Origin: a virus
Direction: 5' to 3' (one strand)
Length of the DNA: 64,000 nucleotides
IMG/VR virus record: IMGVR_UViG_3300045988_037604
Within the stretch, counting starts at the first letter, position 1, and each line of letters opens with the position of its first letter. The notes under the pieces were generated by a model, which was not told the origin of the DNA, searched no databases, and was given only the letters and a program-made list of their open reading frames with translations. The position numbers and the translations under genes are program-made. This document shows positions 1 through 64,000 of this stretch, in pieces.

Positions 1-369
1 AGACTTTATAATAAAGAAGAAGCTGAATGGTGTAAACAAAATAATGTTCCTTATGATGGAGTTGATTATAAAGTTTATAAGAAAGATGAATGTTGGTATC
101 AATTTTGTCTAATAGGAAGTACTTGTAAAAACGCTTTAAGTTTATCTTTTACTCCTGCTGATAGTCGTCCTACAAAATATCATGGTATAACTAATGATGA
201 TTTTATTAAGTTATATGGTAAAGATAAAAATAAGATTTTAGATTTAGATTTAGATATTAAAACTAAACTTACTCTTTGTCTTACTGTTGATAAAATTCTT
301 TATACTAAATTTATTAGAAATGAAAATCAAACATCAAATAAAATTAGACCGACTTATAGGAAAAGTTGA
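1..369 (+). CDS. partial CDS (3' end; gene starts upstream of window), hypothetical virion-module protein
   Basis: Frame 1 is open from base 1 to TGA 367-369 (122 codons, RLYNKEEAEWCKQNNVPYDG...). It is absent from the ORF track because no start codon lies in the window. Strand and T-ending codon style match the following genes. Confidence 0.4.
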   Translation, partial: RLYNKEEAEWCKQNNVPYDGVDYKVYKKDECWYQFCLIGSTCKNALSLSFTPADSRPTKYHGITNDDFIKLYGKDKNKILDLDLDIKTKLTLCLTVDKILYTKFIRNENQTSNKIRPTYRKS

Positions 370-1069
370 TAATGACTTTAATATAAGTGAAAGTGATTGG
401 ATTCCTAGAGTTGCTGCTTGGACTATAGATGCTCTTTCTCAAATGAAATTACTTCCTATGGAACGTAAGAAAAGAATATTAGATGTTAAAGAAAGAATAG
501 CTATATTTCCTTGTACTCTTAATGCTAAAGAAATTAAAGTATATGATTCCAATGGTTGTGAAATAAGAGAACTTAATAGTTCTACTTGTAATTGTAATTC
601 AGGACTAAATAGTAATACTACTAATAGTTCTGAAATTGCTGTTTTTAGACCTAATGGTAATAATCCAGTAAATTCTATGAAAGTAGGAGGAATTATAAAT
701 CCTGATGCTAATAGAAATTTTGTTATTGCTGGAAATAATATAGAACTTAATTTTGATGCAGATAGTATTGTAGTAGAAAGTTATGAAACTGCTACTTATT
801 ATGATGAATATTATGATTGTGAAGTTCCTTATATATATGAAAATGGAATTTTGCTTGAAGCTCTTGCTTGGTATATACTTTTCAAATATCTTAGTAGAGG
901 AAGTAAACATCAAGTTTATGATTTGAAAAGTAGTAGTCCTGTTACTAATCCTTTTCTTCAGTGGAATAATCTTAAAAGTAAAGCTATTGCTTCTGTTAAG
1001 AATGAAATTTATACTGCTGACGGATGGAGAAATTTCTTTTATAATTCAACTTTTGACCCAAGAAGATAA
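320..1069 (+). CDS. hypothetical virion/tail-module protein
   Basis: ORF-track entry 287..1069 opens with TTG; the first ATG is at 320 (MKIKHQIKLDRLIGK...). Stop TAA 1067-1069 lies 2 nt before the next ATG. It overlaps the preceding partial ORF by 50 nt. Confidence 0.7.
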   Translation: MKIKHQIKLDRLIGKVDNDFNISESDWIPRVAAWTIDALSQMKLLPMERKKRILDVKERIAIFPCTLNAKEIKVYDSNGCEIRELNSSTCNCNSGLNSNTTNSSEIAVFRPNGNNPVNSMKVGGIINPDANRNFVIAGNNIELNFDADSIVVESYETATYYDEYYDCEVPYIYENGILLEALAWYILFKYLSRGSKHQVYDLKSSSPVTNPFLQWNNLKSKAIASVKNEIYTADGWRNFFYNSTFDPRR

Positions 1070-1071
1070 TT

Positions 1072-4000
1072 ATGGAAATAATACCAAAACTTAATTTAAA
1101 TAGGAATCCTAAAGATATTCCTAATAATAGTATCGTTGCTGCTAAAAATATGGTAGTAGATGATACTGGTAGTTATCTTACTAATGAATGGGGATTTGGT
1201 GTAGCATTTGAATGTCCTAATGATGGAGAATTTATTTGTGGAGTTGTACCTACAAATAAAGAGTTTGTTATATTTACTTATTGTACTACAGATAAAGTTT
1301 CTAGAATATATCGCAAAACTGAGGTTTCTTCTTATGAAGTTAATATTGGTTGGAAATATTCAGGAGGAACTTTGGTTGGTTCTTATACTTATAATTACAA
1401 AGGAGAACTAATTATAGCTCTTGGTGAATATGATGCTGTCGGTTCAAATGGAGAAACTATACAAATTCCATATAAATGTTGGAATCTTGATAATACCATA
1501 AATGTTAGTCATAATCAAGAACTTGAAATACCAAATTATACATTTAAATATGATATTGTAAACGGTAATTTAACTTGTGCTGTCTATACATTTTTTATTA
1601 GATATGCTGTAAATGATTATGATTATACTAAATGGTTTCAAATAACTCCTGAAATTCCTATAATTCAATCTATTCAAAAAGAATCTCCTACTCATTCATA
1701 TTTACATGATGATAGTGTAGTAATGCTATCATCTGAAGGTTTTAAAGATTTTAATGTAAATACTAATACTATTTCTGATAAAGGAATAAATATTAGTATT
1801 ACCAATAATCCATCTACTAATTTTACTAAATATCAAATAGGATATATAGTTAAAAGAGATGAAGAAGTTTTAGGAAGAATATTTAATACTTTTAATATTA
1901 ATAATAAAAGTGTTACTTTTAATAATAATGAATATATTGAAGAAATTTCTATAGATGATATTCTTAAATCTCCTAATCAATTATACAATGTAAAGAATAT
2001 TATTAATTATAATAATAGAATTTATATTGCTAATTATGAGGAATATAAAAATGAGAATTTAACTCCAAGTAATACAAATGTTCAAATAGGTACTTCTTTC
2101 ACTGAAGTAACCCATAATAAAAAAATAATTTCTGCTAATACTCATGATATTCAAATATCTATGAATGGTACTACTACTAATACTGATAATATATCATTTA
2201 AATTATATGATTTAACTGATGAAGGAGATTATTATAAAATTGGTAACGTTAGTGCTTTTATTACAAATTATATAATTAAAACTATAAGACTATATAATAA
2301 TCTTGGAGAAGCTATAGATATATATAATGATGCCAATATTAAACTTACAGATGAAGGTAAAAAGATTTGGAATAGTTGTAAAGAAAGTTATTCTTTAGTT
2401 ATTTGTAAAAAAGGTGATAAACAAAATCCAAGTTATGCTCATGTATATAATTCTTCAAATCATAAAGTTAAATATATAAATTGGATTAAAATAAGAAAAA
2501 GTGATAGAGCTTTATTGTTTAATATTACATTTAATGATGGTGCTGCTACTGTAAAGTTTAATGGTGATAATATTTTTTGGAATGTATATATTTATGGAAC
2601 TTTTTATTTAAAATATACAGATACTGGAGTTGATATTAAGAAATATGGTTTAAATCCTGAAAATTGGAAAGGTCATTATGCTAGTTTTATTGGAGAAAAT
2701 GTTTGGGACCCAAATGTTTATACTAGAGTATATCCTTTAGGAGGTTCTAGTCCATCTTATTCTATAAAGAATGAAGAAAATACTATTATTTTAAGTGGAG
2801 TTCTAGATGAATATTATAATACATTTATTCCTAAGCAAAAATATAACATTTATATTCATTATATTAGAAAAGATAATTCTTATACTAATGGATATTATGT
2901 AGGTAATATATATTCAGATAATAGTGTTTCTATTGGTGAAACTTTTAAACCCATTATAAAGTTTAAATTTACAGTAGATAAAATTCCTAATGGATTTATA
3001 GGTTATTTCTTTTCTTATGAAGATGTCGATTATTCTGTTTCTCCTATAATTGTATTAGATAAGTCTAATAGTGAACAATCAGGATTTAAAGACTTTAAAG
3101 TTACTAATAGTAGATTTATTTATGATAATGAAGCTATTACAGGAAGTAATATGAAAGCTTTAGAATCTCAAGGTAATGGAAGTCTAAATAAAGATACAGA
3201 GAAAACTTATGTTAGAAATCAATTAAATACTCCACATATTAATTATAAACATGTTTCAGAAGATGCTAATTTAACTAAAAGTAAAGCTGGTATAATTTAT
3301 GAAGATTCAGATAATGAGAAAGAAGTTAAAACTTTATATCGACTTACAGATAATTATTATGATGTAGTTGAAGATGAAACTTCTGTTAATTATATTCCTA
3401 ATTATTATACTAAAGAAAAAGTAATTTCTTTTAGAGATACTACTACTGATGAAAATCTTATAGAATGTATAATTAATCCTACAGCTTCTTATGTTACTAA
3501 TAAAGAAGGTGCTAAAATAGCTTATAAAGTAAAAGCAGATTGTGGATATAATTATTCTAAATATTTATTAGCTGCTAGTAGTATAAAACAAGATTATAAT
3601 AAAGGAGCTGTATCTTTAGTTTCTAGTACAGGTAAAGCTTTAGGTGTATTTTATAATTCTGTTATATCTCCTGATAGACTTCATGATTTTCTTGAATTAA
3701 AAGGTGCTTATATTAGTAAACCAAGTAAAAGTTTTACAAATTATAATAAAGATTATATTGATAATTTTAATAAGACTATTCGTAGAAGTAATGTAATATC
3801 TGATGAAAGTCTTATTAATGGATTTAGACTATTTGATACTGAACAATATAGAATGATTAAGGAGAATAAAGGAAATATTACTAATATTGTTGGTATAGGT
3901 CTTTATCTTCTTGTTCATACTGAATATAGTTTATTTGTATTTGATAGAACTCCTAAACTTACTCAAAGTAGTCAACTTCAAATACCTGATGTATTTGATA

Positions 4001-6216
4001 TAGATTATCAAGAAGTTCTTCCAGCTAATGAAGGATTTGGAGGTCTTTCAAACAAAGAACAATCTATTATTAGTAAAAACGGATATATATGGTATGATAG
4101 TGTAAATAAGATAATATTTAAATATGAAAATGGTAAAGCTTCTGTTTTATCTTCTGATATTAATAATTTTATCAAAGATTTAAATATTAGTACTGTTGTT
4201 TTTGGTGAAGATTTGATTACTAATCGAATTATTATTTGTATTTATGTTTCAGTTAATAATAAGGATTATCCTATAACTATTAGTTATAATTTCAATACAA
4301 ACACATTTATAAGTCTTCATGATTATAGTTTTACTAATTGTTATAGAACTTATAATAAAGCTTATTTCTTTGATAGAAATAAAGATAGAAATAGACTTTA
4401 TGCTTTTTATGAATCTGAAACAGGATATAAAAATCTTAGAAATAATGATAGTCTTTATTATCCTTTATATGAAAGTAAAAATGAAACTAGTGAAAGTAAA
4501 CCATTAAATCCTAGTCCAGGAACTATTATAATTGTAGCAAATGTAGATGAAGTTGAAACAATTGCTACATATCCTAACCTAATTAATGTAGATTATAGAT
4601 TGCTTAATGTGAATGTAGGTATTAGTGGTAGACAATATTTTTCTTTCTACTTAGGTAATAGTAAAACTAATGAAGAAATAGTATCATATTATAATAATAC
4701 TGATGGTTCTTCTATAATTACTATACGTTTTAAAAATACTGATTTTAATAAAATATATGATTATGAAAATAATTATCTATATTATAAATCATATTTGACT
4801 GAAGATGATAGAATAAAAGATGTTAATTCTACTATTAGTAATTATATAGAAAATTCTAGTTCTTATAATCAATCACAACTTGTAGAAGTAGAACATCAAG
4901 ATGATAAAGATATAATAAATGATAAAATAAATATATCTAAATTAAATGGTAGTCTTATAAATCCAATAAGTGTTGATTGGGAAGATTTAGATGGAAATAA
5001 GATTGGAGGTATAAAATATTTATCAATTAAAAATGATTTAATTATTACTAAAACTGCAACAAATTATAATGTTATTGTAAACAAAGGAAATAAAATTATA
5101 AAAGTGACTCATGAAGATTATACTTTTAAAATTCCTACTGTTTATAGAACAGAAAATAATATTATATTTAAAAATAATACAAAAGTTGGTCATGCTCCTA
5201 TTAAATATGAATTTTATTTTATTATAGATGATAATAATGAAATAGATAGTGGCATAGTTAAAACAATAAATAATTCTGCCGATGATACAGAACTTGTTAT
5301 AACAAATAAATGGACTAATGGTTTAAAAATTTATTGTTATTTAGATAATAAACTTATTAAAACTATTAAAGTTATTACAGGTACTAATTTAAAATCTCCT
5401 ATTGTAAGAATAACTGATAATAAAATAAGCATATATACAGATGATTTAGATAACGATTATAAAACATATTATACTTTAGATGGTACAACTCCTACTAATG
5501 AAAGTAATATATATAATGAAGAAATAGAATTTGATGTTAATAAAGACATTGTTATCAAAGCTATAAATTTATGGAATCCTAAACAAGGTCTTAATATTTA
5601 TAGTAATGTTTCTACTTATAAATATTATGTACATTTAGATGATAAAACATCATTAGAAAATATAATATATAAAACTAAAGCTCTCAGCGATAATGTTATT
5701 AAAAATTATGTAGATGTTATTTATAATATAAATCCTGAACAAGCTAAATCCCTTGAAAGTATTAATTATATACTTAATGAATTTAAAGTTAAATTTAATA
5801 GTATGAATCCTGCTGAACAATTACTTAATAGAAGATTTAGTGGTAATAGTATTATTCTATATACTGATGAAACTTATACAGGAGCTATAGATATAAATGA
5901 TGGAGGAAATACAAACAATTATAATGCTTATAAACTTCCTACTTTTCAAAAAGGTCATTGGGAATTTAATTATTTTAGAGATAATTGTACCAATAGTCTT
6001 GAAAATGGAAAATTTAAAGCTCTTGTATTTAATAAAGATAAAAATGAATACGAACTTAAAGAAGTAACAGATAAAGACATAACTGAATTATATAATAAAA
6101 TACATAGCGATAATAAATCCCTAATATATGGTAAATATATTATTGCTAGATTTATTTTTAATAATGATAAACGAATTAAATTTGAAGGAATTACATTTAT
6201 AACTAATACGTATTAA
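1072..6216 (+). CDS. large tail-associated / host-recognition structural protein (1714 aa) with a chitobiase-C/Fn3-associated-type Ig-like module
   Basis: Uninterrupted 1714-codon ORF. KTYYTLDGTTPT (nt 5461-5496) matches the Y-x-T-x-D-G-[ST]-x-P-T signature of CHB_HEX_C / Fn3-associated domains. Size and position upstream of the ejection-protein genes fit a tail protein. The exact structural role is not determinable from sequence. Confidence 0.6.
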   Translation: MEIIPKLNLNRNPKDIPNNSIVAAKNMVVDDTGSYLTNEWGFGVAFECPNDGEFICGVVPTNKEFVIFTYCTTDKVSRIYRKTEVSSYEVNIGWKYSGGTLVGSYTYNYKGELIIALGEYDAVGSNGETIQIPYKCWNLDNTINVSHNQELEIPNYTFKYDIVNGNLTCAVYTFFIRYAVNDYDYTKWFQITPEIPIIQSIQKESPTHSYLHDDSVVMLSSEGFKDFNVNTNTISDKGINISITNNPSTNFTKYQIGYIVKRDEEVLGRIFNTFNINNKSVTFNNNEYIEEISIDDILKSPNQLYNVKNIINYNNRIYIANYEEYKNENLTPSNTNVQIGTSFTEVTHNKKIISANTHDIQISMNGTTTNTDNISFKLYDLTDEGDYYKIGNVSAFITNYIIKTIRLYNNLGEAIDIYNDANIKLTDEGKKIWNSCKESYSLVICKKGDKQNPSYAHVYNSSNHKVKYINWIKIRKSDRALLFNITFNDGAATVKFNGDNIFWNVYIYGTFYLKYTDTGVDIKKYGLNPENWKGHYASFIGENVWDPNVYTRVYPLGGSSPSYSIKNEENTIILSGVLDEYYNTFIPKQKYNIYIHYIRKDNSYTNGYYVGNIYSDNSVSIGETFKPIIKFKFTVDKIPNGFIGYFFSYEDVDYSVSPIIVLDKSNSEQSGFKDFKVTNSRFIYDNEAITGSNMKALESQGNGSLNKDTEKTYVRNQLNTPHINYKHVSEDANLTKSKAGIIYEDSDNEKEVKTLYRLTDNYYDVVEDETSVNYIPNYYTKEKVISFRDTTTDENLIECIINPTASYVTNKEGAKIAYKVKADCGYNYSKYLLAASSIKQDYNKGAVSLVSSTGKALGVFYNSVISPDRLHDFLELKGAYISKPSKSFTNYNKDYIDNFNKTIRRSNVISDESLINGFRLFDTEQYRMIKENKGNITNIVGIGLYLLVHTEYSLFVFDRTPKLTQSSQLQIPDVFDIDYQEVLPANEGFGGLSNKEQSIISKNGYIWYDSVNKIIFKYENGKASVLSSDINNFIKDLNISTVVFGEDLITNRIIICIYVSVNNKDYPITISYNFNTNTFISLHDYSFTNCYRTYNKAYFFDRNKDRNRLYAFYESETGYKNLRNNDSLYYPLYESKNETSESKPLNPSPGTIIIVANVDEVETIATYPNLINVDYRLLNVNVGISGRQYFSFYLGNSKTNEEIVSYYNNTDGSSIITIRFKNTDFNKIYDYENNYLYYKSYLTEDDRIKDVNSTISNYIENSSSYNQSQLVEVEHQDDKDIINDKINISKLNGSLINPISVDWEDLDGNKIGGIKYLSIKNDLIITKTATNYNVIVNKGNKIIKVTHEDYTFKIPTVYRTENNIIFKNNTKVGHAPIKYEFYFIIDDNNEIDSGIVKTINNSADDTELVITNKWTNGLKIYCYLDNKLIKTIKVITGTNLKSPIVRITDNKISIYTDDLDNDYKTYYTLDGTTPTNESNIYNEEIEFDVNKDIVIKAINLWNPKQGLNIYSNVSTYKYYVHLDDKTSLENIIYKTKALSDNVIKNYVDVIYNINPEQAKSLESINYILNEFKVKFNSMNPAEQLLNRRFSGNSIILYTDETYTGAIDINDGGNTNNYNAYKLPTFQKGHWEFNYFRDNCTNSLENGKFKALVFNKDKNEYELKEVTDKDITELYNKIHSDNKSLIYGKYIIARFIFNNDKRIKFEGITFITNTY

Positions 6217-6217
6217 T

Positions 6218-8833
6218 ATGGTATATCAATTAAAAAGAACTCAAACTAATAATAGACCTCAAGCATTTTGGGGTTCTCTTATTCCTTCAGCATTAAGTTT
6301 TGTTGGAGGTCTTATTACTAGTAGTCAGCAAGCTAAAGCTCAAAGACGAGCTTTGGAAGAACAACAAAGACTTGCTAAACAACAACTTGATATTAGTAAT
6401 CAAAATCAATTAGCTACTACTCTTAATAACTATGCTATTGCTCAACAATCTTATGACGATAAAGATTACAATCTTAAATATCGTATAGGAGGAGTTAAAA
6501 GACTTGGTGGCAGAAATATTATGATTACTGATGGAGGTAATGCTAAGAGAATAGGAAACAACACATATCTTCTACGGGGGGGTTCTCATGAAGATATTAA
6601 TGAAACTGGTCAAACTGGCATAGGTATTAATGTTGGTGGTAATGAGATTGAAGCTGAAGGTGGTGAAGTTGCTCAACGTAAGGGCAACTCTTTACGTATA
6701 TATTCAGCTCAACCTATTCTTGGTGGTATAAGTCCTGCTGAAGCTATAATGAGAGGATATAATAAAGATAGAGTATTTAATGCTCAACAAAGATTTAAAA
6801 AGAATAATGGTATTAAAGATGACGGTAGTCAACAAAGAAATGGTGGTTTAACTTCTAAGGATAGAGGTTCTTCTAAACATCCTTATCCTTCTGTAGCATC
6901 TAAAGATTTTGCAGGTGGTAATAGAAGTTATCCTATTCCAACTAAAGCTGATGCTATTGATGCTTTAAGACTTGCAGGTCTTCATGGAAGAAGCGACGTT
7001 AGAAGTAAGGTTTATAGTAAATATCCTGAACTTAGAAAGAAAGTTGGAGATAATCGTCCTAAAGCTTTAGACGGTGACGAATTTACTCCAATAAAAGGAG
7101 GTTATTACCCTAAAAGTGATGAGCAACGAATAACTAATTGGATGTCTTATTGGTTAAATCATAGAAGAAAACAACTATATAATAATATGAAAAAAACTTC
7201 TATTAGAAAAGAAGATGCTGGAAGTTGGTTAGGTAATGGTCGCCCTGAATTTACATTTAAACTTATAAAAGGTATGTCTCCTGAAAGAAGAAAAATAAAT
7301 GGAGTATTTTATAATCAAATAAATAGAGCAGCCAATGCAACAATAGATGAATTTAATACTATTAGTAATCCTAATTATCTTGGAGAATTTGATGAAGATG
7401 GAAAATTGATAAGATATAATATTAAAAATAAGAAATTTAATAATGGTGTTAGAGTACATGAAAGAACTCATGCTTCTGATGCTTATCCTCAATATAAAGC
7501 TATAGAAGATATTTTAAAGAAAGGAAAAGTTAATTTTCCAAATAGTGAATTTATAGATGATGAAGCAAAACATTATCATACTGACCCAAATGAAATATAT
7601 AGTAGAATAATGCAATATAGATATAATAATAAATTAAAACCAAATCAAGTTGTAGATAAGAAATACATTAATTCTCATAGAAAACAACTTAAAGATTTAG
7701 ATTTAAATATATTTGATGATAATACTCTTAGTAAATTTTTTAATGAAGTTGCAGATAATGGAAAAAGAAATAATACAAATTCTACATATATAGCAAGATT
7801 TGGTACTTATTTTAATAATAATACTAGACATATTGCTAAAAGAATAGGAGGTCTTACTAACCCCCCCGTAGAAAGATTTAAATGTGGTGGTCATATAAGA
7901 CCTAAAGCAGAAAAAGGTATGCTTGCTCCTATTTATAGTTATGGTAGTGATAGAAGAAGACTTCCTTCATTTGCTCCTATAGATGTTACTCCAAGAGCTA
8001 TTCCAAATTTTAAACTTGTATCTGCTCCAACTAATACAAAAACTCCTTTTGACCCAAATAGTGTTCCTTTTTTAGGAAATCAATCTACTTTTAAACCTGC
8101 TACTCAAGATTATATTGGTTTAGGTATTGATACTCTTGCTGCTTTAGGTAGTGGAATGTTTACTCGTTCTGCGTATAATAAAATGAATTTTGATTATGCT
8201 TTACCTAATTATGTAGATGAATCTCCAGTAGCATTTGATACAACGTATCATAATGAAGCTCAACAAGCAAATATAGAACGTAATAGACTTAATGCTCGAA
8301 ATTTGATTAGAGGTAATACTGCTAGTGCTCAAACATCTTTAGGTCGTATGCAACAAAGCGATGTAGATGCTATGATGGAAACTAATAAACTTCTTGATGA
8401 AAAGAGTAACAAAGAAGTTGAACTTAGAAATCAAAATGCTGCAAATGAACAACAAGTTCGTGCTAGAAACGCTGCTGCTAGAAATCAGTATTATCAAAAT
8501 GTTGCACAAATTAAAAATGCTGCAATTGAAGCTAAAAACAATATGGAGCTTGCTAAGGCTCAAAGTATTGGAGCAGATTTAAGTGGTCTTTCTCAAGCAT
8601 GGACTAATTTTGCTGGTAGTGTTGAAAGTAGATATGATAATCGTCAAAAAGAAGCTATTATTGCTGCTACCGCTAAAGACCCTGCTGTATTATCTAACGC
8701 TGTTCAATTTGGATATAATTTTAGTCCTGAAGTTCTTGCTGCTATTTATAATAGTACAGATGATGATAATCTTAAAAGTTTAGCATTATCACAATTAAGT
8801 ACTAAAAATAGACTTAGATATGGTATTAGATAA
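6218..8833 (+). CDS. virion structural or ejection protein (871 aa), function unknown
   Basis: ATG lies 1 nt after the previous stop. There is an N-terminal hydrophobic segment (FWGSLIPSALSFVGGLITS) and a Q/N/A-rich coiled-coil-like C-terminal third. It carries motif copies at 6571 and 7859 in frame. Confidence 0.7.
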   Translation: MVYQLKRTQTNNRPQAFWGSLIPSALSFVGGLITSSQQAKAQRRALEEQQRLAKQQLDISNQNQLATTLNNYAIAQQSYDDKDYNLKYRIGGVKRLGGRNIMITDGGNAKRIGNNTYLLRGGSHEDINETGQTGIGINVGGNEIEAEGGEVAQRKGNSLRIYSAQPILGGISPAEAIMRGYNKDRVFNAQQRFKKNNGIKDDGSQQRNGGLTSKDRGSSKHPYPSVASKDFAGGNRSYPIPTKADAIDALRLAGLHGRSDVRSKVYSKYPELRKKVGDNRPKALDGDEFTPIKGGYYPKSDEQRITNWMSYWLNHRRKQLYNNMKKTSIRKEDAGSWLGNGRPEFTFKLIKGMSPERRKINGVFYNQINRAANATIDEFNTISNPNYLGEFDEDGKLIRYNIKNKKFNNGVRVHERTHASDAYPQYKAIEDILKKGKVNFPNSEFIDDEAKHYHTDPNEIYSRIMQYRYNNKLKPNQVVDKKYINSHRKQLKDLDLNIFDDNTLSKFFNEVADNGKRNNTNSTYIARFGTYFNNNTRHIAKRIGGLTNPPVERFKCGGHIRPKAEKGMLAPIYSYGSDRRRLPSFAPIDVTPRAIPNFKLVSAPTNTKTPFDPNSVPFLGNQSTFKPATQDYIGLGIDTLAALGSGMFTRSAYNKMNFDYALPNYVDESPVAFDTTYHNEAQQANIERNRLNARNLIRGNTASAQTSLGRMQQSDVDAMMETNKLLDEKSNKEVELRNQNAANEQQVRARNAAARNQYYQNVAQIKNAAIEAKNNMELAKAQSIGADLSGLSQAWTNFAGSVESRYDNRQKEAIIAATAKDPAVLSNAVQFGYNFSPEVLAAIYNSTDDDNLKSLALSQLSTKNRLRYGIR
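6571..6584 (+). repeat. G7-core motif copy S1 (forward)
   Basis: atatcTTCTACGGGGGGGTTctc, inside gene 6218..8833, read CTA-CGG-GGG-GGT (LLRGG). Confidence 0.9.
7859..7872 (-). repeat. G7-core motif copy S2 (reverse)
   Basis: The plus strand reads actAACCCCCCCGTAGAaag, inside gene 6218..8833, read AAC-CCC-CCC-GTA-GAA (TNPPVE). Confidence 0.9.
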
Positions 8834-8846
8834 CTAAAATAAATTA

Positions 8847-8892
8847 AATACTTCTGATGGTGTTGTAACTGTCAGAAGTATTACTTATTTTT
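8847..8892 (+). terminator. rho-independent terminator after the 871-aa gene
   Basis: An 11-bp stem (8847-8857 aatacttctga / 8872-8882 tcagaagtatt) with a 14-nt loop, followed by a T-run at 8888-8892. It sits 14 nt after stop codon 8831-8833. Confidence 0.6.
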
Positions 8893-8921
8893 GTCATATT
8901 AATCTTTTAAATAATAAACAA

Positions 8922-10013
8922 ATGGCAAATCCAAAACAATATCAAGGAATACAAATAGGTGGTGTAGTTCCACAAAGAATACTTGGACAAAGAGATTTAT
9001 CTCCTCTTCAAAATTATGTTCAGACTCGTAATCAAATGTGGGAAGATGCTATTAAACAAAAATCTGCTATTGATGTAGCTTTAGGTAATCTTAAACTTAA
9101 TGCTGCTGAAGATAAATGGAAATATGATTATGGTCGTAGGATTCAAAAGAAGATTGATGATGCAGCTAAATTTGGTGATTATAGTAGAGCTTTAGATACT
9201 GCTGTACTTGAAGCTGGAAAGGCTGTTTCATCTCCTGAAGTTATGGGTCGTATTCGAGCAAATGAAGCTTATAAGAAAAAGAAACAAGAAGTTGATACTA
9301 ATGGTAATATTAGTGCTTTAACTAAGAAAGCTTGGAATATTGAAAATAAATATCACTATCAAGATACTTATGACGATGAAGGAAATATAGTAGGTGGTAG
9401 TGAATGGAATGCTAGTTGGGAACCAGTTGAAGAAGTAGATAATTTAACTATGATGAAAAATGCTATTTCTATGATTGGTATTAGTAGTAGAGAATCTTCT
9501 AGAACAACAGGTGATAATACAACTACTGCTGAGGGTACAGGTTCTAGTTTTCAAAAAGTTAGAGGTTCTAGTAGAATGGGTCTTTCTTATGCTCAAGTTA
9601 AATCTCAATTAGTAGATGTTATAAATAATGACCCTAAATGGAAAGCTAGTCTTGAACAAGAATATAGAGTTAATAAAATTCTTCTTAAAGATATTGATAC
9701 TCAAATTGCTAATACTCAAGACCCTTTGGAAATACAAAGACTTAAAGAGCAAAAGAATATGTATCAATCTAACATAACTAACGATAGAGGTTTTATAACT
9801 GCTAATTATGTAAATATTTTATTTAAGAAATATCCTAGTCTTATTAAGAATTTTGCATTTAGTAGAACTTCTAGTACTTCAACAGATATGACTGGAAAAG
9901 ATGATTATGCTAGAGGAAGTGGAAGTGGAAAAGGTTCTATGGAAGGCAAAGGTCCTTACGCTCCATCAGATAATCCGCAAGATAGTGTTTATGGTCCTCA
10001 AGGTAAAAATTAA
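8922..10013 (+). CDS. hypothetical virion protein (363 aa)
   Basis: ORF-track ORF on the module strand with protein-like composition. I recognise no motif. Confidence 0.7.
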   Translation: MANPKQYQGIQIGGVVPQRILGQRDLSPLQNYVQTRNQMWEDAIKQKSAIDVALGNLKLNAAEDKWKYDYGRRIQKKIDDAAKFGDYSRALDTAVLEAGKAVSSPEVMGRIRANEAYKKKKQEVDTNGNISALTKKAWNIENKYHYQDTYDDEGNIVGGSEWNASWEPVEEVDNLTMMKNAISMIGISSRESSRTTGDNTTTAEGTGSSFQKVRGSSRMGLSYAQVKSQLVDVINNDPKWKASLEQEYRVNKILLKDIDTQIANTQDPLEIQRLKEQKNMYQSNITNDRGFITANYVNILFKKYPSLIKNFAFSRTSSTSTDMTGKDDYARGSGSGKGSMEGKGPYAPSDNPQDSVYGPQGKN

Positions 10014-10025
10014 ATAAATAATATT

Positions 10026-11972
10026 ATGGCTTTATTTGAATTTGAAACTTATAATCAATTTCTTAATAAGAATGATTATGAAGGAGCAGCTAATTATGCT
10101 TCTAAATCTTATTTTAAAGATAAAAACCAACAAGCTAGAATGCTTGATAATATAAAAATACTTCGTAATAAAGGAAGAGTTTATAATGGTATGATGAATC
10201 GTGCTACAGATGACCAAAAACAAGCTCTTGCTTTTAAAACTGCTATGGATAATGGCACTCCATTAGATATAAAAAATAAATATTATAAACAATATGTAGA
10301 TGGAATAAATAATTTATTTGGAAATGACGCTACTAGTATAGCAATAGAATTTGATTCTGCTAAAAATAAAAGATATGGTCGTATTCCTGTTTATTCTGAA
10401 ATAGTTGATTTAATTGGAGGTAAAGGTGCTGGAAATGTTGATTGGCTAGCTAAAGATGAAGATTATGGATTTAGTGGTTTTCAACAATTTCTTTCTAATA
10501 TGGGATATTCTGATGATGCTAGTGGTATGCAAGCATTTAATAAATTAGGAGTTAAACGAGAAACTGTTAATGGTAAAACAAGAATAACTGTAACTAAGGA
10601 TAATCCTAATCTTTATAAAATCATGATGGCTCTAAATAATGTTGATACTAATCATTTACCTGGTAATGGTAATAAAGTTATTCAACAAGGAATTAGAGGA
10701 GAAAAAAGATTTAAACTTGCAGGTGTAGATAAAGATGGAAAACTTATTAAACTTCAAAATGGAAATATAAATTATGCTGAATCTCAATCTGCTGCTTGGG
10801 GAGAAAATAATCCTATGAGTAAAGGATTTAGCCAATTACTTGGAACTCTTAGTGAAGATTTGACTGTAAGTGATAGAAGTCAATCTGATGATTATTTTGT
10901 TAATCCTGATTTTGCTTATTCTTCTACTTTACCTGAAGATTTAGGACGTGTACCTAGAGATAAAGATAATATTAGAGACCAATTTGGAAGTATAGAAGAT
11001 GTACTTCAAAAAACTAAAAATATAGATAAAGAACTTACTGCTAAAGAAGAAGAAAGACAAAAAGATATGACTATGAGTACTACTGTAGCTGGTAGTCTTG
11101 GTGCTAGTATGGCTAGACTTGAATCTGATTTTAGTAGAGGATTAGTAGATGCTCAATCATATAAAGTATATAAACAAACTTTAGAAGATCATTATGAAAA
11201 TCTTCTTTCAGCTGCTGATATGACTCAGTATAATGTTTATGCTACTAATTTTGGAGATGATGACAGTGAAGATGGAGTTCAAAAACGATTAGATACTAAA
11301 AATAGACAACTTCTTAATGATGCTATTGCTGGAGCTATAGGTAATAATAAGTTAAAATTTAGTGCTGCTATAATGGGAAATATGAGTGGTACTGAAATAA
11401 CTATTTTACCTAAAGTTGATAAAGATGGAAATCCTGTTGGAAAACCAATTAAGATATTTGTTGAAAATCTATTTAAAGGTTCTGTAGAAGAAAGTCTTAA
11501 TCGTGATACTAAAATGCGTGCTCTTAAAGAATTAAATGGTATGGAATATTATGGTTATAGATATACTATACCGACTTTAGGAGATAGTGAAGGTGGAGAA
11601 TTAGGAATTGAACCAGGAGCTCAACAAGCTTATTTACTTCATAAAGATGGTACTAAAACGTTTGTAGATAAAGCTAAAGCTCAAGATATGATTAATCGTG
11701 CTGAGATACTTACAGATTTTATAGATGCTGCAAATCAAACATTCTTTGATGAAGATGGTAATTTTAAAAAGAATACTAATATTGAATCTGAAGTAAGTAA
11801 TTGGGCTAATGGTACTACACAAGAACTATATAATGCTACTTATGATAGAGCAAATCTTCTTCAATCTCAAGGTCTTGACAATTCTCTTGAACTTGAATAT
11901 TTAAAAAATAAATATACTCTTATTAAAAATTATATTCTTAATAGCATTGGTTATTTTGATTCTAATAATTAA
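10026..11972 (+). CDS. hypothetical virion protein (648 aa)
   Basis: ORF-track ORF, 12 nt after the previous stop and 5 nt before the next start. I recognise no motif. Confidence 0.7.
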   Translation: MALFEFETYNQFLNKNDYEGAANYASKSYFKDKNQQARMLDNIKILRNKGRVYNGMMNRATDDQKQALAFKTAMDNGTPLDIKNKYYKQYVDGINNLFGNDATSIAIEFDSAKNKRYGRIPVYSEIVDLIGGKGAGNVDWLAKDEDYGFSGFQQFLSNMGYSDDASGMQAFNKLGVKRETVNGKTRITVTKDNPNLYKIMMALNNVDTNHLPGNGNKVIQQGIRGEKRFKLAGVDKDGKLIKLQNGNINYAESQSAAWGENNPMSKGFSQLLGTLSEDLTVSDRSQSDDYFVNPDFAYSSTLPEDLGRVPRDKDNIRDQFGSIEDVLQKTKNIDKELTAKEEERQKDMTMSTTVAGSLGASMARLESDFSRGLVDAQSYKVYKQTLEDHYENLLSAADMTQYNVYATNFGDDDSEDGVQKRLDTKNRQLLNDAIAGAIGNNKLKFSAAIMGNMSGTEITILPKVDKDGNPVGKPIKIFVENLFKGSVEESLNRDTKMRALKELNGMEYYGYRYTIPTLGDSEGGELGIEPGAQQAYLLHKDGTKTFVDKAKAQDMINRAEILTDFIDAANQTFFDEDGNFKKNTNIESEVSNWANGTTQELYNATYDRANLLQSQGLDNSLELEYLKNKYTLIKNYILNSIGYFDSNN

Positions 11973-11977
11973 AAGAT

Positions 11978-14900
11978 ATGGATACAACTCAATTTATAAA
12001 TAAAGGTGGTTATGAAGTTCTTAATCCTCTTTGGAGTAAATCCAAAAAGAACACTCAACCTAAAACTATAATTAGTGCCAGTCCTCAACAAGGAGGATTG
12101 GCAGAAACTTTTTATAGAGCTAATCCTTCTAATTTTGTTTTTGAAGGTGCTAATAAATATTTAAGATATGGTATTACTCCTAATAGAGTTTCTCCAAATC
12201 TAGATAAAGAATTAGCTGATGCTCAGTCTAATTGGGCTAAAGGTTTTAATTCTATTTCTCAAGCTGTAATATCTGAAACACTTCTTGGTACTCTTAAAGC
12301 TTTTCCTGATTTATTTGATGCTATTACAAATGGATTTCTTCAATCAGATGGAGATTATCAAAATCCTATAAGTAATAAACTTCAAGAATGGCAAGATTAT
12401 TTTAATAATGAAGTTGCTCCTATTTATAGTGACCCAACTCGTGCTGATATATTACATGGTGGACTTACAAATTTTGGTTGGTGGGCTAGTAATTTACCTA
12501 GTGTTATGAGTAGTCTTACTCTTCTTATTCCTAGTACAGGTATTATTAAAGGCGTAGGTTATCTTGGTAAACTTACTAAAATTGGAGCTAGAACTCGTAA
12601 AGGTCTTAGAGCTTTATCTGGAGTAAATAAAGCTATTGATGAAGGTAAAACATTAAATGGTTTTCAGAAAGCTATAGTTGGTGCTACAAGTGGAATGGAA
12701 AGTAAATTTAGTAGATTTGCAAGTCTTTCTGCTAATGCTCTTCTTCAACGTACTATGGAGAATTATCAAGAAGCTCAAGGCGTATATAAAGATATGTATA
12801 GTGATGCTTATGATAAACTTAATAATATGAGTGATGAAGAATATGCTGATTTTGTAAATAAGAATAAACAACTTGTAGAAGAAGCTGGTGGTGATTCTTC
12901 TAATAAAGATGCTATTGCTCGTCGTATTGCCAAACGTTCTGCTGATGAAGATTTTAAATTTAATTATTGGAATGTTGGATTTGATATTCTTCAAATGTAT
13001 GGACTTCGTAATATGTGGAAAGGAATTAAAAGTGGTGAAAGTTCTGGTACTCTTAATAAAGTTCTTAGAGAACAAAAAGCTAGAGTCGGTAAAACTGCTG
13101 AAGAATTTGAAAAGTATCAACAAAATCTTTCTAAATGGACTAAACTTAGAAATAATTTAGCAGATAGACTTAAAGGTGAAAAAGTAGTTGTTGCTGGAGA
13201 ACTTTCTGAAGGTCTTGAAGAAGCTATTAATACTATCGCACAAGAAGAAGGTATGCACGTTGGTAAAGAACTAATTGGAGAAGATATTCATTCTTCATTT
13301 GATAATCGTCTTCAAAAATATCTTCAAAGTGGAGCTATTTATGATTCTGCTTTTTGGGGAGTTATGGGAGGTGTTGTATTTCATCATTTAGGTAGTGGTT
13401 TTGGAAGACTTCAACAAACATTAGAAGATAAAGCTAATTCTAAAGTTGATGATAAAACTGGAGAAAGTAAAAAGAAATCTCCTTTTAGTATTAGTGAATT
13501 AGGAGAAGTTAAATCTCGTAGAGAAGATATGAATAGTTGGTCTGCTATTACTAATACTTATATTAAACGTGCTCAAGAAATTAAGGAAGGTAAAAATCCT
13601 TATTCTATAGGAGAGGATGATAAAACATTAAAAGGTGAAGCTGATATTCAAGCTGCTAAACAAAAAGCAGATGATGACTTTATTACAGATATTACTTTGA
13701 ATGCTGCTCATAAAGGTAATCTTGATTATCTTAGAACATTTATGTCTAGTGATGAAGTTCGTAAAGCTATGGTAGAAAAAGGTGTTGTTAGTGAAGCAGA
13801 ATCTAAAGAACATCAACAAAAAATACTTGATAAAATAGATTCTACTATTGATAGTTATACTAATAATTTATCTAAACTTATCAATCTTGTAGATAATAAC
13901 GCTTTAAATAAAGCTCATAAAAATGATATTGTTCCTATTGAATATCTTCAAGGCATTGCCAGCAATAATGTTAAATATCAGCAAACTATTAAAAGTATAG
14001 GTCTTAGAGAACAACAATATGACCAACTTATAGTTGATGCTTTTGCTAATGAAGATATTCAAAAAGTTCTTGGTAATAAATATACTCCTGAACAATTTAG
14101 GGCTGCTGCTAGTCATGCTTTAATTAGTAATACTATGGCTGCACTTTATGCTGAGAAAAAAAGACTTATGAAAAATAAACTTACTCTTAGTGATAAAGTA
14201 GCTATAGATAATATAGATAGAACTCTTAAAGAATATGGTGAGATGCTAAACGATAATGAATATCGTTTGACTGTTGCTCATATGATTAATTCTGATTTTG
14301 ATGAAAAAGGCAATATTGTTAAAAATCCTACTAATATAGGAGAAGAGTTTGATAATATATTTATAGGTAAAGATGTTACTGGAGCTAATGACCAAACTGA
14401 TGCTCAAATTATATCTAATTTTAAAGCTTTTGCTAAGAAATATAATTTTAATGAAAGACTTGGTAACTTTGAAAGTGAAGAAAATGTTTTAGACCAACTT
14501 CGTAAACATAATATAACTACTACAGAAATTAATAATCTGATTGTTAAAGCTGATAAAGTTGGACTTCCTAGTGACACATTTAGTAAACTTCTTGTTACTC
14601 GTTCTGATATAGAACTTAATAGAAGATATAATCAAGCTCAACTTGTAACTACTGCTGATACTCTTTCTAAAGAATTAAGTTTTCTTCAAAATACAATGAA
14701 TGAAACTAGAAAGAAAGTTATTGATAATAGTTATAAATTTATTAATGGACTTGCAGATAAATACAAAGATGGAGAAAATAATTCTATTAAACAAGCAATA
14801 GATGCTTATTATGTAGATAATGATAAAGATTTTGATTCTGCTACTTCTTTTATGACTGCTTCTGAAAAATCATCTTTCAAAGAAGCTCTTGATGCTCTTC

Positions 14901-17900
14901 ATCTTAATTCTGGTCTTAATTATCGTCTTGGTAAGCAAATCCAAGAATTACTTGGAATGAGAGATAAAATTAAAGAAGCTAGAAATAAAGCTAAAGATTC
15001 TGAAGAAAAAAATGCTCCTGTAGAAGAAGGTAAAACTTCTACTGAATCTACAAGTACTAACACTACTGGTCAAGCTGCTGCAACTCAAAGTCAATCATCG
15101 ACACAAAATGCTTCAAATTCTTCGTCACAAGGCGTTCAATCACAGCAGACAAATAATCAATCAAGTGCACAACAAAAGTCGCCTACAAGCAAAACAAATA
15201 AGGAAAAATCGAATGTTACACAACAGAAATCAGAGTTTACACCAAAGAAATCAATAAATTTGATTTTTGATAAAGATGGTAATCCTACAAAAGCTAATAA
15301 TGTAGATGATGGTTATGAACTTGTAGCTGGAGAAGATGGAACTTATGAACTTACAGGAGCGAAACGTACTGATGATAGATTTTATAATAATACTGACATT
15401 GCTACTAACGATGAAACTCAAATAGTTTATAATCCTTATTTCAAATTTGATGATGAAGGTAATGTTATAAGTTTTGAAAAAGGCAAACTTGGTACTCAAG
15501 CTGATGTAGATGCTTATGAAAAAGCTTTAGATGAAGCTGAAAAACAAAAAGAAGAACAAGCTCAAGATGAAGAACAATCATCAAGTCCTTCTACGGGGGG
15601 GTTATCAACAGAACCTGAAAGTCAAACTTCTAGTGACCAAACTACTCAAGTTGAAGAAGAAACTAAACCTGAAGAAAAACCTGAAAATAAGAAAGAAGAA
15701 AAGAAAGGTCTTTCTCTTGAAGAACAAGATGAATTTAAAGAAAGAATGAGCAAAAAGATTCTTAATGATGTTAAAGCTAATCCAGATTTAGATTTGTCTG
15801 TTGCTAAAGAAGAGTATATTACTGAAGCAATTAAAATAGGTTATAGTGAAGAAGAAGCCAAAGAAATGACTGATAAATGGTTTAAGCTTCCAATTATGGT
15901 TCAGAAAATGATGAAAGCTAAAGATAAAAAATATGCTTCTATTCCTGACCTTATAGTAATAACTGCTGATAAAGCTCTTGATAGATTTAATAAACTTGTT
16001 AAAGAATATAATAATATTGCTAATGAATTTCTTAAAGAATATGCTTCTAATGTAAATCTTCCTGTTCGTAATGGAAAATATTATGGACGTCTTGAAGATA
16101 TTCTTAGATATGTAGAAGATGTAACTAAAGGTACTGAATCTTCTGATTTTATATTTGATGCTATTAAAAATTATCTTAAAACTGATGAAGCAAAAGAATT
16201 ATTTGTTTTAACTGATGAGAAAAATGTAGATAATGCTAATTATTTATCAAATACTCATAAAACTACATATCAAAGAAATGTAGAAAGAATTACAGGTAAT
16301 GTCATTAATACAATAAATATTAATAATCTTTCTGAAATTCTTGATGAAGATGGAATCAAAGCTGCTGAAAAAGAATTATCATTAATAGAACCTGGAAATG
16401 AACTTGATGTAGAAATAAGTACTAAACTTAATAAAAATACACAAGTTATTCTTTATAAACATAATGGAGTTGTTATAGGTTGGCAAGCTCTTTCTGATAT
16501 AAATCAAAATACTGGTAGAAATGTTAGAATTGCTGATTGTTGGCGACATGAACTTGATTTAAGTAAATCCGATAATGATGGAGCTGCTAAAGATTTCTTT
16601 AAACAAATTCTTAATCGTGAAGGAGATTTTGCTACTCTTGATGATATTATTCATAGTGTAGCTTTTGATAAACTTTCTAAAAAAGAATTTAAAGAATTAG
16701 TTACAGCTTTTGCTACTCATCCAAAAATTCAAGAAGCTATTAAAGATGGTATTCTCATAATAAACCAAGAAAAAGGATTTACTTATGAAAAGGCTTTAAA
16801 TGGTGTTGCTAAAATATGGAGATATAATTATGAATTTAAAGACTATAATGAAGTATTAAGTGCATCTATTGATGATTATTATAATAAACTTAGAAGTGAA
16901 ATATCTACTGCTAATTTGATTACTGATGGAAAACATACCATAACTGTAGGTATGATGTCTAAAGGTGAAGTTATAAGAGCTAAGGATAAAGAACTTAAAG
17001 AAGATGGTACTACTAGAAATACATCAGAAGTTGTAGCTCCTATAGCTACTGCGTTAAGTGCTGGTACTGAAGCATATATTGGTGTAGGTACTAACAATTA
17101 TGTTACTATATCTGGATTAGGTGCTCGTAATTATGGTACTACAGGTGAAGCTAAAAATAATCAAACATATCTTTGTCTTCCTAATACAAATGGAACTATA
17201 GATTATGTTGCAGCATACCCTATTACTCTTAGACCGATGACTTATATACATGATGGTAAAGAAACTGAAATACCAACAAATCAAGTTCTTGAAACATTAG
17301 TACAATCAGTTATTGGTCAAATACAAGAAAGACTTCTTAATGTAAAAGATTTTAATGATTGGAATGACCTTAGAAATTTAATTGCTAATATTTATTCTTT
17401 TGATAAGAATGGCATTCTTGGTGGTATAAGAGTTTATTATGATAATTATGGTAATGTTCAACTATTTTGTGATAATGGAAATAAATATACATTATTTGCT
17501 AAAAATGTTAAAGGTAATGTTCCTAATATAATTAAAGTTGAAGTTAATGGAGAAAAAAGAAATGTTTCTTTTGGAGAAGCAGCAAGTTTACTTGAAGATG
17601 ATATTAGAGAAAATACAAGAATTAATATAAATAGCACTCTTATTGCTGCTGATAATAATAGAGCTATGCCTATCAAAAACAAATTTATTTATTATGATAA
17701 AGAAGGTTTTCATATAAATATTCCTGCTTATAATGGACAAAATGCTTTTAATATAAATGCTAGTTCTTACAATAGTTTTCTTATAAATAATAATCTTCTT
17801 AGAGTAGATTTAGCTCAAGAGAATAGTTCTAATTATAGAAAAACTGCCATTAGAAAACCAGGAGGTAATCAAAATTTAACTATAAATATTCATGATAAAA

Positions 17901-19129
17901 TAGAGCAAGAGAACCCCCCCGTAGAAGATATTGAAACTTCAACACCTGTTAATACTTTACAATCAGATATTAACACTATTCTTAATGATGAAAGTATTGC
18001 TTCTAAAGGTATAGCTATTGCTGAAAGATTAATGTCTAATACAGCAACACAAAATTATGAAACTCTTAAAAATAAAGTTAAAGGTCATAAATATTCAACA
18101 GTATTTGATGGTTTATTTCCTGAAAATATTATTTTTGACGATGAAGCTATACAAAAAGAAAAGACTAAAGATAAAGACAATACAAATGTTGTAGCTTATT
18201 ATGATGCTAAAACAGATAGCATTGTTGTTGGAAATGATTGGCTTAATATAGCTTCTGACCCTAAACTTGGTGGAGGTAATCGTGCTGCTAGAGTTTTAAT
18301 TCATGAAAATCTTCATAAACAAATTAATGCTAGTCGAAATAAAGAAAAAGCTAAACGACAACTTAAAACAATTTATGATGATTTTGTTCAAGCAATAGAT
18401 GCTGATATTCTTGATTTATCTGCTGGTAAATTTAAAGAAGTAAATGCTAGACATGGTAATATATTTGAAAATGAAAATCATGCTAAAGATTTTATTAATC
18501 ATATTGCTGAATATAAATTTGATAAACTTCTTGATAAGAACAAAGAAGATACTGCTATTGAAGAATTTATAGTAGAAAGTCTTACTTCTGAAGGACTTAT
18601 TCAATATCTTAATTCTGTTCATGTAGAAGGTGAACACCTTAAAAAAGGTAATAAATCTATATGGCAAAGAATTATGGAATTTATTAATAGTATATTTGGA
18701 TTTGATATAGCTGATGAATCTCTTAGAGCTAAAGAGTTTAATACTCTTGCTAAAGCTTTTAGTAATGAGAAGAAAACTAAAGTACAAGAAGGAACTTTAA
18801 ATTTTAAAGAAGATGAAACTCAACAAACAAAAACTGATAATGTTATATCACAACAAGAGAGTGAAACTAAAGATATTTCTGAAGAAGAAGTTCAATCAGA
18901 AAAAGATGAAGATGAAACAGAAGATATTGGACTTGTAGATAATAATATTGATAAAGCTACAGAAGATGAATTTGATGAAGATGATGATTTAGATTTTTCT
19001 TCTGTTCCTGATAAAAGTCTTAATTCATATTCGACTGTTTTCGATTCTATTACAAGTCTTCCATTGTCAGAACAAGCCAAATTTGCTTCATTAATTGAGC
19101 AAGGTGAAGTTTCTGTCACTTGTCGATAG
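11978..19129 (+). CDS. giant virion cargo/ejection protein (2383 aa) with a zincin-type HExxH motif
   Basis: Uninterrupted 2383-codon ORF ending in TAG 19127-19129. VLIHENLHKQI gives HENLH at nt 18302-18316. It has an S/T/Q-rich linker (about 15040-15250), a K/E-rich linker (about 15650-15740) and an acidic C-terminus (about 18880-19010). Crassvirales place giant ejection proteins next to the virion RNAP gene. Confidence 0.65.
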   Translation: MDTTQFINKGGYEVLNPLWSKSKKNTQPKTIISASPQQGGLAETFYRANPSNFVFEGANKYLRYGITPNRVSPNLDKELADAQSNWAKGFNSISQAVISETLLGTLKAFPDLFDAITNGFLQSDGDYQNPISNKLQEWQDYFNNEVAPIYSDPTRADILHGGLTNFGWWASNLPSVMSSLTLLIPSTGIIKGVGYLGKLTKIGARTRKGLRALSGVNKAIDEGKTLNGFQKAIVGATSGMESKFSRFASLSANALLQRTMENYQEAQGVYKDMYSDAYDKLNNMSDEEYADFVNKNKQLVEEAGGDSSNKDAIARRIAKRSADEDFKFNYWNVGFDILQMYGLRNMWKGIKSGESSGTLNKVLREQKARVGKTAEEFEKYQQNLSKWTKLRNNLADRLKGEKVVVAGELSEGLEEAINTIAQEEGMHVGKELIGEDIHSSFDNRLQKYLQSGAIYDSAFWGVMGGVVFHHLGSGFGRLQQTLEDKANSKVDDKTGESKKKSPFSISELGEVKSRREDMNSWSAITNTYIKRAQEIKEGKNPYSIGEDDKTLKGEADIQAAKQKADDDFITDITLNAAHKGNLDYLRTFMSSDEVRKAMVEKGVVSEAESKEHQQKILDKIDSTIDSYTNNLSKLINLVDNNALNKAHKNDIVPIEYLQGIASNNVKYQQTIKSIGLREQQYDQLIVDAFANEDIQKVLGNKYTPEQFRAAASHALISNTMAALYAEKKRLMKNKLTLSDKVAIDNIDRTLKEYGEMLNDNEYRLTVAHMINSDFDEKGNIVKNPTNIGEEFDNIFIGKDVTGANDQTDAQIISNFKAFAKKYNFNERLGNFESEENVLDQLRKHNITTTEINNLIVKADKVGLPSDTFSKLLVTRSDIELNRRYNQAQLVTTADTLSKELSFLQNTMNETRKKVIDNSYKFINGLADKYKDGENNSIKQAIDAYYVDNDKDFDSATSFMTASEKSSFKEALDALHLNSGLNYRLGKQIQELLGMRDKIKEARNKAKDSEEKNAPVEEGKTSTESTSTNTTGQAAATQSQSSTQNASNSSSQGVQSQQTNNQSSAQQKSPTSKTNKEKSNVTQQKSEFTPKKSINLIFDKDGNPTKANNVDDGYELVAGEDGTYELTGAKRTDDRFYNNTDIATNDETQIVYNPYFKFDDEGNVISFEKGKLGTQADVDAYEKALDEAEKQKEEQAQDEEQSSSPSTGGLSTEPESQTSSDQTTQVEEETKPEEKPENKKEEKKGLSLEEQDEFKERMSKKILNDVKANPDLDLSVAKEEYITEAIKIGYSEEEAKEMTDKWFKLPIMVQKMMKAKDKKYASIPDLIVITADKALDRFNKLVKEYNNIANEFLKEYASNVNLPVRNGKYYGRLEDILRYVEDVTKGTESSDFIFDAIKNYLKTDEAKELFVLTDEKNVDNANYLSNTHKTTYQRNVERITGNVINTININNLSEILDEDGIKAAEKELSLIEPGNELDVEISTKLNKNTQVILYKHNGVVIGWQALSDINQNTGRNVRIADCWRHELDLSKSDNDGAAKDFFKQILNREGDFATLDDIIHSVAFDKLSKKEFKELVTAFATHPKIQEAIKDGILIINQEKGFTYEKALNGVAKIWRYNYEFKDYNEVLSASIDDYYNKLRSEISTANLITDGKHTITVGMMSKGEVIRAKDKELKEDGTTRNTSEVVAPIATALSAGTEAYIGVGTNNYVTISGLGARNYGTTGEAKNNQTYLCLPNTNGTIDYVAAYPITLRPMTYIHDGKETEIPTNQVLETLVQSVIGQIQERLLNVKDFNDWNDLRNLIANIYSFDKNGILGGIRVYYDNYGNVQLFCDNGNKYTLFAKNVKGNVPNIIKVEVNGEKRNVSFGEAASLLEDDIRENTRININSTLIAADNNRAMPIKNKFIYYDKEGFHINIPAYNGQNAFNINASSYNSFLINNNLLRVDLAQENSSNYRKTAIRKPGGNQNLTINIHDKIEQENPPVEDIETSTPVNTLQSDINTILNDESIASKGIAIAERLMSNTATQNYETLKNKVKGHKYSTVFDGLFPENIIFDDEAIQKEKTKDKDNTNVVAYYDAKTDSIVVGNDWLNIASDPKLGGGNRAARVLIHENLHKQINASRNKEKAKRQLKTIYDDFVQAIDADILDLSAGKFKEVNARHGNIFENENHAKDFINHIAEYKFDKLLDKNKEDTAIEEFIVESLTSEGLIQYLNSVHVEGEHLKKGNKSIWQRIMEFINSIFGFDIADESLRAKEFNTLAKAFSNEKKTKVQEGTLNFKEDETQQTKTDNVISQQESETKDISEEEVQSEKDEDETEDIGLVDNNIDKATEDEFDEDDDLDFSSVPDKSLNSYSTVFDSITSLPLSEQAKFASLIEQGEVSVTCR
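15590..15603 (+). repeat. G7-core motif copy S3 (forward)
   Basis: aagtcctTCTACGGGGGGGTTatc, inside gene 11978..19129, read TCT-ACG-GGG-GGG-TTA (SPSTGGL). Confidence 0.9.
17912..17925 (-). repeat. G7-core motif copy S4 (reverse)
   Basis: The plus strand reads gagAACCCCCCCGTAGAagatat, inside gene 11978..19129 (ENPPVED). Bases 17909-17931 are the exact 23-nt reverse complement of 6565-6587. Confidence 0.9.
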
Positions 19130-19153
19130 ATTATTCATTAATGATAATTCAAC

Positions 19154-19191
19154 GTTCTAGAGGAGAAATTAAAATCCTCTAGAACTTTTTT
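19154..19191 (+). terminator. strong rho-independent terminator between the 2383-aa gene and the RNAP gene
   Basis: Perfect 11-bp stem (gttctagagga 19154-19164 / tcctctagaac 19175-19185), 10-nt loop, then TTTTTT at 19186-19191. Confidence 0.8.
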
Positions 19192-19218
19192 GTTTAATAT
19201 AATAATAAATTTAAAGAT

Positions 19219-22200
19219 ATGAATGGTAGTTGTAATGTAGATGCAAAAAGATTTGCTGCTACTGAGACTGGAACCCGTCTCAAAGAAATGTGTGGAGTTG
19301 ATAGTACAAAATTTAATGCTATTACAGCTCTAGTTTATAATCCAAATACAGATAGTGGATTTACCAAAGAATTTGATGACTATCGTAAAACTGACGATAT
19401 AGCAAAAGATGCTATGGATTTCTATCAATCTAAACATTTTAATGTTGCTTATCAAACCACTAAATCTAAATATTCTGATATTATTCAAAGATTTGGTTAT
19501 GCTAATACTCAAGCTAAAGTTATGGCTAATAGAGTTATTGCTAATAATATTTTAACTTTTTATATTTCTGATGTTCTTAAAGGAAAAGATGATGAACATA
19601 AAGAAAATAGAGCTAATTATTATGCAAATAGAACTATTAAGTTTATTGCTAAACAATTGGCAACAAAAGTTATGAAAATTAGAAACATTCCTAGTACAAA
19701 AGATAATGTACTTAGAGTTGTAAACCAGCTTCTTGGTTATAATACTATTGAAGGCTTTGAATCTATAGATAAAGATTTTCAATCTCTTAGTGTTGAAGAT
19801 AGAAATGTTCTTGCTGTATTTAAAGAAATGCTTACTAATAAAGCTAAATTCTTTAATGCAATATATGCTGGAGACAGTCGTCTTGGACTTCTTAGAACAA
19901 AAGGAGATGATTCTGTTGATGAACGTTTTGATGAAGAAGGATTAACTGAAGATATATTTGTAAATGATGATAATCAAGATTTAGTAGATAGTTCTAATTT
20001 AGAATATGATGTTGATACTACTACTGCTAGATGGGACGATAATAGTGGTATGGGTAGTAATTTTATGAATGGTATTGATGATAGTGTTAAACTTATTATG
20101 TTTACTATTCCTAAACTTACATCTACTGCTAAAGTTGATGGTAAATATTCTTATGATAGAAGTAACCCTCTTGGTACAATAGATTTTATTGATGGTAAAA
20201 AAGTTATTGCTACTATTATTTCTCAATGTAGTAGAGATAATCTTAATTCTTTTATTAAATCTATTAAAGATATAGCTAATAATAACAAAGAAATGGCAGG
20301 TCTTATTAAACTTGCTGATACTCTTGAAGCTAATAAAGATTTTGCATATTCTTTCAGACGTCAATTCATTAGAAGTATTATGCCTAAAACTGAAACTAGA
20401 GTTGAATCTGATAGACAAGTTCATGCTATTTCTTCTAATAAAGAAGCTAATCGTTCTCAATCATTAAGATTTAGTTTTCAAAATAATATTAAACATACTT
20501 CTATTATTAATCTTGAATCTACTTCTTTAGATGCTGTAAATAAAATAAATGAATATATAAAACGTTATAATGTAGCAGTTAAAACTAATAATGAACTTCG
20601 CATACAAGAAATGTTTAGTAATATAACTTCTACTTTAACTAATGCTCTTCATGTTTATTATCCTGATATGGATAAAAATGCTGTAGCTGCATTTATTAGA
20701 AGTAATAAAATTAATGGACAAATTAATGTTATAGCAAATATAAACATTCTTATAAGTAATTTAAAAGATACTGCTTCAGCTGGAACACTTAATCAACAAT
20801 ATAAAAAAGAAAATGAAGAAGCTAAAAGAAAATACCAAATAGCATTTGAAGAAGATTCTAGTGCTAAATTAGTTATTCCTCATGAAAGTATTATTAGTAA
20901 ACAAAGTATAGCTAGTGCTAACGAACTTGCTAAACTTTTAGAACCATATTCTAGTATTGCTCTTCAATTTAATTCTCGTAATGTTCTTGGTAATCAAAGT
21001 TCTGATATTATAAATAGTTCTATGCTTACCAATCTTATGAATGCTCTTAATGGAACAGAAATGAGTACTGATGCTGAAGGAAAACTTTCTCCTGAAGCTT
21101 TAATTCAATATGGTAATTATAAATTCCAAGGTAATCAATATAATCTTAGTAATATTCTTATTGAACAAAGAGATGCTAATGGTAAAATTATTGTTTACGG
21201 TTTATTTAAAAAAGTAGGAGATAAATATGCTCCAACTGATTATGCTAAACAACTTATTAGCATTAGTTTGTTTAATGGAGCTGGCAATCCTAATACAGGA
21301 GAAAATGTTCTTTATTCAGGAATGAGTAAAGGAGATTATGTTTATAGTGGTTTTGCTAATTTCTTTAATACTGAAAAAGATTATGATGGTAGTACTAAAG
21401 AAGCTTTAAGTTTAGCTAATTATTTTATGCGTATCCCTTCTGATGCTCCTAAGAATTTTATTGTTAGAGCAGCTAGATATGCTTATCATGATACAAATTA
21501 TGGCGATTTATTTACTATAGAAAATAATGAAGAATTTGAAAATGCTATCACTGATGAATTAAACAATCTTCCTAAAACAGATAAAGTTCCTACAGAATCT
21601 CAACTTAAACAATTTATTAAAGTTGAATCTCGTGATGATTACAATAGAATGATTAGTGATTTACGTGCTACTAGAATTAATAGACGTAAAATAATGGATT
21701 ATCAAATACTTAAAGACCCTAATCATAAAGGTAGTTATAAAAGTGGCGATAATCTAACTATAGGATATGTTTATACAGATGAATTAGGTAATCAAGATAG
21801 ATATGTTCTTCAAGGTACAGCAGAATTTGATTCAGATAATAATATATATATTACAAATGCTAAACCTTATCATATTGGTAATGAATTTACATCTGATGTT
21901 CGTCAAAATCTTGTAGATAAAATTAGACGTGAAGCTAATCGTACAGGTAAAATAGGAGATGTAGTTATTAATAAACAAATTAATGTTAATCATCCTCTGT
22001 TCCAACAATATCGTAATGTTTTTATTCAAGAACTTACTGATATGGCACATAACATTAATCAATGGTTTGTAACAGACGCTAATGGTAAAATTCAAGAATG
22101 GCAAGAAGGAGAAAGTACAGACCATAAAGCTGGTGAACCTAAATTTAAACAAGGTTGGGGACTTGATGAAGAATCTGCTCGTAAAGCTTATGCTGTATAT

Positions 22201-25200
22201 GAAGTAGGTAAAGGACATAAACATTTTGTAGAATATAATGATAAAACTAAAGGTCTTACATTTACTGGTAGTTTATTTAGAGATGATAGATTTATTATAA
22301 CTAATGATGATGGTACTACTACAAATGTAGCACAAGATTTAATGGATAAATTATTCAGTTCTCTCTACGGGGGGGATAAAGATGCTTATATTCCTTTTAC
22401 ATCTAATGGCGACAAAGTTGAAGTTAATTTGACTGATGAACAAAACGAAGAAGTTACTAAGATGATTAGTGACTTTATAACTAGCTATGTCAATCAACAA
22501 GTTGAAAAGTTTGATGATTTTAAAAATCTTGATGTCGCAGGTCTTATTAATGACCAAAATGTAGCTGATTTTGTACTTAATACTAGACTTACTTATATTT
22601 CATTTAATGACTTGTTTGAAGGAGATACTAAATTTTATAAAGATACTCAAACTTTCTTGAAGCGTAGTAAGGAAAGTCAAGCTAGTGGTGTACCTTATGG
22701 TTTCTGTGATTATGTTAGTGATTATTCTAGTACGTCTGTTGCTGTTGAAGGAGCTTATCTTAATGATGGAGAAATTCAAAAAAGATTTGCTAATTTTAAA
22801 AATCCTCTAGATGTTAAACAAATGACTAAGTTTAGAGGTATAACTATTAAAAATACTGTTAGAACTTCTGAGCAATGTAAAGTAGATACAGAAGATGTTA
22901 CAGGTAAATTAACAGATAAAGATGGTAGTCTTGTTAAAGACCTTGTAAAAAATGCTGGACTTACAGTTGAACAAGCTAGAACTTTAATGAAAGGTTTTAT
23001 TAAAACTACTGTAAATGATGCTCAATCTTATATTACATTTGAAGAATGGATTCGTCGTGTAGCTGGTCGTGGTCAACTTGCTAAATATTTACCTCTTATT
23101 GAAAAGATTCAAAATGATGAACCTCTTAGTAGTGCTGATATTAAAGAATTTGTTCAAGTTCAAAAGAACTTTTATTATGACCAATATTTTGACCCTGTAA
23201 CTAAGAAATTTGTTCCTCGTCAAATTAAAAATGCTGAATTTGTTCTTGTTCCTAGATTTATTAAAGGTACTCAACTTGAACAAGTTTATAATCTTATGAA
23301 AGATAATCATATTGATCAACTTAATACTGAAGAAACTTCTAAAGCAGGTAAAGCAAGAGTTCTTGAAATATTTAATTCTAAAACAGGTGAAGTTACTCAA
23401 GAACATATTGATGATTTCAATGCTCATGCTGATGCTTATGCTGAATATTATGATTACAATCATCTTTATACCCAACAAGAAACTCCACAACATATGGATG
23501 CTGAGAATAAAGCTGGTATTCAAATTATGAAGAAAATTATTGATAATATCCCAGTTAATAGTCCTCTTTATGATAAAAAACAAGAGTTCTTTAGACTTTA
23601 TTCTGCTAATATTAAAGATAGTTTTAATACTCTTGCTGATGAAATTAATATTCCAAGAGACGAAAATGGCAATATTAAATTTAATGATGATGGTACTATT
23701 AGTGGCATAGATTATAAAGTATTCTTCTCCAAACTTAAAGAAGAATGTATGCGTCTTGGTCTTGATAGTAATATGATGGATTATGTAACTTTAGCTGAAC
23801 AAGCTATTAATCCTATGACTGGAAGACCTAATCCTAATATGCCTATGATTCTTAGTAATGTTATTACTAAGCTTGAAAGTGTTAGTCAATCAGTATTTAA
23901 TAGAAATATCACTCGTCAAAAACTTCCTGGTTTTCATGCTGCTCAAATTACTAATGTTGGTTTTAAAGCTACTAAAGACCAAGTAAGTTATTCTAAAGAA
24001 CTTCGTTATCATCCTGTAACTAAAGAACATCCTGAAGGAGAACGTTATATCGAAATAATGCTTCCTAAAAGTAATTTTAATTTTGCTAAAAATGAAGATG
24101 GTACATATAAAGACGTTGATGAAGTTAGAGATGAAAATGGTGAACTTGTAGGAGGTCTTTTAAAACAACTTCAAGATGCAAAACTTGATACTCTTATTGG
24201 TTATCGTATTCCAACTGAAGGTAAACAATCTGTTTGTGTAATGAAAGTAGTTGGATTTCTTGATGATGCTCAAGGTTCAACTATTGTAGTACCTGATGAT
24301 TGGGTTTCTCAAACTGGTTCTGACTTTGATATTGACTCTGTATATGGTATTCAATATAGTAGTTATATAGATAAGCATGGTAATATTCGTAAACAAAGTT
24401 ATTCTGAAGAACTTGATATTTATGATTATGCTAATTATATAAATAGACATCTTGAAAAAGCTGATAAAATTAAAGATAAATCAGTTAAAGCTGCTTTTGA
24501 TGCTCTTAACAAAGAAATAGATGAAGCTTTTGATAAATCTCGTAAGGAATTATCTGAAGAAGAAACTCAAGCTTATAATGCTTTATCTGATGAAACTAAA
24601 GAACTTGTAAAAACTGCTCATAATGTTTTTGAAACTCAAGCTGTAAGAAATAAAGAAACTGGTAAACTTACAAAAGATAGTTATCTTAAACAACTTCAAT
24701 TTGTAGCTGATTATATTCGTACTAATAAAACTAATCTTGACAATGCTGATGATAATTTTATTTCAGTACATGAAGATATAGTAGATGCTATTAGTAATGA
24801 ATATATAGATAAACGAATTGCTAAATCAGATAGAGTTAAGAAAATTCTTCAAGATAGAATTGATAGATTTAATAATAAAGCTAAAGAATTAGGTCTTATG
24901 ACTTATGAAGAGTTTTTACAACAAAGTCCTGAAGAAGCTAATACTCGTAATGCCAGAAATAATAAACTTCTTGATGATATGATTGATATTCTTGAATCTA
25001 ATGAATCTCTTGAAGAAAATCTTTCTCGTTCTAATTTTGATGATATTATTGCTGCTCGTGATAAAGTTATTAATCCTGTAGTTAAAGATATTCGTGAAGC
25101 TAGAAGTCCTTATGATTTTCTTAACCAAGCTGATTATCAAGAAGATGTTATGAGTGGAGCTAAACTTAAAGCATTTAGTGTTACTCGTGATACATTTGTG

Positions 25201-28200
25201 TCAGTATGTAACACTGTTAGACCAACTATTGATGATAAGAATGTTATCAATATAAATTATCATTATAAAGATGCTAAAGCTCTTAAAGAACTTATAAATA
25301 GATTTGGTAAATATAATGTTAAAGATTTAGGTAATAACAAATGTAGAATTACTCATACTAGAATTGGTTGGTCCGAAGATAATAAAAATGTAGACGGACG
25401 TATTCTTACTGCATATACTTCTCAAACTACTGCTCATATTCTTGATGCTGTTAAGGAAGGAGCTATACCTAATGTAAATGATTTTACTTTTGCTGTATAT
25501 AAAACTCTTCCCGATATTGGTAGTAATTATGATACTACTTGTGCATTTATTATGCAACCTGCTATTAGTAGAATTGTTGACGAATATAATGCAAATAAAT
25601 CTATTTATGCAGAAGAAAGTTCTAAACCTATTGAAAATGCTATTAAGAAATTAGCTATAGAACTTAATATAGGTGTAACAGAAGAAGATAGTGTTCAAAA
25701 AGCTATAGATAAAATTAATAGTGTATTTAAAACTAATTATAGTCTTACAGAAAACAATAATATTATTCTTGATTATGATGATTTAGCTGCAAGAATTAAT
25801 GAAGAAGATGGTCAAATTAACCCCCCCGTAGAGAGGTTGATGTTTGACCTCAATATGCTTTTTGCTTATAATGATATTAATAAACTTGCTCAAGGTATTA
25901 GTAGTTTAGCAAGAGTTTGTAATCCTGATAGATTTGGTGCTAAACAAACTATATTTGCAACTAATAAAGTATTTAGAGATATTGAAACTATTGTAAATGT
26001 AGATAATGCTAAACAATATAGTGTTCTTAATGTAGAAGATAAAAATGGTGATATTATCTCATTTCTTGAAGCTATTTATCCTGGACTTATCGTTGATAAC
26101 AATGGAATTAAGTCTTATGATTTACATCATTATATGACAGAGAGTAATGATAATGATTCTAAATATCGTTCACTTCATTGTTTCTTAAAATATGCTACTG
26201 CTACTTCTACAAGTATTAATAGTATGCTTTTTGATACACAATCTAATTTCTTTAAGAATATAGTTTATAGTCTTGAAGATACATTTAGTGACAATACTAG
26301 ACAAATTAGTGAAAAAGAATATGCTGATTTTCAACAATATATTCTTAGTGGAGTTTATAACAATACTCCTGCTATGCGATTATCTATTAAACCTATGTTT
26401 AATAAAGATGGTAAATTTACTCAATTTGGTTTAGATAATGAAACTGATGAAACTGCTGAACGTCAAAGAATATTTGGATATAATGCTTCTACTGATATTA
26501 AATTTGCAGTTAATGACATTATAAATCCTACACAAAAAGAAATAGAAGTATTTGCTAAACTTACTCCTGCTCAAAAAGTTGCTTGGATTCAAATGAATAC
26601 TGAAGATGCTGGTATATTTAGTCTTTGTAAAGTAAATCTATTTAATCAATATGAAGCTAGACAAACTGGTCAATCTAGACAAACTATTAGTTTTAAAGAT
26701 GATACAGTTGATGTAGAAACTGCATATATGATGTTTGACCAAGCTACTAATAGTGATAATCCTCTTATAAAACTTGCTGCAATAGATATGATTAAATATG
26801 CTTTTGTAGTTGAGAATTTTAAAATGAGAAGAAATGCTATTAATAAGTTTATTACTAATGATAGTCTTAAAGATGATAGTCTTTTTGGAGGAGTTAATTT
26901 AGTAAATCAAATACTTGAAGATTTTAATAATTTTGCTGGAACTTATAATGTAGCTGAAGATTATGTTAGAGCACATAGTGATGCTTCATTTATTTATCAT
27001 AAAACAGAAAGTAAAATTAAAAAAGGTAAGACATTTGTTAATGAACTAAGTACTAATAGAAAATCTAGAGACCTTCTTAGATTTGATTTATCTGATACTA
27101 CTGATTTAACTAATAGTATTGCTGAACTTCAAGGTGAACTTAATGTTGAAACTGATGAAGAAGAAAGAAAGAAGATTGCTAAAGATATAAAAGATTTAAC
27201 TGATAGACTTAATGTTCTTAAACGTGATAGAAAAAATGCTATAAAATATGGTATCATAACAGATTGTTCTACTAAAACATTACCTAATGATTTTAGAAGT
27301 AATAATTATGTAGAAATTAAAACTAAAAAGAGTAAAGGTAAAGATTATACTAGTATTCTTTATAAGATTCAATTTATTGGTACAACTGTTTATGCTTATC
27401 CTATCAATAAACTTGATGAAAATGAAACTTCAGCTGTAAGTCTTATTAAAGAAAATAATAAATTTAAACCTGAAGCTTTTTATTTTGAATATATTAATGA
27501 ACTTGAGAAAAATAATGGTGAAAATCTTGAATTAGAAGATTTAAATAATCTTGCTTCTCAATATAATCTTGGTATTAAATATAAGAAACTTCGTAATAAA
27601 ATAGTATTTGATATAAATCATCCTGATAAATATAATCAAGGTGCTGCTAGAGATGCTATTAATAAAATTATTGCTAAATATCCTTTATCTAATGGTAAAG
27701 AATTTAATATTCAAAGTATTTATCTTGATAGATATGTAGGATTTAATTTTGGTAATCAACAGCATATAGTAGGAACTTATATAGATGCTGAAAGTGGAAA
27801 TGAAATTACTATAGATACTGATTTTAAATTTAGAAAGTATTCTTCTAATGAAATAAGTCGTCTTGCTGCATTAGGAATAAATGTAGCACCTAATACTATA
27901 ATAGTTAAAGAAGTTCCTAAAGTTGAGAATAAAGGTGTTATAGTTGAAACTAATCAAATAAAACATTCTAGTATTCTTGATTATAGTATAGATGCTTATA
28001 GAGATATATCTCGTAGAGCAAACGAAGGAGATTATGAAGCTAGACGTCAAGTTAGAAAATTAGGAGAAAAAGGTTTTGAAGGTAAAAAAGCTCAATTTGG
28101 TAATGAAGAAGAAAGAGTTTATGGAGCTATAAATGATTATGTTAAAACTAAAGTTGCAGAAGTTCATACTAATTTAAATCAGTTCTTTGCTGATGAAGAT

Positions 28201-31200
28201 GGTCATTATCATTCTGTAGTTGAAGCTGAAACTATTGATTATATTAGAAACAATCCTATGGAACAAAGACGTTTCTTAAAAACACTTCTTGATGCTAGAG
28301 CTTTAATTACTAAATATGGAGATATTGTTACAGTTAAGGTTGATAAAGATAAACAATCAGATGAAACAATTAATTATGTTAAAGGCATTCAAGAAAGTAT
28401 TAAATCTCTTATTGATAGTTCTAAACTTGAACAAGCTGAAACATTGTTTGCTACAGATTATCTTGCTAAACTAAGTGATAATCCTATGATACAAAATAAT
28501 ATTATTAGTATATTTGATGGATTTCATTCTACTAGTTGGTTCGATGCTTGGGTTGGTGATTTACAAGATTCAGGTAATGCTTTTGTACAAGTAATTACTA
28601 AAAATGTAATGGCTGACATTAGAGCTAAAGAAATGCAAGCAATGAAACGTGTTGAAAGTTTTAATAAAGAACTTGATAAGATTTTTGCTGATGCTAAAAA
28701 AGATGGAGTTAATTTATCTTTTGATGATATAATTGATGCTGATGGAAAAAGTATTCGACCATATAGTAAAAAATTTGAATCAGATTATAAAGAAATATAT
28801 AAGGATTTTAAACAAGCAGAAGCTAATATAATAGAAAATCCTAAAGCTTACATTCTTGCTAAACACAAGTATGATAAATTCTTATTAGACCATGTTAATA
28901 GAAAATTTGTTGATGATTATTATAAAGAATTTTATGATAATGATGAAGAAATGATTTCTAAACATTTGCCTATATTTGAAGAATATACTAAACTTCGTGC
29001 TCAAGTATCAAAAATAAATAGTGGAAGAATTAATGGAGTTCTTGACCCTTCGGATGAAGATAAATTAAAAGAATTACAAAAGAAAATTCTTGAACTTCGT
29101 TCTACATTTGATTATGATAGAATGGAAGAAAAAGAATCTTTTTATGGTGGTTATCCTGGAGCAAAAGTTAATGATAAAGGCGAAGTAATTGAAATAACAG
29201 ATGAAAAGAAGTATAGACAAGCTCGTATTTCTAACTTTGTTGATTGTAAAGCTTTAGATGATTATTTGTCTAGAATAAATGAAATTAGAAATAAATATAA
29301 TGATAGTAAAATTAAAAAAGGTTTTGATGAACAATTAAAAAGAAATCTTGATATAGTTGAAACTGCTGAAGCTCGTGACCCTTATGGAAGACTTAGAGTT
29401 CCAATATCTCAACTTGAAGCAAATGAAGATTATAAAAAAGCTAAAGCTTGGTTAGCAAATAATGCTAAATGGACTGTAGACTCTGCAATTCAAGAAGAAA
29501 TTCATGAAGCTTATAAAGTTTTACAATATAAAGGTGATAGAAATTCAGCATATAAAGTTGCAGTTAAAAGACTTATTCAAAAAGGAGATTTACATTATGA
29601 TGAATATGGTAGAATAGATGGTTCTGTTTTTTCTGATGAAGACCAGCAAAAGATTAAAGATGAAGTAGAGAGAAAATATTATAATAACAAATATAGTGCA
29701 AATAGTGACAGAATATTAATAAGTAATGCTCCTGAAGATGACACTATATATCCTACTGAAATATATAGAAGAATGTCATCTAATGGTATTCCTAATGAAG
29801 AATATCAAAAGATTGTAAAGAAAATAAATGATATTCTCAAACCTTATTATGATGTTTCTACTAAGCACGTTGAAACTTCTCAAATGACTGAGGAAGATTT
29901 AAATAAACTTTATGATGTTTATCAACCTTTATTTGCTGGAGTTAAGAAAACTATTGAAGGAACTAATGGTAAATCTGTTGGTTGGTTTATTAAAAATTAT
30001 GTTGACTTAGATGCTTATAATGAAACTGCTTTTAATCTTGAAAGAGAAAGAGCTAAAGCTAAAGGAGAAAAATATTATAAAGCTTGGGAACGAGTTAATA
30101 TGATGAGTATTCCTAAAGTTGATGATAAGTATCAAGTAGTTACAGATAGTGAAGGAAATGTAGTTTATGATGAAACTAAACCTAAAGTTCCTAATAGATA
30201 TTTATATTCTGCTCTTAAAGTAGATATGGATAAATATTTAAAGAATAAGAGTAGTAAAAAAGCTACTGCACTTCGCCAAGAAATGGAAGATAAAACTAAA
30301 GCTTACAATACTATTCATAAATATCTTGAAACTGTAAATACTCCATATTATGAAGCTGAACTTAAAAAACAAAGAGCTAAAGGTGATAAAGAATTTAAAG
30401 AATGGTATGATAGAAATCATGTTTATAATCCTTTTACTCATGTTTACGAACCTACTACAATATGGAGAAAAACTCAAGTTATTCCTAAACATGATAATGG
30501 TACTTGGACTGCTGGTTATGCTCAAACAGAACTCGCTCCTAAACCTGCTTATAAAAATAATAATTATAAAGAAGGATTAGGTAATATAGCTAATTATAAG
30601 AAGACTTCTGATACTACTTATGATACAGATAAAATTCTTAATAAACATCAACAAAGACTTCTTGATTATATAAATTCTGTTCTTACAAGTCTTGCTAAAA
30701 CTGAAAGTGCTAAACGCTATATAGCTCAAGGTTATATGCCTATGATGGCTAAAGGTAAAGAACATGATGCTAAATGGTGGGCTGCTCAATTCTTAGAGTT
30801 CTTAGGTTATAGTGATAAACTTCAGAATGGTCGTGACCCATTTTATCATATAGATTATGCTGATGATAAAACTATAGATATGCCTATGCTTATGCAACAA
30901 CTTCATAATAAAGATTCTGTTAATATAGAAAATATTAAAAAGACTAAACCTAACAGAATATCTTATAAAGATGAAGAAGAATATAATAAAGCAATGACTG
31001 CATATAATGCTCGACTAGAAGAAGCTGAAAAGAAAAATAAAGAAATTCATGAAGCTCTTATCAATAGAGATTACCGTACTGTTCTTAGTAATTTTATAAC
31101 TCAAGCTGCTCATTTCAATGCTATTCAAGATAATAAATATATGCTGTTCTATGGAAAAGAAATGATTGATAGAATGGAAGTATATGAAAAGAATATTGGT

Positions 31201-33060
31201 TGGGCTAATCTTAAACGAGATGGTCAAAGAGGAGCTAAAGATGAAATTAATTATCTTAAACAAAAAGATACTAGACTTCAAGGTCAATATGAAAATTGGA
31301 TAAGAAGATTAATTTATAATCAATTTAAAGAAAGTAATGCTAATTATACTAAAGTTGCTAGTGTTATGCAAGCATTTACATCTGCCAAATTTATGATGCT
31401 TAATATAACTGGTGGTATTGGTAACGTTACTGTAGGAGAATCTTCTATTGCTGGAGAATATATAGCTAAAGAGTTCTTTGATAAATCTGATTATCTTAAA
31501 GGTAAAGAAATGTGGACAAATGCAGCAATTAGTTTTGTTAGAGGTGTTTATAGTAAAGATTCTACAACTCTTGCTGATGCTATATGCAAATTCTTTAATG
31601 TTGTTGATTTTGACCAATTAGCAGGAATTAGTGATGGTAATAAACTTGATGCTGGTACTGCTTTTGAAAAACTTAGAAACTTCCTTTATTCTCCTAATGC
31701 TATGGGTGAACATTTTATGCAAAATGGTGCTATGTTTAGTATGATGTTTGCTAATAGACTTGTACCTGTTGCAGATAATGTAAACAAAGGAAGAATAGCA
31801 TATCGTGCAATGAATAGATATGAATATATAGCTAAATGTCATGAAGATGCTATGAAACAAATTCTTGATGGTACTGAACTTGAAGAAGAATTTAATAACT
31901 TTATTTCTTCTATAAAAGAAGATGCTAATAAACTTAAAGAATATGTTTTTGGTCGTAGAGATTTTGTTACTGAATTTGCATATACAAGACTTACTGGTAA
32001 AAATTCTGATAAAAAGAAACAATTTGTTGCTAAGAAGAAAGAATTAGAAAAGAAAGCAGAAATAGAATTTAAGAAGAATTCAACAATAATGGAGCAATTA
32101 GACCTTAAAGATGGTAAACTTGCTTTTAAAGATGGAAGTATTCTTGCTGAACTTGATGCTAATTCTCAAGACAAAGAAGTTTCTGATGCTTATAGATTAC
32201 TTGGAGAATTTAAAGGAAAAGTTATATCAGTTAATAAAGAAATTCATGGTGTATATGATAGACTTGGTGCTGCTCAAGTCGAAAAGCATTGGTGGGGAAG
32301 TCTTGCTATGCAATATCATAAGCATATGTATCCTGGTATTCTTAAACATTTTAGAAGACAAGGTTATTTTAATGAAGAAAGAGGAGCAATGACTATTGGT
32401 TGTGGACCTGCTTTACTTGATTTTCTTTCTCTTCCTATTCGTAAAATGAAAGCAGATAGAGAACTTAATGATAAACAAGTTGAAGCACTTGAAAGTCTTC
32501 AAACTTTATTTAAAGGTTATGTTGATTTAGCTACTAACTTTAAGACTAATTGGAATATACTTCCTCGTTATCAAAGAGCTGCTATACTTAGAGCGATGGG
32601 TAATGCTTGTGGTGCAGTAGCTGCTATAGCTGTAGCTCTTGCAACAAGATGTATATGGGACAATAAAGAATTAGAAGATAGTACTACTGCTAATCTTCTT
32701 CTTTATGAAGCAGATAGTCTTGCTAGTCAAGCTATGATGTATACTCCTCCATTTATTGTTACTGAAGCTAAAAAACTTTATAGTTCTCCTATTGCTGCTC
32801 AAACTATGCCTAGTGATTTAATTAAAGCTATGGGTATTATAGCAGAAGGATTAATCGAAGGAGATGATTATAATTGGGATTATACTAGTGGACGTTATGC
32901 TAAAGAAAATAAACTTTTTGTACTTACAACTAGACAAATTCCTATTTATCGTGCTTATAGTAATATAGCTGGTCTTGATAAGAGTAATTCATATTATAAA
33001 CTTGGAAAGAATGTTTTAGGTTTTATTCCTGTTGATGATATAGCTAATACTATACGATAA
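19219..33060 (+). CDS. giant virion-packaged RNA polymerase-containing protein (4613 aa)
   Basis: Uninterrupted 4613-codon ORF. GYRIPTEGKQS...VVPDDWVSQTGSDFDIDSVYG contains the D-x-D-x-D metal-binding loop (DFDID, nt 24322-24336). This loop is typical of the two-barrel RNAPs of crAss-like phages (phi14:2-type virion RNAP) and RNAi-type RdRPs. A hydrophobic segment lies near the C-terminus (RAMGNACGAVAAIAVALATRCIW, about nt 32590-32655). Confidence 0.8.
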   Translation: MNGSCNVDAKRFAATETGTRLKEMCGVDSTKFNAITALVYNPNTDSGFTKEFDDYRKTDDIAKDAMDFYQSKHFNVAYQTTKSKYSDIIQRFGYANTQAKVMANRVIANNILTFYISDVLKGKDDEHKENRANYYANRTIKFIAKQLATKVMKIRNIPSTKDNVLRVVNQLLGYNTIEGFESIDKDFQSLSVEDRNVLAVFKEMLTNKAKFFNAIYAGDSRLGLLRTKGDDSVDERFDEEGLTEDIFVNDDNQDLVDSSNLEYDVDTTTARWDDNSGMGSNFMNGIDDSVKLIMFTIPKLTSTAKVDGKYSYDRSNPLGTIDFIDGKKVIATIISQCSRDNLNSFIKSIKDIANNNKEMAGLIKLADTLEANKDFAYSFRRQFIRSIMPKTETRVESDRQVHAISSNKEANRSQSLRFSFQNNIKHTSIINLESTSLDAVNKINEYIKRYNVAVKTNNELRIQEMFSNITSTLTNALHVYYPDMDKNAVAAFIRSNKINGQINVIANINILISNLKDTASAGTLNQQYKKENEEAKRKYQIAFEEDSSAKLVIPHESIISKQSIASANELAKLLEPYSSIALQFNSRNVLGNQSSDIINSSMLTNLMNALNGTEMSTDAEGKLSPEALIQYGNYKFQGNQYNLSNILIEQRDANGKIIVYGLFKKVGDKYAPTDYAKQLISISLFNGAGNPNTGENVLYSGMSKGDYVYSGFANFFNTEKDYDGSTKEALSLANYFMRIPSDAPKNFIVRAARYAYHDTNYGDLFTIENNEEFENAITDELNNLPKTDKVPTESQLKQFIKVESRDDYNRMISDLRATRINRRKIMDYQILKDPNHKGSYKSGDNLTIGYVYTDELGNQDRYVLQGTAEFDSDNNIYITNAKPYHIGNEFTSDVRQNLVDKIRREANRTGKIGDVVINKQINVNHPLFQQYRNVFIQELTDMAHNINQWFVTDANGKIQEWQEGESTDHKAGEPKFKQGWGLDEESARKAYAVYEVGKGHKHFVEYNDKTKGLTFTGSLFRDDRFIITNDDGTTTNVAQDLMDKLFSSLYGGDKDAYIPFTSNGDKVEVNLTDEQNEEVTKMISDFITSYVNQQVEKFDDFKNLDVAGLINDQNVADFVLNTRLTYISFNDLFEGDTKFYKDTQTFLKRSKESQASGVPYGFCDYVSDYSSTSVAVEGAYLNDGEIQKRFANFKNPLDVKQMTKFRGITIKNTVRTSEQCKVDTEDVTGKLTDKDGSLVKDLVKNAGLTVEQARTLMKGFIKTTVNDAQSYITFEEWIRRVAGRGQLAKYLPLIEKIQNDEPLSSADIKEFVQVQKNFYYDQYFDPVTKKFVPRQIKNAEFVLVPRFIKGTQLEQVYNLMKDNHIDQLNTEETSKAGKARVLEIFNSKTGEVTQEHIDDFNAHADAYAEYYDYNHLYTQQETPQHMDAENKAGIQIMKKIIDNIPVNSPLYDKKQEFFRLYSANIKDSFNTLADEINIPRDENGNIKFNDDGTISGIDYKVFFSKLKEECMRLGLDSNMMDYVTLAEQAINPMTGRPNPNMPMILSNVITKLESVSQSVFNRNITRQKLPGFHAAQITNVGFKATKDQVSYSKELRYHPVTKEHPEGERYIEIMLPKSNFNFAKNEDGTYKDVDEVRDENGELVGGLLKQLQDAKLDTLIGYRIPTEGKQSVCVMKVVGFLDDAQGSTIVVPDDWVSQTGSDFDIDSVYGIQYSSYIDKHGNIRKQSYSEELDIYDYANYINRHLEKADKIKDKSVKAAFDALNKEIDEAFDKSRKELSEEETQAYNALSDETKELVKTAHNVFETQAVRNKETGKLTKDSYLKQLQFVADYIRTNKTNLDNADDNFISVHEDIVDAISNEYIDKRIAKSDRVKKILQDRIDRFNNKAKELGLMTYEEFLQQSPEEANTRNARNNKLLDDMIDILESNESLEENLSRSNFDDIIAARDKVINPVVKDIREARSPYDFLNQADYQEDVMSGAKLKAFSVTRDTFVSVCNTVRPTIDDKNVININYHYKDAKALKELINRFGKYNVKDLGNNKCRITHTRIGWSEDNKNVDGRILTAYTSQTTAHILDAVKEGAIPNVNDFTFAVYKTLPDIGSNYDTTCAFIMQPAISRIVDEYNANKSIYAEESSKPIENAIKKLAIELNIGVTEEDSVQKAIDKINSVFKTNYSLTENNNIILDYDDLAARINEEDGQINPPVERLMFDLNMLFAYNDINKLAQGISSLARVCNPDRFGAKQTIFATNKVFRDIETIVNVDNAKQYSVLNVEDKNGDIISFLEAIYPGLIVDNNGIKSYDLHHYMTESNDNDSKYRSLHCFLKYATATSTSINSMLFDTQSNFFKNIVYSLEDTFSDNTRQISEKEYADFQQYILSGVYNNTPAMRLSIKPMFNKDGKFTQFGLDNETDETAERQRIFGYNASTDIKFAVNDIINPTQKEIEVFAKLTPAQKVAWIQMNTEDAGIFSLCKVNLFNQYEARQTGQSRQTISFKDDTVDVETAYMMFDQATNSDNPLIKLAAIDMIKYAFVVENFKMRRNAINKFITNDSLKDDSLFGGVNLVNQILEDFNNFAGTYNVAEDYVRAHSDASFIYHKTESKIKKGKTFVNELSTNRKSRDLLRFDLSDTTDLTNSIAELQGELNVETDEEERKKIAKDIKDLTDRLNVLKRDRKNAIKYGIITDCSTKTLPNDFRSNNYVEIKTKKSKGKDYTSILYKIQFIGTTVYAYPINKLDENETSAVSLIKENNKFKPEAFYFEYINELEKNNGENLELEDLNNLASQYNLGIKYKKLRNKIVFDINHPDKYNQGAARDAINKIIAKYPLSNGKEFNIQSIYLDRYVGFNFGNQQHIVGTYIDAESGNEITIDTDFKFRKYSSNEISRLAALGINVAPNTIIVKEVPKVENKGVIVETNQIKHSSILDYSIDAYRDISRRANEGDYEARRQVRKLGEKGFEGKKAQFGNEEERVYGAINDYVKTKVAEVHTNLNQFFADEDGHYHSVVEAETIDYIRNNPMEQRRFLKTLLDARALITKYGDIVTVKVDKDKQSDETINYVKGIQESIKSLIDSSKLEQAETLFATDYLAKLSDNPMIQNNIISIFDGFHSTSWFDAWVGDLQDSGNAFVQVITKNVMADIRAKEMQAMKRVESFNKELDKIFADAKKDGVNLSFDDIIDADGKSIRPYSKKFESDYKEIYKDFKQAEANIIENPKAYILAKHKYDKFLLDHVNRKFVDDYYKEFYDNDEEMISKHLPIFEEYTKLRAQVSKINSGRINGVLDPSDEDKLKELQKKILELRSTFDYDRMEEKESFYGGYPGAKVNDKGEVIEITDEKKYRQARISNFVDCKALDDYLSRINEIRNKYNDSKIKKGFDEQLKRNLDIVETAEARDPYGRLRVPISQLEANEDYKKAKAWLANNAKWTVDSAIQEEIHEAYKVLQYKGDRNSAYKVAVKRLIQKGDLHYDEYGRIDGSVFSDEDQQKIKDEVERKYYNNKYSANSDRILISNAPEDDTIYPTEIYRRMSSNGIPNEEYQKIVKKINDILKPYYDVSTKHVETSQMTEEDLNKLYDVYQPLFAGVKKTIEGTNGKSVGWFIKNYVDLDAYNETAFNLERERAKAKGEKYYKAWERVNMMSIPKVDDKYQVVTDSEGNVVYDETKPKVPNRYLYSALKVDMDKYLKNKSSKKATALRQEMEDKTKAYNTIHKYLETVNTPYYEAELKKQRAKGDKEFKEWYDRNHVYNPFTHVYEPTTIWRKTQVIPKHDNGTWTAGYAQTELAPKPAYKNNNYKEGLGNIANYKKTSDTTYDTDKILNKHQQRLLDYINSVLTSLAKTESAKRYIAQGYMPMMAKGKEHDAKWWAAQFLEFLGYSDKLQNGRDPFYHIDYADDKTIDMPMLMQQLHNKDSVNIENIKKTKPNRISYKDEEEYNKAMTAYNARLEEAEKKNKEIHEALINRDYRTVLSNFITQAAHFNAIQDNKYMLFYGKEMIDRMEVYEKNIGWANLKRDGQRGAKDEINYLKQKDTRLQGQYENWIRRLIYNQFKESNANYTKVASVMQAFTSAKFMMLNITGGIGNVTVGESSIAGEYIAKEFFDKSDYLKGKEMWTNAAISFVRGVYSKDSTTLADAICKFFNVVDFDQLAGISDGNKLDAGTAFEKLRNFLYSPNAMGEHFMQNGAMFSMMFANRLVPVADNVNKGRIAYRAMNRYEYIAKCHEDAMKQILDGTELEEEFNNFISSIKEDANKLKEYVFGRRDFVTEFAYTRLTGKNSDKKKQFVAKKKELEKKAEIEFKKNSTIMEQLDLKDGKLAFKDGSILAELDANSQDKEVSDAYRLLGEFKGKVISVNKEIHGVYDRLGAAQVEKHWWGSLAMQYHKHMYPGILKHFRRQGYFNEERGAMTIGCGPALLDFLSLPIRKMKADRELNDKQVEALESLQTLFKGYVDLATNFKTNWNILPRYQRAAILRAMGNACGAVAAIAVALATRCIWDNKELEDSTTANLLLYEADSLASQAMMYTPPFIVTEAKKLYSSPIAAQTMPSDLIKAMGIIAEGLIEGDDYNWDYTSGRYAKENKLFVLTTRQIPIYRAYSNIAGLDKSNSYYKLGKNVLGFIPVDDIANTIR
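22364..22377 (+). repeat. G7-core motif copy S5 (forward)
   Basis: ttctcTCTACGGGGGGGATaaa, inside the RNAP gene, read TAC-GGG-GGG-GAT (LYGGD). Confidence 0.85.
25819..25832 (-). repeat. G7-core motif copy S6 (reverse)
   Basis: The plus strand reads attAACCCCCCCGTAGAgagg, inside the RNAP gene (INPPVER). Confidence 0.9.
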
Positions 33061-33072
33061 CCCGCCCGTAGG
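33059..33072 (-). repeat. motif copy S7, interrupted-G variant (reverse)
   Basis: The plus strand reads gatAACCCGCCCGTAGGaag and overlaps the TAA stop of the RNAP gene. Its reverse complement is cttCCTACGGGCGGGTTATc. Confidence 0.7.
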
Positions 33073-33105
33073 AAGTATTGATATTAAATATTAGTTAAAC
33101 TCTAA

Positions 33106-33153
33106 ATTACTATTGCTTAGATAGGTAGAAATGCTTATCTTTGCAATAGTAAT
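33106..33153 (+). other. long imperfect hairpin between the RNAP gene and the tRNA (terminator or RNA-processing element)
   Basis: Outer 11-bp stem 33106-33116 / 33143-33153. Inner 7-bp stem 33119-33125 / 33134-33140, separated by a U.U internal loop. 8-nt apical loop and no clear T-run. Confidence 0.5.
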
Positions 33154-33160
33154 ATTTCAA

Positions 33161-33231
33161 TGGAGTATCGTATAATGGTAGTACAGAAGATTTTGGTTCT
33201 TCTAGCATAGGTTCGATTCCTATTACTCCAA
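33161..33231 (+). tRNA. tRNA-Gln (anticodon UUG)
   Basis: Hand-folded cloverleaf. Acceptor TGGAGTA/TACTCCA, D arm GTAT-AATGGTA-GTAC (GG present), anticodon arm GAAGA-TT[TTG]GT-TCTTC, 4-nt variable loop, T arm ATAGG-TTCGATT-CCTAT, discriminator A. CCA is not encoded. Confidence 0.85.
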
Positions 33232-33318
33232 CTAATAGTAAAATTTAAGTTGTTACTTATAATGTTAGGTTAAGTGGTTAAAGATAGGCTGTTTTGAATG
33301 GTAATTATCCCATGTTCG

Positions 33319-33354
33319 TCCCAAGGTTATCGTGATGATAATCTTGGGATTTTT
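33319..33354 (+). terminator. rho-independent terminator downstream of the tRNA
   Basis: A 13-bp stem (tcccaaggttatc 33319-33331 / gataatcttggga 33337-33349, one G.U pair), 5-nt loop, then TTTTT at 33350-33354. Confidence 0.75.
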
Positions 33355-33758
33355 CATATATGTCGGTTTCATGTCGCTGATAATAATTAAAAAAAAGGTG
33401 AAGCTCAACCTCACGGTCAAACTCCACCAAATAAAAATAGAAAACTAACAAAACAATTTAAATCACAATTTCTCTACAAATTTATATACTAATATGAAAT
33501 TTAATATTTTAATTTCCTTTCTGAACGATTATTTATATCATGTTTAATAACTAATCATAATCGAATAATAATTGTCATAGAAACAAATTATCAATGTATA
33601 TTTCAAATTTTATCTATTATATGTAGTCGGCTAACAATTCATATTGATACAATAATTTGTTTCCATGTCAATTTAATAGTACGACTGAATGATTATTCAG
33701 AAGATGAAGTATAAATCCTTAAATGAGAAATTAAATTCTTATATAATATATTATGAAA

Positions 33759-33995
33759 CTATTTAATAATAATATCTTTATAAAGTTTCCCAGTATCATC
33801 TACTTTATAAATTGTATCAATACTAATAGTATCATAGTCTTGATTAAGAGTATCTACAATATAACTATAATCAATGCCACAAGGTTCATTGTCAATATTA
33901 TTATCTTTATGTTGAGCACAACATATTAGTATAAAAATAATGATTACAAAACCTATAGTTGTTTTAATTAAATGTTTATTATAATCTTTATTCAT
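33759..33995 (-). CDS. small membrane-anchored or lipoprotein-like protein (78 aa)
   Basis: N-terminal hydrophobic helix ending in Cys-Cys (TTIGFVIIIFILICCAQHKD). It is the last gene of the minus-strand block. Confidence 0.6.
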   Translation of the reverse strand: MNKDYNKHLIKTTIGFVIIIFILICCAQHKDNNIDNEPCGIDYSYIVDTLNQDYDTISIDTIYKVDDTGKLYKDIIIK

Positions 33996-34069
33996 ATTTC
34001 TTTTAAATTAAAAACCCTTACTATTTTCACAAACAGTAAGGGCAAAATCAACCATTTATGGCAACACGT

Positions 34070-34369
34070 CTAGCACTTCTTCTTTATATATAAATCTATA
34101 TATCTAGTAATACATATAGCAGGAGTAGAACCAGTCATTTTAAAAGTAATAACATTATCTACCATAAAAATTGTAGTTGGAAAATCTTTAAGAAAAACTC
34201 TTTTATTTCTATATTCAATAATTTCTTTTTTAGTAAGAGTATCAAAGTCTATAACTTCAAAACCAATATTAATTTTACTATTAATAATAGCTTTTTCGAT
34301 ATTTTCTCTTTGAATCCTACAACCAACACAACCTTTAGTTGTTATAAGAATTATCTTTCTATTAGCCAT
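34070..34369 (-). CDS. glutaredoxin/NrdH/thioredoxin-fold redox protein (99 aa)
   Basis: KIILITTKGCVGCRIQ is a beta-strand followed by CxxC, as in glutaredoxin-like proteins. 8-nt overlap with the upstream gene. Confidence 0.65.
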   Translation of the reverse strand: MANRKIILITTKGCVGCRIQRENIEKAIINSKINIGFEVIDFDTLTKKEIIEYRNKRVFLKDFPTTIFMVDNVITFKMTGSTPAICITRYIDLYIKKKC

Positions 34370-34628
34370 TTTTCTTAGAAGTATTTATTTCAGCTATATT
34401 CTCAAAATATTTACCATCAGGAGTAAATTCAATACCTTCATTATGAAGACAAACTTCCAATGTCTTAGCAAGATTTTTATAATCTCTAATAAGAAGAGCT
34501 ACATTAGCAGCAGTTATTTTACTTACTTTATCATTCTTTACAGCACTATTAAAATAAGAAGTGTTTGCATTAATACGTTTAAGAGCATTAGCGTGCTCTT
34601 CAATCATAATTCTAACATTTGTATTCAT
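34362..34628 (-). CDS. hypothetical protein (88 aa)
   Basis: ORF-track ORF on the block strand, tightly packed. Confidence 0.65.
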   Translation of the reverse strand: MNTNVRIMIEEHANALKRINANTSYFNSAVKNDKVSKITAANVALLIRDYKNLAKTLEVCLHNEGIEFTPDGKYFENIAEINTSKKNG

Positions 34629-34655
34629 ATCTTTATAATTTAATTTGTTAATAAT

Positions 34656-35249
34656 TTATTTACCTGTACTTCCAAAAGCACCATCACCTCTATCAGTTAT
34701 TCCTAAATCTTCAAGATTATCGACTTTTTGCCACATAGCTTGACGATGATGAGGAACTTCTAATTGACCAATAACATCACCTGCGATAATTCCAGTAGCT
34801 ACAGCATTACTATCAATAGGTCTAAATACAATGAAGATTTCACCACGATAACTTTCATCAATAGTACAAGGAGAATTGGCAATAACCAAACCCATCTTAG
34901 TAATACGACTATTAGGACGAATAGTTATAGAATCTCTATCTTCAGTAGCAACGTGAATACCTGTACCACATTTAATACGACCATCTCTTGTATACTCTAC
35001 AGAAGTAGCTTTTATATCACAACAAGCATCTGTAGCATGACCAAACTCTCCATTAATATAATGAGCATATTCAGGAAGAGTAGCTTCAACTTTAGGGTCA
35101 AGCCAAATTTTAACTGGAACAAAATCAATAGCTTTATGAAGAGATTCTTTAAGTTCTATTTCTGCTAATTCACGATTGTCTGGAGTTTCTTTAAAAGCAT
35201 TAACATAATTAATAAATGCTTCTGCAATACGATTACTTAATTGACTCAT
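34656..35249 (-). CDS. dut: dUTP pyrophosphatase (trimeric dUTPase) with N-terminal extension
   Basis: dUTPase motifs are present: CTIDESYRGEIFIV (motif 3), GDVIGQLEV (motif 4) and DRGDGAFGSTG (motif 5). Confidence 0.85.
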   Translation of the reverse strand: MSQLSNRIAEAFINYVNAFKETPDNRELAEIELKESLHKAIDFVPVKIWLDPKVEATLPEYAHYINGEFGHATDACCDIKATSVEYTRDGRIKCGTGIHVATEDRDSITIRPNSRITKMGLVIANSPCTIDESYRGEIFIVFRPIDSNAVATGIIAGDVIGQLEVPHHRQAMWQKVDNLEDLGITDRGDGAFGSTGK

Positions 35250-35253
35250 AATT

Positions 35254-35733
35254 TTAATTGTTTTCTCTTTGTCTTTGTTCTAAAATATCTTTTCTAAGTT
35301 TTCTAATACTACCTCTATAAAGATAATTATGATTTATAACATAAGTATTCTTAGGAAGAATATTATTTGGTATTTTATCACATAGTCTTCCTATAACATC
35401 AAGTTCAACTAATCTTTTAATAGCTTTACTAATATGACTTTTATCACAATTATATTGTTTAGCAATAATAGAAGCATTTAAAGATAAGTGATTAACATTA
35501 TAAGGAATATTATCTACGATATATCGTACAACAATACCTACATACTTAGATTCTTCACTAAGTATTGTAACTAGACTATTATCTATAAGCACCTTATCTT
35601 CCATATAATAAATAGTTTTATTGTACTTATTTCCACTATCATCTTCATCTTTAATTCTAAGACCTTTTACAGATAGAGGATAGCTATAATCAATACTATC
35701 TTTAGCAAGTTTATTAATAACTTTATCATTCAT
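35254..35733 (-). CDS. putative winged-helix DNA-binding protein (regulator or initiator)
   Basis: The ORF-track start at 35817 is TTG, followed by an odd hydrophobic leader. ATG at 35733 (MNDKVINKLAKD...) is preferred. LNASIIAKQYNCDKSHISKAIKRLVELDVIGRL resembles an HTH recognition helix plus wing of MarR/Rrf2/RepA-type proteins. Confidence 0.45.
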   Translation of the reverse strand: MNDKVINKLAKDSIDYSYPLSVKGLRIKDEDDSGNKYNKTIYYMEDKVLIDNSLVTILSEESKYVGIVVRYIVDNIPYNVNHLSLNASIIAKQYNCDKSHISKAIKRLVELDVIGRLCDKIPNNILPKNTYVINHNYLYRGSIRKLRKDILEQRQRENN

Positions 35734-35866
35734 ATCTTTATCAATTTTATTAGCAACAATACAAAGATAATAAAAAGTAGCAGATTTTAGCCACATTTTT
35801 ATAAAAAATAGCATCAACCTGCCACTTATTATGTGCTAACTAATTGATATTCAGATAGTTAAGTAG

Positions 35867-35890
35867 TATAATATAATATAATATAATATA
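35867..35890. repeat. (TATAA)n pentanucleotide tandem repeat, about 4.8 units
   Basis: tataatataatataatataatata, read directly, in the 35818-35897 spacer upstream of the wHTH gene. It generates overlapping TATAAT-like boxes. Confidence 0.85.
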
Positions 35891-35897
35891 TTATATA

Positions 35898-36056
35898 TTA
35901 CTGATATAACTTATCTGCACTACAAACATACTCATTATCTTTAAAACTAGCAACATTATCAATAGAATAATTACTATAATAAAGAAAGTTTAATAATTCA
36001 GCCTCTCTACGGGGGGTTTCTAGTTCATCTAGTACTTCTAAAACTTCTAATGACAT
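35898..36056 (-). CDS. possible small ORF (52 aa) containing motif copy S8
   Basis: Hand-translated as MSLEVLEVLDELETPRREAELLNFLYYSNYSIDNVASFKDNEYVCSADKLYQ, from ATG 36056-36054 to stop TAA (plus tta 35898-35900). Below the ORF-track size cutoff. Helical-looking sequence. Confidence 0.3.
   Translation of the reverse strand: MSLEVLEVLDELETPRREAELLNFLYYSNYSIDNVASFKDNEYVCSADKLYQ
36006..36018 (+). repeat. motif copy S8 (forward, G6)
   Basis: gcctcTCTACGGGGGGTTtct in the 35.8-36.1 kb spacer. On the minus strand it lies in the candidate 52-aa ORF, read ACC-CCC-CGT-AGA (TPRR). Confidence 0.8.
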
Positions 36057-36086
36057 TATTAGACATATTAGTACTAAGATTAATAT

Positions 36087-36100
36087 AGCCTGCCCGTAGG
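36087..36100 (-). repeat. motif copy S9, interrupted-G variant (reverse)
   Basis: The plus strand reads AGCCTGCCCGTAGGgag; its reverse complement is ctcCCTACGGGCAGGCTat. It lies 81 nt from S8 in inverted orientation. Confidence 0.6.
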
Positions 36101-36123
36101 GAGACTTATTTATTGGCTTATAA

Positions 36124-36402
36124 TCAACTCAATTGTTTACTTACATTATTAATCCATTTTTTAGCTTCATCTTCATTTGTAAATACAAGATTTTCAGAAA
36201 CATAAACTGTAGTTGCATTATCAAATAATTGTATTTCATAAGCTATAGTTTGATAATTAGCTGTTTTTGTAAGTTGAATTTGAATTATTACACCATAAGA
36301 AAATTCAGCTTTAACATAGTCAAATAATAAAACTTCATTACCAATATAATGTTTAGGAATTGTTATTCCGTTACCATCATTATTATTAAAACTAACTTGC
36401 AT
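36124..36402 (-). CDS. hypothetical protein (92 aa)
   Basis: ORF-track ORF with an 11-nt overlap with the upstream gene. Confidence 0.7.
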   Translation of the reverse strand: MQVSFNNNDGNGITIPKHYIGNEVLLFDYVKAEFSYGVIIQIQLTKTANYQTIAYEIQLFDNATTVYVSENLVFTNEDEAKKWINNVSKQLS

Positions 36403-37447
36403 AAGCTATAACGTTATTAAGAGCTTTATTCATATTGTTATTAGCAGAACCCCAAACAAGAGAGTTCATTCTCTTTTCTCCTTCAAGATTTGCAACATTA
36501 CAATAAAAGCCAGTAACGGCATTATAAGCACCCCAAGCAGTACCATAAATATCTTTCTGACCAATGCCATCATTATAATAATCAAACATATTAGAAAGAA
36601 TATTAGCTTTTCTAGTAGATATTTCAGTTGCTTCAAGAAGTCTATAATCTCTATTGATAAGACGTTTAAAACCTGTTTTATTATCATATTGCATTATTTT
36701 TTGAATTTCAGCAGGAGTTAATTGAAGATTACAAAGATATTCATAAACTTGTTCATCTTTCATAGTAACTTTAGCTAATTGTCTATACATTTCTTGAGCA
36801 TCAAGAGCGTGTTCACAAGCAACTTTAAGAACTTGTGCTCCTAATTCAAGTTTTTCTTTTACAGACTTAGTATGACGAAGACGAATATGACAATCTGCTT
36901 TATTTATAGCACCATTAAGCATATTAGTACATATAACTCTAACAGGTGTAATCATAATATCAACAGATGAATTACCATCATGTCCGTTACTAAATATAAG
37001 ATAATTATCTACCACATCATTACTATTAGCTACAGAAGTTTGTACAGGAAGTTTAGCACTTACATAAACTTTTTCGCCAAAGTTAAGACAAGCAGCTTTA
37101 TCCCACTTAGCAAGATTTTCACCAATAGCATTATTAAAGAAATTAAAAGCATCCATATTTTGAACAACTTCATATTTTTCTTTAACTAATCCTAAAGGAT
37201 AATTATTATCTGTACGATAAGTAGCATAAGCATTATTCATTTCTCTATAAATGTTTCCATCGTGTTGAAATGCGCAATCGTCTACATTATTATTTCCATT
37301 AATTCTAAATGGCATTTTAGCTACTAATTCGCATTTAGCTACAGACCAATCAAGTCCAGCTTTAGTCATAACTTCTTGAGCAGTTTGACAATTAGAAACG
37401 TCTTTACCTAAAGCCCAAGGAAGACCACCAGTATTATATTTACTCAT
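36392..37447 (-). CDS. DUF932 / TIGR03299-type phage-plasmid protein (351 aa)
   Basis: The N-terminus GGLPWALGKDVSNCQTAQEVMTKAGLDWSVAKCEL matches the conserved start of the DUF932 family (PWHxLG ... AGLDWxV). Confidence 0.55.
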   Translation of the reverse strand: MSKYNTGGLPWALGKDVSNCQTAQEVMTKAGLDWSVAKCELVAKMPFRINGNNNVDDCAFQHDGNIYREMNNAYATYRTDNNYPLGLVKEKYEVVQNMDAFNFFNNAIGENLAKWDKAACLNFGEKVYVSAKLPVQTSVANSNDVVDNYLIFSNGHDGNSSVDIMITPVRVICTNMLNGAINKADCHIRLRHTKSVKEKLELGAQVLKVACEHALDAQEMYRQLAKVTMKDEQVYEYLCNLQLTPAEIQKIMQYDNKTGFKRLINRDYRLLEATEISTRKANILSNMFDYYNDGIGQKDIYGTAWGAYNAVTGFYCNVANLEGEKRMNSLVWGSANNNMNKALNNVIAYAS

Positions 37448-37479
37448 AATTCAGCATTATTTAAATTATTATACTATGT

Positions 37480-37635
37480 TTATTTATCATATAAAGTTAC
37501 AGAGTTTTCATCAGCTCTAATATCTTCAATAGTTGCATCAACATCATTTTCTCCAATTATTGTCATAGTAACAGGAATGTCACCGTATTTATCAAGAGCA
37601 TTATTTAGTTCTTTTATTACTTCACTAATTTTCAT
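37480..37635 (-). CDS. small hypothetical protein (51 aa)
   Basis: Hand-translated as MKISEVIKELNNALDKYGDIPVTMTIIGENDVDATIEDIRADENSVTLYDK. Its ATG overlaps the upstream TAA by 1 nt (TAATG). It fills an otherwise empty 187-nt gap. Confidence 0.45.
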   Translation of the reverse strand: MKISEVIKELNNALDKYGDIPVTMTIIGENDVDATIEDIRADENSVTLYDK

Positions 37636-38087
37636 TATTCAGCAATTAAATTATATTTATTCTTAAAAGTATTATAAGTACTTATTACTACAGAACTAGA
37701 AATTTGTTCATCTTCAGGAAGATGTCTATTTCTATTATCTACACGAATAAGACAATCTTTAAGAGGAGTATTAAATAGTTTATATTCTATTGATATATTT
37801 GGTTTAATACTTTTAATTAATTCAACAAGTTCATTAATAGTATTATTACTCAAATTCATATCATCAGAAACAACATCATAACCATCAAGAATAGCTTCTT
37901 CAATACACGCATTTCTTGTATGTTTAACAAGCTTTTCTCTATCAGGAAGCCAATATTTGCCAAACATTTTACGAATAGAATCTTTATTAACTCTAATACG
38001 TTTAATTGGATTTTCTTTAACCCAATCCAAAGCCCAGGTAGATTTACCTGAGCCTTGAATACCTTGTAAAATAATAAATTTACTCAT
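37635..38087 (-). CDS. P-loop kinase (AAA_33 / polynucleotide-kinase-like or dNMP-kinase-like, 150 aa)
   Basis: N-terminal Walker A ILQGIQGSGKSTWALDW. The size and layout fit small phage nucleotide or polynucleotide kinases. Confidence 0.6.
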   Translation of the reverse strand: MSKFIILQGIQGSGKSTWALDWVKENPIKRIRVNKDSIRKMFGKYWLPDREKLVKHTRNACIEEAILDGYDVVSDDMNLSNNTINELVELIKSIKPNISIEYKLFNTPLKDCLIRVDNRNRHLPEDEQISSSVVISTYNTFKNKYNLIAE

Positions 38088-38090
38088 ATA

Positions 38091-38333
38091 TTATTTATCT
38101 TCTTTTGGTTTATCAGGATTTAATTCATTATCACCAGCAAAAGTATTTATATGAACGTCATGTACAATTACTTCAGCACTTATGATATGTTTTTCTAATT
38201 TTTCACCATTATATTTTAAATAACTAGCAGAATTTATAGCATCTACAAAATTTTCACCAGCAACATTGACGTGAAGTTTATTTTTATCTTCTTTTACAAT
38301 GTCAGTTTTAATACGATATACATCGTTTTTCAT
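38091..38333 (-). CDS. hypothetical protein (80 aa)
   Basis: ORF-track ORF, tightly packed. Confidence 0.65.
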   Translation of the reverse strand: MKNDVYRIKTDIVKEDKNKLHVNVAGENFVDAINSASYLKYNGEKLEKHIISAEVIVHDVHINTFAGDNELNPDKPKEDK

Positions 38334-38334
38334 A

Positions 38335-39099
38335 CTATCTTATATTTAAATTTTCGTTATTAACAACTTTTCCAATATTAGAAGTACAGCCTTCTTCTAC
38401 AATTTTGGTTTTAAGAGTTTTCTTATCAACAGTAGGTTTAAAATCCCAATTATCAGGACTAGTATGACCTACTTGTTCCATAAGTTTATAACCTTCACCA
38501 TTAAGAAGTTTAGCAGCAGGTACAGGAATAGTAACATTAATTGTAATATCATCTAAATCTTCAATTTCTACTTCACCAGCAGCTACATTATTTTCTGCAA
38601 CAGCAGTTTGTTGAATAGAATCAAGAAGACTATTAATATCTACAGAATCATTACATTGTAATGTATTCATAAATATACCATTAGCAAATACTCCTTTGAT
38701 AGTTTCAGTTATATGATCAATTTTATTAGTATCAACTTCTACAGAAATAGAAGGACGAATACTAACTTTACCAGTACCCCAATCAAAGAACTTCTTACCT
38801 TTCTTATCTTCTTTACCAAAAGTATTAATCGCATAAAGAACAAGATTAGTAAGAGATTTTATAGTATTATCTTTACTCTTGTCTAAAGATGCAAGTCTAT
38901 CTTTTTCTGCTTTGATAGCAGTTTTATCAGCTTTAAGTTTATTAATATACTCAACATAATTCTTAACTTTAGAAGTTACTTCTTCTTTATTAAGTTTAAG
39001 TTTTTCTTTAATTTCAGGAGTAAGTTCACCACCATTTTCTTCAAGTTCTTCAAATATATCAAGAAGTTCTCTATCAATATCAAATATGCTTTTTCCCAT
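38335..39099 (-). CDS. Sipho_Gp157-like protein (254 aa)
   Basis: An N-terminal acidic helix then a K/E-rich coiled coil (IFDIDRELLDIFEELEENGGELTPEIKEKL...KVKNYVEYINKLKADKTAIKAEKDRLASL) follows the pattern I recall for the Gp157 family. Similarity was judged by eye only. Confidence 0.4.
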   Translation of the reverse strand: MGKSIFDIDRELLDIFEELEENGGELTPEIKEKLKLNKEEVTSKVKNYVEYINKLKADKTAIKAEKDRLASLDKSKDNTIKSLTNLVLYAINTFGKEDKKGKKFFDWGTGKVSIRPSISVEVDTNKIDHITETIKGVFANGIFMNTLQCNDSVDINSLLDSIQQTAVAENNVAAGEVEIEDLDDITINVTIPVPAAKLLNGEGYKLMEQVGHTSPDNWDFKPTVDKKTLKTKIVEEGCTSNIGKVVNNENLNIR

Positions 39100-39105
39100 A
39101 ATTAA

Positions 39106-39324
39106 TTATTTATCAGTTCTAACACCTCTACTATCTACTAAATAATTAGCATCAGTAGCAACAAATTCAATTTTAATTTTACCACAATTAATACAACGAG
39201 AAATAATATTAATTCCTACAGTCGTATCGTTAGTATAATTAGAATCTTTAACTTCTAATTCTTTATAAACTTCATAATGATGAAGTCCAATAAAACATTG
39301 TTTATTCAGTCCCATATTAAACAT
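39106..39324 (-). CDS. hypothetical protein (72 aa), one CxxC (CINCGK)
   Basis: ORF-track ORF with an 8-nt overlap with the upstream gene. Confidence 0.6.
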   Translation of the reverse strand: MFNMGLNKQCFIGLHHYEVYKELEVKDSNYTNDTTVGINIISRCINCGKIKIEFVATDANYLVDSRGVRTDK

Positions 39325-39871
39325 AATCTAAAAGTAAAACTCTATTTGGACAAGTTCCATATTCTATATTAAAATATTTAGCAAAAGCATTATATTTATT
39401 AGCAAACCATTTACAACCTAATAAATATTGATACCATGTAGCTTTAACACTAGCGTGATATTCTTTAACTTCAATAAAAGGTTTATAATGTTCTTTCCAA
39501 TCCCAATAGGTAATAGCAGAATCTATATTGACATTATATTTTTCTATTAAAATCCAAAGATAAGTTATAAAACGATTTGTTCTATAACTAGCATCTTTAG
39601 GTTTACTTCTTTGGTCATAAATAACTCTAATTGAAATTTTATTTTCACCAATATATTTCCAAATATTATTATCTACAAATCCATAATCAACTTTATTATG
39701 AACAAAATGCCATTCCTCATTATAAAGATTAATACGAATATCAAAATAATCAACACCTGTATTGAATTGTTCTTCAATAGTTTTATCTTGACATTTGTTC
39801 CAAAGTCTTGTTATCTTCCCACAAAGATTTTTAGGAGGAAGATAACTTAAAGTATTATGACTACCTATCAT
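39317..39871 (-). CDS. PI-PLC X-domain-like phosphodiesterase (184 aa)
   Basis: MIGSHNTLSY...WNKCQDKTIEEQFNTGVDYFDIRINL...HFVHN aligns by eye with the bacterial PI-PLC pattern IPGTHDSGT...W.MTQ....YQMDHGARIFDIRGR...VLHHG. That pattern includes the catalytic His and the FDIR motif. Confidence 0.5.
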   Translation of the reverse strand: MIGSHNTLSYLPPKNLCGKITRLWNKCQDKTIEEQFNTGVDYFDIRINLYNEEWHFVHNKVDYGFVDNNIWKYIGENKISIRVIYDQRSKPKDASYRTNRFITYLWILIEKYNVNIDSAITYWDWKEHYKPFIEVKEYHASVKATWYQYLLGCKWFANKYNAFAKYFNIEYGTCPNRVLLLDYV

Positions 39872-40080
39872 AGTGGCATATCTATTATAGTTTGTGTATT
39901 ACCATCATAAATTTCAGGAGCATCATTGGTTATCATATAAGATATATTATTTGGATTATAACCTTCTTTAGATAACCAATAATCAACAACTTCGTTTTCA
40001 GTAGGAGCAATATTTTCATATTCACTAATATCATGAATTTCAATTTGACCCGAATTATAATTTAAAATACTTATCCACAT
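39868..40080 (-). CDS. hypothetical protein (70 aa)
   Basis: ORF-track ORF with a 4-nt ATGA-type overlap downstream. Confidence 0.65.
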   Translation of the reverse strand: MWISILNYNSGQIEIHDISEYENIAPTENEVVDYWLSKEGYNPNNISYMITNDAPEIYDGNTQTIIDMPL

Positions 40081-40082
40081 AA

Positions 40083-41081
40083 TTATTTATTTATAAGTTT
40101 AACTAATTTATCAGCAAGTTCTTTCATACAAGGATGAACTTTACCACTAGCTTCATTACTACGTAATTTAAGCCAATGCTGCCAATCACCAACAAAAGCA
40201 GTATGAACTACTTGAGTTTTAGTATTAAGAGGAAGAATTTCTCTAGCTTGTTGAGCAGTCCAACCAAGTTCAATACATTTACAATATACAAGATTTGCTA
40301 TTTGAAGACCATAAAGAAACCAATTTATAGCAGTCCAATTTTTAGTAAAATGAGGTACAATCTTATTATCATTACATATTTCATTATCGGAATATAATCC
40401 AGTAAGATAACCTTGACAAGCAGAATTAGCAATGTCAATCCAAGGAACTTTAGCAACACTTATATTATTACCAAATTTATCAGCATTATAACGACAATAA
40501 CGAGTAGATTCTTCACTTATACTATTAACTCTATGACGATTTAATTCACGACTAGCGCCAATATCTGTTATAAAATTAACAGTAGTTCTTTCTATGTAAT
40601 AAGGACAATTAGGAGTATTATCTATAAATTCAAGAGTATCAATAGCGTAATTTTCTATTATTACTCTAAGATTTGTAGTAACATAGAGATACCCCTCATG
40701 TTCATTGGTTTTACTATATTTATTGGTTCTATATATATTTTCCCATATAGCAGCAGCTCTAGGCATAAAACCAGGAAATTTAAGATGAACTGTACCATGT
40801 TCACAACAACTTAAATGAAGACTTGTTAAATCTACATTACCATAAGCATTTGGAGAAAGTTTTCCTTTAGAAGAATTATTAGGGTCTACTTTATGATAGC
40901 CAAAGAAATCATGTCCTTTAAAAATAGTTCTAAGAAGAAAATTATAAGCATCTTCATCTTTACTTTTAGAAGTACTTTGATAACAAACTCTAGCACATCT
41001 AGCTATATGTTTCCAAATAGCATCAAGAGTATAACCTTCTTGTTTCCAAATTTCAACACTAGGATTTACAACTTTAATCAT
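40083..41081 (-). CDS. thyX: flavin-dependent thymidylate synthase ThyX
   Basis: The ThyX signature RHRxxSxxxxSxRY is present as SRELNRHRVNSISEESTRY. Confidence 0.85.
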   Translation of the reverse strand: MIKVVNPSVEIWKQEGYTLDAIWKHIARCARVCYQSTSKSKDEDAYNFLLRTIFKGHDFFGYHKVDPNNSSKGKLSPNAYGNVDLTSLHLSCCEHGTVHLKFPGFMPRAAAIWENIYRTNKYSKTNEHEGYLYVTTNLRVIIENYAIDTLEFIDNTPNCPYYIERTTVNFITDIGASRELNRHRVNSISEESTRYCRYNADKFGNNISVAKVPWIDIANSACQGYLTGLYSDNEICNDNKIVPHFTKNWTAINWFLYGLQIANLVYCKCIELGWTAQQAREILPLNTKTQVVHTAFVGDWQHWLKLRSNEASGKVHPCMKELADKLVKLINK

Positions 41082-41083
41082 AA

Positions 41084-41347
41084 TTACAATTCAATTAATT
41101 TTTCACTTAAACAAAAATTAAAAGCTTTATTAATAGCTTCTTCAGGAGTATCACCAGTAATATTACATATTGCATCATTTTCATCATCAATCCACTCTAC
41201 TTGATAATTTTTATTATAATAATATAAAGTTGGTGTATATCCTTCATCTTGTTGTTTATCTACTTTTGTAAGTTCTCCTTCTTCAAACATAGTTATATTA
41301 GGAAGAAGAACAAATTTTTCAAGAGCACTTAATTTACTTTTATCCAT
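41084..41347 (-). CDS. hypothetical protein (87 aa)
   Basis: ORF-track ORF, 2-nt spacers on both sides. Confidence 0.65.
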   Translation of the reverse strand: MDKSKLSALEKFVLLPNITMFEEGELTKVDKQQDEGYTPTLYYYNKNYQVEWIDDENDAICNITGDTPEEAINKAFNFCLSEKLIEL

Positions 41348-41349
41348 AA

Positions 41350-42000
41350 TTATTTTTCTTCACACATATTAGAAGCTTTCCAATTATCACTAACAGCAAT
41401 TACTTGCCGTTTATTGTTATTAGTGACTATAATCATAGAACCATCTTTATTTTCATTATATACAAAGCCATCATCGTCTTTATATAAACCTTCAAAACCA
41501 TAAGTTGCATGAATTTCTCCAGTAACATCTTCATAAGTTTCTTCATCTAAAAGATGAATTTTGTTTGTACGAAGAAGTTGATATAGTTCTATATAAACAG
41601 TATTGTCTTTATTACTTTTTATATGTTCAACAACTTTTTTATTTTCTTGATTGTATTTATCTTTCCAAGCCAATAACATATTACAATAATTAGCTAAATC
41701 TTGAATAGTATCAAACATACTTTCATCTTCAACATTAGGTTTATTATCACCTTGAAATTCATCTTCAATAAGATGAATTAAACGATTAGCTTTATCATAC
41801 ATTCTAGCTAGACCATATCTATAACCTAGTTTATCACAACCTTTATTGAAAGCATTACCATAATCAGCATTCTTTTTAGCCATAAGATTAAGCATCTTAT
41901 TTTGCTGGTCACGTAAAGCAACAACTTCAGGAGTAATAAGTTCTTTTGGAACTACTCCATTAAGAGCAGCTTTCCAATACTTTAAATCATTTTCTGTCAT
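41350..42000 (-). CDS. DUF1599-like nucleotide-metabolism-associated protein (216 aa)
   Basis: KNADYGNAFNKGCDKLGYRYGLARMYDKANRLIHL resembles the DUF1599 core (DYG...G..G...R..DK..R). It sits adjacent to thyX. Confidence 0.4.
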   Translation of the reverse strand: MTENDLKYWKAALNGVVPKELITPEVVALRDQQNKMLNLMAKKNADYGNAFNKGCDKLGYRYGLARMYDKANRLIHLIEDEFQGDNKPNVEDESMFDTIQDLANYCNMLLAWKDKYNQENKKVVEHIKSNKDNTVYIELYQLLRTNKIHLLDEETYEDVTGEIHATYGFEGLYKDDDGFVYNENKDGSMIIVTNNNKRQVIAVSDNWKASNMCEEK

Positions 42001-42018
42001 AATTATTATTTTATTAAA

Positions 42019-43491
42019 TTAAACATTAATTGTTCCTACAGCACTAATAGTTTTTCCACTAGATAAATGAATCAAATGATTTTCCATACATTCAACAGTA
42101 GTTTTATCTAGAGGAAAACTAAGTCTATCTTGCAGATTATAATATCTAGCAAAATTTTTAATATCATCAAACCATAATATGTGACACCCTATACAGAATT
42201 TCCATTCTTTATAACCTAATTTATCAGGTCTATCACAATAACATCTAATAGCATCAACAAATTTATCTTCATAAGAAATACTTGATACACAAAATGAACC
42301 AATTCTAAATTCATCATGTTTAAAACTAAAAATAGTTTTACCACTAAGAATATAATTAGTATAAAGTTGATTAAATACATTAATAGCAACATCAAGAGGA
42401 ACTAAAGCACCACGACTAGTTTCAACCCAATTAGGTCTACCAGGTTTAAGTCTAAGCTGAGTATTACTAAATTGATATTGTAATCTACGACGAATAGGAG
42501 TAATAGTTCTTTTCTTTTCATTGACATAATAATCAATATATGAAAGAATATTATTAGAATCACTTCCTTTTCTCCAATAATCAATATTATTCTTTGACTC
42601 AATTAAAGCAGCCCTACGATTAACTCCAGCTTTAATATTATATTTTTCTACTTTTTCAAGAAAAGCTTTATAATTAGCTTTATCTTTATCTTCTATTTCT
42701 TTAGCATATTCATCAGACCATTTTTCATTAACTTCTTTCCAACTAATTCCTTTACAATAACAGAACTTTGTATAGAACTTACATTTCTTAATATGAAGTT
42801 TTTGTTCATCAGTAAACAAATTATCATTAAGAATATTTTTTATAGAAGGAAATGGAACTTTAAAATTACTAATATAAATATCTTTATTTGATAAACGTTT
42901 AACTTTAGGAACAAATCTATATTTATCAGCTAAATATTTTATTTCATTGAAATATTTAGTTCTATTACAAGTTGTATAACTATTATTAAGAATATATTTA
43001 CTTACACTATTAAGTACTTTATACTCATTATAAAAAGTTTCAATATATTGTTTAATAATATATTTTATATGTGTATTAATAAGTATCTTTTTATTTTTTG
43101 TTTCAGTTATATTATAAATAGGAATAAGTTCATCAGTTTTATAAATACTATAACCACTAGGAAGACCTCTTTCAATATCCCAAGCATATTCAGTATCTAC
43201 TTTAATTACAGCTATTTTATGTTTACGGTCAATAATTGCCATACAAGAATCTTTAACTCCTTTATACCAATTTTCACTATCCCAATTATCTTTAATATAT
43301 TCAGGAGTAAGTTTCTCACCTAAACTTTTACCTCTATGAAAGAAATAGCCATAACCAAAACAATAAGGATGATAAGTACTTTCAAACCATCCAGGTTCAT
43401 CACGATGAATACCTTCGTGAATACCTTCATGTTGACAAAATATATGTTTAATTCTTTTCTTAGGTTCAGCACCTACTTTACTTTTAACCAT
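42019..43491 (-). CDS. hypothetical Cys/His-rich protein (490 aa)
   Basis: ORF-track ORF. Many Cys and His residues, and an N-terminal HEGIHEGIH produced by a 12-nt tandem duplication (43406-43429). I recognise no family. Confidence 0.7.
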   Translation of the reverse strand: MVKSKVGAEPKKRIKHIFCQHEGIHEGIHRDEPGWFESTYHPYCFGYGYFFHRGKSLGEKLTPEYIKDNWDSENWYKGVKDSCMAIIDRKHKIAVIKVDTEYAWDIERGLPSGYSIYKTDELIPIYNITETKNKKILINTHIKYIIKQYIETFYNEYKVLNSVSKYILNNSYTTCNRTKYFNEIKYLADKYRFVPKVKRLSNKDIYISNFKVPFPSIKNILNDNLFTDEQKLHIKKCKFYTKFCYCKGISWKEVNEKWSDEYAKEIEDKDKANYKAFLEKVEKYNIKAGVNRRAALIESKNNIDYWRKGSDSNNILSYIDYYVNEKKRTITPIRRRLQYQFSNTQLRLKPGRPNWVETSRGALVPLDVAINVFNQLYTNYILSGKTIFSFKHDEFRIGSFCVSSISYEDKFVDAIRCYCDRPDKLGYKEWKFCIGCHILWFDDIKNFARYYNLQDRLSFPLDKTTVECMENHLIHLSSGKTISAVGTINV

Positions 43492-43501
43492 ATCTTTAAT
43501 A

Positions 43502-43633
43502 TTATAAGTTTATAAACTTTAAAAATATAGACATCTTGAATAACAAATCAATTATTATCAAGAAGATAAATATTATTGGAAGAATTATATATATAAAACA
43601 TCCAATATTATCTGTTTTATTTTCTTTATTCAT
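43502..43633 (-). CDS. possible small transmembrane protein (43 aa)
   Basis: Hand-translated as MNKENKTDNIGCFIYIILPIIFIFLIIIDLLFKMSIFLKFINL, with one clear hydrophobic helix. The stop lies 10 nt before the next ATG. Confidence 0.35.
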   Translation of the reverse strand: MNKENKTDNIGCFIYIILPIIFIFLIIIDLLFKMSIFLKFINL

Positions 43634-43783
43634 AACATTTTATTCAGTACAATTATAATTATTCATTTTATTTAATATTTCAAATTCTTATTTGTTCACA
43701 AATATAATCATTTCTGATTAATTATATTACAGACATAATAAAACCGCTCACGTAAAAGAAAAACTGCATAAATGCGAATATTT

Positions 43784-43797
43784 CCTACGGGGCGGTT
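43784..43797 (+). repeat. motif copy S10, interrupted-G variant (forward)
   Basis: atatttCCTACGGGGCGGTTATa, intergenic, 6 nt from the stop of gene 43806..44156. Confidence 0.7.
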
Positions 43798-43805
43798 ATA
43801 TTGAT

Positions 43806-44156
43806 TTAATGAAATCTATAGACTTCACCATCTTCTTGAGAAGAATCAAGTATAAGATTAATATTTATATCTTTACTTATTCCTTTAAAACAATTATCAT
43901 ATACAGAACCTAAATTATATTTAAGTCGATTATAATTATCCTTAATAGTCTTAGCATAAGGTCTATCAGGAATAATATTATCAGAAGTAATAAGATAAAA
44001 TTCTTCTTTATCAGTATTAGGATTATATCTTTTACCAAAAGCATAATAAGTTCTATATTTGATTTGCTTGCTAACTATACGTTTATTATTATAGTCAAGC
44101 CAAGTCTTTTTTTTATCTATTTTATTATCTACTTTATCATAAGCTGCGAGATTCAT
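43806..44156 (-). CDS. hypothetical protein (116 aa)
   Basis: ORF-track ORF. Confidence 0.65.
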   Translation of the reverse strand: MNLAAYDKVDNKIDKKKTWLDYNNKRIVSKQIKYRTYYAFGKRYNPNTDKEEFYLITSDNIIPDRPYAKTIKDNYNRLKYNLGSVYDNCFKGISKDININLILDSSQEDGEVYRFH

Positions 44157-44159
44157 AGT

Positions 44160-44588
44160 TTAATCATTATAAGTTTGAGTACAAAAATTAATATCATCAT
44201 CATAGATATTAAACTCATCAAGATTAATTACATAGCCCATATTATCTTCAGGAACAAATATTCCCAATTGAAGAACACCAACATTAATTTTAGAAGTAAC
44301 ATTAGCTGGTTTTTCAGATATAGATAAATCAAGTAATAATGAAATTATAGTCATTTTAGTAATAACACCTATATGTTTTTTAGGAATATATGTATTTCCA
44401 TAAGTGTTAATACATCTTTCTTGATTAGTTGGAACATAATGAATTTTAGAACCTACTCTAAGACCAGAATGTTTATTAATTATTTCTCTTATAGAGAAAT
44501 TAATATTATCTTCTGTTTCTCCATTAATTCTCATTTGCTGTTCTTTAATATAAGCTTCAGCAATACCTTCTAAAAGACCTTCAATCAT
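44160..44588 (-). CDS. hypothetical protein (142 aa)
   Basis: ORF-track ORF. Confidence 0.65.
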   Translation of the reverse strand: MIEGLLEGIAEAYIKEQQMRINGETEDNINFSIREIINKHSGLRVGSKIHYVPTNQERCINTYGNTYIPKKHIGVITKMTIISLLLDLSISEKPANVTSKINVGVLQLGIFVPEDNMGYVINLDEFNIYDDDINFCTQTYND

Positions 44589-44597
44589 AATTATAAT

Positions 44598-45788
44598 TTA
44601 ATTAATTGTTATAACTTTGGCATGAAAAGGAACTTGATTAACTCCGCTTCTCTCACGAAATTCTACAATAGCATATTTACCGATATATTTATCTTTATCT
44701 TTAAGAATCATTTCTTGATAAGTATGACTAGCATTTATAGTACATTCAAATTGATTATCATTAATATCATTTTGAAGAACTAGTTTACATAAATCTTTTC
44801 TAACTCCTTCAGGAATAATATCAATAATTTTAAATTTGCCATCATCAACTCGTTTGTATTTAAACATAGCAGCATTACGTTTACCAAATTGATATTCAGA
44901 TAAAGGATTACGAATAATAAGACCTTCAAAACCAAGAGAAATAAATTTATCTCTATATCTTGTAGCTTCATTAAAATTTGTAATTAGAACATCAGGTAAA
45001 AGTATTAATTGAGATTTATTATTAAGATGTTGTGTAATATCTTCAAAAGTATAACAAAGTTTTTTAATGTTTTCTTTTCTAAAGTTACTACGAGTTTCAG
45101 CATTCATATTCTCAATCAAAACATCATAACACCAATATTGAAGAAGTTTATGTTGAGGAAGAGTAGGATTCTTAACAAAACTATTTATATTATTTACAGT
45201 TTGTCCAGGAATATAAAGTTCTCCATCAAGACAAGCTCCTTCATCAAGCATAGCATCAATCAATTCATCATATAGATTTGGAAGAATAATATCATCCATC
45301 CAACTAAGTTGATTCCAAAGAGTTCCTTCTCTAGAATGATATACAAGTTTAATAGGTTTAAACATATCATTAGTTTTTTGAGCACTAATTATACATCTAA
45401 CACCATTAATCTTATATTGTCCTAAGAAAGGAGTTTTAAGAAAAGGTTTATTATCTTTGAGAACTTTAGCAAGCATCGGAAATATAAATCCATCGCTAGT
45501 AGTATTGTTTTTAGGAAGATAAGTATTAAGATAATTAATTAAACCTATAGTATCAAGTATTTTATCAGGTCCACTATCTTTTAATTCACAAAGTTGTTTA
45601 TAACCTTCTTTACGTTTAGCCTTAATTCTAGATTCAACTTCATTAGCTTTAACTAATTTCTTAGGAATACTTTCTTGATGACCATTACAACCAACAATAC
45701 CATAATCTAAAAGAATATTACCTTTAAAACCTTCTTGTATAGACCAATATTGAGGTTCACCTTTAGCATTTCTTTTGTATAAAATCAT
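44598..45788 (-). CDS. ATP-dependent DNA ligase
   Basis: Nucleotidyltransferase motifs are present: I YKINGVR (KxNGxR), III LDGELY, IIIa YWCYDV, IV EGLIIR and V MFKYKR. Confidence 0.85.
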   Translation of the reverse strand: MILYKRNAKGEPQYWSIQEGFKGNILLDYGIVGCNGHQESIPKKLVKANEVESRIKAKRKEGYKQLCELKDSGPDKILDTIGLINYLNTYLPKNNTTSDGFIFPMLAKVLKDNKPFLKTPFLGQYKINGVRCIISAQKTNDMFKPIKLVYHSREGTLWNQLSWMDDIILPNLYDELIDAMLDEGACLDGELYIPGQTVNNINSFVKNPTLPQHKLLQYWCYDVLIENMNAETRSNFRKENIKKLCYTFEDITQHLNNKSQLILLPDVLITNFNEATRYRDKFISLGFEGLIIRNPLSEYQFGKRNAAMFKYKRVDDGKFKIIDIIPEGVRKDLCKLVLQNDINDNQFECTINASHTYQEMILKDKDKYIGKYAIVEFRERSGVNQVPFHAKVITIN

Positions 45789-46270
45789 TTTATTTTTAAT
45801 TTTATATTTCCAAGTATAGCTTTTCTTATATCAGCATTTAAAGACTTTTGTTGAATTTTATTATTTTCAAATCCATCAATAGTAGCTTCTTTTACTTTCT
45901 TACGAGTAGTACGAGCATTTTTTACTTTTTTAGATTTATCATAAATTATAGGAGGATTATCTTTTTCATATTTAAGATTAGCTTTATGAATTTCAGCAAT
46001 CTTATTATAATATAAAGAAAGTTTATCTTCTTCATCATCTGATAAATATGTATCAAGCATATATGCAAGTTTAGACATTTCATATTGATAAGGAGTACCT
46101 ATAGTTTGCATTAATCTTAGACCATTAACTATTCTAGTACAATCTAAATAATGTAATTGATTTTCTATAGCTTTATCAATACCATATTCAGCAACAGAAT
46201 TACTACAAATTCTTTTTATACTATCATCAAGAGGAATAATATATCTTTTAGAAATAGGAAAATCTCTCAT
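45785..46270 (-). CDS. hypothetical protein (161 aa)
   Basis: ORF-track ORF with a 4-nt overlap with the ligase gene. Confidence 0.65.
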   Translation of the reverse strand: MRDFPISKRYIIPLDDSIKRICSNSVAEYGIDKAIENQLHYLDCTRIVNGLRLMQTIGTPYQYEMSKLAYMLDTYLSDDEEDKLSLYYNKIAEIHKANLKYEKDNPPIIYDKSKKVKNARTTRKKVKEATIDGFENNKIQQKSLNADIRKAILGNIKLKIK

Positions 46271-46271
46271 G

Positions 46272-46727
46272 TCATCTAGTTTTAAATATTAAAACTCTAT
46301 CAGGTTTACCTAATACTCCATAAGTATAACGACAAACTTCTGCTATATTACTACATTCACAACTTCTATATCTTTTAATAGGACTTCTACAAGTATGAGT
46401 TTTTAAATCATAATCTATAGGAATATGTACTACTTTATTAAAATGTATAAGTTCTTGTAACTGATAATAATCATCAGAGTTTATATTAAAATCTATATGA
46501 CCATAACAAATAACATTACCTCTACCATTAGGAATATTAAAAGTTTTGTCATTTCTAGTTATTTTTATAGCTTCTCCTTTATCTAATTTAATTTCCTCTT
46601 TTTCTGTTATATATGTCATTACGATGTCAATACCATCACGTTCAGTACGGCAAATCAAAGTTTGATAGCCTTTCATAATAGGCATCGGAATTACATAGAT
46701 TTTCTTTTCTGTATCGTAGTTCGACAT
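46272..46727 (-). CDS. hypothetical protein (151 aa); start uncertain
   Basis: ORF-track ORF. The annotated start overlaps the primase 3' end by 86 nt. In-frame ATGs at 46685 and 46676 still overlap. Confidence 0.55.
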   Translation of the reverse strand: MSNYDTEKKIYVIPMPIMKGYQTLICRTERDGIDIVMTYITEKEEIKLDKGEAIKITRNDKTFNIPNGRGNVICYGHIDFNINSDDYYQLQELIHFNKVVHIPIDYDLKTHTCRSPIKRYRSCECSNIAEVCRYTYGVLGKPDRVLIFKTR

Positions 46728-47871
46728 AACTAAGAGTTTCTTTAATAAATTTATCTATTTCATCTTTAGTGTATTTATCATGCAAATCTGCAAAATCTTT
46801 ACATCCATAATCACTAAGACCAAATTCACCACAAGTAATAAATAAATAAGGAATATTATATGTTTCTAGAAGATATTCAGCTCCTTCTCGACCAGTTCTG
46901 TCAAAATCTAGAAAACTAAGTATCATTCCATTATTAGATAATTTCTTTTTTATCCATTCATATTCATTAGCTTTAAGTCTATAATTCTCACTAGGAAGAT
47001 TAATTACTCCTATTTTTAGAAGTTTTCCAGCCCCCCCGTAAAGAGGTTTGTTTGTTAAATGACTTCCTAAACTAAGTCTATCTTTACTACTTTTAGTAAT
47101 TATAATATAATCATAATCATCTAATTCAAGATTAGGTAGACCTTCGAGAACATTACAATTAGTAATAAACTTTAAATCAATATGTCTATTCCTAAGAGGA
47201 AAATATAGTTTAATCAAATAAATACCTTGTTTATTTTGTCCAAGCATATAAGCATAACAAGGGTCTTTACTAACATATCTATATTTAGGTTCAGGATTAG
47301 AACTTCTATTGATGTAATATTGGTCAACAGGAATTACAAAATGAGTATTAAGATAAGCAAGATTTACATTCCATTTATCCCATATTCTTTTATCTTCTTT
47401 ATTCCATGAACGTGGAACAAGTTCAATAATAGCTTTACGATCTTTACTTTTAAATAAAGCATTTTTTATATCATCATCTGTAGAATAATCATGTTCACGA
47501 TTATCTATAACATCTGCAAATGTTCTATAAATATGTTTTAATATAAAATAAAAATCTTGTTTGTTATCAGTACTAATAAGTCTTTCATAAGCAATACTAA
47601 GAACATAAGCTACAACTCCATATACATCTTCAAAGAAACCAAAACCTCCAAAATCTCTGACTTTAAGTCTACCTTTTCTATTATAAGCAATACCCATACT
47701 ACCATCAGTATCATCATCTCTAAATACAGATTTTATAAGATTATTATGTTCAATACAATTTTGAACAGTTTCTATGGGAATATTTAGATATTTACTTACA
47801 ATATCTTCTTGACTTATACGAGATTCAATAAATGCTTTAGTTAAATGAGCAGTATTTATATTTCGTTTCAT
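46642..47871 (-). CDS. TOPRIM (DnaG-like) DNA primase
   Basis: LSFLDFDRTGREGAEYL resembles the DnaG TOPRIM DxD-x-AG motif. The ORF-track start at 47913 is GTG and lies inside a terminator hairpin. ATG at 47871 (MKRNINTAHL...) is preferred. Confidence 0.55.
   Translation of the reverse strand: MKRNINTAHLTKAFIESRISQEDIVSKYLNIPIETVQNCIEHNNLIKSVFRDDDTDGSMGIAYNRKGRLKVRDFGGFGFFEDVYGVVAYVLSIAYERLISTDNKQDFYFILKHIYRTFADVIDNREHDYSTDDDIKNALFKSKDRKAIIELVPRSWNKEDKRIWDKWNVNLAYLNTHFVIPVDQYYINRSSNPEPKYRYVSKDPCYAYMLGQNKQGIYLIKLYFPLRNRHIDLKFITNCNVLEGLPNLELDDYDYIIITKSSKDRLSLGSHLTNKPLYGGAGKLLKIGVINLPSENYRLKANEYEWIKKKLSNNGMILSFLDFDRTGREGAEYLLETYNIPYLFITCGEFGLSDYGCKDFADLHDKYTKDEIDKFIKETLSYVELRYRKENLCNSDAYYERLSNFDLPY
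47029..47042 (-). repeat. G7-core motif copy S11 (reverse, TTTAC variant)
   Basis: The plus strand reads AGCCCCCCCGTAAAgagg, inside the primase gene. The sense strand reads CTT-TAC-GGG-GGG-GCT (LYGGA). Confidence 0.8.
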
Positions 47872-47880
47872 ATTATACTT

Positions 47881-47921
47881 AAAAAGAAAAGGGATAACAT
47901 GAGTTGCACTCACATTATCCC
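47881..47921 (-). terminator. rho-independent terminator or attenuator after the SSB-like gene
   Basis: Stem 47891-47904 / 47908-47921 (gggataa..tgagt / actca..ttatccc; 12 bp plus a 2-nt internal mismatch), 3-nt loop. On the minus strand it is followed by TTTTCTTTTT (47890-47881). Confidence 0.55.
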
Positions 47922-47975
47922 TAACAATAAAATCATAGAACCTATTAGCAGAATTATTCTAAAGATAATTTATCT

Positions 47976-48923
47976 TTAGAAAGGTAAATCATCTGCTGCT
48001 CCAGCAAATGCGGCATTATCAGCAGCATTTGGAATAGGAGAAGCACCAGGAATAGCAATTCCTGCTCCCATACCAGGCATCTGAGGAACACCTACAGAAG
48101 GAGTCTTATTTACTTGCTTTGGAGTAATAGATTCTTTAGCTGCATCTATACGAAGAATTGCTGGAGGATTAGTACCTCTAACAATTTCAATAGCACCACT
48201 ACCAACAAAACCTGTGAAACTCAATTCTCCACCTTTATCTACATTAACCCAATCTCCTTTACGATTACGAACCGCACGAAGAAGTTTAATCCAAACAGGA
48301 ATAAAGTTACCATTTGGGTCTTTATATGTAGGTTTAGCAGTCTCTCCATCAGCAAGATTAAAGTTACCATTAAGCATTGCTGCAATATTGTCAAATACAT
48401 GACGATAACCATCAACAACTTCTTGAGGGTCAATAGCTACATATTGAACTTGACCATTCTCATCTTCTGCAAAATCTTCAAATGGAAGAGTCAAAGCATC
48501 TTCTTCTTCAGCAGTCATCTCTCGACCTTTAAAATAGAATATGTCAAGAATGTGCTTACCCCAATTAAGAACATTATCTACTTGCCAAGCATCCTTTCCA
48601 TCAGGAATAGTATCTACATTACTTTCAATAGGGAAAAGTGTCTTAGTAACATAACGTCTTTCATTAACATTAGAATGATTACTAGCAAAAGTAAATACAA
48701 GACGAGGAACTCTAAGACCTGTAAAAGCTTTAGCATCAGCATTTACACTCCATTCTACAGAAACAGAATCAAGATGTCCAATAAACAAAGCATTACCAGC
48801 AGCATCTTTCTCATGAAATTTAAGACGATTAACTGCATGACGACTGTTGTTAATACCTCTACGATTTACTTTCTTTGCAGCACCATTTGCAACTGCTGCT
48901 GCATTTTCTTTTTCATTTGTCAT
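47976..48923 (-). CDS. single-stranded DNA-binding protein-like (315 aa)
   Basis: The C-terminal tip AGAADDLPF matches the acidic D-D-[DL]-[IP]-P-F tail used by SSBs to recruit partners, and is preceded by a Gly/Pro/Ala-rich flexible tail. It is adjacent to a RecT-like gene. GC is elevated relative to neighbours. Confidence 0.6.
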   Translation of the reverse strand: MTNEKENAAAVANGAAKKVNRRGINNSRHAVNRLKFHEKDAAGNALFIGHLDSVSVEWSVNADAKAFTGLRVPRLVFTFASNHSNVNERRYVTKTLFPIESNVDTIPDGKDAWQVDNVLNWGKHILDIFYFKGREMTAEEEDALTLPFEDFAEDENGQVQYVAIDPQEVVDGYRHVFDNIAAMLNGNFNLADGETAKPTYKDPNGNFIPVWIKLLRAVRNRKGDWVNVDKGGELSFTGFVGSGAIEIVRGTNPPAILRIDAAKESITPKQVNKTPSVGVPQMPGMGAGIAIPGASPIPNAADNAAFAGAADDLPF

Positions 48924-48957
48924 AACTTAATTAAGTTTTTATTGTTTAAAAATTGAG

Positions 48958-48990
48958 TTTAAAAAAGGGAACTGAAACTAATCAGTTCCC
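48958..48990 (-). terminator. strong rho-independent terminator after the 278-aa gene
   Basis: Perfect 9-bp stem gggaactga 48967-48975 / tcagttccc 48982-48990, 6-nt loop. The minus strand continues with TTTTTT (48966-48961). Confidence 0.75.
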
Positions 48991-49014
48991 TTATAAATAA
49001 TTACTTGTTAATAA

Positions 49015-49851
49015 TTACTCAGCAGGCTGAGCATCAGTATCAGCATCAGCATCGTCTTTCTTACCGATACGAGAAGGCTTCTCATCTACATAGTCACCAA
49101 CAGAATAAAGAACTACGTCAACATCCTCAAAACCATTACTCATCTTAACAGATACTGGGTTCTTAACATCTACATCAAATACACGCTTAACAGCAGTCTT
49201 ATCATCAAGGTCAGACTTCAACTGCTCCCAAGTAGAAGTATCAGAGAAAGTAAGCTTCAAACCTACACCAGGAGTATTACCATTAGAAGCAACCTTAGCA
49301 CCAACAAAAGCTTGTGTCTCAGGAGATGCAATATCGTTGACAGTAAGATGAGACTTAATCTCCTCATCAGAAGCATCAGCAGAAAGCTCAAACTTCTCAA
49401 TAAGAGTCTCACGATTTTCAGCTACAATAGTATCAGCCTGACTAGCAAGAAGCTCCTCCTTCTCCTCATTTGTCATACGAACAGTAGTCATAACTGGAGC
49501 ACCAGTCTTAGACTTCTTAGCATAAGCCTTACCGATAAACCAACGAGTAATAGCATTAAGCAAAGTCTGAGCATCAACTTCATTATCAAGGTCAAGGTTA
49601 TTCTCCTCAGCAATCTTAATAACCTCCTCATCACGAGTAGCAATAGCATTCTCAGCCCAAGCGAGGTTATTTACAAACATAATATTGTCACCTGTAGACA
49701 ATACAAGAGCCTTAGATACAGCAGGAGTAATAGCAAAACCACCCTTTGTAGAAAGAGCAATAAGCTGTGGAGCAACATTAGCAACTACCTTAGCACCGCT
49801 ATTAACAACACTCAAAGAACCCAAACCAAATGATACATTACCTAATTTCAT
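49015..49851 (-). CDS. hypothetical acidic protein (278 aa), probably highly expressed
   Basis: ORF-track ORF. Local GC is clearly higher than in neighbours (many C/G-ending codons). Acidic C-terminus KKDDADADTDAQPAE. It has its own downstream terminator. Confidence 0.75.
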   Translation of the reverse strand: MKLGNVSFGLGSLSVVNSGAKVVANVAPQLIALSTKGGFAITPAVSKALVLSTGDNIMFVNNLAWAENAIATRDEEVIKIAEENNLDLDNEVDAQTLLNAITRWFIGKAYAKKSKTGAPVMTTVRMTNEEKEELLASQADTIVAENRETLIEKFELSADASDEEIKSHLTVNDIASPETQAFVGAKVASNGNTPGVGLKLTFSDTSTWEQLKSDLDDKTAVKRVFDVDVKNPVSVKMSNGFEDVDVVLYSVGDYVDEKPSRIGKKDDADADTDAQPAE

Positions 49852-49912
49852 AATTGTTTAATTTTAAAAAGTTAATAATATTATTAATTATAACTTCAAT
49901 ATGAAGTTTATT

Positions 49913-50842
49913 TTAATCTTGAGTAGAAGAACTAATTTCTTCAACATTTACAAAGTCATCGGTATCAAGATTAGTATTACCAATAACTTCCATAATTTCG
50001 TCATCAGTCATGACACCCATAAGATAATCACTTGCTATATCTCTAGCACCATAAGCAAAAGCTCTATGTGATATTAAAATACGAGGATATTTCTTATAAG
50101 TATCTTTTTCAAATAATCCAGCATTAGCAGCTTCACTATAAGAAAAATGACTTTTTGCGTGCATCTCTACAACTTTACCATTTATAGTCTTAAATCTAGT
50201 AAATTCATATTCAGTAACAAAATCTATAGGTTGAGCTGGAATCCTAATAATAGGAAATTTACCTTCATTGGCAACCTTAATAGCTTGTATTTTATTTATA
50301 CATTTAACACATTGAGCATTAATCTCAAATTCGTTATATTTGTTACCTTTTAAATCTGCATAATATCTAAGAGGATAAACACCTACAACATCATCGTTAG
50401 TTTTTTCTTCTGCTTCTTTAGCATTTCTACACTTAACAATATATTGTGGAAGTTGTGTTTCTAGATAAACCGTATTACCGTCAGTATATTGATACTGAGG
50501 TACATAATCTTTAGTACAATTCCAGACTATACCTGCCCTCAGTAATAACGCCTTAACTATATGAACATCAACACCTGTCTTACCATTAATAACATGGATA
50601 TGTTCTATACAAGTGCTAAAAGGCAAATTTAGGTCTTTAGCTCTCAACATAATGGCTAAACCATCTTGAACACTTTTAAGACCACTTTTTTCACTTGTAA
50701 GAATCTTCTTTAGAAAATACTCTGCTTGAGCAATATCTTTTTCATCAAGAAGATTAATATTAGCAAGAGCAGTGTCTAGTTCTTCACGTTTAACAACCAT
50801 TGTACGATTGTCATTCTTACTTTCTTTATTCATTACTTTCAA
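49913..50842 (-). CDS. RecT-family single-strand annealing protein (309 aa)
   Basis: SGLKSVQDGLAIMLRAKDLNLPFSTCIEHIHVINGKTGVDVHIVKALLLRAGIVW resembles the RecT core. It sits next to the SSB-like gene. Confidence 0.5.
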   Translation of the reverse strand: MKVMNKESKNDNRTMVVKREELDTALANINLLDEKDIAQAEYFLKKILTSEKSGLKSVQDGLAIMLRAKDLNLPFSTCIEHIHVINGKTGVDVHIVKALLLRAGIVWNCTKDYVPQYQYTDGNTVYLETQLPQYIVKCRNAKEAEEKTNDDVVGVYPLRYYADLKGNKYNEFEINAQCVKCINKIQAIKVANEGKFPIIRIPAQPIDFVTEYEFTRFKTINGKVVEMHAKSHFSYSEAANAGLFEKDTYKKYPRILISHRAFAYGARDIASDYLMGVMTDDEIMEVIGNTNLDTDDFVNVEEISSSTQD

Positions 50843-50895
50843 AGAGCATTAATAAGTTTATTTCTTATTTCTGTTGCAAATATAATAACTTTATT

Positions 50896-52308
50896 TTAAT
50901 CTACAATACAATAATCAGAATTATTATCAATTTTAACATCTATATCTTTTTTATTAACAATAACATGATTAGATGATAGTTGTTTATCATTGATTGCTTT
51001 TTCTTCTAATGTATTTTCGCAATAAAGACTATATAATATAATAGGTATATTAAACTTACATTTACTCAATCTGTATATATAAGATTTTATATCATCACAA
51101 AGACTTGACGTAATTATTAAAACGTCTACATCTATATTAAGTTCTTTATCAGGACTATTTGTTGTTGATATAATGCTTATTTTTCCAAGATTAAATAATT
51201 GTTGGATAAGTTTCTTTTGGTTCGTTACACCCATTATTTTTTGCTTACCTTTCTTAGCTCCAGTTTTATAATAAATAGGATTACCATCCTTGTCTATAGC
51301 TGGAATTGATTCTAATTTGTCATGAAAACTTTTACATACTTCTTTATTATATTTAATGTTTATATTATTAGTTAATTCATCTGCAAAATCTGCAAACTTA
51401 TTTATTATAAGAATCTTTTTATCTTTATAACTATCAATAATATCTATAATAGCATTAATCTTATTTGAATAATTAGCAAGAAGTCTAGCTCTTTTTCTAA
51501 TCATTTCATAAGTAGAATTAGCTCTTTCTTTTATTGCTATAGGATTATAAAGCTTATCTATTTGTTGATTATATTCTGTACTCATATCTAGATATTCATT
51601 CCAACCATTATCTCTAGCAAGTTTATCACAATATGCCATACTAGAAGCATTATTTGTGTTATTACCAGACATAGCAATTTTTATATTATCTAGACCTCCA
51701 AATATATTAAGTGACATTCTAATATTGTCATTATAGTATTGAAGAAGTTTAGCATCATTAGTATCATCTTTAATAGTGATAGGAATACGATACTCTTCTA
51801 CGGGGGGGTTAGTACGAATATTATCGACATCATTTTGCTTAAACTCTTTAACAATAGGACAACAAGAATAAAAACTATCTTTAGTTCTACCATCAAGAGG
51901 TTTAGTAATAATTACTAATTTATATGTGCTTTTATCTAATATTCCTAAATGAACAAAAGTAAAACTAATAGGATTGTAAATAATAGTAAGAGTAGGTTTA
52001 TACAGATTAATATTATCAGCAACCCAACTATCAGTTAATACATGAATTTGTCCTTTATTAATCAAATTTAGAAAAATACTATCATAATTATTCTTTTGAT
52101 TAGTAAGATATTCTTTGATATAATCTTTATCTTCAAAGTCTTTAACTAAAATAAGTACATTACACGTAGGACTTCTATTAAATAGTCTAGGAAGAAGAAG
52201 ATAAATAGGTCTAACACTATCTAAAGGATGAGGTATTAGAAGACTTCCATTACCATTACGAGCATTCCATCTTTCGATAGCATCATTAAACATTTCTTCT
52301 TGTGTCAT
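50896..52308 (-). CDS. SF2 (SNF2/DEAD-like) helicase-related protein (470 aa)
   Basis: The C-terminal half KKILIINKFADFADELTNNI...GKISIISTTNSPDKELNIDVDVLIITSS looks like a helicase C-terminal RecA domain. The N-terminal Walker motifs are not recognisable. It contains motif copy S12. Confidence 0.4.
   Translation of the reverse strand: MTQEEMFNDAIERWNARNGNGSLLIPHPLDSVRPIYLLLPRLFNRSPTCNVLILVKDFEDKDYIKEYLTNQKNNYDSIFLNLINKGQIHVLTDSWVADNINLYKPTLTIIYNPISFTFVHLGILDKSTYKLVIITKPLDGRTKDSFYSCCPIVKEFKQNDVDNIRTNPPVEEYRIPITIKDDTNDAKLLQYYNDNIRMSLNIFGGLDNIKIAMSGNNTNNASSMAYCDKLARDNGWNEYLDMSTEYNQQIDKLYNPIAIKERANSTYEMIRKRARLLANYSNKINAIIDIIDSYKDKKILIINKFADFADELTNNINIKYNKEVCKSFHDKLESIPAIDKDGNPIYYKTGAKKGKQKIMGVTNQKKLIQQLFNLGKISIISTTNSPDKELNIDVDVLIITSSLCDDIKSYIYRLSKCKFNIPIILYSLYCENTLEEKAINDKQLSSNHVIVNKKDIDVKIDNNSDYCIVD
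51797..51810 (+). repeat. G7-core motif copy S12 (forward)
   Basis: atactcTTCTACGGGGGGGTTagta, inside gene 50896..52308. The sense (minus) strand reads ACT-AAC-CCC-CCC-GTA-GAA (TNPPVE). Confidence 0.9.
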
Positions 52309-52311
52309 TTT

Positions 52312-54585
52312 TTACATTTCTTCATTATCAAATAAATTGTTATATAAACCAAAGTTCTTCTTTAAAAGAGCTTTTCCGCTAAGAGTTTTATTATCCTTAT
52401 TACTTTTTTGATTAGGACTAATGCCAAGCTTAATAGGATTTATAATCTTATAAGCTTCTTCATAATAATATTTATAATCTATATTACGAAGAGCAATATC
52501 TTTATCGTCAAGTTTATTAAGAATAATTACAGGTTTTCCACTAGCTAGAACACTACGTTTCTTATCATGAACATTCTCTTTCATTATAACAACTCCTTTA
52601 GTAGAAACATAGAAACGAACATGACGTTGACTATGAACATCAATTACTTTTCCATGCTCTACTTTTTGATAAACAACTTCAAATTGTTTACCTACATTTT
52701 GAGTCTTACAAAAATCAAGAATATCTTTATGATTACGAAGTGTTTCCATAACTGGAACACTATGTGCAAAATATTCAAATACAGCTTTAGCAACTACAGG
52801 CATATCATAACCTTTTTTCAAATCTTTAAGATATTGTTTAGGGTCAAGACCACCTTTATATTCAATCTTATCATTACTTTGAATATTAAAATAATTATTA
52901 ATATCCCTAGCAACAAAAAGTTTATATTGTTCTGAATCTGCACCTAATTTATTTTGAGCACACCAATCATCAGTTATACGTTTGAAATCTTCTTCTTTAC
53001 TTTTAGGAAGCTTTACAATAATGCCATCAGTATTAGCACTAACAACATGAATGCCATCAAGTTCGAGAGCTTCTACTACCATCATTACCATTAGCTGTCC
53101 ATTGATAGTTACTTGCATCTGCGCAAATCTATCAAACAAAAAGAACATTTCAAAACCAAACTTTCCATAAATTGCATTAATAACAATCTTTAAAGCTTCA
53201 GCTGCTAGTTTATTATGAACTCCTGTTATTACAAGACCATCTTCATCTTTTGTATGTTTACATTTAATACGAGTTAGACGAAAATAATCAACCATTTTAA
53301 CAAATACATTATTATTTAAATGTTTAGGAGCAATATTATACGCAACCATAACACTAGGATAAAATGAACTTATATCGTAATGTATATAAGTATAATCATC
53401 TGTACTTGTTAATACAGCAGGTCTATCTTGTGAATGTAAACCTCCAGTAGCAATAGTATAAACAGTACCATAAAAATTTATTACTTTTTCAAAAGCATCT
53501 TTATTAGTTCTATAAATAACAACTTTCTTCATATCTTCAAGAACTTTTTGAAGTTCAGGAGTTTTAAAACATATATGAGGAAATATTATCTTATTAAAAC
53601 TAAGAGCAGTTCTTTGAGTACGTAGATTTTTAAAAGCATCTATTTGTAAACCACTACGTTCAGAATAAAATTTATAAAGAAGTTTATCAGCAATAGTACT
53701 TCTAGCAGCACATAAAAGATTAAGATTAAATGCAACACCTAAAGAATATCTAAGTTTAATCTCATCAGGCTTTTGTCTAGCAATTTCACAAACTAGATAT
53801 ACATCATTCTTATTATAATGAAGCATAGGTTTAACATATTTAGGAAGAATATACCTATCAAAATCATTAGTAATCAAATAATTAAGTTGTTCATTACTCA
53901 TGCCTTCATATTCCATTTCTTTCCTATATATATCTCCTTCTTCATCATCTATAGGAGGTAATGTAAAATCTAGAAGATTATGCCATTTAAGATTAATACT
54001 AACTTGTTTAAGAGATTTACCAAACTTTTTTCTTTCACCAGTACTTTTATCAATATTAACACCAGCAGAATTAAGAGCATAAATTTTAAACAAATCAACA
54101 GTTGCCCAAGGAAGTCTATATTTACGAATCAAATCAAGTTCTCTATCTTTCCATAAAGCATCTTTATCATCTTGAAGACTAAGAAGTTTATCATTAATTT
54201 CTTTAAGTTTATGACAAAGTTGTTTAGTAGTATCAAAACGATTAAAATACATCATGAAAGCTTTAAACATCATATCATCATAACCTTGATTATTATATCC
54301 AAATACATCATATCTAACAGGATTTCCATCTTCGTCAAAATAAGCTTCCATACTATTAATATAAGAAACAAGTTTTAGAAGTTGAGAATCATCAGTATCA
54401 CTAATATAAAATATTTTAGATTTAACAGATTCAAGTCTAGACTCTATCTCAGCGACACTTAAACATTCAGTAAGTGCCATACCTTCACAATCTTTGAATA
54501 CTCTAAGATAATCTTGAACATCAACAAAAGTTGCACTAAAAAGATTTTTAAAACATTCAATATCTGTGGCAATACTACGTATCAT
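52312..54585 (-). CDS. family B DNA polymerase
   Basis: Exo I ATDIECF, Exo II YNNQGYDDMMF, Exo III YNKNDVYLV, Pol A DISSFYPS, Pol B KIVINAIYGKFG and Pol C SANTDGIIV. Confidence 0.9.
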   Translation of the reverse strand: MIRSIATDIECFKNLFSATFVDVQDYLRVFKDCEGMALTECLSVAEIESRLESVKSKIFYISDTDDSQLLKLVSYINSMEAYFDEDGNPVRYDVFGYNNQGYDDMMFKAFMMYFNRFDTTKQLCHKLKEINDKLLSLQDDKDALWKDRELDLIRKYRLPWATVDLFKIYALNSAGVNIDKSTGERKKFGKSLKQVSINLKWHNLLDFTLPPIDDEEGDIYRKEMEYEGMSNEQLNYLITNDFDRYILPKYVKPMLHYNKNDVYLVCEIARQKPDEIKLRYSLGVAFNLNLLCAARSTIADKLLYKFYSERSGLQIDAFKNLRTQRTALSFNKIIFPHICFKTPELQKVLEDMKKVVIYRTNKDAFEKVINFYGTVYTIATGGLHSQDRPAVLTSTDDYTYIHYDISSFYPSVMVAYNIAPKHLNNNVFVKMVDYFRLTRIKCKHTKDEDGLVITGVHNKLAAEALKIVINAIYGKFGFEMFFLFDRFAQMQVTINGQLMVMMVVEALELDGIHVVSANTDGIIVKLPKSKEEDFKRITDDWCAQNKLGADSEQYKLFVARDINNYFNIQSNDKIEYKGGLDPKQYLKDLKKGYDMPVVAKAVFEYFAHSVPVMETLRNHKDILDFCKTQNVGKQFEVVYQKVEHGKVIDVHSQRHVRFYVSTKGVVIMKENVHDKKRSVLASGKPVIILNKLDDKDIALRNIDYKYYYEEAYKIINPIKLGISPNQKSNKDNKTLSGKALLKKNFGLYNNLFDNEEM

Positions 54586-55151
54586 ATAATATTAATTTCA
54601 TATCCATTATAATTATTATCTTTACTAGCACTATACCATTTAGTTAGATGATTACAAAATTCTTTATATTTATCATCATCTATGTATTTAATAAAAGGAG
54701 AATAACTAACACAATATCCTCTAATATTACCATTATCTTTAGTAATATATAGTTTATCAGTTTTATTACTTATATCTGTTATAGATAAAAATAGTTTAGC
54801 TGCATCACCAAGTAATAATATTTTTACGGCATGAGTATTAACAATATCTCTAATTGTATGTATAATACATCTACTAATAATATTACTATTTAGAGGACAT
54901 TTATCAGTCAATTTACATCTAATAAGTGGAACTATAAAATAATCGTTTAGCCCCCCCGTAGAAGGACTTAATGCTTCATTTATTATTTCCACATATTTAC
55001 TAAATGTCATTCCTTTATTCTTATAAGCATTATAATCAACATTAGGTACAACTATTATTTTACCATAAAGAGGATTACCAACACCTTTAAGACAATGACA
55101 TTTATCATTAAATAGTCTTAGAGGACAATCTTTACATACATTATAAGTCAT
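54582..55151 (-). CDS. uracil-DNA glycosylase superfamily protein (family 4-like)
   Basis: N-terminal Cys cluster CKDCPL...KCHC, then GVGNPLYGKIIVVPNVD in place of the G-x-G...GEAPG block. 4-nt overlap with polB. It contains motif copy S13. Confidence 0.5.
   Translation of the reverse strand: MTYNVCKDCPLRLFNDKCHCLKGVGNPLYGKIIVVPNVDYNAYKNKGMTFSKYVEIINEALSPSTGGLNDYFIVPLIRCKLTDKCPLNSNIISRCIIHTIRDIVNTHAVKILLLGDAAKLFLSITDISNKTDKLYITKDNGNIRGYCVSYSPFIKYIDDDKYKEFCNHLTKWYSASKDNNYNGYEINII
54949..54962 (-). repeat. G7-core motif copy S13 (reverse)
   Basis: The plus strand reads AGCCCCCCCGTAGAaggactt, inside the UDG-like gene. The sense strand reads AGT-CCT-TCT-ACG-GGG-GGG-CTA (SPSTGGL). Confidence 0.9.
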
Positions 55152-55275
55152 AAAGACCTAAAAATTCATATGAACTAAACATACTACAAGGATATTTAGC
55201 AGTTTTCATAAGACTAGGAAAATCACAACCATTTTTAATACGATTACGAGCTTTAATTTTATAACCTTTTTTCAT
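55141..55275 (-). CDS. possible small basic protein (44 aa)
   Basis: Hand-translated as MKKGYKIKARNRIKNGCDFPSLMKTAKYPCSMFSSYEFLGLYDL. It fills the gap between 55282 and 55151 and overlaps the UDG start by 11 nt. Confidence 0.3.
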   Translation of the reverse strand: MKKGYKIKARNRIKNGCDFPSLMKTAKYPCSMFSSYEFLGLYDL

Positions 55276-55281
55276 AATTAA

Positions 55282-55677
55282 TTAATCTTTAGTAGGTTCA
55301 ACATAATTTTCTACTTTGGTATAATTACTATTATTATAATTATTATACATAGAACCAATAAATATAAAATTGTTATCACGCTTACCCCAAGTTTTATCTA
55401 ATTTACGTTTATAGCCATAAACAGTAACAGTACCATCAACATCAGCATCAAGTTTAGCAACTTTATAATAGTTACGTTTGACACCAAAAGCAGTATTAAT
55501 TTCGATTGTATAAACATCACCAATTTTAATAGGACAATTAGCAATAATATCAGCACATGCTTCTTCAGTAAGAGCATGAAGCCTATTCTTATAATCATTA
55601 ATTATTTCATCTCTTTTATTAATGTAACATTGTACACGTTCTTTAAAAGAAAGATTATTATTACTTGTATTACACAT
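55282..55677 (-). CDS. hypothetical protein (131 aa)
   Basis: ORF-track ORF. Confidence 0.65.
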   Translation of the reverse strand: MCNTSNNNLSFKERVQCYINKRDEIINDYKNRLHALTEEACADIIANCPIKIGDVYTIEINTAFGVKRNYYKVAKLDADVDGTVTVYGYKRKLDKTWGKRDNNFIFIGSMYNNYNNSNYTKVENYVEPTKD

Positions 55678-55799
55678 TTTATTTAATATTTTAATTTTAC
55701 ATATAAAGCCTTCATTTTAAAAGGTCGATTAATCAATAACAAATATATTCAGAATAGTTCTTGATTGAAATAAACTGTCAAAAATCCAATTTTCAACAA

Positions 55800-57269
55800 T
55801 CAAACTCCATACCTAATAAATAATTTATTCTTACATCTACTACAAGCAACATAAAGTCGTTTATTAGTTTCTACAGCATTAGTATAAGCATCGCCATGTC
55901 TATCATATACAATATCATTAACGTCAACCATTACTGTATCATAAGTAGAACCTTGACTTTTATGAGCACTAATACTAAAGCCATAATCTAAATCTCTAGT
56001 AAATGCAATACTTCCGTCTTTATTTCCAATATTAATCAGAAGAAGACAACCATTTTTAAATTTATAATATTCTTTCCATTTAGAAGCTCTAGTACTAGAA
56101 TTAGCACTTTTAGCACTATTAATTAGATTGTTACTAATTTTGCAATAATATTGTAAACTAAAATTATCAGTATGGTCAAGAATAAATAATGGACTAGTAA
56201 TATGTCCACCATGTATAGCTTGAAATTTAACCATAAATCCTTTTATTTTATAAACAGGATGTACATAATTCACAATATCATAAACAATATAATCTTCACT
56301 ATTTCTAATAATAGCATCATTAAAATCATCTACTAATGTAACATAAGAAGTAAACAAATCATTCTTAGTTATAGGAGATTTATCTGCATCTTTAATAATG
56401 CTATTTCTTACAAACTTATTCCAATTACCAACAGCTCTATTAGTATAAGCTACTATTCTAACAAAATCTGTATTAGTAGTTATTTGTTCATCATTAAATT
56501 GTTTATCTACTTCTTCTTCAAAATCTTTACAACCTAAAACTTTATATCCTTTAGTATAATTACTATCAAAAGCTTCTCTATGATTAGTAATATAATTAAG
56601 AAAATTATAAGTTTTATGTTCTATATCATCTCGAAGCATACTAAGAAGAGGACGAATAGGATTGTCTTCATCTTGACGAACAATTTGATTAAGTCTATAA
56701 GATTTAACTCCATTGAAAGCTTCAGAACGAAATTCATTTATAGGGCTAAGTTGTTTATCATCTCCACAATAAATTACTTTACAATGATTTTCTTTTAATA
56801 CTCTTTCTATAAATCGAAGAAGACCTTTATTTATCATAGAAGCTTCATCTATTATATAAAGATTATAATTTTCAACTTTAACACTACCTTTTGGGTCAAA
56901 TGGAGGATTATTAATATCAAACTTTTCTATATCAAAATTAAGTCTTAAACCGAAATCTGATTGAACAGTATTGACATTATTAGTAACTCCAATTAGATTT
57001 TCACGAAGAACTCTGCAAGCTTTATGACTAGGAGCAGATAAACCTATAGTGGAATAAGCATACTTACAATTCTTAATTATAGCTTTAAGAATATAAGTTT
57101 TCCCAGTACCAGCTGGACCAATTAAAGCTCTTTTAAAATCATTTTCATTATAATCTGCATTTATAAATTCTATAAGTCCTGTATAAGCTTTCTTTTGGTC
57201 ATCAGTTAAATTACCAATACTAGCTGGATTTTTACCATTAGCAAGACTTAAAGTACTATCTATATTCAT
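55800..57269 (-). CDS. SF1 DNA helicase (Dda/RecD-like)
   Basis: Walker A LIGPAGTGKTY, Walker B YIIDEASMI, QIVRQDEDNPI, SISAHKSQGSTYDTVMV and LYVACSRCKNKLFI (AAA_30 plus UvrD_C_2 pattern). Confidence 0.85.
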   Translation of the reverse strand: MNIDSTLSLANGKNPASIGNLTDDQKKAYTGLIEFINADYNENDFKRALIGPAGTGKTYILKAIIKNCKYAYSTIGLSAPSHKACRVLRENLIGVTNNVNTVQSDFGLRLNFDIEKFDINNPPFDPKGSVKVENYNLYIIDEASMINKGLLRFIERVLKENHCKVIYCGDDKQLSPINEFRSEAFNGVKSYRLNQIVRQDEDNPIRPLLSMLRDDIEHKTYNFLNYITNHREAFDSNYTKGYKVLGCKDFEEEVDKQFNDEQITTNTDFVRIVAYTNRAVGNWNKFVRNSIIKDADKSPITKNDLFTSYVTLVDDFNDAIIRNSEDYIVYDIVNYVHPVYKIKGFMVKFQAIHGGHITSPLFILDHTDNFSLQYYCKISNNLINSAKSANSSTRASKWKEYYKFKNGCLLLINIGNKDGSIAFTRDLDYGFSISAHKSQGSTYDTVMVDVNDIVYDRHGDAYTNAVETNKRLYVACSRCKNKLFIRYGV

Positions 57270-57805
57270 TTTTTTCCATATTTATTAGCTTTAAACCACT
57301 CAAATTCATCATCATCTAGAAGTCCTTTATATCTATAATCATATCCATTTATAGTAACAAGATTTCTAAATTTAAATTGAAGAACATTATTGATTTTAAC
57401 AATCCATCCTCTAACTATCCAATTAGGAGCAAAAGGAACATATTTATCAGGATTATAATTACCAAATACTATTTGACTTTCAGTCCTAACAAGACTTAAA
57501 TATCCATATTTAGTTTTATCCCTAGTAAATATAGTTCTAAATTGTTTAATATCATAAGATTCTTCAGTAAAAGGTATATTAAGAGATTTAGCAATATCAG
57601 TAATTTCAATTATATCTGTATTTCCAAACAGACGTTCATTAAAATCATAATATTGAACAAAACAATAATATTTTCCATCTATAAGAACAACTTTACCATT
57701 AACTAACTTAGTAAGTTTCTTAGGAGGAATTTCTTTAGGCTCAACTCTTTTAGTAGGTTTAACTATTTTAAGTTTGAGTTTTACATTACTAAGATTTACT
57801 CTCAT
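57266..57805 (-). CDS. hypothetical protein (179 aa)
   Basis: ORF-track ORF with 4-nt overlaps on both sides. Confidence 0.65.
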   Translation of the reverse strand: MRVNLSNVKLKLKIVKPTKRVEPKEIPPKKLTKLVNGKVVLIDGKYYCFVQYYDFNERLFGNTDIIEITDIAKSLNIPFTEESYDIKQFRTIFTRDKTKYGYLSLVRTESQIVFGNYNPDKYVPFAPNWIVRGWIVKINNVLQFKFRNLVTINGYDYRYKGLLDDDEFEWFKANKYGKK

Positions 57806-58071
57806 TTCTTCTTATTAGTTAGTTTGTGTTCTTTACGAATCTTTTTAGCTTCTCTTGCAGAAGTTTTAGATTCATCAAACTTTAAATTAGAAGGTTTAGC
57901 TCCACATTCATAATGAACATGATAACCACAATAATGTACAAGAAAATCAATCTTACCCCAAGTATGAATACCTACAGCAGATTTATCACCAATAATAATG
58001 TGATTACCATTAATACGAGCAATACGTGAAACACTCATCAAATCCTTTCTTTCGTCATGCTTTTTAGCCAT
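57802..58071 (-). CDS. hypothetical basic protein (89 aa)
   Basis: ORF-track ORF. Confidence 0.6.
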   Translation of the reverse strand: MAKKHDERKDLMSVSRIARINGNHIIIGDKSAVGIHTWGKIDFLVHYCGYHVHYECGAKPSNLKFDESKTSAREAKKIRKEHKLTNKKK

Positions 58072-58122
58072 TTTACAAAAAGTTTAATTGTTAATATATT
58101 AATTACATCATCAATAAGATGA

Positions 58123-58422
58123 TTATATTTTCTTTATCTCTTCTATATTACAATAAATATATGTGTTTTTATTTGTAAAACACATAATTCTTGGAGTTTT
58201 ATCTCTATCTATTACTATTCTATATATTACAGCATTAATATGAGATTTTCCATAAATGTTTTTACGTACATTACAGATAACTTTATCACCCACTTGTAGA
58301 GAAATATGATTATCATTAAAGAATTTATTAGTTAAATTTTTAATTCTATTATCATAATCTTTACGAGCATTATCTAACTCTTTAATAAAGCAAGAAATAG
58401 TTTCTTCTTTAATTTCACACAT
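58123..58422 (-). CDS. hypothetical protein (99 aa)
   Basis: ORF-track ORF. Confidence 0.6.
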   Translation of the reverse strand: MCEIKEETISCFIKELDNARKDYDNRIKNLTNKFFNDNHISLQVGDKVICNVRKNIYGKSHINAVIYRIVIDRDKTPRIMCFTNKNTYIYCNIEEIKKI

Positions 58423-58519
58423 AACTATTTTAATTTATTTATTAATATTAGTAGTTTGACTCGGTTTCGCACCATAAGCTGTAGTATAAGCTGCACTTAG
58501 TCAAACTTAAAGTGAATTA

Positions 58520-58855
58520 TTAAGCTCCCCCATAGAGGAACTTAATAATGTCAGCATTTTCTTCTTCTATTTTCTTACAAGCATTAAGAATAACATCAAT
58601 ACTTTTATGTCTAACTTTAATTATATCTCTAATTACAGTAGTCATATCATGTTGACTTAATCTCATAAGATGATAAATTGTTTTAAAACCTTTACGAGTA
58701 TTAAGAGAAAAGTTATAAGGAATAATATAACCTCTACGATGTGGAGGATTCTTATTAGTTTTAAGAACATAACCACTACATTCTACAACTTCTCCAAAAA
58801 CAGGTCCACCACAATGTTTTAAATCATAATTATAAGCACAAGTAGTACATAACAT
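58520..58855 (-). CDS. hypothetical protein (111 aa)
   Basis: ORF-track ORF. The C-terminal FLYGGA is encoded by the degenerate motif copy S14. Confidence 0.6.
   Translation of the reverse strand: MLCTTCAYNYDLKHCGGPVFGEVVECSGYVLKTNKNPPHRRGYIIPYNFSLNTRKGFKTIYHLMRLSQHDMTTVIRDIIKVRHKSIDVILNACKKIEEENADIIKFLYGGA
58523..58536 (-). repeat. degenerate motif copy S14 (reverse)
   Basis: The plus strand reads AGCTCCCCCATAGAgga; its reverse complement is tccTCTATGGGGGAGCT. It encodes the C-terminal LYGGA of gene 58520..58855. There are two mismatches in the core. Confidence 0.35.
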
Positions 58856-58860
58856 AATAT

Positions 58861-59031
58861 TTATTCTTTATCATTTACGACATCTATTCTATGAATATGT
58901 ATGTCTTTATTTAATGTAATCTTAAATAAACTATTACCTATTACAGATTTAATAATAGTTTCTACAGTTTTATCATCATAAAAACTTTTATTATCATAAG
59001 TAATAGTTACCTTAACATTTATTTCTTTCAT
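58861..59031 (-). CDS. possible small protein (56 aa)
   Basis: Hand-translated as MKEINVKVTITYDNKSFYDDKTVETIIKSVIGNSLFKITLNKDIHIHRIDVVNDKE. Its ATG overlaps the upstream TGA (ATGA). Confidence 0.4.
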   Translation of the reverse strand: MKEINVKVTITYDNKSFYDDKTVETIIKSVIGNSLFKITLNKDIHIHRIDVVNDKE

Positions 59032-59195
59032 AATCTACCTTTTCTTTTTCTAAGTTCTCTGCGTCTAACTTCTCTACGATTATCTTTACCATCAGGATAA
59101 TAGTTATTACAAGACCTAAGTCCAGGAGAATTACTATCTATAATAGCACCATGAAAATCGTGATAATTTTTAAATTCATATTCTTTGTCATTCAT
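59028..59195 (-). CDS. possible small basic protein (55 aa)
   Basis: Hand-translated as MNDKEYEFKNYHDFHGAIIDSNSPGLRSCNNYYPDGKDNRREVRRRELRKRKGRL. It starts 2 nt after the upstream stop. Confidence 0.4.
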   Translation of the reverse strand: MNDKEYEFKNYHDFHGAIIDSNSPGLRSCNNYYPDGKDNRREVRRRELRKRKGRL

Positions 59196-59197
59196 AA

Positions 59198-60175
59198 TTA
59201 TTCCCCTACATCTTTAGTTGTACCTAATAAACTTTCGTTACCTTCATAAGGAATACAATACTTCCAAGCAATACTTGTAGTTACATATCTTTTATATTCA
59301 TTTATATAACTAAAAAAAGCTGCTCTCCAAGCTTCACTACGACAATCTCTTACAAGCACTTTTTCAAAAGGCTTGAATTGATATTCAGTTTTAATATCTT
59401 CAACAACTTTCTTTTCAGCATTCCAATGTTTACCTATAGCAACTAAAGCTTTGAAAAGTCTTTTCTTTTCTTCTTCTGTAGCATATCTTACAATTTCGTT
59501 TCTAGAACACCAAGGAATATGTTGATTATATACAAAGTCCCAATCATCAATACCAACATAACAATTCAAATCTTTATTTTCATCATAATTCTTAAATATA
59601 AAAACACCATTAGGTCTATTAGGTATAACTGAATTACTAAGTATATCCCCATCTTTAAACCCTAATTGAGTTTTCTCAATCTTTAAGGTTTTAAAATTAA
59701 GTTTACCACCAAATTTTTCTTCAATAGCATTAATATAAGTTTTAGAAGCATTTTTATCTTCAAGAGAAAACTTTTCAGTAGCACATGTAAGTGATTCATA
59801 ATAAATAGCCTTATCTTTATTCTCTTTATTTAGATGATGTTTACCATAAAACCTAGTATAATTATCATCATACCATCTACTAAAGATAACATGACTTTTA
59901 CCATCATTGCTAACAAGAATATCACCTTGCTTCCAAGCAAACTTATTCCAATCACGCATTTTCTTTGAAGGAACTAAGATAGGTTCTCCATATTTATTAT
60001 ATTTTCCATCATTATAAAAAATATAAAGCATAGATGTGTTATTTTTAGCATAAATAGCATTAACATTATTAACTTTAAGACATTCAAGACTAAGTTCTCC
60101 AAAAGCATCAGCATAAAGCTTAGTACCAGTTGGCTTATCTTTTAGTATAGCTGCTATATTTAATTCTTTTTCCAT
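59198..60175 (-). CDS. hypothetical protein (325 aa)
   Basis: ORF-track ORF. Confidence 0.7.
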   Translation of the reverse strand: MEKELNIAAILKDKPTGTKLYADAFGELSLECLKVNNVNAIYAKNNTSMLYIFYNDGKYNKYGEPILVPSKKMRDWNKFAWKQGDILVSNDGKSHVIFSRWYDDNYTRFYGKHHLNKENKDKAIYYESLTCATEKFSLEDKNASKTYINAIEEKFGGKLNFKTLKIEKTQLGFKDGDILSNSVIPNRPNGVFIFKNYDENKDLNCYVGIDDWDFVYNQHIPWCSRNEIVRYATEEEKKRLFKALVAIGKHWNAEKKVVEDIKTEYQFKPFEKVLVRDCRSEAWRAAFFSYINEYKRYVTTSIAWKYCIPYEGNESLLGTTKDVGE

Positions 60176-60196
60176 AATCTTATTGTTTTTAGTTTA

Positions 60197-60679
60197 TTAA
60201 TTAAAAAATGAACTTAAATATTCTTTTGTCCACTTTATATAAGGATAAGCTCTTTTTAAAATTTCAATTCTATCAGTGTTAAGAAGTTTATCAAGAGAAT
60301 AAGTAATATTATATTCTTCAATTCTTTCTTCTTTTATACATTCAGGAGAACTACAACCATAATGACCTAAATTCCAATTATCATATTGAGCAGGATAAAC
60401 TATTCTTTTATGATATATAAATTTTCCATCTTCAAATGTAGATTCAAGAAGTTTAAGAATACTATCCTTTGTAGGCATTTTTAATCCTATTATTCTTGGG
60501 TCAATATTTAAATTAGTTTCTCTAATAAGCCAATAAATATATTGTATGTCATAAGACATAACTTCTTCAAAAGTTTCTCCTTTATGTTTACCAATAGATA
60601 TTATAGTATTTAAAGCCTTATTTTTAATATTTTCAATTTCATTAATGAGACTAGTATATCTTTTATTTTCATTTATCAT
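60197..60679 (-). CDS. hypothetical protein with a DUF3820 / ExoX-C-terminal-like segment (160 aa)
   Basis: GKHKGETFEEVMSYDIQYIYWL resembles the G-K-[YH]-K-G-x-T...Y-[IL]-x-W-L pattern, judged by eye only. Confidence 0.3.
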   Translation of the reverse strand: MINENKRYTSLINEIENIKNKALNTIISIGKHKGETFEEVMSYDIQYIYWLIRETNLNIDPRIIGLKMPTKDSILKLLESTFEDGKFIYHKRIVYPAQYDNWNLGHYGCSSPECIKEERIEEYNITYSLDKLLNTDRIEILKRAYPYIKWTKEYLSSFFN

Positions 60680-60718
60680 AATAAAATAATTTATATAAGT
60701 ATTTTAAAGTATATTATT

Positions 60719-61432
60719 TTAACATTTATAAATAGTATCAAGAATATCTCTAAAATTAGGATTATCTATAACCTCTTGAGCATCTTCTTTATTTTTAAAG
60801 AATACAATGCCATGATTTATTTCAAATCTATATCCTATATCATAATCATTTTTATTAATATTACTGCTAAACCTAATATAATATTTATTTTCCTCGTAAT
60901 CATTCCAATTAGGTTTCCAACCTTTATTGTAATAATTAGCAATATCTATTAATTTAGCAATAGCTGTTAATTTATTACCAAGCTTACTTTCTGTAAGTAT
61001 TACTAAATTTATCGCATATTCTGTATTATCATCTTTATAAATATCTTCAAGAGTAATATTATATTTCTTAAATTTAATAATACCTTTAGATAAATCACTA
61101 TGTTCTACATCTATAGAATATCCTTTAGGACAATCAATATGTAAATCATTTAAAGAATTATCTGTATTAAAAGTTGGATTTATAATATTAATATTATCAG
61201 AATCTTTATTCATAGTCTTATCATTTATTTGTTCATAATATATTTGAATATGGTCTTGTCTATTACGAGGAACACAATATCCTCTAATACTTTTAAGATT
61301 ATCACAATAAAGTTTACCAAAAGCACAAAGAGAACAAGGATTAAATTTTGAATCAGTTATACAAACTTTATATTTATTACCATTATAAGTAAATATAGTA
61401 CCTATAGGTAAAGTTCTAAATTCGTTTGCCAT
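60719..61432 (-). CDS. hypothetical protein (237 aa)
   Basis: ORF-track ORF. Confidence 0.7.
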   Translation of the reverse strand: MANEFRTLPIGTIFTYNGNKYKVCITDSKFNPCSLCAFGKLYCDNLKSIRGYCVPRNRQDHIQIYYEQINDKTMNKDSDNINIINPTFNTDNSLNDLHIDCPKGYSIDVEHSDLSKGIIKFKKYNITLEDIYKDDNTEYAINLVILTESKLGNKLTAIAKLIDIANYYNKGWKPNWNDYEENKYYIRFSSNINKNDYDIGYRFEINHGIVFFKNKEDAQEVIDNPNFRDILDTIYKC

Positions 61433-61557
61433 AATATTATCTTATTTATTTAATATTTTAATTTTGAATATAAAGCTCTCAAATTATATCAATGAATAAG
61501 CATTCATAAAAATAATTCAAGAGCCAAGAAACTAATGTAATTTAATGAAAATCAAAA

Positions 61558-61731
61558 TTATGGTTCGACTATATCCATCAAACCTGACTTATATTGGTCA
61601 ACCCAGTAATCAGTTTCTACATAATCAACCATATCTTGATATTCATCATTATCACCATTATAAATATCAGCTAAAACATCATCAGGAAGAATAATTGTAT
61701 CAGGAGTTGAAGGAAGAATATTAGCAGTCAT
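61558..61731 (-). CDS. possible small acidic protein (57 aa)
   Basis: Hand-translated as MTANILPSTPDTIILPDDVLADIYNGDNDEYQDMVDYVETDYWVDQYKSGLMDIVEP. 11-nt overlap with the upstream gene. Confidence 0.4.
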   Translation of the reverse strand: MTANILPSTPDTIILPDDVLADIYNGDNDEYQDMVDYVETDYWVDQYKSGLMDIVEP

Positions 61732-61969
61732 AGTTATATTTAATATTTAAATTGTCAACAATAACATATTTAATACTATTAAAATCTTTATATTGTTTTT
61801 TAATAGTATTAATATCATTTTGAATATATTCATTACTAATACAATAGTATATGTGACTAAAACCATAATTATCAAGCCAAACAATGACACTATCTTCTGG
61901 TTCAATTATTACATCATTATATCCAAATGCACCACAACTTATTGAATATATTTTATTTTGTTTCTTCAT
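61721..61969 (-). CDS. hypothetical protein (82 aa)
   Basis: ORF-track ORF. Confidence 0.6.
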   Translation of the reverse strand: MKKQNKIYSISCGAFGYNDVIIEPEDSVIVWLDNYGFSHIYYCISNEYIQNDINTIKKQYKDFNSIKYVIVDNLNIKYNYDC

Positions 61970-62138
61970 AATATCCTTTATTAATTAAGTGAACACTTGT
62001 ACAATCAATAGTTACACCATCAGTAAAACCATTAATTATACATAAATTTCTAATAGCACAGTCTTTACAACTTATACCACCATCAACAACATCATATAGA
62101 ACATCATTGATTATTATCTTGTCTATTTTTATCTTCAT
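61953..62138 (-). CDS. hypothetical Cys-containing protein (61 aa)
   Basis: ORF-track ORF with a 17-nt overlap downstream. Confidence 0.55.
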   Translation of the reverse strand: MKIKIDKIIINDVLYDVVDGGISCKDCAIRNLCIINGFTDGVTIDCTSVHLINKGYYEETK

Positions 62139-62223
62139 ACGTAATAAAATAAAAAACCTCTACTACTTTCACAAGCAATAGAGGCAAAAATTGTTGATAT
62201 TTTAATTGTTTAATTTAAACCAT

Positions 62224-62652
62224 TTAGAATATCAATTCTATAGTAAAAACAATAACAGCTCCTAATAGAAGTCCATAACCAAAACATTTAGAATTAGATT
62301 TAACTAATCTATTAATTTTATCTTGAAGCGAGAATATATCATTATCATAATGCTGAATAGTATTCAAACTATCTTTAAGTTTACTATTTGTTTCTTTATA
62401 AACTTTATTAAGTTTATCAAAAGAATTATTTACACTCACATTAATATCTTCAAGTTTCTGATAATCTTCTTCAAGACCTTTAGCTTTCTTTTCAAGACCA
62501 TCAATGGTTATTTTCAAATATTTAATAAGTTTATTATTCTTACGTTCAATATCATCTTTACGAAGAATAATATTTACTAATTCATCAATACTCTTTTTGC
62601 TAAGTTTAGTTTTACGAGTTTTCTCAGCTACACTCAATTCTTTTTCTTTCAT
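62224..62652 (-). CDS. coiled-coil protein with a C-terminal transmembrane anchor (142 aa)
   Basis: K/E-rich heptad-like body, then FGYGLLLGAVIVFTIELIF at the C-terminus. It is preceded by TAAGGAGAACTTATTATG. Confidence 0.7.
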   Translation of the reverse strand: MKEKELSVAEKTRKTKLSKKSIDELVNIILRKDDIERKNNKLIKYLKITIDGLEKKAKGLEEDYQKLEDINVSVNNSFDKLNKVYKETNSKLKDSLNTIQHYDNDIFSLQDKINRLVKSNSKCFGYGLLLGAVIVFTIELIF

Positions 62653-62678
62653 AATAAGTTCTCCTTAATTATTAATTG

Positions 62679-62819
62679 TTATTCAAATTCTATATCACAA
62701 TCATCGTTGTTATCTTCAACCATGATTTCACCAAATAAATCATAATCATCAATATCATGATTTACACAATAAGCATCTATATCAACAGAAGCTTCATCAA
62801 TATAATCATTATCTATCAT
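62679..62819 (-). CDS. possible very acidic small protein (46 aa)
   Basis: Hand-translated as MIDNDYIDEASVDIDAYCVNHDIDDYDLFGEIMVEDNNDDCDIEFE (19 of 46 residues are D or E). Confidence 0.35.
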   Translation of the reverse strand: MIDNDYIDEASVDIDAYCVNHDIDDYDLFGEIMVEDNNDDCDIEFE

Positions 62820-62835
62820 AACAATATAAAAATTA

Positions 62836-62921
62836 AATAGGTGGTGTGCATTTAAATTTGCGACGGAATTGTATTAACTCTTAAACACTAAAGCGAATAC
62901 TTAGTTTGACTTCCACCTATT
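62836..62921. other. 9-bp inverted repeat enclosing 68 nt (possible structured RNA or operator)
   Basis: aataggtgg 62836-62844 pairs with ccacctatt 62913-62921. Inside is an ATTTAAAT palindrome within tgcATTTAAATttgcg, and a 5-bp inner stem gtatt 62871-62875 / aatac 62896-62900. It has no tRNA cloverleaf. Confidence 0.3.
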
Positions 62922-62961
62922 ATATTAATTAATCTATTGCAAAGATAAACAATAATATCTT

Positions 62962-62975
62962 TCTACGGGCGGGTT
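62962..62975 (+). repeat. motif copy S15, interrupted-G variant (forward)
   Basis: atatctTTCTACGGGCGGGTTATa, intergenic, 33 nt from the stop of gene 63011..63445. Confidence 0.7.
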
Positions 62976-63010
62976 ATACCAATAATTTAATGATTAGTAA
63001 CATCTTGATA

Positions 63011-63445
63011 CTAATTAAGTACAATACGTTTACTATTTTTACCATTGATTATAACCAAAGCACAATTAGCACCAAATTGTTTAGCCAATTTATACTTCTC
63101 AACTACAGTCTTACTTGTATTTACAAGTTCTCCTTTATAAATAAAGTAATATTTAATAGTTTTATTGCCTTTACTATTAGTTGTAGGATACTCAATAACT
63201 TTAGTTATTTTAGTATTATCAACTCTGAGAGTATCAGAAATATTAGCTGCATTTACATTTAAAACAAAACATAAACACATAACGAAAGTAATAGCAGCAC
63301 ATCTAATTGCTTTACCTTTATAACCATACTCTTTAAACTTATCTTTAGCATATTTCTTAGCTTTAGACAAAGTTTTACAACTGATAAGCATAACGCCTGT
63401 CATACCATCTTCAGCTCGATTACTACGAAAATAAAATTTACACAT
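63011..63445 (-). CDS. membrane or secreted protein (144 aa)
   Basis: Internal hydrophobic segment AAITFVMCLCFVLNVNA. It is preceded by the same TAAGGAGAACTTATTATG as gene 62224..62652. Confidence 0.65.
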   Translation of the reverse strand: MCKFYFRSNRAEDGMTGVMLISCKTLSKAKKYAKDKFKEYGYKGKAIRCAAITFVMCLCFVLNVNAANISDTLRVDNTKITKVIEYPTTNSKGNKTIKYYFIYKGELVNTSKTVVEKYKLAKQFGANCALVIINGKNSKRIVLN

Positions 63446-63465
63446 AATAAGTTCTCCTTATTTAA

Positions 63466-63497
63466 TAGTAGTGATAGCATTATAACTATCACTACTA
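63466..63497 (-). terminator. 12-bp perfect hairpin between genes (weak terminator or RNA stabiliser)
   Basis: tagtagtgatag 63466-63477 / ctatcactacta 63486-63497 with an 8-nt loop. On the minus strand it is followed by TTAAATAAGGAG, so there is no real T-run. Confidence 0.4.
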
Positions 63498-63508
63498 ATT
63501 GTATTATA

Positions 63509-64000
63509 CTATCGAATATTAACTCCAGTTATTTGTTCAACAATTCCTAGAGCAACAGCTTCACCAATCTTACTAAACTCAAGAATTTGAGTTACATGAT
63601 TGTAGTAAGAATTATGTTCAACAACAGAAGTATTATCTTCGTTACTACTGAAAGGATTATGATATTCCTGACCTTCAGCTACAGCTTCCTGAACAATCTC
63701 AATCTTAGCACGAGAAAGAATAGCTTTGATAGCATTAGGATTGTCACGAAGATAATCACCAATACAAGCATACTCAGTTTCACGAAGAGCAGAAATCAAA
63801 GAGAAAGAACTAACAAAGATAATATTAGTTTCACCTTCCTTATAATTACCTTCGTCATCAGCAATATAACCTTTAACAGGAACATCAAGAGTCAATGCTA
63901 CTCTTTGCCAAGTAGTCATATCTGTAACATTAACGTTACGAACATGAGCAATAGCTACATTGTTAATCTTAACACCTTTCAAATCATTAATTACTTTCTT
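63509..64000 (-). CDS. hypothetical protein, probably 5'-truncated by the window edge
   Basis: The ORF-track start at 63982 is TTG, and the frame stays open to base 64000 (…KKVINDLKGVKINNV…). GC is elevated like 49015..49851. Stop TAG is at 63509-63511. Confidence 0.65.
   Translation of the reverse strand, partial: KKVINDLKGVKINNVAIAHVRNVNVTDMTTWQRVALTLDVPVKGYIADDEGNYKEGETNIIFVSSFSLISALRETEYACIGDYLRDNPNAIKAILSRAKIEIVQEAVAEGQEYHNPFSSNEDNTSVVEHNSYYNHVTQILEFSKIGEAVALGIVEQITGVNIR

Follow-up and report, generated by a model that had tools for sequence, protein, structure and literature searches.

The 64,000-nucleotide stretch of crAss-like gut phage DNA analyzed here (IMG/VR record IMGVR_UViG_3300045988_037604; hereafter, the window) contains 15 copies of an asymmetric motif of ~20–22 nt, composed of a pyrimidine tract, TAC, and a G-run; this motif is under selection and acts in cis as a strand-specific DNA signal. 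Its copies form two independent arrays, one per strand, that are regularly spaced within each strand, and the motif is conserved as a system throughout the Intestiviridae while single sites turn over. We found no published description of it. The array points to a previously undescribed DNA-handling signal and not to gene expression, and we tentatively suggest that each copy may mark a fixed point at which DNA synthesis starts on its own strand.

The motif and its 15 copies in the window

With at most one mismatch allowed, TACGGGGGG matches the window 13 times, against 0.20 matches expected from dinucleotide shuffles (maximum 2). A PWM scan recovers the same 15 sites that were listed in a preliminary description of this DNA, all of them present at the places and in the orientations given there and including the weak sites 33070−, 36098−, 58534−, and 62964+; the family regex YYYYYAYGGG[GC] also returns precisely those 15. 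True sites are cleanly separated from background by PWM score, and the information content estimated from the profile is ~30 bits. The window is 13.6% G and 13.8% C, lower than the ~15% each that had been assumed, and uninterrupted G7/C7 runs occur in nine copies instead of the reported ten, the copy at 36011–36016 being G6. Codon shuffling, which had been put forward as a way to refute the motif, did not do so: synonymous-codon shuffles of the ORFs (n = 300) gave a mean of 5.5 regex matches versus 15 observed, the mean being essentially the 5 intergenic copies that ORF shuffling leaves untouched. Intragenic copies after shuffling numbered ~0.5 versus 10 observed, and G6+/C6+ runs averaged 1.15 versus 10 observed. 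No compositional or skew step was seen at motif sites, and single-strand structure prediction at these sites gave nothing significant of the classical ssi or G4-type priming-signal kind.

Ten of the 15 copies are in plausible genes (6 sense, 4 antisense), one fewer than the eleven previously assigned to ORFs; the remaining five, either intergenic or overlapping a stop codon, are also the five whose G-run is interrupted. The ORF at 6218–8833 contains ATATCTTCTACGGGGGGGTTCT (6565..6586, +; sense, LLRGG; cr8_1 orthologue 29631−) and AATCTTTCTACGGGGGGGTTAG (7857..7878, −; antisense, NPPVE). The 2383-aa ORF at 11978–19129 contains AGTCCTTCTACGGGGGGGTTAT (15584..15605, +; sense, PSTGG) and a second ATATCTTCTACGGGGGGGTTCT (17910..17931, −; antisense, NPPVE). 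Within the giant 4613-aa ORF at 19219–33060 are GTTCTCTCTACGGGGGGGATAA (22358..22379, +; sense, LYGG), which has orthologues in cr8_1, cr271_1, ctcc615, and prototype crAssphage, and AACCTCTCTACGGGGGGGTTAA (25817..25838, −; antisense, NPPVE), which is orthologous within Obtuvirinae. ATACTTCCTACGGGCGGGTTAT (33057..33078, −), with an interrupted G-run, overlaps the giant ORF's stop codon in antisense; cr8_1 (3400+), cr271_1 (66215−), and ctcc615 (12775−) also have a copy at the end of this gene. An intergenic inverted pair upstream of a RepL-like ORF consists of AGCCTCTCTACGGGGGGTTTCT on the left (36000..36021, +; G6) and AGTCTCCCTACGGGCAGGCTAT on the right (36085..36106, −; weak, PWM score 18.0), with syntenic equivalents in cr8_1 (47+/118−) and ctcc615 (16536+/16640−). 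ATATTTCCTACGGGGCGGTTAT (43778..43799, +; cr8_1 orthologue 86694−) is intergenic and antisense, 7 nt beyond the stop codon of ORF 43806–44156. The DnaG-like primase gene contains AACCTCTTTACGGGGGGGCTGG (47027..47048, −; sense, LYGG), with orthologues in cr8_1, cr271_1, prototype crAssphage, and crAss002, and a ctcc615 copy decayed by one base. TACTCTTCTACGGGGGGGTTAG (51791..51812, +; antisense, NPPVE) lies in ORF 50896–52308, annotated in relatives as an SNF2-type ATPase or helicase, and has orthologues in cr8_1, cr271_1, ctcc615, and crAss002; AGTCCTTCTACGGGGGGGCTAA (54947..54968, −; sense, PSTGG) lies in ORF 54582–55151, a uracil-DNA glycosylase in relatives, and is orthologous within Obtuvirinae. 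The weak copy AGTTCCTCTATGGGGGAGCTTA (58521..58542, −; PWM score 17.4) occupies the last codons of ORF 58520–58855 (sense, LYGGA-stop), resembles the cr271_1/ctcc615 variant, and has a cr8_1 orthologue at 71512+. Finally, TATCTTTCTACGGGCGGGTTAT (62956..62977, +) is intergenic and antisense, 34 nt beyond the stop codon of ORF 63011–63445.

The forward form is indeed read in three frames, as LLRGG (6573), STGG (15592 and 54960), and LYGG (22366, 47040, and 58534), and each of the four antisense copies reads NPPVE. The motif sits in any codons that can accommodate it, independent of the direction of transcription.

Two per-strand arrays conserved across the Intestiviridae

The smallest gap between copies on the same strand is 2.0–3.4 kb in six of six genomes (P ≤ 0.004 in each, <5e-5 in three), with a mean same-strand distance of ~6.5 kb and a same-strand gap CV of 0.34–0.44 in four genomes. 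Copies on opposite strands come as near as 17–120 bp, with a mild enrichment of these close pairs. The alternation of forward and reverse copies is fully recreated by random rotation of one strand's array against the other's and is thus a mere interleaving of two independent per-strand arrays. Regularity beyond a pure exclusion model was detected in crAssphage (P = 0.001) and crAss002 (P = 0.008) and was not seen in three of five genomes; for all sites on both strands, the spacing CV is 0.54–0.66 (P ~0.01). Same-strand gaps of 27–38 kb exist in cr271_1 and ctcc615, so complete cover is not obligatory.

Every Intestiviridae genome examined has the motif family, with lineage-specific drift and 15–31 copies when the window is counted: 27 in cr8_1, 19 each in cr271_1 and ctcc615, 31 in prototype crAssphage, and 29 in the cultured phage crAss002. 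Within a subfamily the sites are orthologous, and between subfamilies nearly all have turned over with number and spacing kept; conservation and positional constraint in related Crassvirales, raised earlier as a test, were both found. At orthologous sites core identity is 82%, compared with 39–49% in the flanks. The motif flanks change in concert inside each lineage while the core is invariant across the family, and this concerted drift implies a phage-encoded reader that coevolves with its sites. A phage-encoded reader and not a host factor is also indicated by crAss001 and crAss002, which both infect Bacteroides: despite the common host genus, the motif is absent from crAss001, which has another motif. 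No comparable motif array was found in phi14:2. The primase site has no indel relative to homologues and is built of ordinary codons in a variable loop, and in crAss002 the same DNA motif is one frame off (PLRGN versus PLYGG in the others). Together with the three frames and both orientations, this upholds the earlier view that the nucleotide string, and not a peptide, is conserved. Neither the per-strand arrays nor the family-wide occurrence, including that in prototype crAssphage, formed part of the preliminary description.

Possible fixed starts of DNA synthesis

Under our proposal, unwinding of the duplex would expose each copy as a signal for primer synthesis or initiation. The pyrimidine tract and YTA would template a purine-rich primer, and the G-run would anchor recognition and, in a genome of 27% GC, provide a very stable hybrid. 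Either strand could be exposed, via forks, displaced strands, or recombination-primed synthesis, and the regular per-strand spacing would arise because each strand needs its own cover. Intergenic inverted pairs, including one at a predicted origin beside repL, would supply one start per strand. As the likeliest reader we infer the family's DnaG/TOPRIM-type primase (46642..47913, −; PHROG 12622 DNA primase, E = 5e-62), which is conserved across the Intestiviridae at 44–75% identity and lacks a CxxC zinc-finger motif; a phage RNA polymerase acting as primer-maker would be a less likely candidate. No DnaB-type helicase was noticed among the annotated genes of the Intestiviridae records consulted.

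The RepL-like winged-helix ORF (35254..35817, −) lies 190 nt downstream of the inverted pair and shows weak Pfam matches (HTH_27/MarR/HTH_36) and BLASTP similarity to prototype crAssphage RepL gp43/gp88. An inverted pair is also present upstream of both crAssphage repL genes. Such pairs lie 190–270 nt from the RepL-like gene in the window and cr8_1; for crAssphage, the distance is in this range at one repL and ~540 nt at the other. Immediately upstream of the first repL, Ori-Finder predicts an origin of crAssphage, and SSB genes have the highest expression (PMC10983915). Initiation at the motif is consistent with these inverted pairs, the Ori-Finder origin, the primase without CxxC, and the lack of a noticed DnaB-type helicase. 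The RepL-like protein itself, which had been suggested as a binding protein for the motif, probably does not read the array as a whole, despite the inverted pair upstream of its gene: it is unrecognizably different in the close relative cr8_1, no RepL-like gene is annotated at the corresponding locus in cr271_1 or ctcc615, and, given an invariant motif core, a protein that lacks such conservation makes a poor candidate.

Alternative readings and comparison with known systems

An unlikely alternative is that the copies are localized single-strand interruptions, a late phage nickase cutting one strand per copy and ligase sealing the cuts after injection. Homing-endonuclease-like nickases have asymmetric sites of ~20 bp, which the motif would suit; an ATP-dependent DNA ligase gene is present (44598–45788; Pfam), and relatives have genes annotated as HNH endonucleases. 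The comparative signature also matches that of the nicked phages T5, the phiKMV-like phages, and Pseudomonas putida phage tf, which have a 9–19 nt consensus at many sites with conserved positions, the consensus coevolving with the presumed nickase (PMC3517423). However, the nick sites of T5, phiKMV, and tf are all on one strand (PMC3517423), whereas here both strands carry near-equal numbers, and the nick distribution in tf is uneven, according to its paper (PMC3517423), whereas spacing here is regular. Moreover, opposite-strand pairs 17–120 bp apart are enriched, not avoided, although nicking both strands at once would leave fragile staggered breaks at such pairs, and the ORF adjoining the ligase gene has no HNH match in Pfam or PHROG.

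We regard as rather improbable a Chi-like polar control, in which a translocating helicase-nuclease or other motor would read one orientation and switch activity, sparing phage DNA during degradation of host DNA or seeding recombination-dependent replication. Each direction of travel would need its own regular sites, which fits two independent orientation sets, and ~30 bits suffices for absence from a host genome, as a self-mark requires. The phage of the window encodes a RecD-like SF1 helicase (AAA_30, UvrD_C_2) and a RecT-like annealase, and annotations in relatives include a Gam-like inhibitor and a PD-(D/E)XK exonuclease. Known Chi sites are, however, 5–8 nt, in contrast to a conserved block of ~20 nt; reading by a host enzyme predicts a motif common to phages of the same host genus, yet crAss001 and crAss002 differ; and we know of no phage-encoded Chi-recognizing enzyme. 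A polar barrier, another earlier candidate, is not supported: in both orientations every 3 kb, it would halt everything.

Similarly improbable are sites at which an initiator or architectural protein (for example, the RepL-like wHTH protein or a virion IHF/HU-like protein) would bind the duplex to organize origins, loops, or packaging, with alternation stemming only from selection against nearby direct repeats and their deletion risk. IHF sites are likewise asymmetric (~30 bp), crAssphage, crAss002, and crAss001 have genes annotated as IHF/HU-like, all-site spacing is somewhat regular, and the inverted pairs upstream of RepL-like genes and at the Ori-Finder origin would be in place. But this reading predicts strand-blind mutual exclusion and above-chance interleaving, whereas we found independent sets and enriched close inverted pairs. 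These pairs vary widely in spacing (17–120 bp) and are convergent as well as divergent, which leaves no fixed dimer geometry, and the RepL-like protein is not conserved as the motif core is.

A signal for gene expression, be it a T7-like promoter for a phage RNAP (the lead candidate of the preliminary description), a terminator, or a pause site, seems very unlikely. T7-type promoters are asymmetric conserved blocks with a G-run, which the ~20-nt block ending in a G-run resembles; the copy at 36098− is in sense 268 nt upstream of the wHTH gene, several intergenic copies are directly past stop codons, and inverted pairs can form hairpins. Against this, about two-thirds of copies are inside ORFs (~30% are intergenic), intragenic copies are sense and antisense at ~45:30 by our own count across genomes, both orientations occur within unidirectional gene blocks, and 36098− is the only one of the 15 window copies in sense upstream of a gene. 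Single copies lack a hairpin plus T-run, and post-stop copies are antisense to their gene. In the crAss-like model phage phi14:2, early transcripts have no common upstream motif and middle and late genes have host sigma-70-like promoters (bioRxiv 10.1101/2020.03.07.982082), and a T7-like RNAP is annotated in no relative. We therefore read the motif as a cis-signal of DNA metabolism and not as an mRNA promoter or terminator.

A functionless selfish or neutral GC-rich mini-element spread by insertion or gene conversion, on the model of yeast mitochondrial GC clusters, would suit a short GC-rich repeat in an AT-rich genome with intergenic enrichment and concerted sequence change, but is scarcely credible given the ordinary codons and absence of an indel at the primase site, copies orthologous across genera with conserved core and diverged flanks, a strict same-strand spacing rule in six genomes, and PWM scores clear of background.

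For fixed starts of DNA synthesis, the points on the other side are the 27–38 kb gaps, the three of five genomes in which spacing is no more regular than under exclusion alone, the absence of a compositional or skew step and of ssi- or G4-type structure, and phi14:2 without an array. A correspondence of YTA or CTG with the trinucleotides of known primases would be weak, post-hoc pattern matching. Known DnaG-type primases recognize 3–5 nt, whereas the block repeated along each strand here is ~20 nt long and holds ~30 bits.

Extent of the array in the window and across the Intestiviridae

The dispersed motif made up of a pyrimidine tract, TAC, a G-run and YTA belongs to a real, strongly selected and apparently undescribed system of cis-elements of the Intestiviridae, the prototype crAssphage included. 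In the window, an AT-rich (27.5% GC) segment of a crAss-like phage, the preliminary description had listed 15 copies, and both a position weight matrix built from the strong sites and the bare regular expression YYYYYAYGGG[GC] return exactly these 15, seven on the plus strand and eight on the minus strand. The over-representation claimed for them is borne out: TACGGGGGG with at most one mismatch is matched 13 times, against 0.20 times in dinucleotide shuffles (maximum 2), and 10 of the 11 runs of at least five G or C in the window fall in motif copies, and the 11th is a G5 belonging to the weak 58534 copy. Some of the figures first attached to the copies need adjustment: nine rather than ten carry an uninterrupted G7 or C7, a tenth having G6; G and C each make up ~13.7% of bases rather than ~15%; and the copies said to lie within ORFs number ten in plausible genes, not eleven. 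Six of these ten are in sense orientation, reading LLRGG once, STGG twice and LYGG three times, and the four antisense copies all read NPPVE. The remaining five, which either fall between genes or run over a stop codon, all have interrupted G-runs, the window thereby dividing into intragenic copies with G7 and intergenic copies with a broken run. In cr8_1 the form of the G-run was seen to follow orientation relative to genes, sense copies having mostly G7 and antisense and intergenic copies mostly GGGGCGG. The split in these two genomes may reflect coding constraint or homopolymer slippage. The preliminary description would have been refuted, on its own terms, by codon-preserving shuffles that yielded the motif about as often; synonymous shuffles of all ORFs give a mean of 5.5 matches against the 15 observed, and those 5.5 are essentially the intergenic copies, which the shuffling leaves untouched.

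The window comprises a block of plus-strand genes (287–33060), including giant ORFs of 2383 and 4613 aa, and a block of minus-strand replication genes (34070–63982). Its nearest public record is the uncultured phage cr8_1 (Crassvirales; Intestiviridae; Obtuvirinae), with ~80% nucleotide identity over parts and a primase protein 75% identical, and the window itself probably belongs to the Obtuvirinae. The giant ORF, together with the motif copy that overlaps its stop codon, is closely followed by a plus-strand tRNA-Gln gene (anticodon TTG, 33161–33232), which accounts for short BLAST matches to Lak megaphages; a tRNA was also the sole match in an Rfam scan of the window, which found no known RNA family at the motif.

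The expectation that the motif would be conserved in related genomes holds in cr8_1, cr271_1, ctcc615, crAssphage and crAss002. Its lineage variants are YCTTCTACGGGGGGGTT in the window (15 copies in 64 kb of probable Obtuvirinae DNA), CATAYCTTTTACGGGGSGGCTAGA in cr8_1 (27 copies; 14 plus, 13 minus), CATYTCTTCTACGGGGGAGCT in cr271_1 and YCYTTCTACGGGGGWGST in ctcc615 (19 copies each, both being Obtuvirinae of another genus), TCCATCCTCYACGGGGRGTM in the prototype crAssphage, Carjivirus communis (Crudevirinae; 31 copies), and CTCCTYTAYGGGGGAA in the cultured crAss002 (Churivirinae; 29 copies; 16 plus, 13 minus). Motif 10-mers are by far the most over-represented in each genome, 1,000- to 4,000-fold in five and ~240-fold in crAss002, which makes the motif the top over-represented sequence of a phage family dominant in the virome of the human gut. 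Common to all six is a core in which a pyrimidine tract is followed by A-Y and GGGG. Conservation runs from about −10 to +13 around the A, with none outside it, and no AT-rich unwinding element, GC- or AT-skew step or composition step was found up to 2.5 kb from the sites. Core flanks vary between lineages and are uniform inside each genome, a pattern of concerted drift; a lineage-specific variant could act as a compact taxonomic signature. Because of this drift, the cr8_1 form, run by BLAST against INPHARED (50,697 phage records), matched cr8_1 as its sole genome; BLAST is insufficient to find the drifted forms, for which k-mer enrichment and regular expressions were needed. The same drift may be why the array escaped notice: no description of the motif was found in a full-text literature search that included the phi14:2 RNAP paper, the Yutin 2021 survey, the crAssphage phage-plasmid preprint and the PacBio crAssphage study.

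The array is not universal in the Crassvirales. The YACGGGG motif is absent from crAss001 (Steigviridae), which has a dispersed, nucleotide-level motif of its own (YCTTCTGGAG / CTTCCTGAG) in 35 copies, ~18-fold over-represented as an 8-mer. It occurs in all frames and both orientations with a minimum same-strand gap of 1537 bp (P < 5e-5), and may be a weaker analogue of the Intestiviridae array. No comparable motif array was found in phi14:2.

Several further observations concern the surroundings of the motif. Its cr8_1-type form also occurs in two IMG/VR contigs, IMGVR_UViG_3300045988_037651 (124.8 kb; records L030, L035, L050, L055 and L067) and IMGVR_UViG_3300045988_064312 (167.1 kb; record L017), both of which far exceed the 90–100 kb typical of crAss-like genomes and could be concatemeric, chimeric or larger relatives. 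Directly 3′ of several copies, even within ORFs, stand tandem pentamers (AGCGN)n, for example GGGGAGTTGAGCGTAGCGAAGCGGAGCGT. They occur at ~6027, 28178, 44958 and 95870 in crAssphage BK010471 and at ~4215, 47845 and 86217 in crAss002, were not seen in the window, and could be iteron-like or a second element. Position 1 of the independent virome scaffold MT836702.1 starts exactly at CCATCCTCCACGGGG, the minus-strand crAssphage site at 95750, and the cr8_1 record has its termini (1–130 of its part L001 and the end of L002) inside a motif pair. These are most likely de Bruijn assembly breaks and are rejected as evidence of physical genome ends at the motif: in crAssphage no motif-like sequence is seen at the distance of one 1853-bp terminal repeat, and a 20-nt repeat present in ~30 copies would by itself break such assemblies, being a likely cause of breaks in crAss-like genomes generally.

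Per-strand spacing and selection on the DNA string

In none of the six genomes are copies on the same strand closer than 2.0–3.4 kb. Under random placement such minimum gaps have P ≤ 0.004 per genome, and < 5e-5 in cr8_1, crAssphage and crAss002; the genomes are related and the tests therefore not fully independent, although the sites are mostly non-orthologous between subfamilies. The coefficient of variation of same-strand gaps is 0.34–0.44 in the window, cr8_1, crAssphage and crAss002, against an expected 1.0. Gaps in the window range from 6.8 to 13.6 kb on the plus strand and from 3.0 to 10.9 kb on the minus strand, and cr271_1 and ctcc615 tolerate same-strand gaps of 27–38 kb. Copies on opposite strands, by comparison, approach to 17–120 bp, and close inverted pairs, mostly intergenic, are mildly enriched (5 in crAssphage against 1.4 expected, P = 0.007). 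Forward and reverse copies also alternate significantly against random strand labels (12 of 14 steps in the window, 24 of 29 in crAss002). Random rotation of one strand's array against the other fully reproduces this alternation; it follows that the arrays are independent and that regular spacing on each strand produces alternation as a by-product. For the same reason we reject explanations in which alternation is primary, namely invertible segments, shufflon-like sfx sites, terminal inverted repeats and long-range RNA pairing. Five genomes were compared with a conservative null of hard-core exclusion, under which regularity is still in excess in crAssphage (P = 0.001) and crAss002 (P = 0.008) and shows no excess in the other three; pure avoidance of nearby direct repeats thus fails to account for the two former genomes, and such avoidance is retained as one component of an alternative explanation. 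Cover of each strand would be expected of a process that follows a single strand or direction and must meet a site before some limiting distance.

Within the Obtuvirinae most sites are orthologous, among them those in the primase, UDG and SNF2-type ATPase genes, two per giant ORF and the one at the giant-ORF stop codon. The core of orthologous sites is 82% identical, against 39–49% in the flanks. That the conserved entity is a nucleotide string and not a peptide, as first proposed, is supported by the use of several frames and both orientations and is clearest in the primase, where the motif occupies a variable loop made of ordinary aligned codons: four genomes read P/T-L/F-Y-G-G, in crAss002 the same DNA motif is shifted by one frame, giving PLRGN, and the copy in ctcc615 has decayed by one base. 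Antisense intragenic copies in crAssphage favor CAC over TAC, which by our reading avoids an in-frame TAG stop. Core conservation at orthologous sites, the frame-shifted crAss002 copy and the CAC preference together indicate that the protein accommodates the motif and not the reverse. Orthology across subfamilies is confined to two or three sites, namely the LYGG sites of the primase and giant ORF; for all others the nearest neighbor in the same orientation lies 0.3–5 kb off. Copy number (27–31 per ~95 kb) and spacing statistics are nonetheless alike across subfamilies. Given this turnover of sites at constant number and spacing, selection maintains the array rather than particular sites. The array is a cis-signal of DNA metabolism, specific to strand or direction, and its reader is encoded by the phage and co-evolves with the sites.

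Candidate readers and the process served

Inverted motif pairs lie 190–270 nt upstream of the RepL-like ORF of the window, of its syntenic counterpart in cr8_1 and of the crAssphage repL gene gp88, and ~540 nt upstream of the other crAssphage repL, gp43; one of these repL-linked pairs coincides with the crAssphage origin predicted by Ori-Finder (PMC10983915). The preliminary description had suggested that this winged-helix protein binds the motif, a proposal that founders on its lack of conservation. The RepL-like ORF of the window (35254–35817, minus strand) has no detectable BLASTP similarity to that of cr8_1 (369–944 of L001), with neighbors ~75% identical, and its product is nearer to crAssphage RepL gp43 and gp88, with which it has the motif YVINHNYLYRG in common; the comparison suggests that the initiator has been replaced or is evolving very fast. 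In cr271_1 and ctcc615 the motif pair persists at the repL locus and no RepL-like gene is annotated there. A RepL-like protein is accordingly rejected as reader of the whole array. So is a host factor, since crAss001 and crAss002 both infect Bacteroides yet carry different motifs.

Another candidate is the DnaG/TOPRIM-type primase encoded at 46642–47913 on the minus strand. It was recognized by a PHROG match, with no match in Pfam and none to PDB sequences, and contains no CxxC zinc-finger motif. With its upstream GTG start, the first 14 codons overlap the ORF at 46272–46727; the overlap arises only with that start, and the ATG 14 codons in is therefore probably the real one. No DnaB-type helicase was noticed in the annotations of the Intestiviridae relatives examined. 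The most expressed crAssphage genes are those for SSB (PMC10983915).

It is possible, and we propose it tentatively, that the copies are start signals for DNA synthesis, read by the primase or a primer-making polymerase. A primase without a CxxC motif, with no DnaB-type helicase noticed, might need a template-recognition signal of its own, and the layout of pyrimidine tract, YTA and G-run would yield a purine-rich primer with a very stable anchor in AT-rich DNA. Close opposite-strand pairs would be harmless to such signals and even expected at origins, for which ssiA/ssiB of RSF1010 offers a precedent. The fuller form of this proposal, about which we are more doubtful, is sequence-programmed discontinuous synthesis throughout the Intestiviridae, to which the most abundant phage of the human gut belongs, from 20-nt starts ~6.5 kb apart on each strand that would be read by a phage enzyme. 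If true, initiation points on both strands would be set by sequence and not stochastically by a helicase-coupled primase. Whichever process it serves, the array gives a testable handle on the replication, recombination or processing of crAss-like phage DNA, and cultured systems are at hand in crAss002 with B. xylanisolvens and C. communis with Phocaeicola.

Site-specific nicks at putative sites, as in T5, phiKMV and tf, are an unlikely alternative to start signals, despite having the same comparative signature and a ligase gene in the window to match: those phages use one strand only, and the enriched opposite-strand pairs 17–120 bp apart would become fragile staggered breaks. Less likely again is Chi-like control of a translocating helicase-nuclease, to which RecD-like, RecT-like, Gam-like and PD-(D/E)XK genes in the window or its relatives would lend the machinery, but for which ~20 nt is a length unlike that of any known Chi. 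An architectural or initiator-binding role seems just as improbable; orientation-blind duplex binding is excluded, since copies would then keep their distance whatever their strand, and they do not.

A gene-expression signal, the promoter having been the leading candidate at first, has a low probability. T7-type RNAP promoters and the hairpin promoters of the N4 virion RNAP are few, stand upstream of genes and point in the sense direction. The motif resembles them as a conserved, asymmetric element of ~20 nt with a G-run like that at T7 starts, but differs in that two thirds of copies lie in ORFs (10 of 15 in the window, four of these antisense, with the same pattern in the relatives). Just one of the 15 window copies is in sense orientation upstream of a gene, both orientations occur inside unidirectional gene blocks (~45 sense to 30 antisense intragenic copies by our own count, relatives included), and those copies that stand shortly after a stop codon run antisense to the gene concerned. 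In seven related genomes no T7-like single-subunit RNAP is annotated, only the crAss virion two-barrel RNAP. Early transcripts of phi14:2, moreover, have no common upstream motif, and its middle and late genes use host-type promoters (bioRxiv 10.1101/2020.03.07.982082). Nor do single copies have the GC-rich hairpin and T-run of an intrinsic terminator: they fold mostly no better than shuffles and have no T-run, hairpins being possible only for inverted pairs. On the motif strand the pyrimidine tract could fold back on the G-run, by C-G pairs and T/U-G wobbles, to close a UNCG-tetraloop-like YACG loop, as exemplified in the window at 25817–25838, 54947–54968 and 58521–58542; the complementary strand of the window variant is unable to form this hairpin. 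As the signal itself the hairpin is rejected, its energies being small and its z-scores not significant against shuffles, and covariation offers no guide, G being able to pair with either pyrimidine. A selfish element likewise has a low probability, and a mobile GC cluster or MITE-like insertion is rejected, as the alignment of Intestiviridae has no motif-sized indel at the primase site, sites are orthologous across genera and spacing is strict.

Comparison with known systems

Like ssiA/ssiB of RSF1010 (read by the RepB' primase) and the G4-type origin, which are read on single-stranded DNA, the motif is strand-specific, and its inverted pairs, found ahead of RepL-like genes and at the origin predicted by Ori-Finder, recall the ssi arrangement of one site per strand, inverted, at an origin by the initiator gene. 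The ssi and G4 signals, hairpins of ~40 nt, are restricted to origins; most motif copies are distant from any origin, and a stable single-strand hairpin was not found. T7 primase sites (GGGTC), 5 nt long and frequent, have a G-run next to the start, a feature that the motif has too. We know of no dispersed, regularly spaced, genome-wide array of 20-nt priming sites.

In its distribution the motif resembles Chi and uptake sequences, and it differs from both in length, lineage specificity and per-strand spacing. Chi is 5–8 nt long, host-defined (RecBCD/AddAB) and skewed with replication direction. Over-representation and orientation dependence are common to the motif, Chi and KOPS, the latter two being read by a translocating machine, with one set of sites per direction of travel. 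Unlike Chi, the motif is ~20 nt long (block −10 to +13), specific to a phage lineage and strand-balanced, and two phages of Bacteroides hosts have different motifs. The Haemophilus USS and Neisseria DUS lie mostly in ORFs, in several frames and both orientations, with enrichment in non-coding DNA and some inverted pairs (PMC1939737), and the present motif is likewise a hugely over-represented asymmetric repeat, mostly in ORFs and in both orientations. Uptake, however, is orientation-independent, so that no per-strand spacing rule is expected there, whereas the rule found here is orientation-specific. Copy density and genome type differ as well, a lytic phage genome having no counterpart of a competence receptor, and the annotations of the relatives include no competence machinery.

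The nick sites of T5/BF23, phiKMV-like phages and Pseudomonas putida phage tf all lie on one strand and are unevenly spaced (PMC3517423). As in those phages, an asymmetric, phage-specific consensus recurs at many sites (15–31 copies per genome) in genes regardless of coding, with positions conserved among relatives and a consensus that co-evolves with the presumed phage enzyme (PMC3517423). At the sequence level the Intestiviridae depart from them in having equal, independent and regular arrays on both strands, with close opposite-strand pairs common. This grammar of independent, regular, strand-specific arrays, with site turnover and any frame used in essential genes, is unmatched by the nick sites, Chi, KOPS, uptake sequences and promoters compared here; by comparative signature, as judged from the sequences, the localized nick sites of T5, phiKMV and tf are the closest known class.

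Follow-up and report, generated by a model that had tools for sequence, protein, structure and literature searches.

A polar, strand-specific DNA word of Intestiviridae phages whose alternating orientation reflects short-range exclusion of same-strand copies

The window analysed here, a 64,000-nt stretch of a crAss-like phage in the Intestiviridae, contains 15 copies of the word YYTYCTACGGGGGGGYT, 13 of which are near-exact where 0.1 would be expected, and the copies alternate in orientation along the DNA. The alternation arises because copies on the same strand exclude one another at short range; very few of them lie less than 2 kb apart, and the exclusion fades by 5–8 kb. The alternation is not an arrangement in obligatory convergent pairs, and a copy on one strand is placed without regard to those on the other. 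From sequence comparison, the motif appears to be an old, polar, strand-specific DNA word of the Intestiviridae, common to crAssphage and its relatives and apparently undescribed, as a literature search found no paper describing it. An old polar word, selection at the level of nucleic acid, co-evolution with a reader, same-strand exclusion, and independence of the opposite strands very probably hold jointly. The best explanation overall may be a strand-specific replication or recombination signal, to which we assign a probability of roughly 0.3.

When one mismatch was allowed, CTACGGGGGG gave 13 matches in the window, against 0.10 expected from shuffled sequences (largest shuffle value, 1). 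A single family-wide pattern, YYYYYAYGGGS (S being G or C), was run on all genomes compared. On the window, it recovers exactly the 15 sites of an earlier note on this DNA, including the two weaker copies, and no others (Table 1); it finds 19–34 copies per genome in six complete relatives from three subfamilies, prototypical crAssphage included, and 2 matches, which is the chance level, in the 100-kb genome of crAss001 (family Steigviridae), the negative control. In every Intestiviridae genome examined, no other long word is as strongly over-represented as the motif. The motif is 16–27 nt long in all: a run of pyrimidines leads into the invariant core Y-A-Y-GGGG, and flanks specific to each lineage come after the core. 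The shuffle enrichment and the crAss001 control exclude a chance origin of the copies.

Table 1. Copies of the word in the 64,000-nt window, with their setting and their counterparts in related genomes
Position	Strand	Copy	Setting	Counterparts and neighbourhood
6569..6584	+	CTTCTACGGGGGGGTT	sense, within 871-aa gene; encodes LLRGG	positional homologue of cr8_1 29631
7859..7874	-		antisense, within 871-aa gene; encodes NPPVE	matched in the orthologous gene, at much the same relative position, by cr8_1 27568 and p-crAss 50977 (relative-position criterion)
15588..15603	+		sense, within 2383-aa gene, homologue of p-crAss gene annotated 'RNAP-associated protein fused to zincin protease'	sense copy at relative position 0.45-0.52 in 7/7 genomes
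17912..17927	-		antisense, within 2383-aa gene	same alignment column in five genomes
22362..22377	+		sense, within 4613-aa virion RNA polymerase gene; encodes conserved LYGG	same alignment column in 7/7 genomes
25819..25834	-		antisense, within giant 4613-aa gene; encodes NPPVE	common to four Obtuvirinae genomes; antisense copy elsewhere at non-homologous columns
33059..33074	-	interrupted G run (GGGCGGG)	overlaps giant-gene stop codon; upstream of tRNA-Gln	kept directly past the stop codon in four Obtuvirinae genomes
36004..36019	+		antisense, within possible 52-aa ORF; half of close pair ('hub')	equivalent close pair adjoins DUF932 gene homologue in cr8_1, cr271_1, ctcc615 (annotations and Pfam match)
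36087..36102	-	CTACGGGCAGG (weaker, 2 mismatches)	intergenic, sense; second half of close pair ('hub')	
43782..43797	+	GGGGCGG	intergenic, antisense, 19 nt past upstream stop codon	TAtaTTTG box 81 nt downstream
47029..47044	-	TTACGGGGGGG	sense, within primase gene, relative position 0.68	same relative position in 6/7 genomes; no motif site found in ctcc615 primase (seven-genome comparison)
51795..51810	+		antisense, within 470-aa helicase/SNF2-like gene, relative position 0.36	relative position and orientation identical in 7/7 genomes
54949..54964	-		sense, within 189-aa gene upstream of polB, homologue of cr8_1 uracil-DNA glycosylase gene	homologous to cr8_1 75215, whose lineage variant changes Ser to Phe
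58523..58538	-	CTATGGGGGAGCT (weakest, 2 mismatches)	sense, overlaps stop of 111-aa gene	homologous and positionally conserved with cr8_1 71512
62960..62975	+	GGGCGGG	intergenic, antisense, 46 nt past upstream stop codon	

About 70% of the copies lie inside open reading frames (ORFs), and intergenic DNA is enriched in copies 3–5 times. Copies occupy all three reading frames, both sense and antisense, with 95 sense and 80 antisense among the 175 copies; with about 45% antisense to the gene that contains them, a promoter set serving one direction is ruled out, as the earlier note had argued. Homologous sites bear the variant of their own lineage, a concerted change that sometimes comes at an amino-acid cost, as in TCT-ACG (Ser-Thr) against TTT-ACG (Phe-Thr) and in NPPVE against SRPVK. 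The use of all frames and both strands, together with in-step change despite altered amino acids, indicates that the signal resides in the nucleic acid and not in the peptide, and the in-step change of all copies in a genome points to co-evolution with a putative reader, most simply a phage-encoded factor. In the giant gene, the sense copy is conserved, and the antisense copy that comes after it has a different, non-homologous alignment column in each of four lineages. As only about 6 of 30 positions are common to different subfamilies, the alternation has been maintained and not merely inherited.

Along the window, the orientations run + - + - + - - + - + - + - - +, and two of 14 neighbouring pairs share an orientation (binomial P = 0.0065; permutation at fixed composition, P = 0.010), which reproduces the order, the count and the P of about 0.006 in the earlier note. 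The 13 strong copies alone give 2/12 (P = 0.019, binomial sum). The flanks of the source genome add sites at -1316(+), -804(-), 67754(-), 69090(+), and 72458(+), so that the resulting map, which covers 82.4 of about 95 kb with the last 12.7 kb left out, holds 20 sites with 3 same-orientation neighbours among 19 (P = 0.002, binomial sum). The genome-wide map and permutation proposed in the earlier note thus bear out its polar sites and non-random alternation, which persist over most of the source genome and in the complete genomes of six relatives. The seven genomes have 2/14, 5/27, 7/19, 5/19, 9/31, 10/34, and 6/30 same-orientation neighbours, a deficit against expectation in all seven, with P between 0.0007 and 0.03 in six.

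The deficit depends on distance. The same-orientation fraction is 0/22 at gaps below 0.5 kb, 3/23 at 0.5–2 kb, 14/61 at 2–4 kb, 16/43 at 4–6 kb, and 11/25 above 6 kb, and the orientation of neighbours is near random past 5–8 kb. Same-strand exclusion leaves each strand with its own evenly spaced series of about one copy per 6–7 kb, and the same-strand gaps have a CV of 0.32–0.59 (P ≤ 0.01 in five genomes by shuffling of orientation labels). Runs of same-orientation copies occur in the head-gene module of three relatives, and cr271_1 and ctcc615 have stretches of 27–38 kb nearly without copies on one strand, showing that copies on both strands are not required everywhere, a point against the strand-specific reading preferred below.

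On the earlier note's reading, convergent pairs are functional units; they would be traps for forks or translocases, anchors of loops, or synapsis sites, comparable to CTCF or Ter sites. The note's gene placement is confirmed, as both sites of a pair lie within the 871-aa, the 2383-aa, and the 4613-aa gene, and the pair 51800/54959 brackets polB (52312-54585); large genes do carry sense-then-antisense pairs, and the median gap is shorter for convergent than for divergent neighbours in the window (2.7 against 4.6 kb) and in cr3_1 (1.6 against 3.5 kb). The pair as a unit is nevertheless very unlikely. Gaps below 0.5 kb are no more frequent than under random placement (22/174 observed, about 23 expected by calculation), so that what departs from chance is the deficit of close same-orientation neighbours. 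Close opposite-strand pairs are convergent at some places and divergent at others, and in cr8_1, p-crAss, and crAss002 short pairs are divergent as often as they are convergent. Single-orientation runs also occur, and pair partners and spacing, which the note had proposed to check in relatives, are largely not conserved, the partner of a conserved copy shifting by thousands of bases between lineages.

Avoidance of direct repeats accounts for same-strand exclusion just as well; in that case the word would be an orientation-independent site for a protein such as a regulator or a DNA-organising protein, and alternation a by-product of genome stability. Identical direct repeats of 16–27 bp at a spacing of a few kb would be lost through replication slippage or through annealing by the RecT/exonuclease system of the phage itself, so that only inverted neighbours survive at short range. 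This account is possible, if doubtful: it fits the absence of same-orientation pairs below 0.5 kb, a decay with distance like that of deletion rates, the tolerance of inverted neighbours as close as 27 bp, and the RecT-like annealing protein, ExoX-like protein, and ligase encoded by the phage (RecT, exonuclease, and Gam are annotated in relatives). However, the long runs of the head module tolerate direct repeats 3.5–8.7 kb apart, and the deficit is still present at 2–4 kb, a distance at which deletion between such short repeats should be very rare and selection therefore weak. Same-strand copies are no more divergent than opposite-strand copies, and the suggestive differences between sense and antisense subtypes are left unexplained. 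Those differences, at single positions (uncorrected P = 0.0018 in cr8_1, 0.014 in crAss002, and 0.007 in the window), would suit a word that marks transcription-unit boundaries for the host or phage RNA polymerase, as a promoter, a roadblock or terminator, or an elongation-stopping repressor site (stoperator), with different roles for sense and antisense copies. The intergenic enrichment agrees with such marks; close intergenic pairs are mostly antisense-then-sense along transcription, antisense intergenic copies lie 9–26 nt past a stop codon and often have a Bacteroides-type TAnnTTTG box 67–93 nt further on, the late, structural module favours sense copies, and a sense copy stands about 270–340 nt upstream of the terminase gene, identified by annotation, in 7/7 genomes. 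Boundary marking is unlikely all the same. Most copies lie within ORFs, single giant genes carry sense-then-antisense pairs at mid-gene, where there would be no reason to start or stop transcription, sense intergenic copies too lie closer to the preceding stop than to the start that follows, and the subtype differences are weak overall. In phi14:2, the one crAss-like phage studied, early transcripts of the virion polymerase share no upstream motif, and middle and late genes have host-type promoters. The stoperators of Cluster A mycobacteriophages are likewise asymmetric, with 20–35 copies per phage genome and one co-evolving phage protein (here, a single phage reader is putative), but they are oriented with transcription and mostly lie between genes, unlike a motif that is about 45% antisense and about 70% within ORFs. 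Promoters of phage RNA polymerases (the T7 family; the N4 hairpin) are long and conserved and change in step with the polymerase, and the motif resembles the T7-type ...CTATA-GGGAGA with its G run at the would-be transcription start; those promoters, however, all point with the genes, the N4 promoters being three hairpins at one genome end, whereas the motif occurs in both orientations and inside genes.

Less likely still, the copies could be programmed single-strand interruptions made on both strands by a phage nickase, as in T5, tf, and phiKMV, whose nicks have a long asymmetric consensus at a handful to dozens of sites (on both strands in tf). The motif, known from sequence alone, is likewise long and asymmetric, and a strand-specific word with lineage variants is what a site-specific nickase needs; the phages encode DNA ligase, HNH endonucleases are annotated in relatives, and even spacing on both strands would avoid close same-strand nicks. 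Against this, opposite-strand copies 27–100 bp apart would, if both were nicked, give staggered double-strand breaks, the HNH genes lack family-wide conservation, and the copies are held against protein-coding pressure, far above the conservation expected for T5 nicks, which are dispensable. An enrichment of p-crAssphage read ends has been reported in one region only, in short-read data that are weak evidence on nicks. An RNA element, acting through long-range sense/antisense pairing within a transcript or as a small hairpin of the G-rich strand with a UACG tetraloop, is highly improbable. The consensus can form a G-U-rich stem of 4–6 base pairs closed around YAYG, and sense copies of cr8_1 and crAss002 more often retain the hairpin-compatible variant; however, partner copies bear different variants and would pair with central mismatches, complementarity within sites is no better than between sites, folding energies of the window copies equal background, covariation over the 175 copies is negative, and conserved antisense copies are left unexplained. 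The last possibility, that the copies are inverted ends of small elements of the miniature inverted-repeat type inserted in frame, or else a chance or compositional artefact, is barely credible. Convergent copies do resemble terminal inverted repeats, and some lineage-specific copies lie in indel-rich loops, but no clean insertion spans any pair, ORFs continue through the pairs, as much as 5 kb can separate partners, and some positions are kept throughout the family, so that the alignments effectively refute mobile-element ends. An artefact is opposed by the enrichment over shuffles, by crAss001, and by the recurrence of the same proteins on 44–50 independent assembly blocks. REP/BIME elements of enterobacteria share with the motif alternating orientation and close intergenic inverted doublets; REPs, however, are palindromic, extragenic, and found in tandem clusters, whereas the motif is non-palindromic and lies chiefly within ORFs.

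In the strand-specific reading preferred here, one copy would serve several kb of its own strand, making a nearby second copy on that strand redundant, and the process served would be a strand-specific step of DNA metabolism needed by both strands. Strand-specific action over a kilobase-scale range has about an even chance of being correct. The favoured candidate is a site on exposed single-stranded DNA at which the replication or recombination machinery of the phage (primase or helicase) would start or be loaded, much as at the single-strand initiation (ssi) sites of plasmids and phages; this priming or loading role is tentative. The ssi signals or primosome assembly sites, such as RSF1010 ssiA/ssiB and the plasmid-borne sites of G4 and phiX174 type, are strand-specific, measure some tens of nucleotides, occur inverted on opposite strands, and are served by a dedicated primase or loader. 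The motif matches them in strand specificity, length, and inversion, its own reader being putative, and in three genomes some copies are followed by stable DNA mini-hairpins of the GCGAAGC type, as is typical where a signal is read on single-stranded DNA. Classical ssi sites, however, are few, origin-clustered, and formed of defined hairpins, whereas the motif has 20–35 dispersed copies, mostly within ORFs, for which no structure is supported in this phage. As no significant secondary structure was found in the window copies, and no within-genome covariation for a hairpin among the 175 copies, the ssi reading is weakened. DnaG-type primases normally recognise trinucleotides, and the DnaG-type annotation of the primase in one relative is a point against priming; nor is the 95:80 ratio as predicted for a purely lagging-strand signal of origin-driven forks. 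Chi, KOPS, and SRS, read by RecBCD/AddAB and FtsK/SpoIIIE as these track along DNA, are likewise G-rich, polar, and dispersed, with orientation-dependent function; they are 5–8 nt long, host-specified, and skewed by replication direction, whereas the motif is 16–27 nt long and lineage-specific, with nearly balanced strands.

A further likeness of the motif to ssi sites is found in p-crAssphage, where a close inverted pair adjoins a RepL-like gene and the predicted origin. That origin is predicted where two gene blocks diverge, and nanopore coverage falls away from there (PMC10983915). If the prediction is true, the main forks would be co-directional with transcription, with the lagging-strand template carrying the sense copies and the leading-strand template the antisense ones.

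The word in its sequence context reads YYTYCTACGGGGGGGYT, and CTACGGGGGG, with at most one mismatch, is matched 13 times in the window against 0.10 matches expected. The family-wide pattern YYYYYAYGGG[GC], an asymmetric succession of a Y run, YAY and a G run, recovers exactly the 15 window sites of the earlier note. The conserved length is 16–27 nt within each genome, and each lineage carries its own variant (see table). Homologous sites vary exactly according to the variant of their lineage, non-synonymous changes included, and this lineage-wise change is the signature of a cis-element that co-evolves with its reader. Sense copies within genes occur in all three reading frames (LRGG, STGG, and LYGG) and antisense copies in two (NPPVE and PPRR); a peptide motif is ruled out by the occurrence of copies in three frames and both orientations, and the word is a nucleic-acid signal. 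crAss001, a phage of another family, lacks the word (YACGGGG), with only 2 chance matches found in 100 kb. The first 100 kb of crAss001 contains an enriched 9-mer of its own, CTTCTGGAG, with 27 exact copies, and 38 copies of CTTCTGGA; the enrichment is ~74 times expectation and involves both strands. This 9-mer does not alternate, the same orientation being found in 14 of 37 neighbour cases.

The nearest public record is that of the crAss-like phage cr8_1 (Intestiviridae, Obtuvirinae), which shares ~79% DNA identity with the window over the replication genes and a PolB protein that is 73% identical. The source genome is ~95 kb in length, and IMG/VR viral contigs provide only relatives of ~80% identity for its completion. 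The window has a G+C content of 27%, with genes directed rightward to ~33 kb and leftward beyond. The primase has no match among solved structures and no Pfam family, and an Rfam search returns a tRNA-Gln as the sole match. Upstream of this tRNA gene lie a copy of the word and a TAtcTTTG box of the Bacteroides type, a layout also present in cr8_1 and cr271_1.

Along the window, the copies follow the order + - + - + - - + - + - + - - +, with 2 of 14 neighbouring pairs in the same orientation, as the earlier note had described; its probability estimate (binomial P = 0.0065) and its assignment of copies to genes are likewise confirmed, and permutation gives P = 0.010. With source-genome sequence added to the map, 8.9 kb at the left end and 9.4 kb at the right, and with 12.7 kb of that genome outside the map, 20 sites are obtained and 3 of 19 neighbouring pairs share their orientation (P = 0.002 by our own binomial sum). 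With a single pattern, same-orientation neighbours number 5/27 in cr8_1, 7/19 in ctcc615, 5/19 in cr271_1, 9/31 in p-crAssphage, 10/34 in cr3_1, and 6/30 in crAss002, and P for alternation ranges from 0.0007 to 0.18 across these six relatives, which are related by descent and have only ~6 of 30 positions in common between different subfamilies. Among the positions that are kept, the giant gene, which encodes the 4613-aa virion RNA polymerase, has a sense copy 21% of the way along, and the 2383-aa gene has a sense copy at ~48% and an antisense copy at ~83%; the helicase gene keeps an antisense copy at 36%, and the primase gene a sense copy at 68%. Downstream of its conserved sense copy, the giant gene bears an antisense copy whose alignment column differs among four lineages, the four columns being non-homologous, and the arrangement has therefore been kept through site turnover. 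In the comparison of the giant gene with cr8_1, the longest and best-conserved DNA segment (window 22144-25984; 76.8% identity, as against 66–69% in its neighbours) covers almost exactly the interval between the sense copy at 22367 and the antisense copy at 25829, a match that may be a coincidence because this segment could represent the catalytic core.

The spacing of the copies depends on their orientation. Among 174 pooled neighbouring pairs, the same orientation is found in 0/22 at gaps below 0.5 kb, 3/23 at 0.5–2 kb, 14/61 at 2–4 kb, 16/43 at 4–6 kb, and 11/25 above 6 kb. The 22 gaps below 0.5 kb, all between opposite orientations, compare with ~23 expected under random placement by our own calculation, and the close opposite-orientation pairs include convergent as well as divergent ones. 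Gaps between copies on the same strand are regular, with a coefficient of variation of 0.32–0.59 (P <= 0.01 upon shuffling of the orientation labels in five genomes). Taken together, these observations show that same-strand copies repel each other over a few kilobases. Exceptions are runs of sense copies 3.5–8.7 kb apart in the head-gene modules of cr271_1, ctcc615, and p-crAssphage.

Several known systems resemble this arrangement in part. Chi and KOPS are short words of 5–8 nt specified by host enzymes, and their orientation is biased by replication direction, whereas the flanks of the present, longer word vary between related phages, and its sense and antisense copies number 95:80 overall and alternate within each gene block. 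The promoters of T7-like phage RNA polymerases are found upstream of genes and share the direction of transcription; here, ~70% of the copies are inside ORFs and ~45% are antisense. Stoperator orientation tracks transcription, whereas here sense and antisense copies alternate and a sense bias is confined to the head module. REP/BIME elements are imperfect palindromes in extragenic DNA, in contrast to an asymmetric word found mostly within ORFs, and intrinsic terminators combine a G+C-rich hairpin with a T run, neither of which accompanies single copies here, a stem being possible only for close inverted pairs. The N4-type hairpin promoters and structured ssi sites require a defined hairpin with compensatory changes. 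No such changes are detected at the copies: complementarity is the same within sites as between them in all 15 tested pairs and three registers, the folding energy of the window copies is at background level, and a hairpin of this type is rejected. The word would belong, on its sequence features, to the known class of dispersed polar cis-elements, of which it appears to be a new instance; no description of it was found in a literature search that included the motif strings, the 2023 Crassvirales review, the phi14:2 virion RNA polymerase study, and the p-crAssphage phage-plasmid study, with subscription-only papers outside the search.

In other lineages, a subset of copies has a GC-rich hairpin within the following 5–25 nt, its core being GCGAAGC, GCGGAGC, or GCGTAGC, as in the classical stable DNA mini-hairpin. 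Such words adjoin a copy in 9 of the 10 cases in p-crAssphage and in 6 of 10 in crAss002, and none is present in the window.

Lineage variants of the word and coordinates of associated features
Feature	Genome	Position	Sequence or description
Word variant	cr8_1		ACATACCTTTTACGGGG[G/C]GGCTAGA
Word variant	ctcc615 and cr271_1		CTTCTACGGGGGAGST
Word variant	p-crAssphage		CCATCCTC[T/C]ACGGGG[A/G]GT
Word variant	cr3_1		TTCCTYTACGGGGGARC
Word variant	crAss002		CTCCTYTA[C/T]GGGGGAA
Interrupted-G-run copies	This phage, window	33059-33074, 36087-36102, 43782-43797, 62960-62975	
Interrupted-G-run copies	This phage, flanks	67754, 69090	
tRNA-Gln	This phage, window	33161-33232 (+)	Anticodon TTG; directly after giant gene
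Winged-helix gene	This phage, window	35254-35817 (-)	187 aa; Pfam HTH_27
Mini-hairpin copies	p-crAssphage	6045, 28055-28200, 44930-44940, 95889	
Mini-hairpin copies	cr3_1	44024, 77166	
Mini-hairpin copies	crAss002	4225, 47861, 86188-86198	

The G run differs between classes of copies. In this phage, 6 of 7 intergenic copies have their run interrupted (GGGCGGG, GGGGCGG, GGGCAGG, or GGGGAGG), and 11 of 12 copies within ORFs show seven unbroken G; such interruptions may guard against slippage in length wherever the run is not constrained by a reading frame. In cr8_1, the run reads GGGGGGG in most sense copies (10 of 13) and GGGGCGG in most antisense copies (12 of 14; P = 0.0018), and in crAss002 the variable C/T position is C (TAC) in 11 of 16 sense copies and T (TAT) in 11 of 14 antisense copies (P = 0.014), both values being uncorrected for multiple positions. 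Distinct sense and antisense subtypes are rejected overall, the difference being weak (permutation P = 0.02–0.97) and only single positions standing out. Nor are the copies boundaries of recombination mosaics, as blastn segments that align the window with cr8_1 do not end at copies.

The close pair at 36009/36097 lies beside a winged-helix gene whose product weakly matches p-crAssphage gp43 'RepL' (E ~1e-5 in a small database); sequence comparison detects no homologue in the remaining five genomes. In p-crAssphage, a close pair precedes each of the two RepL genes, and one of these pairs falls at an origin predicted by others (PMC10983915). A RepL-like winged-helix gene is not a universal neighbour of close pairs, as none was found in cr271_1 or ctcc615. 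The winged-helix protein is a candidate for the reader of the word or for a replication initiator.

The arrangement would be best fitted by a strand-specific signal that has a range of several kilobases and is needed on both strands, and the word may be a start or loading signal for replication or recombination, the reading that we favour, with a probability of about 0.25–0.3. The same-strand repulsion could also reflect direct-repeat avoidance acting on an orientation-blind binding site, a tentative possibility. That the copies mark transcription units is unlikely. Intergenic DNA is 3–5 times enriched in copies, and these sit just past the upstream stop codon in either orientation; a scheme of sense copies before start codons and antisense copies after stops is rejected, both classes lying nearer the upstream stop. 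Nick sites are a decidedly unlikely explanation: read ends in p-crAssphage have been reported at one region, which is indirect as to nicks. In the nanopore data for p-crAssphage, 99.9% of 92,394 soft-clipped read parts are reported to map back to the phage itself (PMC10983915).

The earlier note had described the alternation as giving convergent pairs and had named oriented barriers or traps and paired looping or synapsis sites among its readings. Convergent pairs as functional units, like CTCF-type loop anchors or Ter-type fork traps, are not upheld. The partners shift between lineages, close divergent pairs are equally common, and only neighbours of the same orientation are in deficit; traps or loop anchors formed by convergent pairs are thus very improbable. 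Long-range RNA pairing of sense with antisense copies is rejected, as the partners have different variants, and RNA pairing in general is extremely improbable. Scarcely credible is an origin as mobile elements or as an artefact: a miniature inverted-repeat element would be seen as an inverted pair bounding an insertion that relatives lack, and no clean indel spans a pair when the tail tubular protein and the giant gene are aligned, and the window sequence is no assembly oddity, because the proteins of the source genome are found unchanged on contigs in 44–50 blocks of the assembly collection.

If the start or loading reading is extended to its full scope, a step that is itself doubtful, the most abundant human gut phages would programme a strand-specific DNA transaction through a dedicated 16–27-nt word placed on both strands every 6–7 kb, even through essential genes. 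Each site could serve to start lagging-strand or restart synthesis or to load a translocase; priming or loading would then be programmed by sequence over the entire genome of a double-stranded DNA phage, and the reader would be a putative phage protein evolving in step with the word.

No viruses of the human gut are more abundant than crAssphage and its relatives, whose replication, packaging, and gene control are little understood. The word, carried by the prototypical crAssphage among others, is a cis-acting signal that predates the subfamilies of the family, occurs in 20–35 copies per genome, with 30 in the culturable phage crAss002 and 31 in p-crAssphage, and is strong enough to dictate amino acids in the polymerase, helicase, and primase genes. 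It offers an experimental handle, as an oligonucleotide can serve as bait for the reading factor and the copies are defined sites at which to look for nicks, primers, and transcript ends. It is usable as a lineage marker and has to be considered in phage engineering, where the recoding of genes would destroy copies. Same-strand exclusion provides a simple rule of genome organisation, open to testing, which may extend to other dispersed polar words.

Follow-up and report, generated by a model that had tools for sequence, protein, structure and literature searches.

Does the short G-rich motif that overlaps the end of the RNA polymerase (RNAP) gene of a crAss-like phage mark gene ends, or does it belong to something larger? 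The stretch of DNA analysed here (64,000 nt of IMG/VR record IMGVR_UViG_3300045988_037604; hereafter the window) derives from a crAss-like phage of the family Intestiviridae. The core of this motif copy (33059-33075, AACCCGCCCGTAGGAAG) overlaps the TAA stop codon (33058-33060) of a 4613-aa ORF (19219..33060). The original prediction listed it with three further intergenic copies (43784-43799, 62962-62977 and 36087-36102), held that their interrupted G run is confined to gene-block boundaries and differs from the G7 form found in ORFs, and proposed a terminator, processing site or promoter. The coordinates and sequences of all four sites proved accurate. They are not an element of their own but the intergenic form of one dispersed DNA element. 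The motif is characteristic of the Intestiviridae, and no published description of it was found in the literature.

A dispersed motif with an intergenic subtype

The window contains 13 occurrences of CTACGGG where 0.25 would be expected, and 0 of 100 shuffles reached this count. A weight-matrix scan raises the total to 15 by adding a G7 copy inside ORF 46642..47913 and a degenerate, A-interrupted copy (CTCTATGGGGGAGCTTAA) that overlaps the stop codon of ORF 58520..58855 and scores 16 bits (any hit above 12 bits appeared in 1 of 20 shuffles). The consensus, Y6-ACGGGG-NN-G, comprises about 16-25 conserved bases depending on lineage, with a 5′ arm that is almost all pyrimidine over 132 copies (131/132 and 129/132 at the two positions not fixed by the search pattern). 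Two thirds of the window copies (10/15) lie within ORFs, in both orientations; intergenic DNA makes up 6% of the window, and copies are enriched there about five-fold or more.

In the CTACGGG set, the G run is interrupted in 4/4 intergenic versus 0/9 ORF copies (Fisher p = 0.0014). With the weight-matrix additions this becomes 5/5 boundary versus 0/10 ORF copies, all ten of the latter carrying G6-G7, where the G6 copy at 36007 is scored as in-ORF solely via a 52-aa ORF that is conserved in two relatives. A YTAT 3′ flank accompanies 4/4 intergenic versus 1/9 ORF copies, and a C precedes TAC (CCTAC) in three of the four intergenic copies. Confinement to boundaries holds in the window but not as a general rule: interrupted runs occur in 9/13 intergenic and 7/14 ORF copies of cr8_1, in 9/11 and 7/20 of those of crAssphage, and at two ORF sites in close relatives. 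Relatives also show interruption going together with intergenic position, if more weakly and with exceptions (CMH p = 0.007, window left out).

Table 1. Motif copies and neighbouring features in the window.
Feature	Positions	Strand	Context
G7 copy	6566..6586	+	in ORF 6218..8833, sense
G7 copy	7857..7877	-	in ORF 6218..8833, antisense (peptide NPPVE)
G7 copy	15585..15605	+	in ORF 11978..19129, sense
G7 copy	17910..17930	-	in ORF 11978..19129, antisense
G7 copy	22359..22379	+	in RNAP ORF, sense (peptide LYGG); same alignment column in three genera
G7 copy	25817..25837	-	in RNAP ORF, antisense; same alignment column in three genera
Boundary-subtype copy (CCTACGGGCGGGTTAT)	33057..33077	-	antisense to RNAP gene, overlaps its stop
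-7 box TATCTTTG	33136..33143	+	upstream of tRNA-Gln, about 60-80 nt beyond copy; conserved in close relatives
Canonical hairpin-plus-T terminator	33318..33350	+	downstream of tRNA-Gln, late block
Mirror terminator	33397-33428	-	downstream of tRNA, late block
RepL-like winged-helix protein gene	35254..35817	-	immediately downstream of convergent motif pair
G6 copy	36001..36021	+	inside conserved 52-aa ORF 35898..36056, antisense to it
Boundary-subtype copy (CCTACGGGCAGGCTAT)	36085..36105	-	sense to - strand genes
-7 box TATATTTG	43699..43706	-	beyond hairpin, upstream of 43-aa hydrophobic ORF, about 60-80 nt beyond copy
Decayed inverted partner of next copy (CTTTTACGTGAGCGGTT on - strand)	43742..43757	-	
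Boundary-subtype copy (CCTACGGGGCGGTTAT)	43779..43799	+	antisense, 6 nt past stop of 43806..44156; core 43784-43799
G7 copy (TTTACGGGGGGGCT)	47027..47047	-	in ORF 46642..47913, sense; cr8_1 orthologue copy at 83139
G7 copy	51792..51812	+	in SNF2-like helicase ORF 50896..52308, antisense (peptide NPPVE)
G7 copy	54947..54967	-	in ORF 54582..55151, sense
-7 box TAAGTTTG	58502..58509	-	11 nt beyond degenerate boundary copy
Degenerate boundary copy (CCTCTATGGGGGAGCTTA)	58521..58541	-	sense, overlaps stop of ORF 58520..58855
-7 box TATCTTTG	62940..62947	-	about 15 nt beyond motif core (in 11-22 nt class), upstream of acidic 46-aa ORF
Boundary-subtype copy (TCTACGGGCGGGTTAT)	62957..62977	+	antisense, 33 nt past stop of 63011..63445; core 62962-62977

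Surroundings of the boundary copies

The five boundary copies each lie 0-33 nt after a stop codon, at transcription-unit boundaries. The units named as following three of them were confirmed: tRNA-Gln (33161-33232) after the RNAP-stop copy, a 43-aa hydrophobic ORF (43502..43633) after the 43784 copy and a 46-aa acidic ORF (62679..62819) after the 62962 copy. A Bacteroidetes-type -7 box (TAnnTTTG) is present on the gene strand in 4/5 boundary spacers, the exception being 36057-36123; the boundary copies have a stop codon on one side and a host-type promoter on the other. Near the 131 copies as a whole, such boxes show no enrichment (42 found versus 44 expected), and the motif itself lacks promoter elements. 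Canonical hairpin-plus-T terminators are absent from the boundary spacers, bar an imperfect pair at 43.7 kb, while six are found in other spacers, those without a motif copy.

The imperfect hairpin noted at 43742-43797 was confirmed, with a folding energy of -20.7 kcal/mol on the transcript strand, which then reads UUUUAUUAU / TTTTATTAT. Its 5′ arm is a decayed inverted motif copy, a layout also seen in cr8_1, and the 43779-43799 copy is identical in two relatives. As originally noted, the other copies lack such a partner; three of the four have neither hairpin nor U tract. The core at 36087-36102 (TCCCTACGGGCAGGCT on the - strand) lies about 21 nt from the stop codon of 36124..36402, and the copies at 36085-36105 and 36001-36021 form a convergent pair that is kept in cr8_1, ctcc615, cr271_1 and IMG/VR relatives. 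Comparison with related genomes, which the original prediction had called for, recovered an antisense orthologue of the RNAP-stop copy, 5-9 nt past the stop, in 17/21 relatives. In two relatives this copy has decayed via CpG-to-TpG changes, and individual sites are therefore dispensable.

Copies inside genes and across the family

Sense copies within ORFs occur in each of the three reading frames, and roughly one copy in two lies antisense to its gene, which argues for a constraint at the DNA level. ORF 46642..47913 is the counterpart of the gene annotated as primase in cr8_1, and ORF 54582..55151 is the orthologue of that genome's annotated uracil-DNA glycosylase gene; the copies at 51792-51812 and 54947-54967 bracket the family B DNA polymerase gene. 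Of 80 loci, 66 retain the antisense copy within the SNF2-like gene, at amino acid identities as low as about 29%, and orthologous motif positions persist across the compared genomes to about this level of protein identity.

The genomes of cr8_1, ctcc615, cr271_1, cr3_1 and prototypical crAssphage carry 19-31 copies of the motif each, and none was found in the 50 kb of crAss001 examined. Across the compared genomes, copies sit in giant and replication genes in either orientation, with about half or more inside ORFs in each relative checked. They are evenly spaced: the gap CV is 0.42-0.51 in every genome tested, where randomly placed copies would give about 0.93 (p ≤ 0.001 for four complete genomes and 0.013 for the window), and the largest gap is 7-11 kb versus 14-19 kb expected. 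Strands alternate above chance in 4/5 genomes, including 22/26 neighbouring pairs in cr8_1 (p = 0.0005). Each lineage has its own version of the motif (CTTCTACGGGGGGGTT in the window, CCTTTTACGGGGSGGCTAGA in cr8_1, CTTCTACGGGGGAGCT in ctcc615 and cr271_1, CCATCCTCYACGGGGRGT in crAssphage), and these concerted changes point to a co-evolving phage factor. Both the window and crAssphage have close inverted motif pairs immediately upstream of RepL-like genes, and one crAssphage pair coincides with an origin placed by OriFinder (bioRxiv 10.1101/2024.03.20.585998).

Possible functions of the motif

The interrupted intergenic subtype could be a transcription boundary element, that is, a factor-dependent and hairpin-independent terminator, an insulator or an RNA 3′-end or processing signal, acting as a polar DNA-bound roadblock or through a C-rich RNA encoded in the antisense orientation, and keeping a unit apart from the next unit's promoter. 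The position of the copies past stop codons, the -7 boxes beyond them (at 11-22 nt in two spacers and about 60-80 nt in two), the restriction of canonical terminators to motif-free spacers, the subtype-specific CCTAC, interrupted run and YTAT flank, the recurrence of the interruption/intergenic link, the inverted pairs that yield hairpins followed by U-rich tails, and the conservation of the RNAP-stop copy all speak for it. A terminator, processing or promoter function is possible for the boundary subtype, which lies at true unit boundaries, but it cannot explain a family whose ORF copies, two thirds of those in the window, hold conserved positions. A terminator inside essential genes would truncate their mRNAs, yet antisense-oriented copies sit in the middle of such genes at positions conserved across genera, and the ORF G-run copies would have to be weaker, silent or differently used versions. 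Interrupted copies also occur in relatives' ORFs, 2/5 boundary copies are sense-oriented, single copies lack a hairpin or U tract, -7 boxes show no overall enrichment, and even spacing and strand alternation are left unexplained. We therefore consider a boundary element unlikely as an account of the motif, if still worth serious attention.

An RNA-level role is improbable: here, the transcribed G-rich strand would form a short Y-run/G-run hairpin on a UACG (UNCG-type) tetraloop that stabilises or punctuates mRNAs, much like the C(UUCG)G hairpins in T4 intercistronic regions. G-run copies are predicted to form 6-9 bp at -3 to -11 kcal/mol, the 5′ arm is nearly pure pyrimidine and C/T interchange is neutral opposite G, and the sense boundary copies at 36093 and 58529 carry a 5′-arm U that offsets their A interruption. 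However, for about half of the copies all known transcription runs antisense, RNA from the C strand has almost no structure, pairing frequencies at variable positions are near the base-composition prediction, z-scores of longer folds are not significant, and no Rfam family matches. We see little prospect for a promoter of the phage RNAP, whether T7-like (initiating in the G run) or N4-like (a small hairpin on a single-stranded template). The motif is long, highly conserved and ends in a G run, the start codon of the next ORF follows sense boundary copies by roughly 40-100 nt, and the crAss-like virion RNAP gp66 of phi14:2 accepts only single-stranded or denatured templates in vitro, with no early promoter motif known (bioRxiv 10.1101/2020.03.07.982082). 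Against this, about half of the copies would yield antisense transcripts converging on sense copies in the same gene, copies cover late virion genes as well as replication genes, and 3/4 of the originally reported sites face away from the downstream unit. Equally hard to credit is that the copies are short conserved linkers that promote the swapping of modules between co-infecting phages, for instance around the DNA polymerase gene, or relics of a small mobile element that gene conversion keeps uniform. These phages encode RecT- and Gam-like proteins by annotation, in Obtuvirinae the family B polymerase gene is flanked by a convergent pair, the motif sequence shifts in concert per lineage, and Yutin et al. 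reportedly described switches of DNA polymerase type in this phage group in 2021. However, no inversion or breakpoint falls at a motif copy in 15 related loci aligned to the window, the variable segment of ORF 6218..8833 lies about 200-250 nt away from the copies, one polymerase type is shared by all 78 loci retaining the upstream region (2/80 are truncated), leaving no swap to inspect, and positional conservation to 29% identity speaks against recent mobility.

Our preferred reading, which we hold tentatively and at somewhat less than an even chance, is that the motif family serves, throughout the genome, as a cis site for a DNA-metabolism factor encoded by the phage, for instance a nickase, primase or loader. 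The copies would be polar recognition sites of a co-evolving, sequence-specific factor that acts on DNA and requires one site per strand every few kilobases, placed in spacers where available and inside ORFs where genes are too long to offer one. The G run of ORF copies would be held at G6-G7, plausibly because frameshifting length changes are purged and Gly-Gly or Pro-Pro codons fixed, while the middle of the run in spacers would be free to vary or tuned differently. The factor might nick in a strand-specific manner, as in T5, phiKMV and tf. The nick consensus sequences of phages are short, come in multiple copies and hold their positions among relatives, but all known phage nick systems have every site on one strand (PMC3517423), and the alternating strands seen here count against nicking. 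Alternatively, the sites might be strand-specific priming or loading signals, with the G-rich strand, when single-stranded, possibly folding into the small Y-run/UACG/G-run hairpin. The G-rich strand alone can fold within the range given above, versus about 0 to -4 kcal/mol for the C strand, but folding is poor for the three boundary copies in antisense orientation (-1.8 to -3.0 kcal/mol), and covariation for the hairpin is weak and confounded by phylogeny. The stop-codon/motif/promoter layout and the intergenic enrichment are not predicted by a purely replicative site and count against this reading, as do the dispensability of individual sites and the lack of a detectable RepL homologue in the motif-bearing ctcc615 and cr271_1. 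A motif that recurs every few kilobases on alternating strands, often in essential genes, is probably a genome-wide DNA signal of these gut phages rather than a simple gene-end signal.

Motif copies in the window

The window has a G+C content of 27%, with plus-strand genes up to 33060 and minus-strand genes from 33.7 kb onward. The last plus-strand gene is a 4613-aa ORF, described in the original prediction as a virion RNA polymerase (RNAP); in crAssphage, the corresponding gene carries the annotation of an RNAP catalytic-subunit fusion. Among public genomes, those closest to the window are crAss-like phages (Intestiviridae/Obtuvirinae), with cr8_1 sharing ~75% nucleotide identity with the window and 73% identity for the DNA polymerase protein. 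CrAss-like phages are the dominant human gut viruses; to our knowledge, hardly any of their cis-acting DNA signals (origins, packaging signals, virion-RNAP promoters and terminators) have been defined.

The four intergenic sites reported earlier, with their distances from stop codons and their downstream units, were borne out base by base, and the sites are genuine and not a product of chance. They represent the spacer subtype of a DNA element that occurs family-wide at even spacing, on alternating strands and at conserved positions. The heptamer CTACGGG occurs 13 times in the window against 0.25 expected, and a weight matrix made from these copies recovers two additional ones, a G7 copy inside an ORF and a degenerate copy at a boundary (see table). 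Together, these make a clean split: the G run is interrupted in all five boundary copies and is G6–G7 in all ten ORF copies. On the original count (four intergenic versus nine ORF copies), the association gives a Fisher p of 0.0014. CCTAC is present in three of the four intergenic copies, and a YTAT 3′ flank in 4/4, compared with 1/9 ORF copies.

The claim that the interrupted form is confined to gene-block boundaries holds in the window (5/5 versus 0/10) but not in relatives, where some ORF copies are interrupted too. Interrupted runs account for 9/13 intergenic versus 7/14 ORF copies in cr8_1, which is not significant, and for 9/11 versus 7/20 in crAssphage (p = 0.016); combined without the window, the link has a CMH p of 0.007. 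It generalises beyond the window only partly. Variant type is usually kept at orthologous sites among close relatives, and two ORF sites carry an interrupted run in relatives. Orientation was rejected as the determinant of the variant, as it applies in cr8_1 only (p = 0.006, tracking orientation more than location) and fails in the window and crAssphage. Coding constraint was likewise rejected as the sole cause of G7 in ORFs, since a GGGCGGG run read in the NPPVE frame would be a synonymous change. Within ORFs, changes in run length would cause frameshifts and be purged, with Gly-Gly or Pro-Pro codons becoming fixed, and in spacers the centre of the G run would be free to vary or could be differently tuned.

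Features of the window and of related genomes (terminators are of the canonical hairpin-plus-T type; loci L028/L029 are crAssphage, L001/L002 are cr8_1, and L088 and L090 are from relatives)
Feature	Position	Remark
Boundary copy	33059-33075	
Boundary copy	36087-36102	
Boundary copy	43784-43799	
Boundary copy	62962-62977	
Boundary copy, degenerate	58521-58541	CTCTATGGGGGAGCTTAA; overlaps stop of ORF 58520..58855; weight-matrix scan
G7 copy	inside ORF 46642..47913	weight-matrix scan
Convergent pair	36001-36105	
−7 box TAnnTTTG	33136-33143	gene strand
−7 box TAnnTTTG	43699-43706	gene strand
−7 box TAnnTTTG	58502-58509	gene strand
−7 box TAnnTTTG	62940-62947	gene strand
Predicted host-type promoter	33136-33149 (+)	TATCTTTGCAATAG
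Predicted host-type promoter	62934-62947 (−)	TATCTTTGCAATAG
tRNA-Gln	33161-33232	
Terminator	8847-8882	
Terminator	33318-33350	
Terminator	33397-33428	
Terminator	34014-34043	
Terminator	47890-47922	
Terminator	62156-62185	
52-aa ORF	35898-36056 (−)	MSLEVLEVLDELETPRRE...
RepL-like gene	35254-35817 (−)	
RepL-like gene, cr8_1	L001 369-944	
RepL-like gene, cr8_1	L002 13367-13981	
Decayed RNAP-stop copy	L088 ~5050-5070	CTACAGGCAGG
Decayed RNAP-stop copy	L090 ~5055-5075	CTACAGGGGAAC
G+C-rich extension, crAssphage (L028/L029)	28077	
G+C-rich extension, crAssphage	28174	
G+C-rich extension, crAssphage	44953	
G+C-rich extension, crAssphage	58727	
G+C-rich extension, crAssphage	93667	
G+C-rich extension, crAssphage	95866	
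G+C-rich extension, cr8_1	62564	L002 ~12564

The motif across Intestiviridae

The prototypical crAssphage carries 31 copies of tCCATCCTCYACGGGG[G/A]GT and cr8_1 27 copies of acatACCTTTTACGGGG[G/C]GGCTAGA, while ctcc615 and cr271_1 have 19 copies each of CTTCTACGGGGGAGCT and cr3_1 has 19 within 50 kb. Pooling 132 copies results in a consensus of a six-base pyrimidine run, ACGGGG, two variable bases and G. The G7 run is not conserved across genomes, nearly all ctcc615 and cr271_1 copies reading G5-A/T-G. No ACGGGG motif copy was found within the 50 kb examined of crAss001 (Steigviridae). These first 50 kb contain 14 copies of a 9-mer, CTCCAGAAG, against ~0.15 expected, on both strands and both within and between genes (e.g. 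at 1580, 6485, 8022, 8664 and 13791); some of them may be due to a recurring APEG peptide, or may represent an analogous dispersed site of another family.

Exact-string and keyword literature searches found no published description of the motif, and the text of Yutin 2021 makes no mention of repeats, promoters, terminators or hairpins. A paper on crAss001 persistence had no bearing on it. The core CCTACGGG-GGC (36087-36102 and other copies) resembles the universal 16S rRNA 341F primer region (CCTACGGGNGGCWGCAG), so literature matches to CCTACGGG strings are 341F primer sequences; we judge this likeness a coincidence. Exact-match scans of IMG/VR with interrupted 15–16-mers gave mostly chance matches in unrelated contigs. 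A 30–45-nt G+C-rich extension follows some copies on the 3′ side and contains small hairpins, among them GCGAAGC-type mini-hairpins, and two of these copies are inside ORFs. A tRNA-like or RNase P substrate and a role of GCGAAGC mini-hairpins were considered and rejected, as such extensions are limited to crAssphage and a single cr8_1 copy and are absent from the window.

Spacing and conservation of positions

Gaps between copies have a coefficient of variation of 0.42–0.51, compared with ~0.93 for random placement, and the largest gap is 7–11 kb where 14–19 kb would be expected. The even-spacing test gives p ≤ 0.001 in each of the four complete genomes, compared with 0.013 for the window, and strand alternation is above chance in four of five genomes at a strand ratio of ~1:1, these tests not being independent because the genomes share many orthologous sites. 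Many site positions differ between crAssphage and Obtuvirinae. Sense copies use all three reading frames, and antisense orientation relative to the gene accounts for about half of the total. Together with the conserved positions below, this points to a constraint exerted at the DNA level.

Several positions are kept over long distances. Both copies in the RNAP gene occupy the same alignment columns in three genera, and, of 80 loci, 66 retain the antisense copy in the SNF2-like helicase gene, with protein identity as low as ~29%. The site at the RNAP stop recurs as an antisense copy 5–9 nt 3′ of the stop codon in 17 of 21 IMG/VR relatives; the convergent pair 2.4–3.1 kb beyond it is also kept in most of the 21. 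The polymerase gene lies between the helicase copy and a sense copy in the uracil-DNA glycosylase gene, an arrangement seen in all complete Obtuvirinae genomes examined and in most related loci. Individual sites can be lost, since CpG-to-TpG changes have eroded the RNAP-stop copy in two relatives, one very close to the window.

Exchange of polymerase cassettes at the copies was considered and set aside, as all 78 loci retaining the upstream region have a family B polymerase and offer no swap to examine. Invertible segments were rejected as well: the stretches between paired copies contain no long ORFs on the reverse strand, and 15 related loci aligned to the window show no inversions. ORF 6218..8833, encoding an 871-aa protein, contains a hypervariable segment (~6830-8063) at which alignments to several relatives stop (~6812-6832) and resume (~8063), with flanks 82–97% identical; it lies roughly between two motif copies, offset by ~200–250 nt from them.

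Motif pairs, RepL-like genes and replication

Immediately downstream of the convergent pair is a gene for a RepL-like winged-helix protein, which is highly divergent in the window. Two RepL-like genes are present in cr8_1, and crAssphage also has two; tblastn with the window protein missed the cr8_1 genes, which a small profile recovered. In crAssphage, pairs precede both RepL genes, and one pair is the location of an OriFinder-predicted origin (bioRxiv 10.1101/2024.03.20.585998). The motif as a RepL binding site is attractive for the pairs, but it was rejected in view of ctcc615 and cr271_1, which have the motif and no detectable RepL homologue.

Candidate functions

The reading we rate most likely, while holding it tentatively, is a DNA-level role in which the motif serves a phage-encoded factor in nicking, priming or loading. 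Candidate binding proteins are the RepL-like protein, an HNH-like protein (44160..44588), the primase, the IHF-like proteins and the virion RNAP. In the main rival, the interrupted subtype would act as a boundary or terminator signal, in line with the terminator, processing-site or promoter function originally proposed for the four sites. The best evidence for this rival is the recurring order of stop codon, motif and promoter, with −7 boxes on the gene strand 11–85 nt beyond four boundary copies, together with a complementary pattern in which the six canonical terminators all lie elsewhere (0/6 with a motif copy). The −7 box preceding tRNA-Gln is conserved in close relatives. Over all copies, however, −7 boxes are not enriched (42 found versus 44 expected), two boundary copies are sense-oriented, and the same motif stands antisense in the middle of essential genes. 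Single copies have neither hairpin nor U tract, so the G+C-rich hairpin directly followed by a U tract that defines an intrinsic terminator is absent from the motif. No terminator-like site was found at 43400-43900, 62600-63100 or 33059-33075, and the sole folding pair among the boundary sites is imperfect (43742-43799, −20.7 kcal/mol, UUUUAUUAU tail). Neither of the Bacteroidetes primary-sigma boxes (−7 TAnnTTTG, −33 TTTG) is present inside the motif. A T7-like phage-RNAP promoter would have all copies co-oriented and upstream of units, which is not the case because around half of them are antisense and the majority lie inside ORFs; no early-promoter motif is given in the paper on the phi14:2 RNAP (bioRxiv 10.1101/2020.03.07.982082). 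We rate the boundary role as rather unlikely, behind the DNA-level one. Two predicted host-type promoters, one 5′ of tRNA-Gln and the other 5′ of a 46-aa acidic ORF, share the identical 14-mer TATCTTTGCAATAG.

A structural role was also weighed. The G-rich strand is predicted to form a 6–9-bp hairpin in which the pyrimidine run pairs with the G run around a UACG loop, with folding energies of −3 to −11 kcal/mol where the G run is intact. The three antisense boundary copies reach no more than −1.8 to −3.0 kcal/mol, and the C-rich strand ~0 to −4 kcal/mol. Pairing at variable positions is close to the prediction from base composition, except for one lineage-level change. We therefore treat the hairpin as a possibility. 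Long-range RNA pairing of sense with antisense copies was rejected on inspection, as variant combinations yield G-G or C-A mismatches. At the Rfam gathering score, only tRNA-Gln was matched in the window and 50 kb of crAssphage. The G6 copy at 36007 lies inside a 52-aa ORF conserved in two relatives. This copy is antisense, at about codons 13–18, and a sense copy stands ~30 nt 5′ of the start codon, so that the two could pair across it (predicted −34.9 kcal/mol).

Comparison with known systems

The closest precedents are the localized single-strand interruption (nick) sites of T5/BF23, phiKMV-like phages and Pseudomonas phage tf, which use one strand only, number several to ~14 copies per genome in genic and intergenic positions, have short consensus sequences (tf TACT/RTGMC; phiKMV CGACxxxxxCCTA/CTCCGG), and keep similar positions among related phages, their function being still unknown (PMC3517423). 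The motif shares the short conserved consensus, the multiple copies and the positions kept among relatives, but differs in its alternating strands, even spacing and higher copy number (19–31 per genome). We know of no crAss-like phage for which nicks have been shown.

DUS (Neisseria), USS (Pasteurellaceae) and Chi are oriented, over-represented short motifs that occur in ORFs, in several frames and both orientations, with fairly even spacing; inverted pairs in spacers double as terminator hairpins. The motif is similarly over-represented, oriented, evenly spaced and present in ORFs and spacers. However, uptake and Chi motifs are part of cellular genomes, where host machinery reads them, whereas this motif is longer and is that of a phage family. 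From one phage lineage to another its sequence shifts in concert, suggesting that the reader is phage-encoded, and the lineage-specific versions argue against a host reader. The phages with the motif carry genes annotated as the nuclease inhibitor Gam.

Single-strand initiation (ssi) signals (RSF1010 ssiA/ssiB, G4-type) and N4 virion-RNAP hairpin promoters are small strand-specific hairpins active on single-stranded DNA only, occurring as oppositely oriented pairs at the origin, with 2–3 copies at one locus. Motif pairs likewise adjoin RepL-like genes, but the motif is dispersed genome-wide, and its predicted hairpin consists largely of G-T/G-U pairs with covariation not beyond composition. 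REP/BIME elements are similar in being dispersed short repeats with alternating orientation, orientation-correlated subtypes and locations after stop codons. Unlike the palindromic and strictly extragenic REP, the motif copies are mostly non-palindromic single units in ORFs (10/15 in the window), which also sets them apart from MITEs. With intrinsic terminators, the motif shares the location directly after stop codons and, at 43742-43799, a folding pair with a U-rich tail behind it; a copy on its own lacks both stem and U tract, and the phage has textbook terminators elsewhere.

Implications

The four boundary sites should be studied jointly with the ORF-internal copies rather than alone. A broader and more doubtful proposal is that Intestiviridae, including the most abundant human gut phage, have an undescribed genome-wide 'punctuation' system of ~20–30 polar sites, evenly spaced on alternating strands in spacers and in the coding sequence of essential genes. 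These would be read by a co-evolving phage factor, for example for programmed nicks on both strands or the start of second-strand synthesis, with the interrupted subtype doubling as a hairpin-free boundary signal between transcription units. We know of no phage system that matches this architecture. The motif is a concrete handle on the cis-signal biology of crAss-like phages, given its family-wide conservation, its overriding of codon choice in essential genes, its ruler-like spacing along the genome and its separable subtypes. In the small number of cultured members, such as crAss002, the CrAssBcn isolates and C. communis grown on Phocaeicola, it is a direct target for mapping nicks and RNA ends and for protein-binding assays, and it could be a family-specific signature with which to find and orient Intestiviridae genomes in metagenomes.
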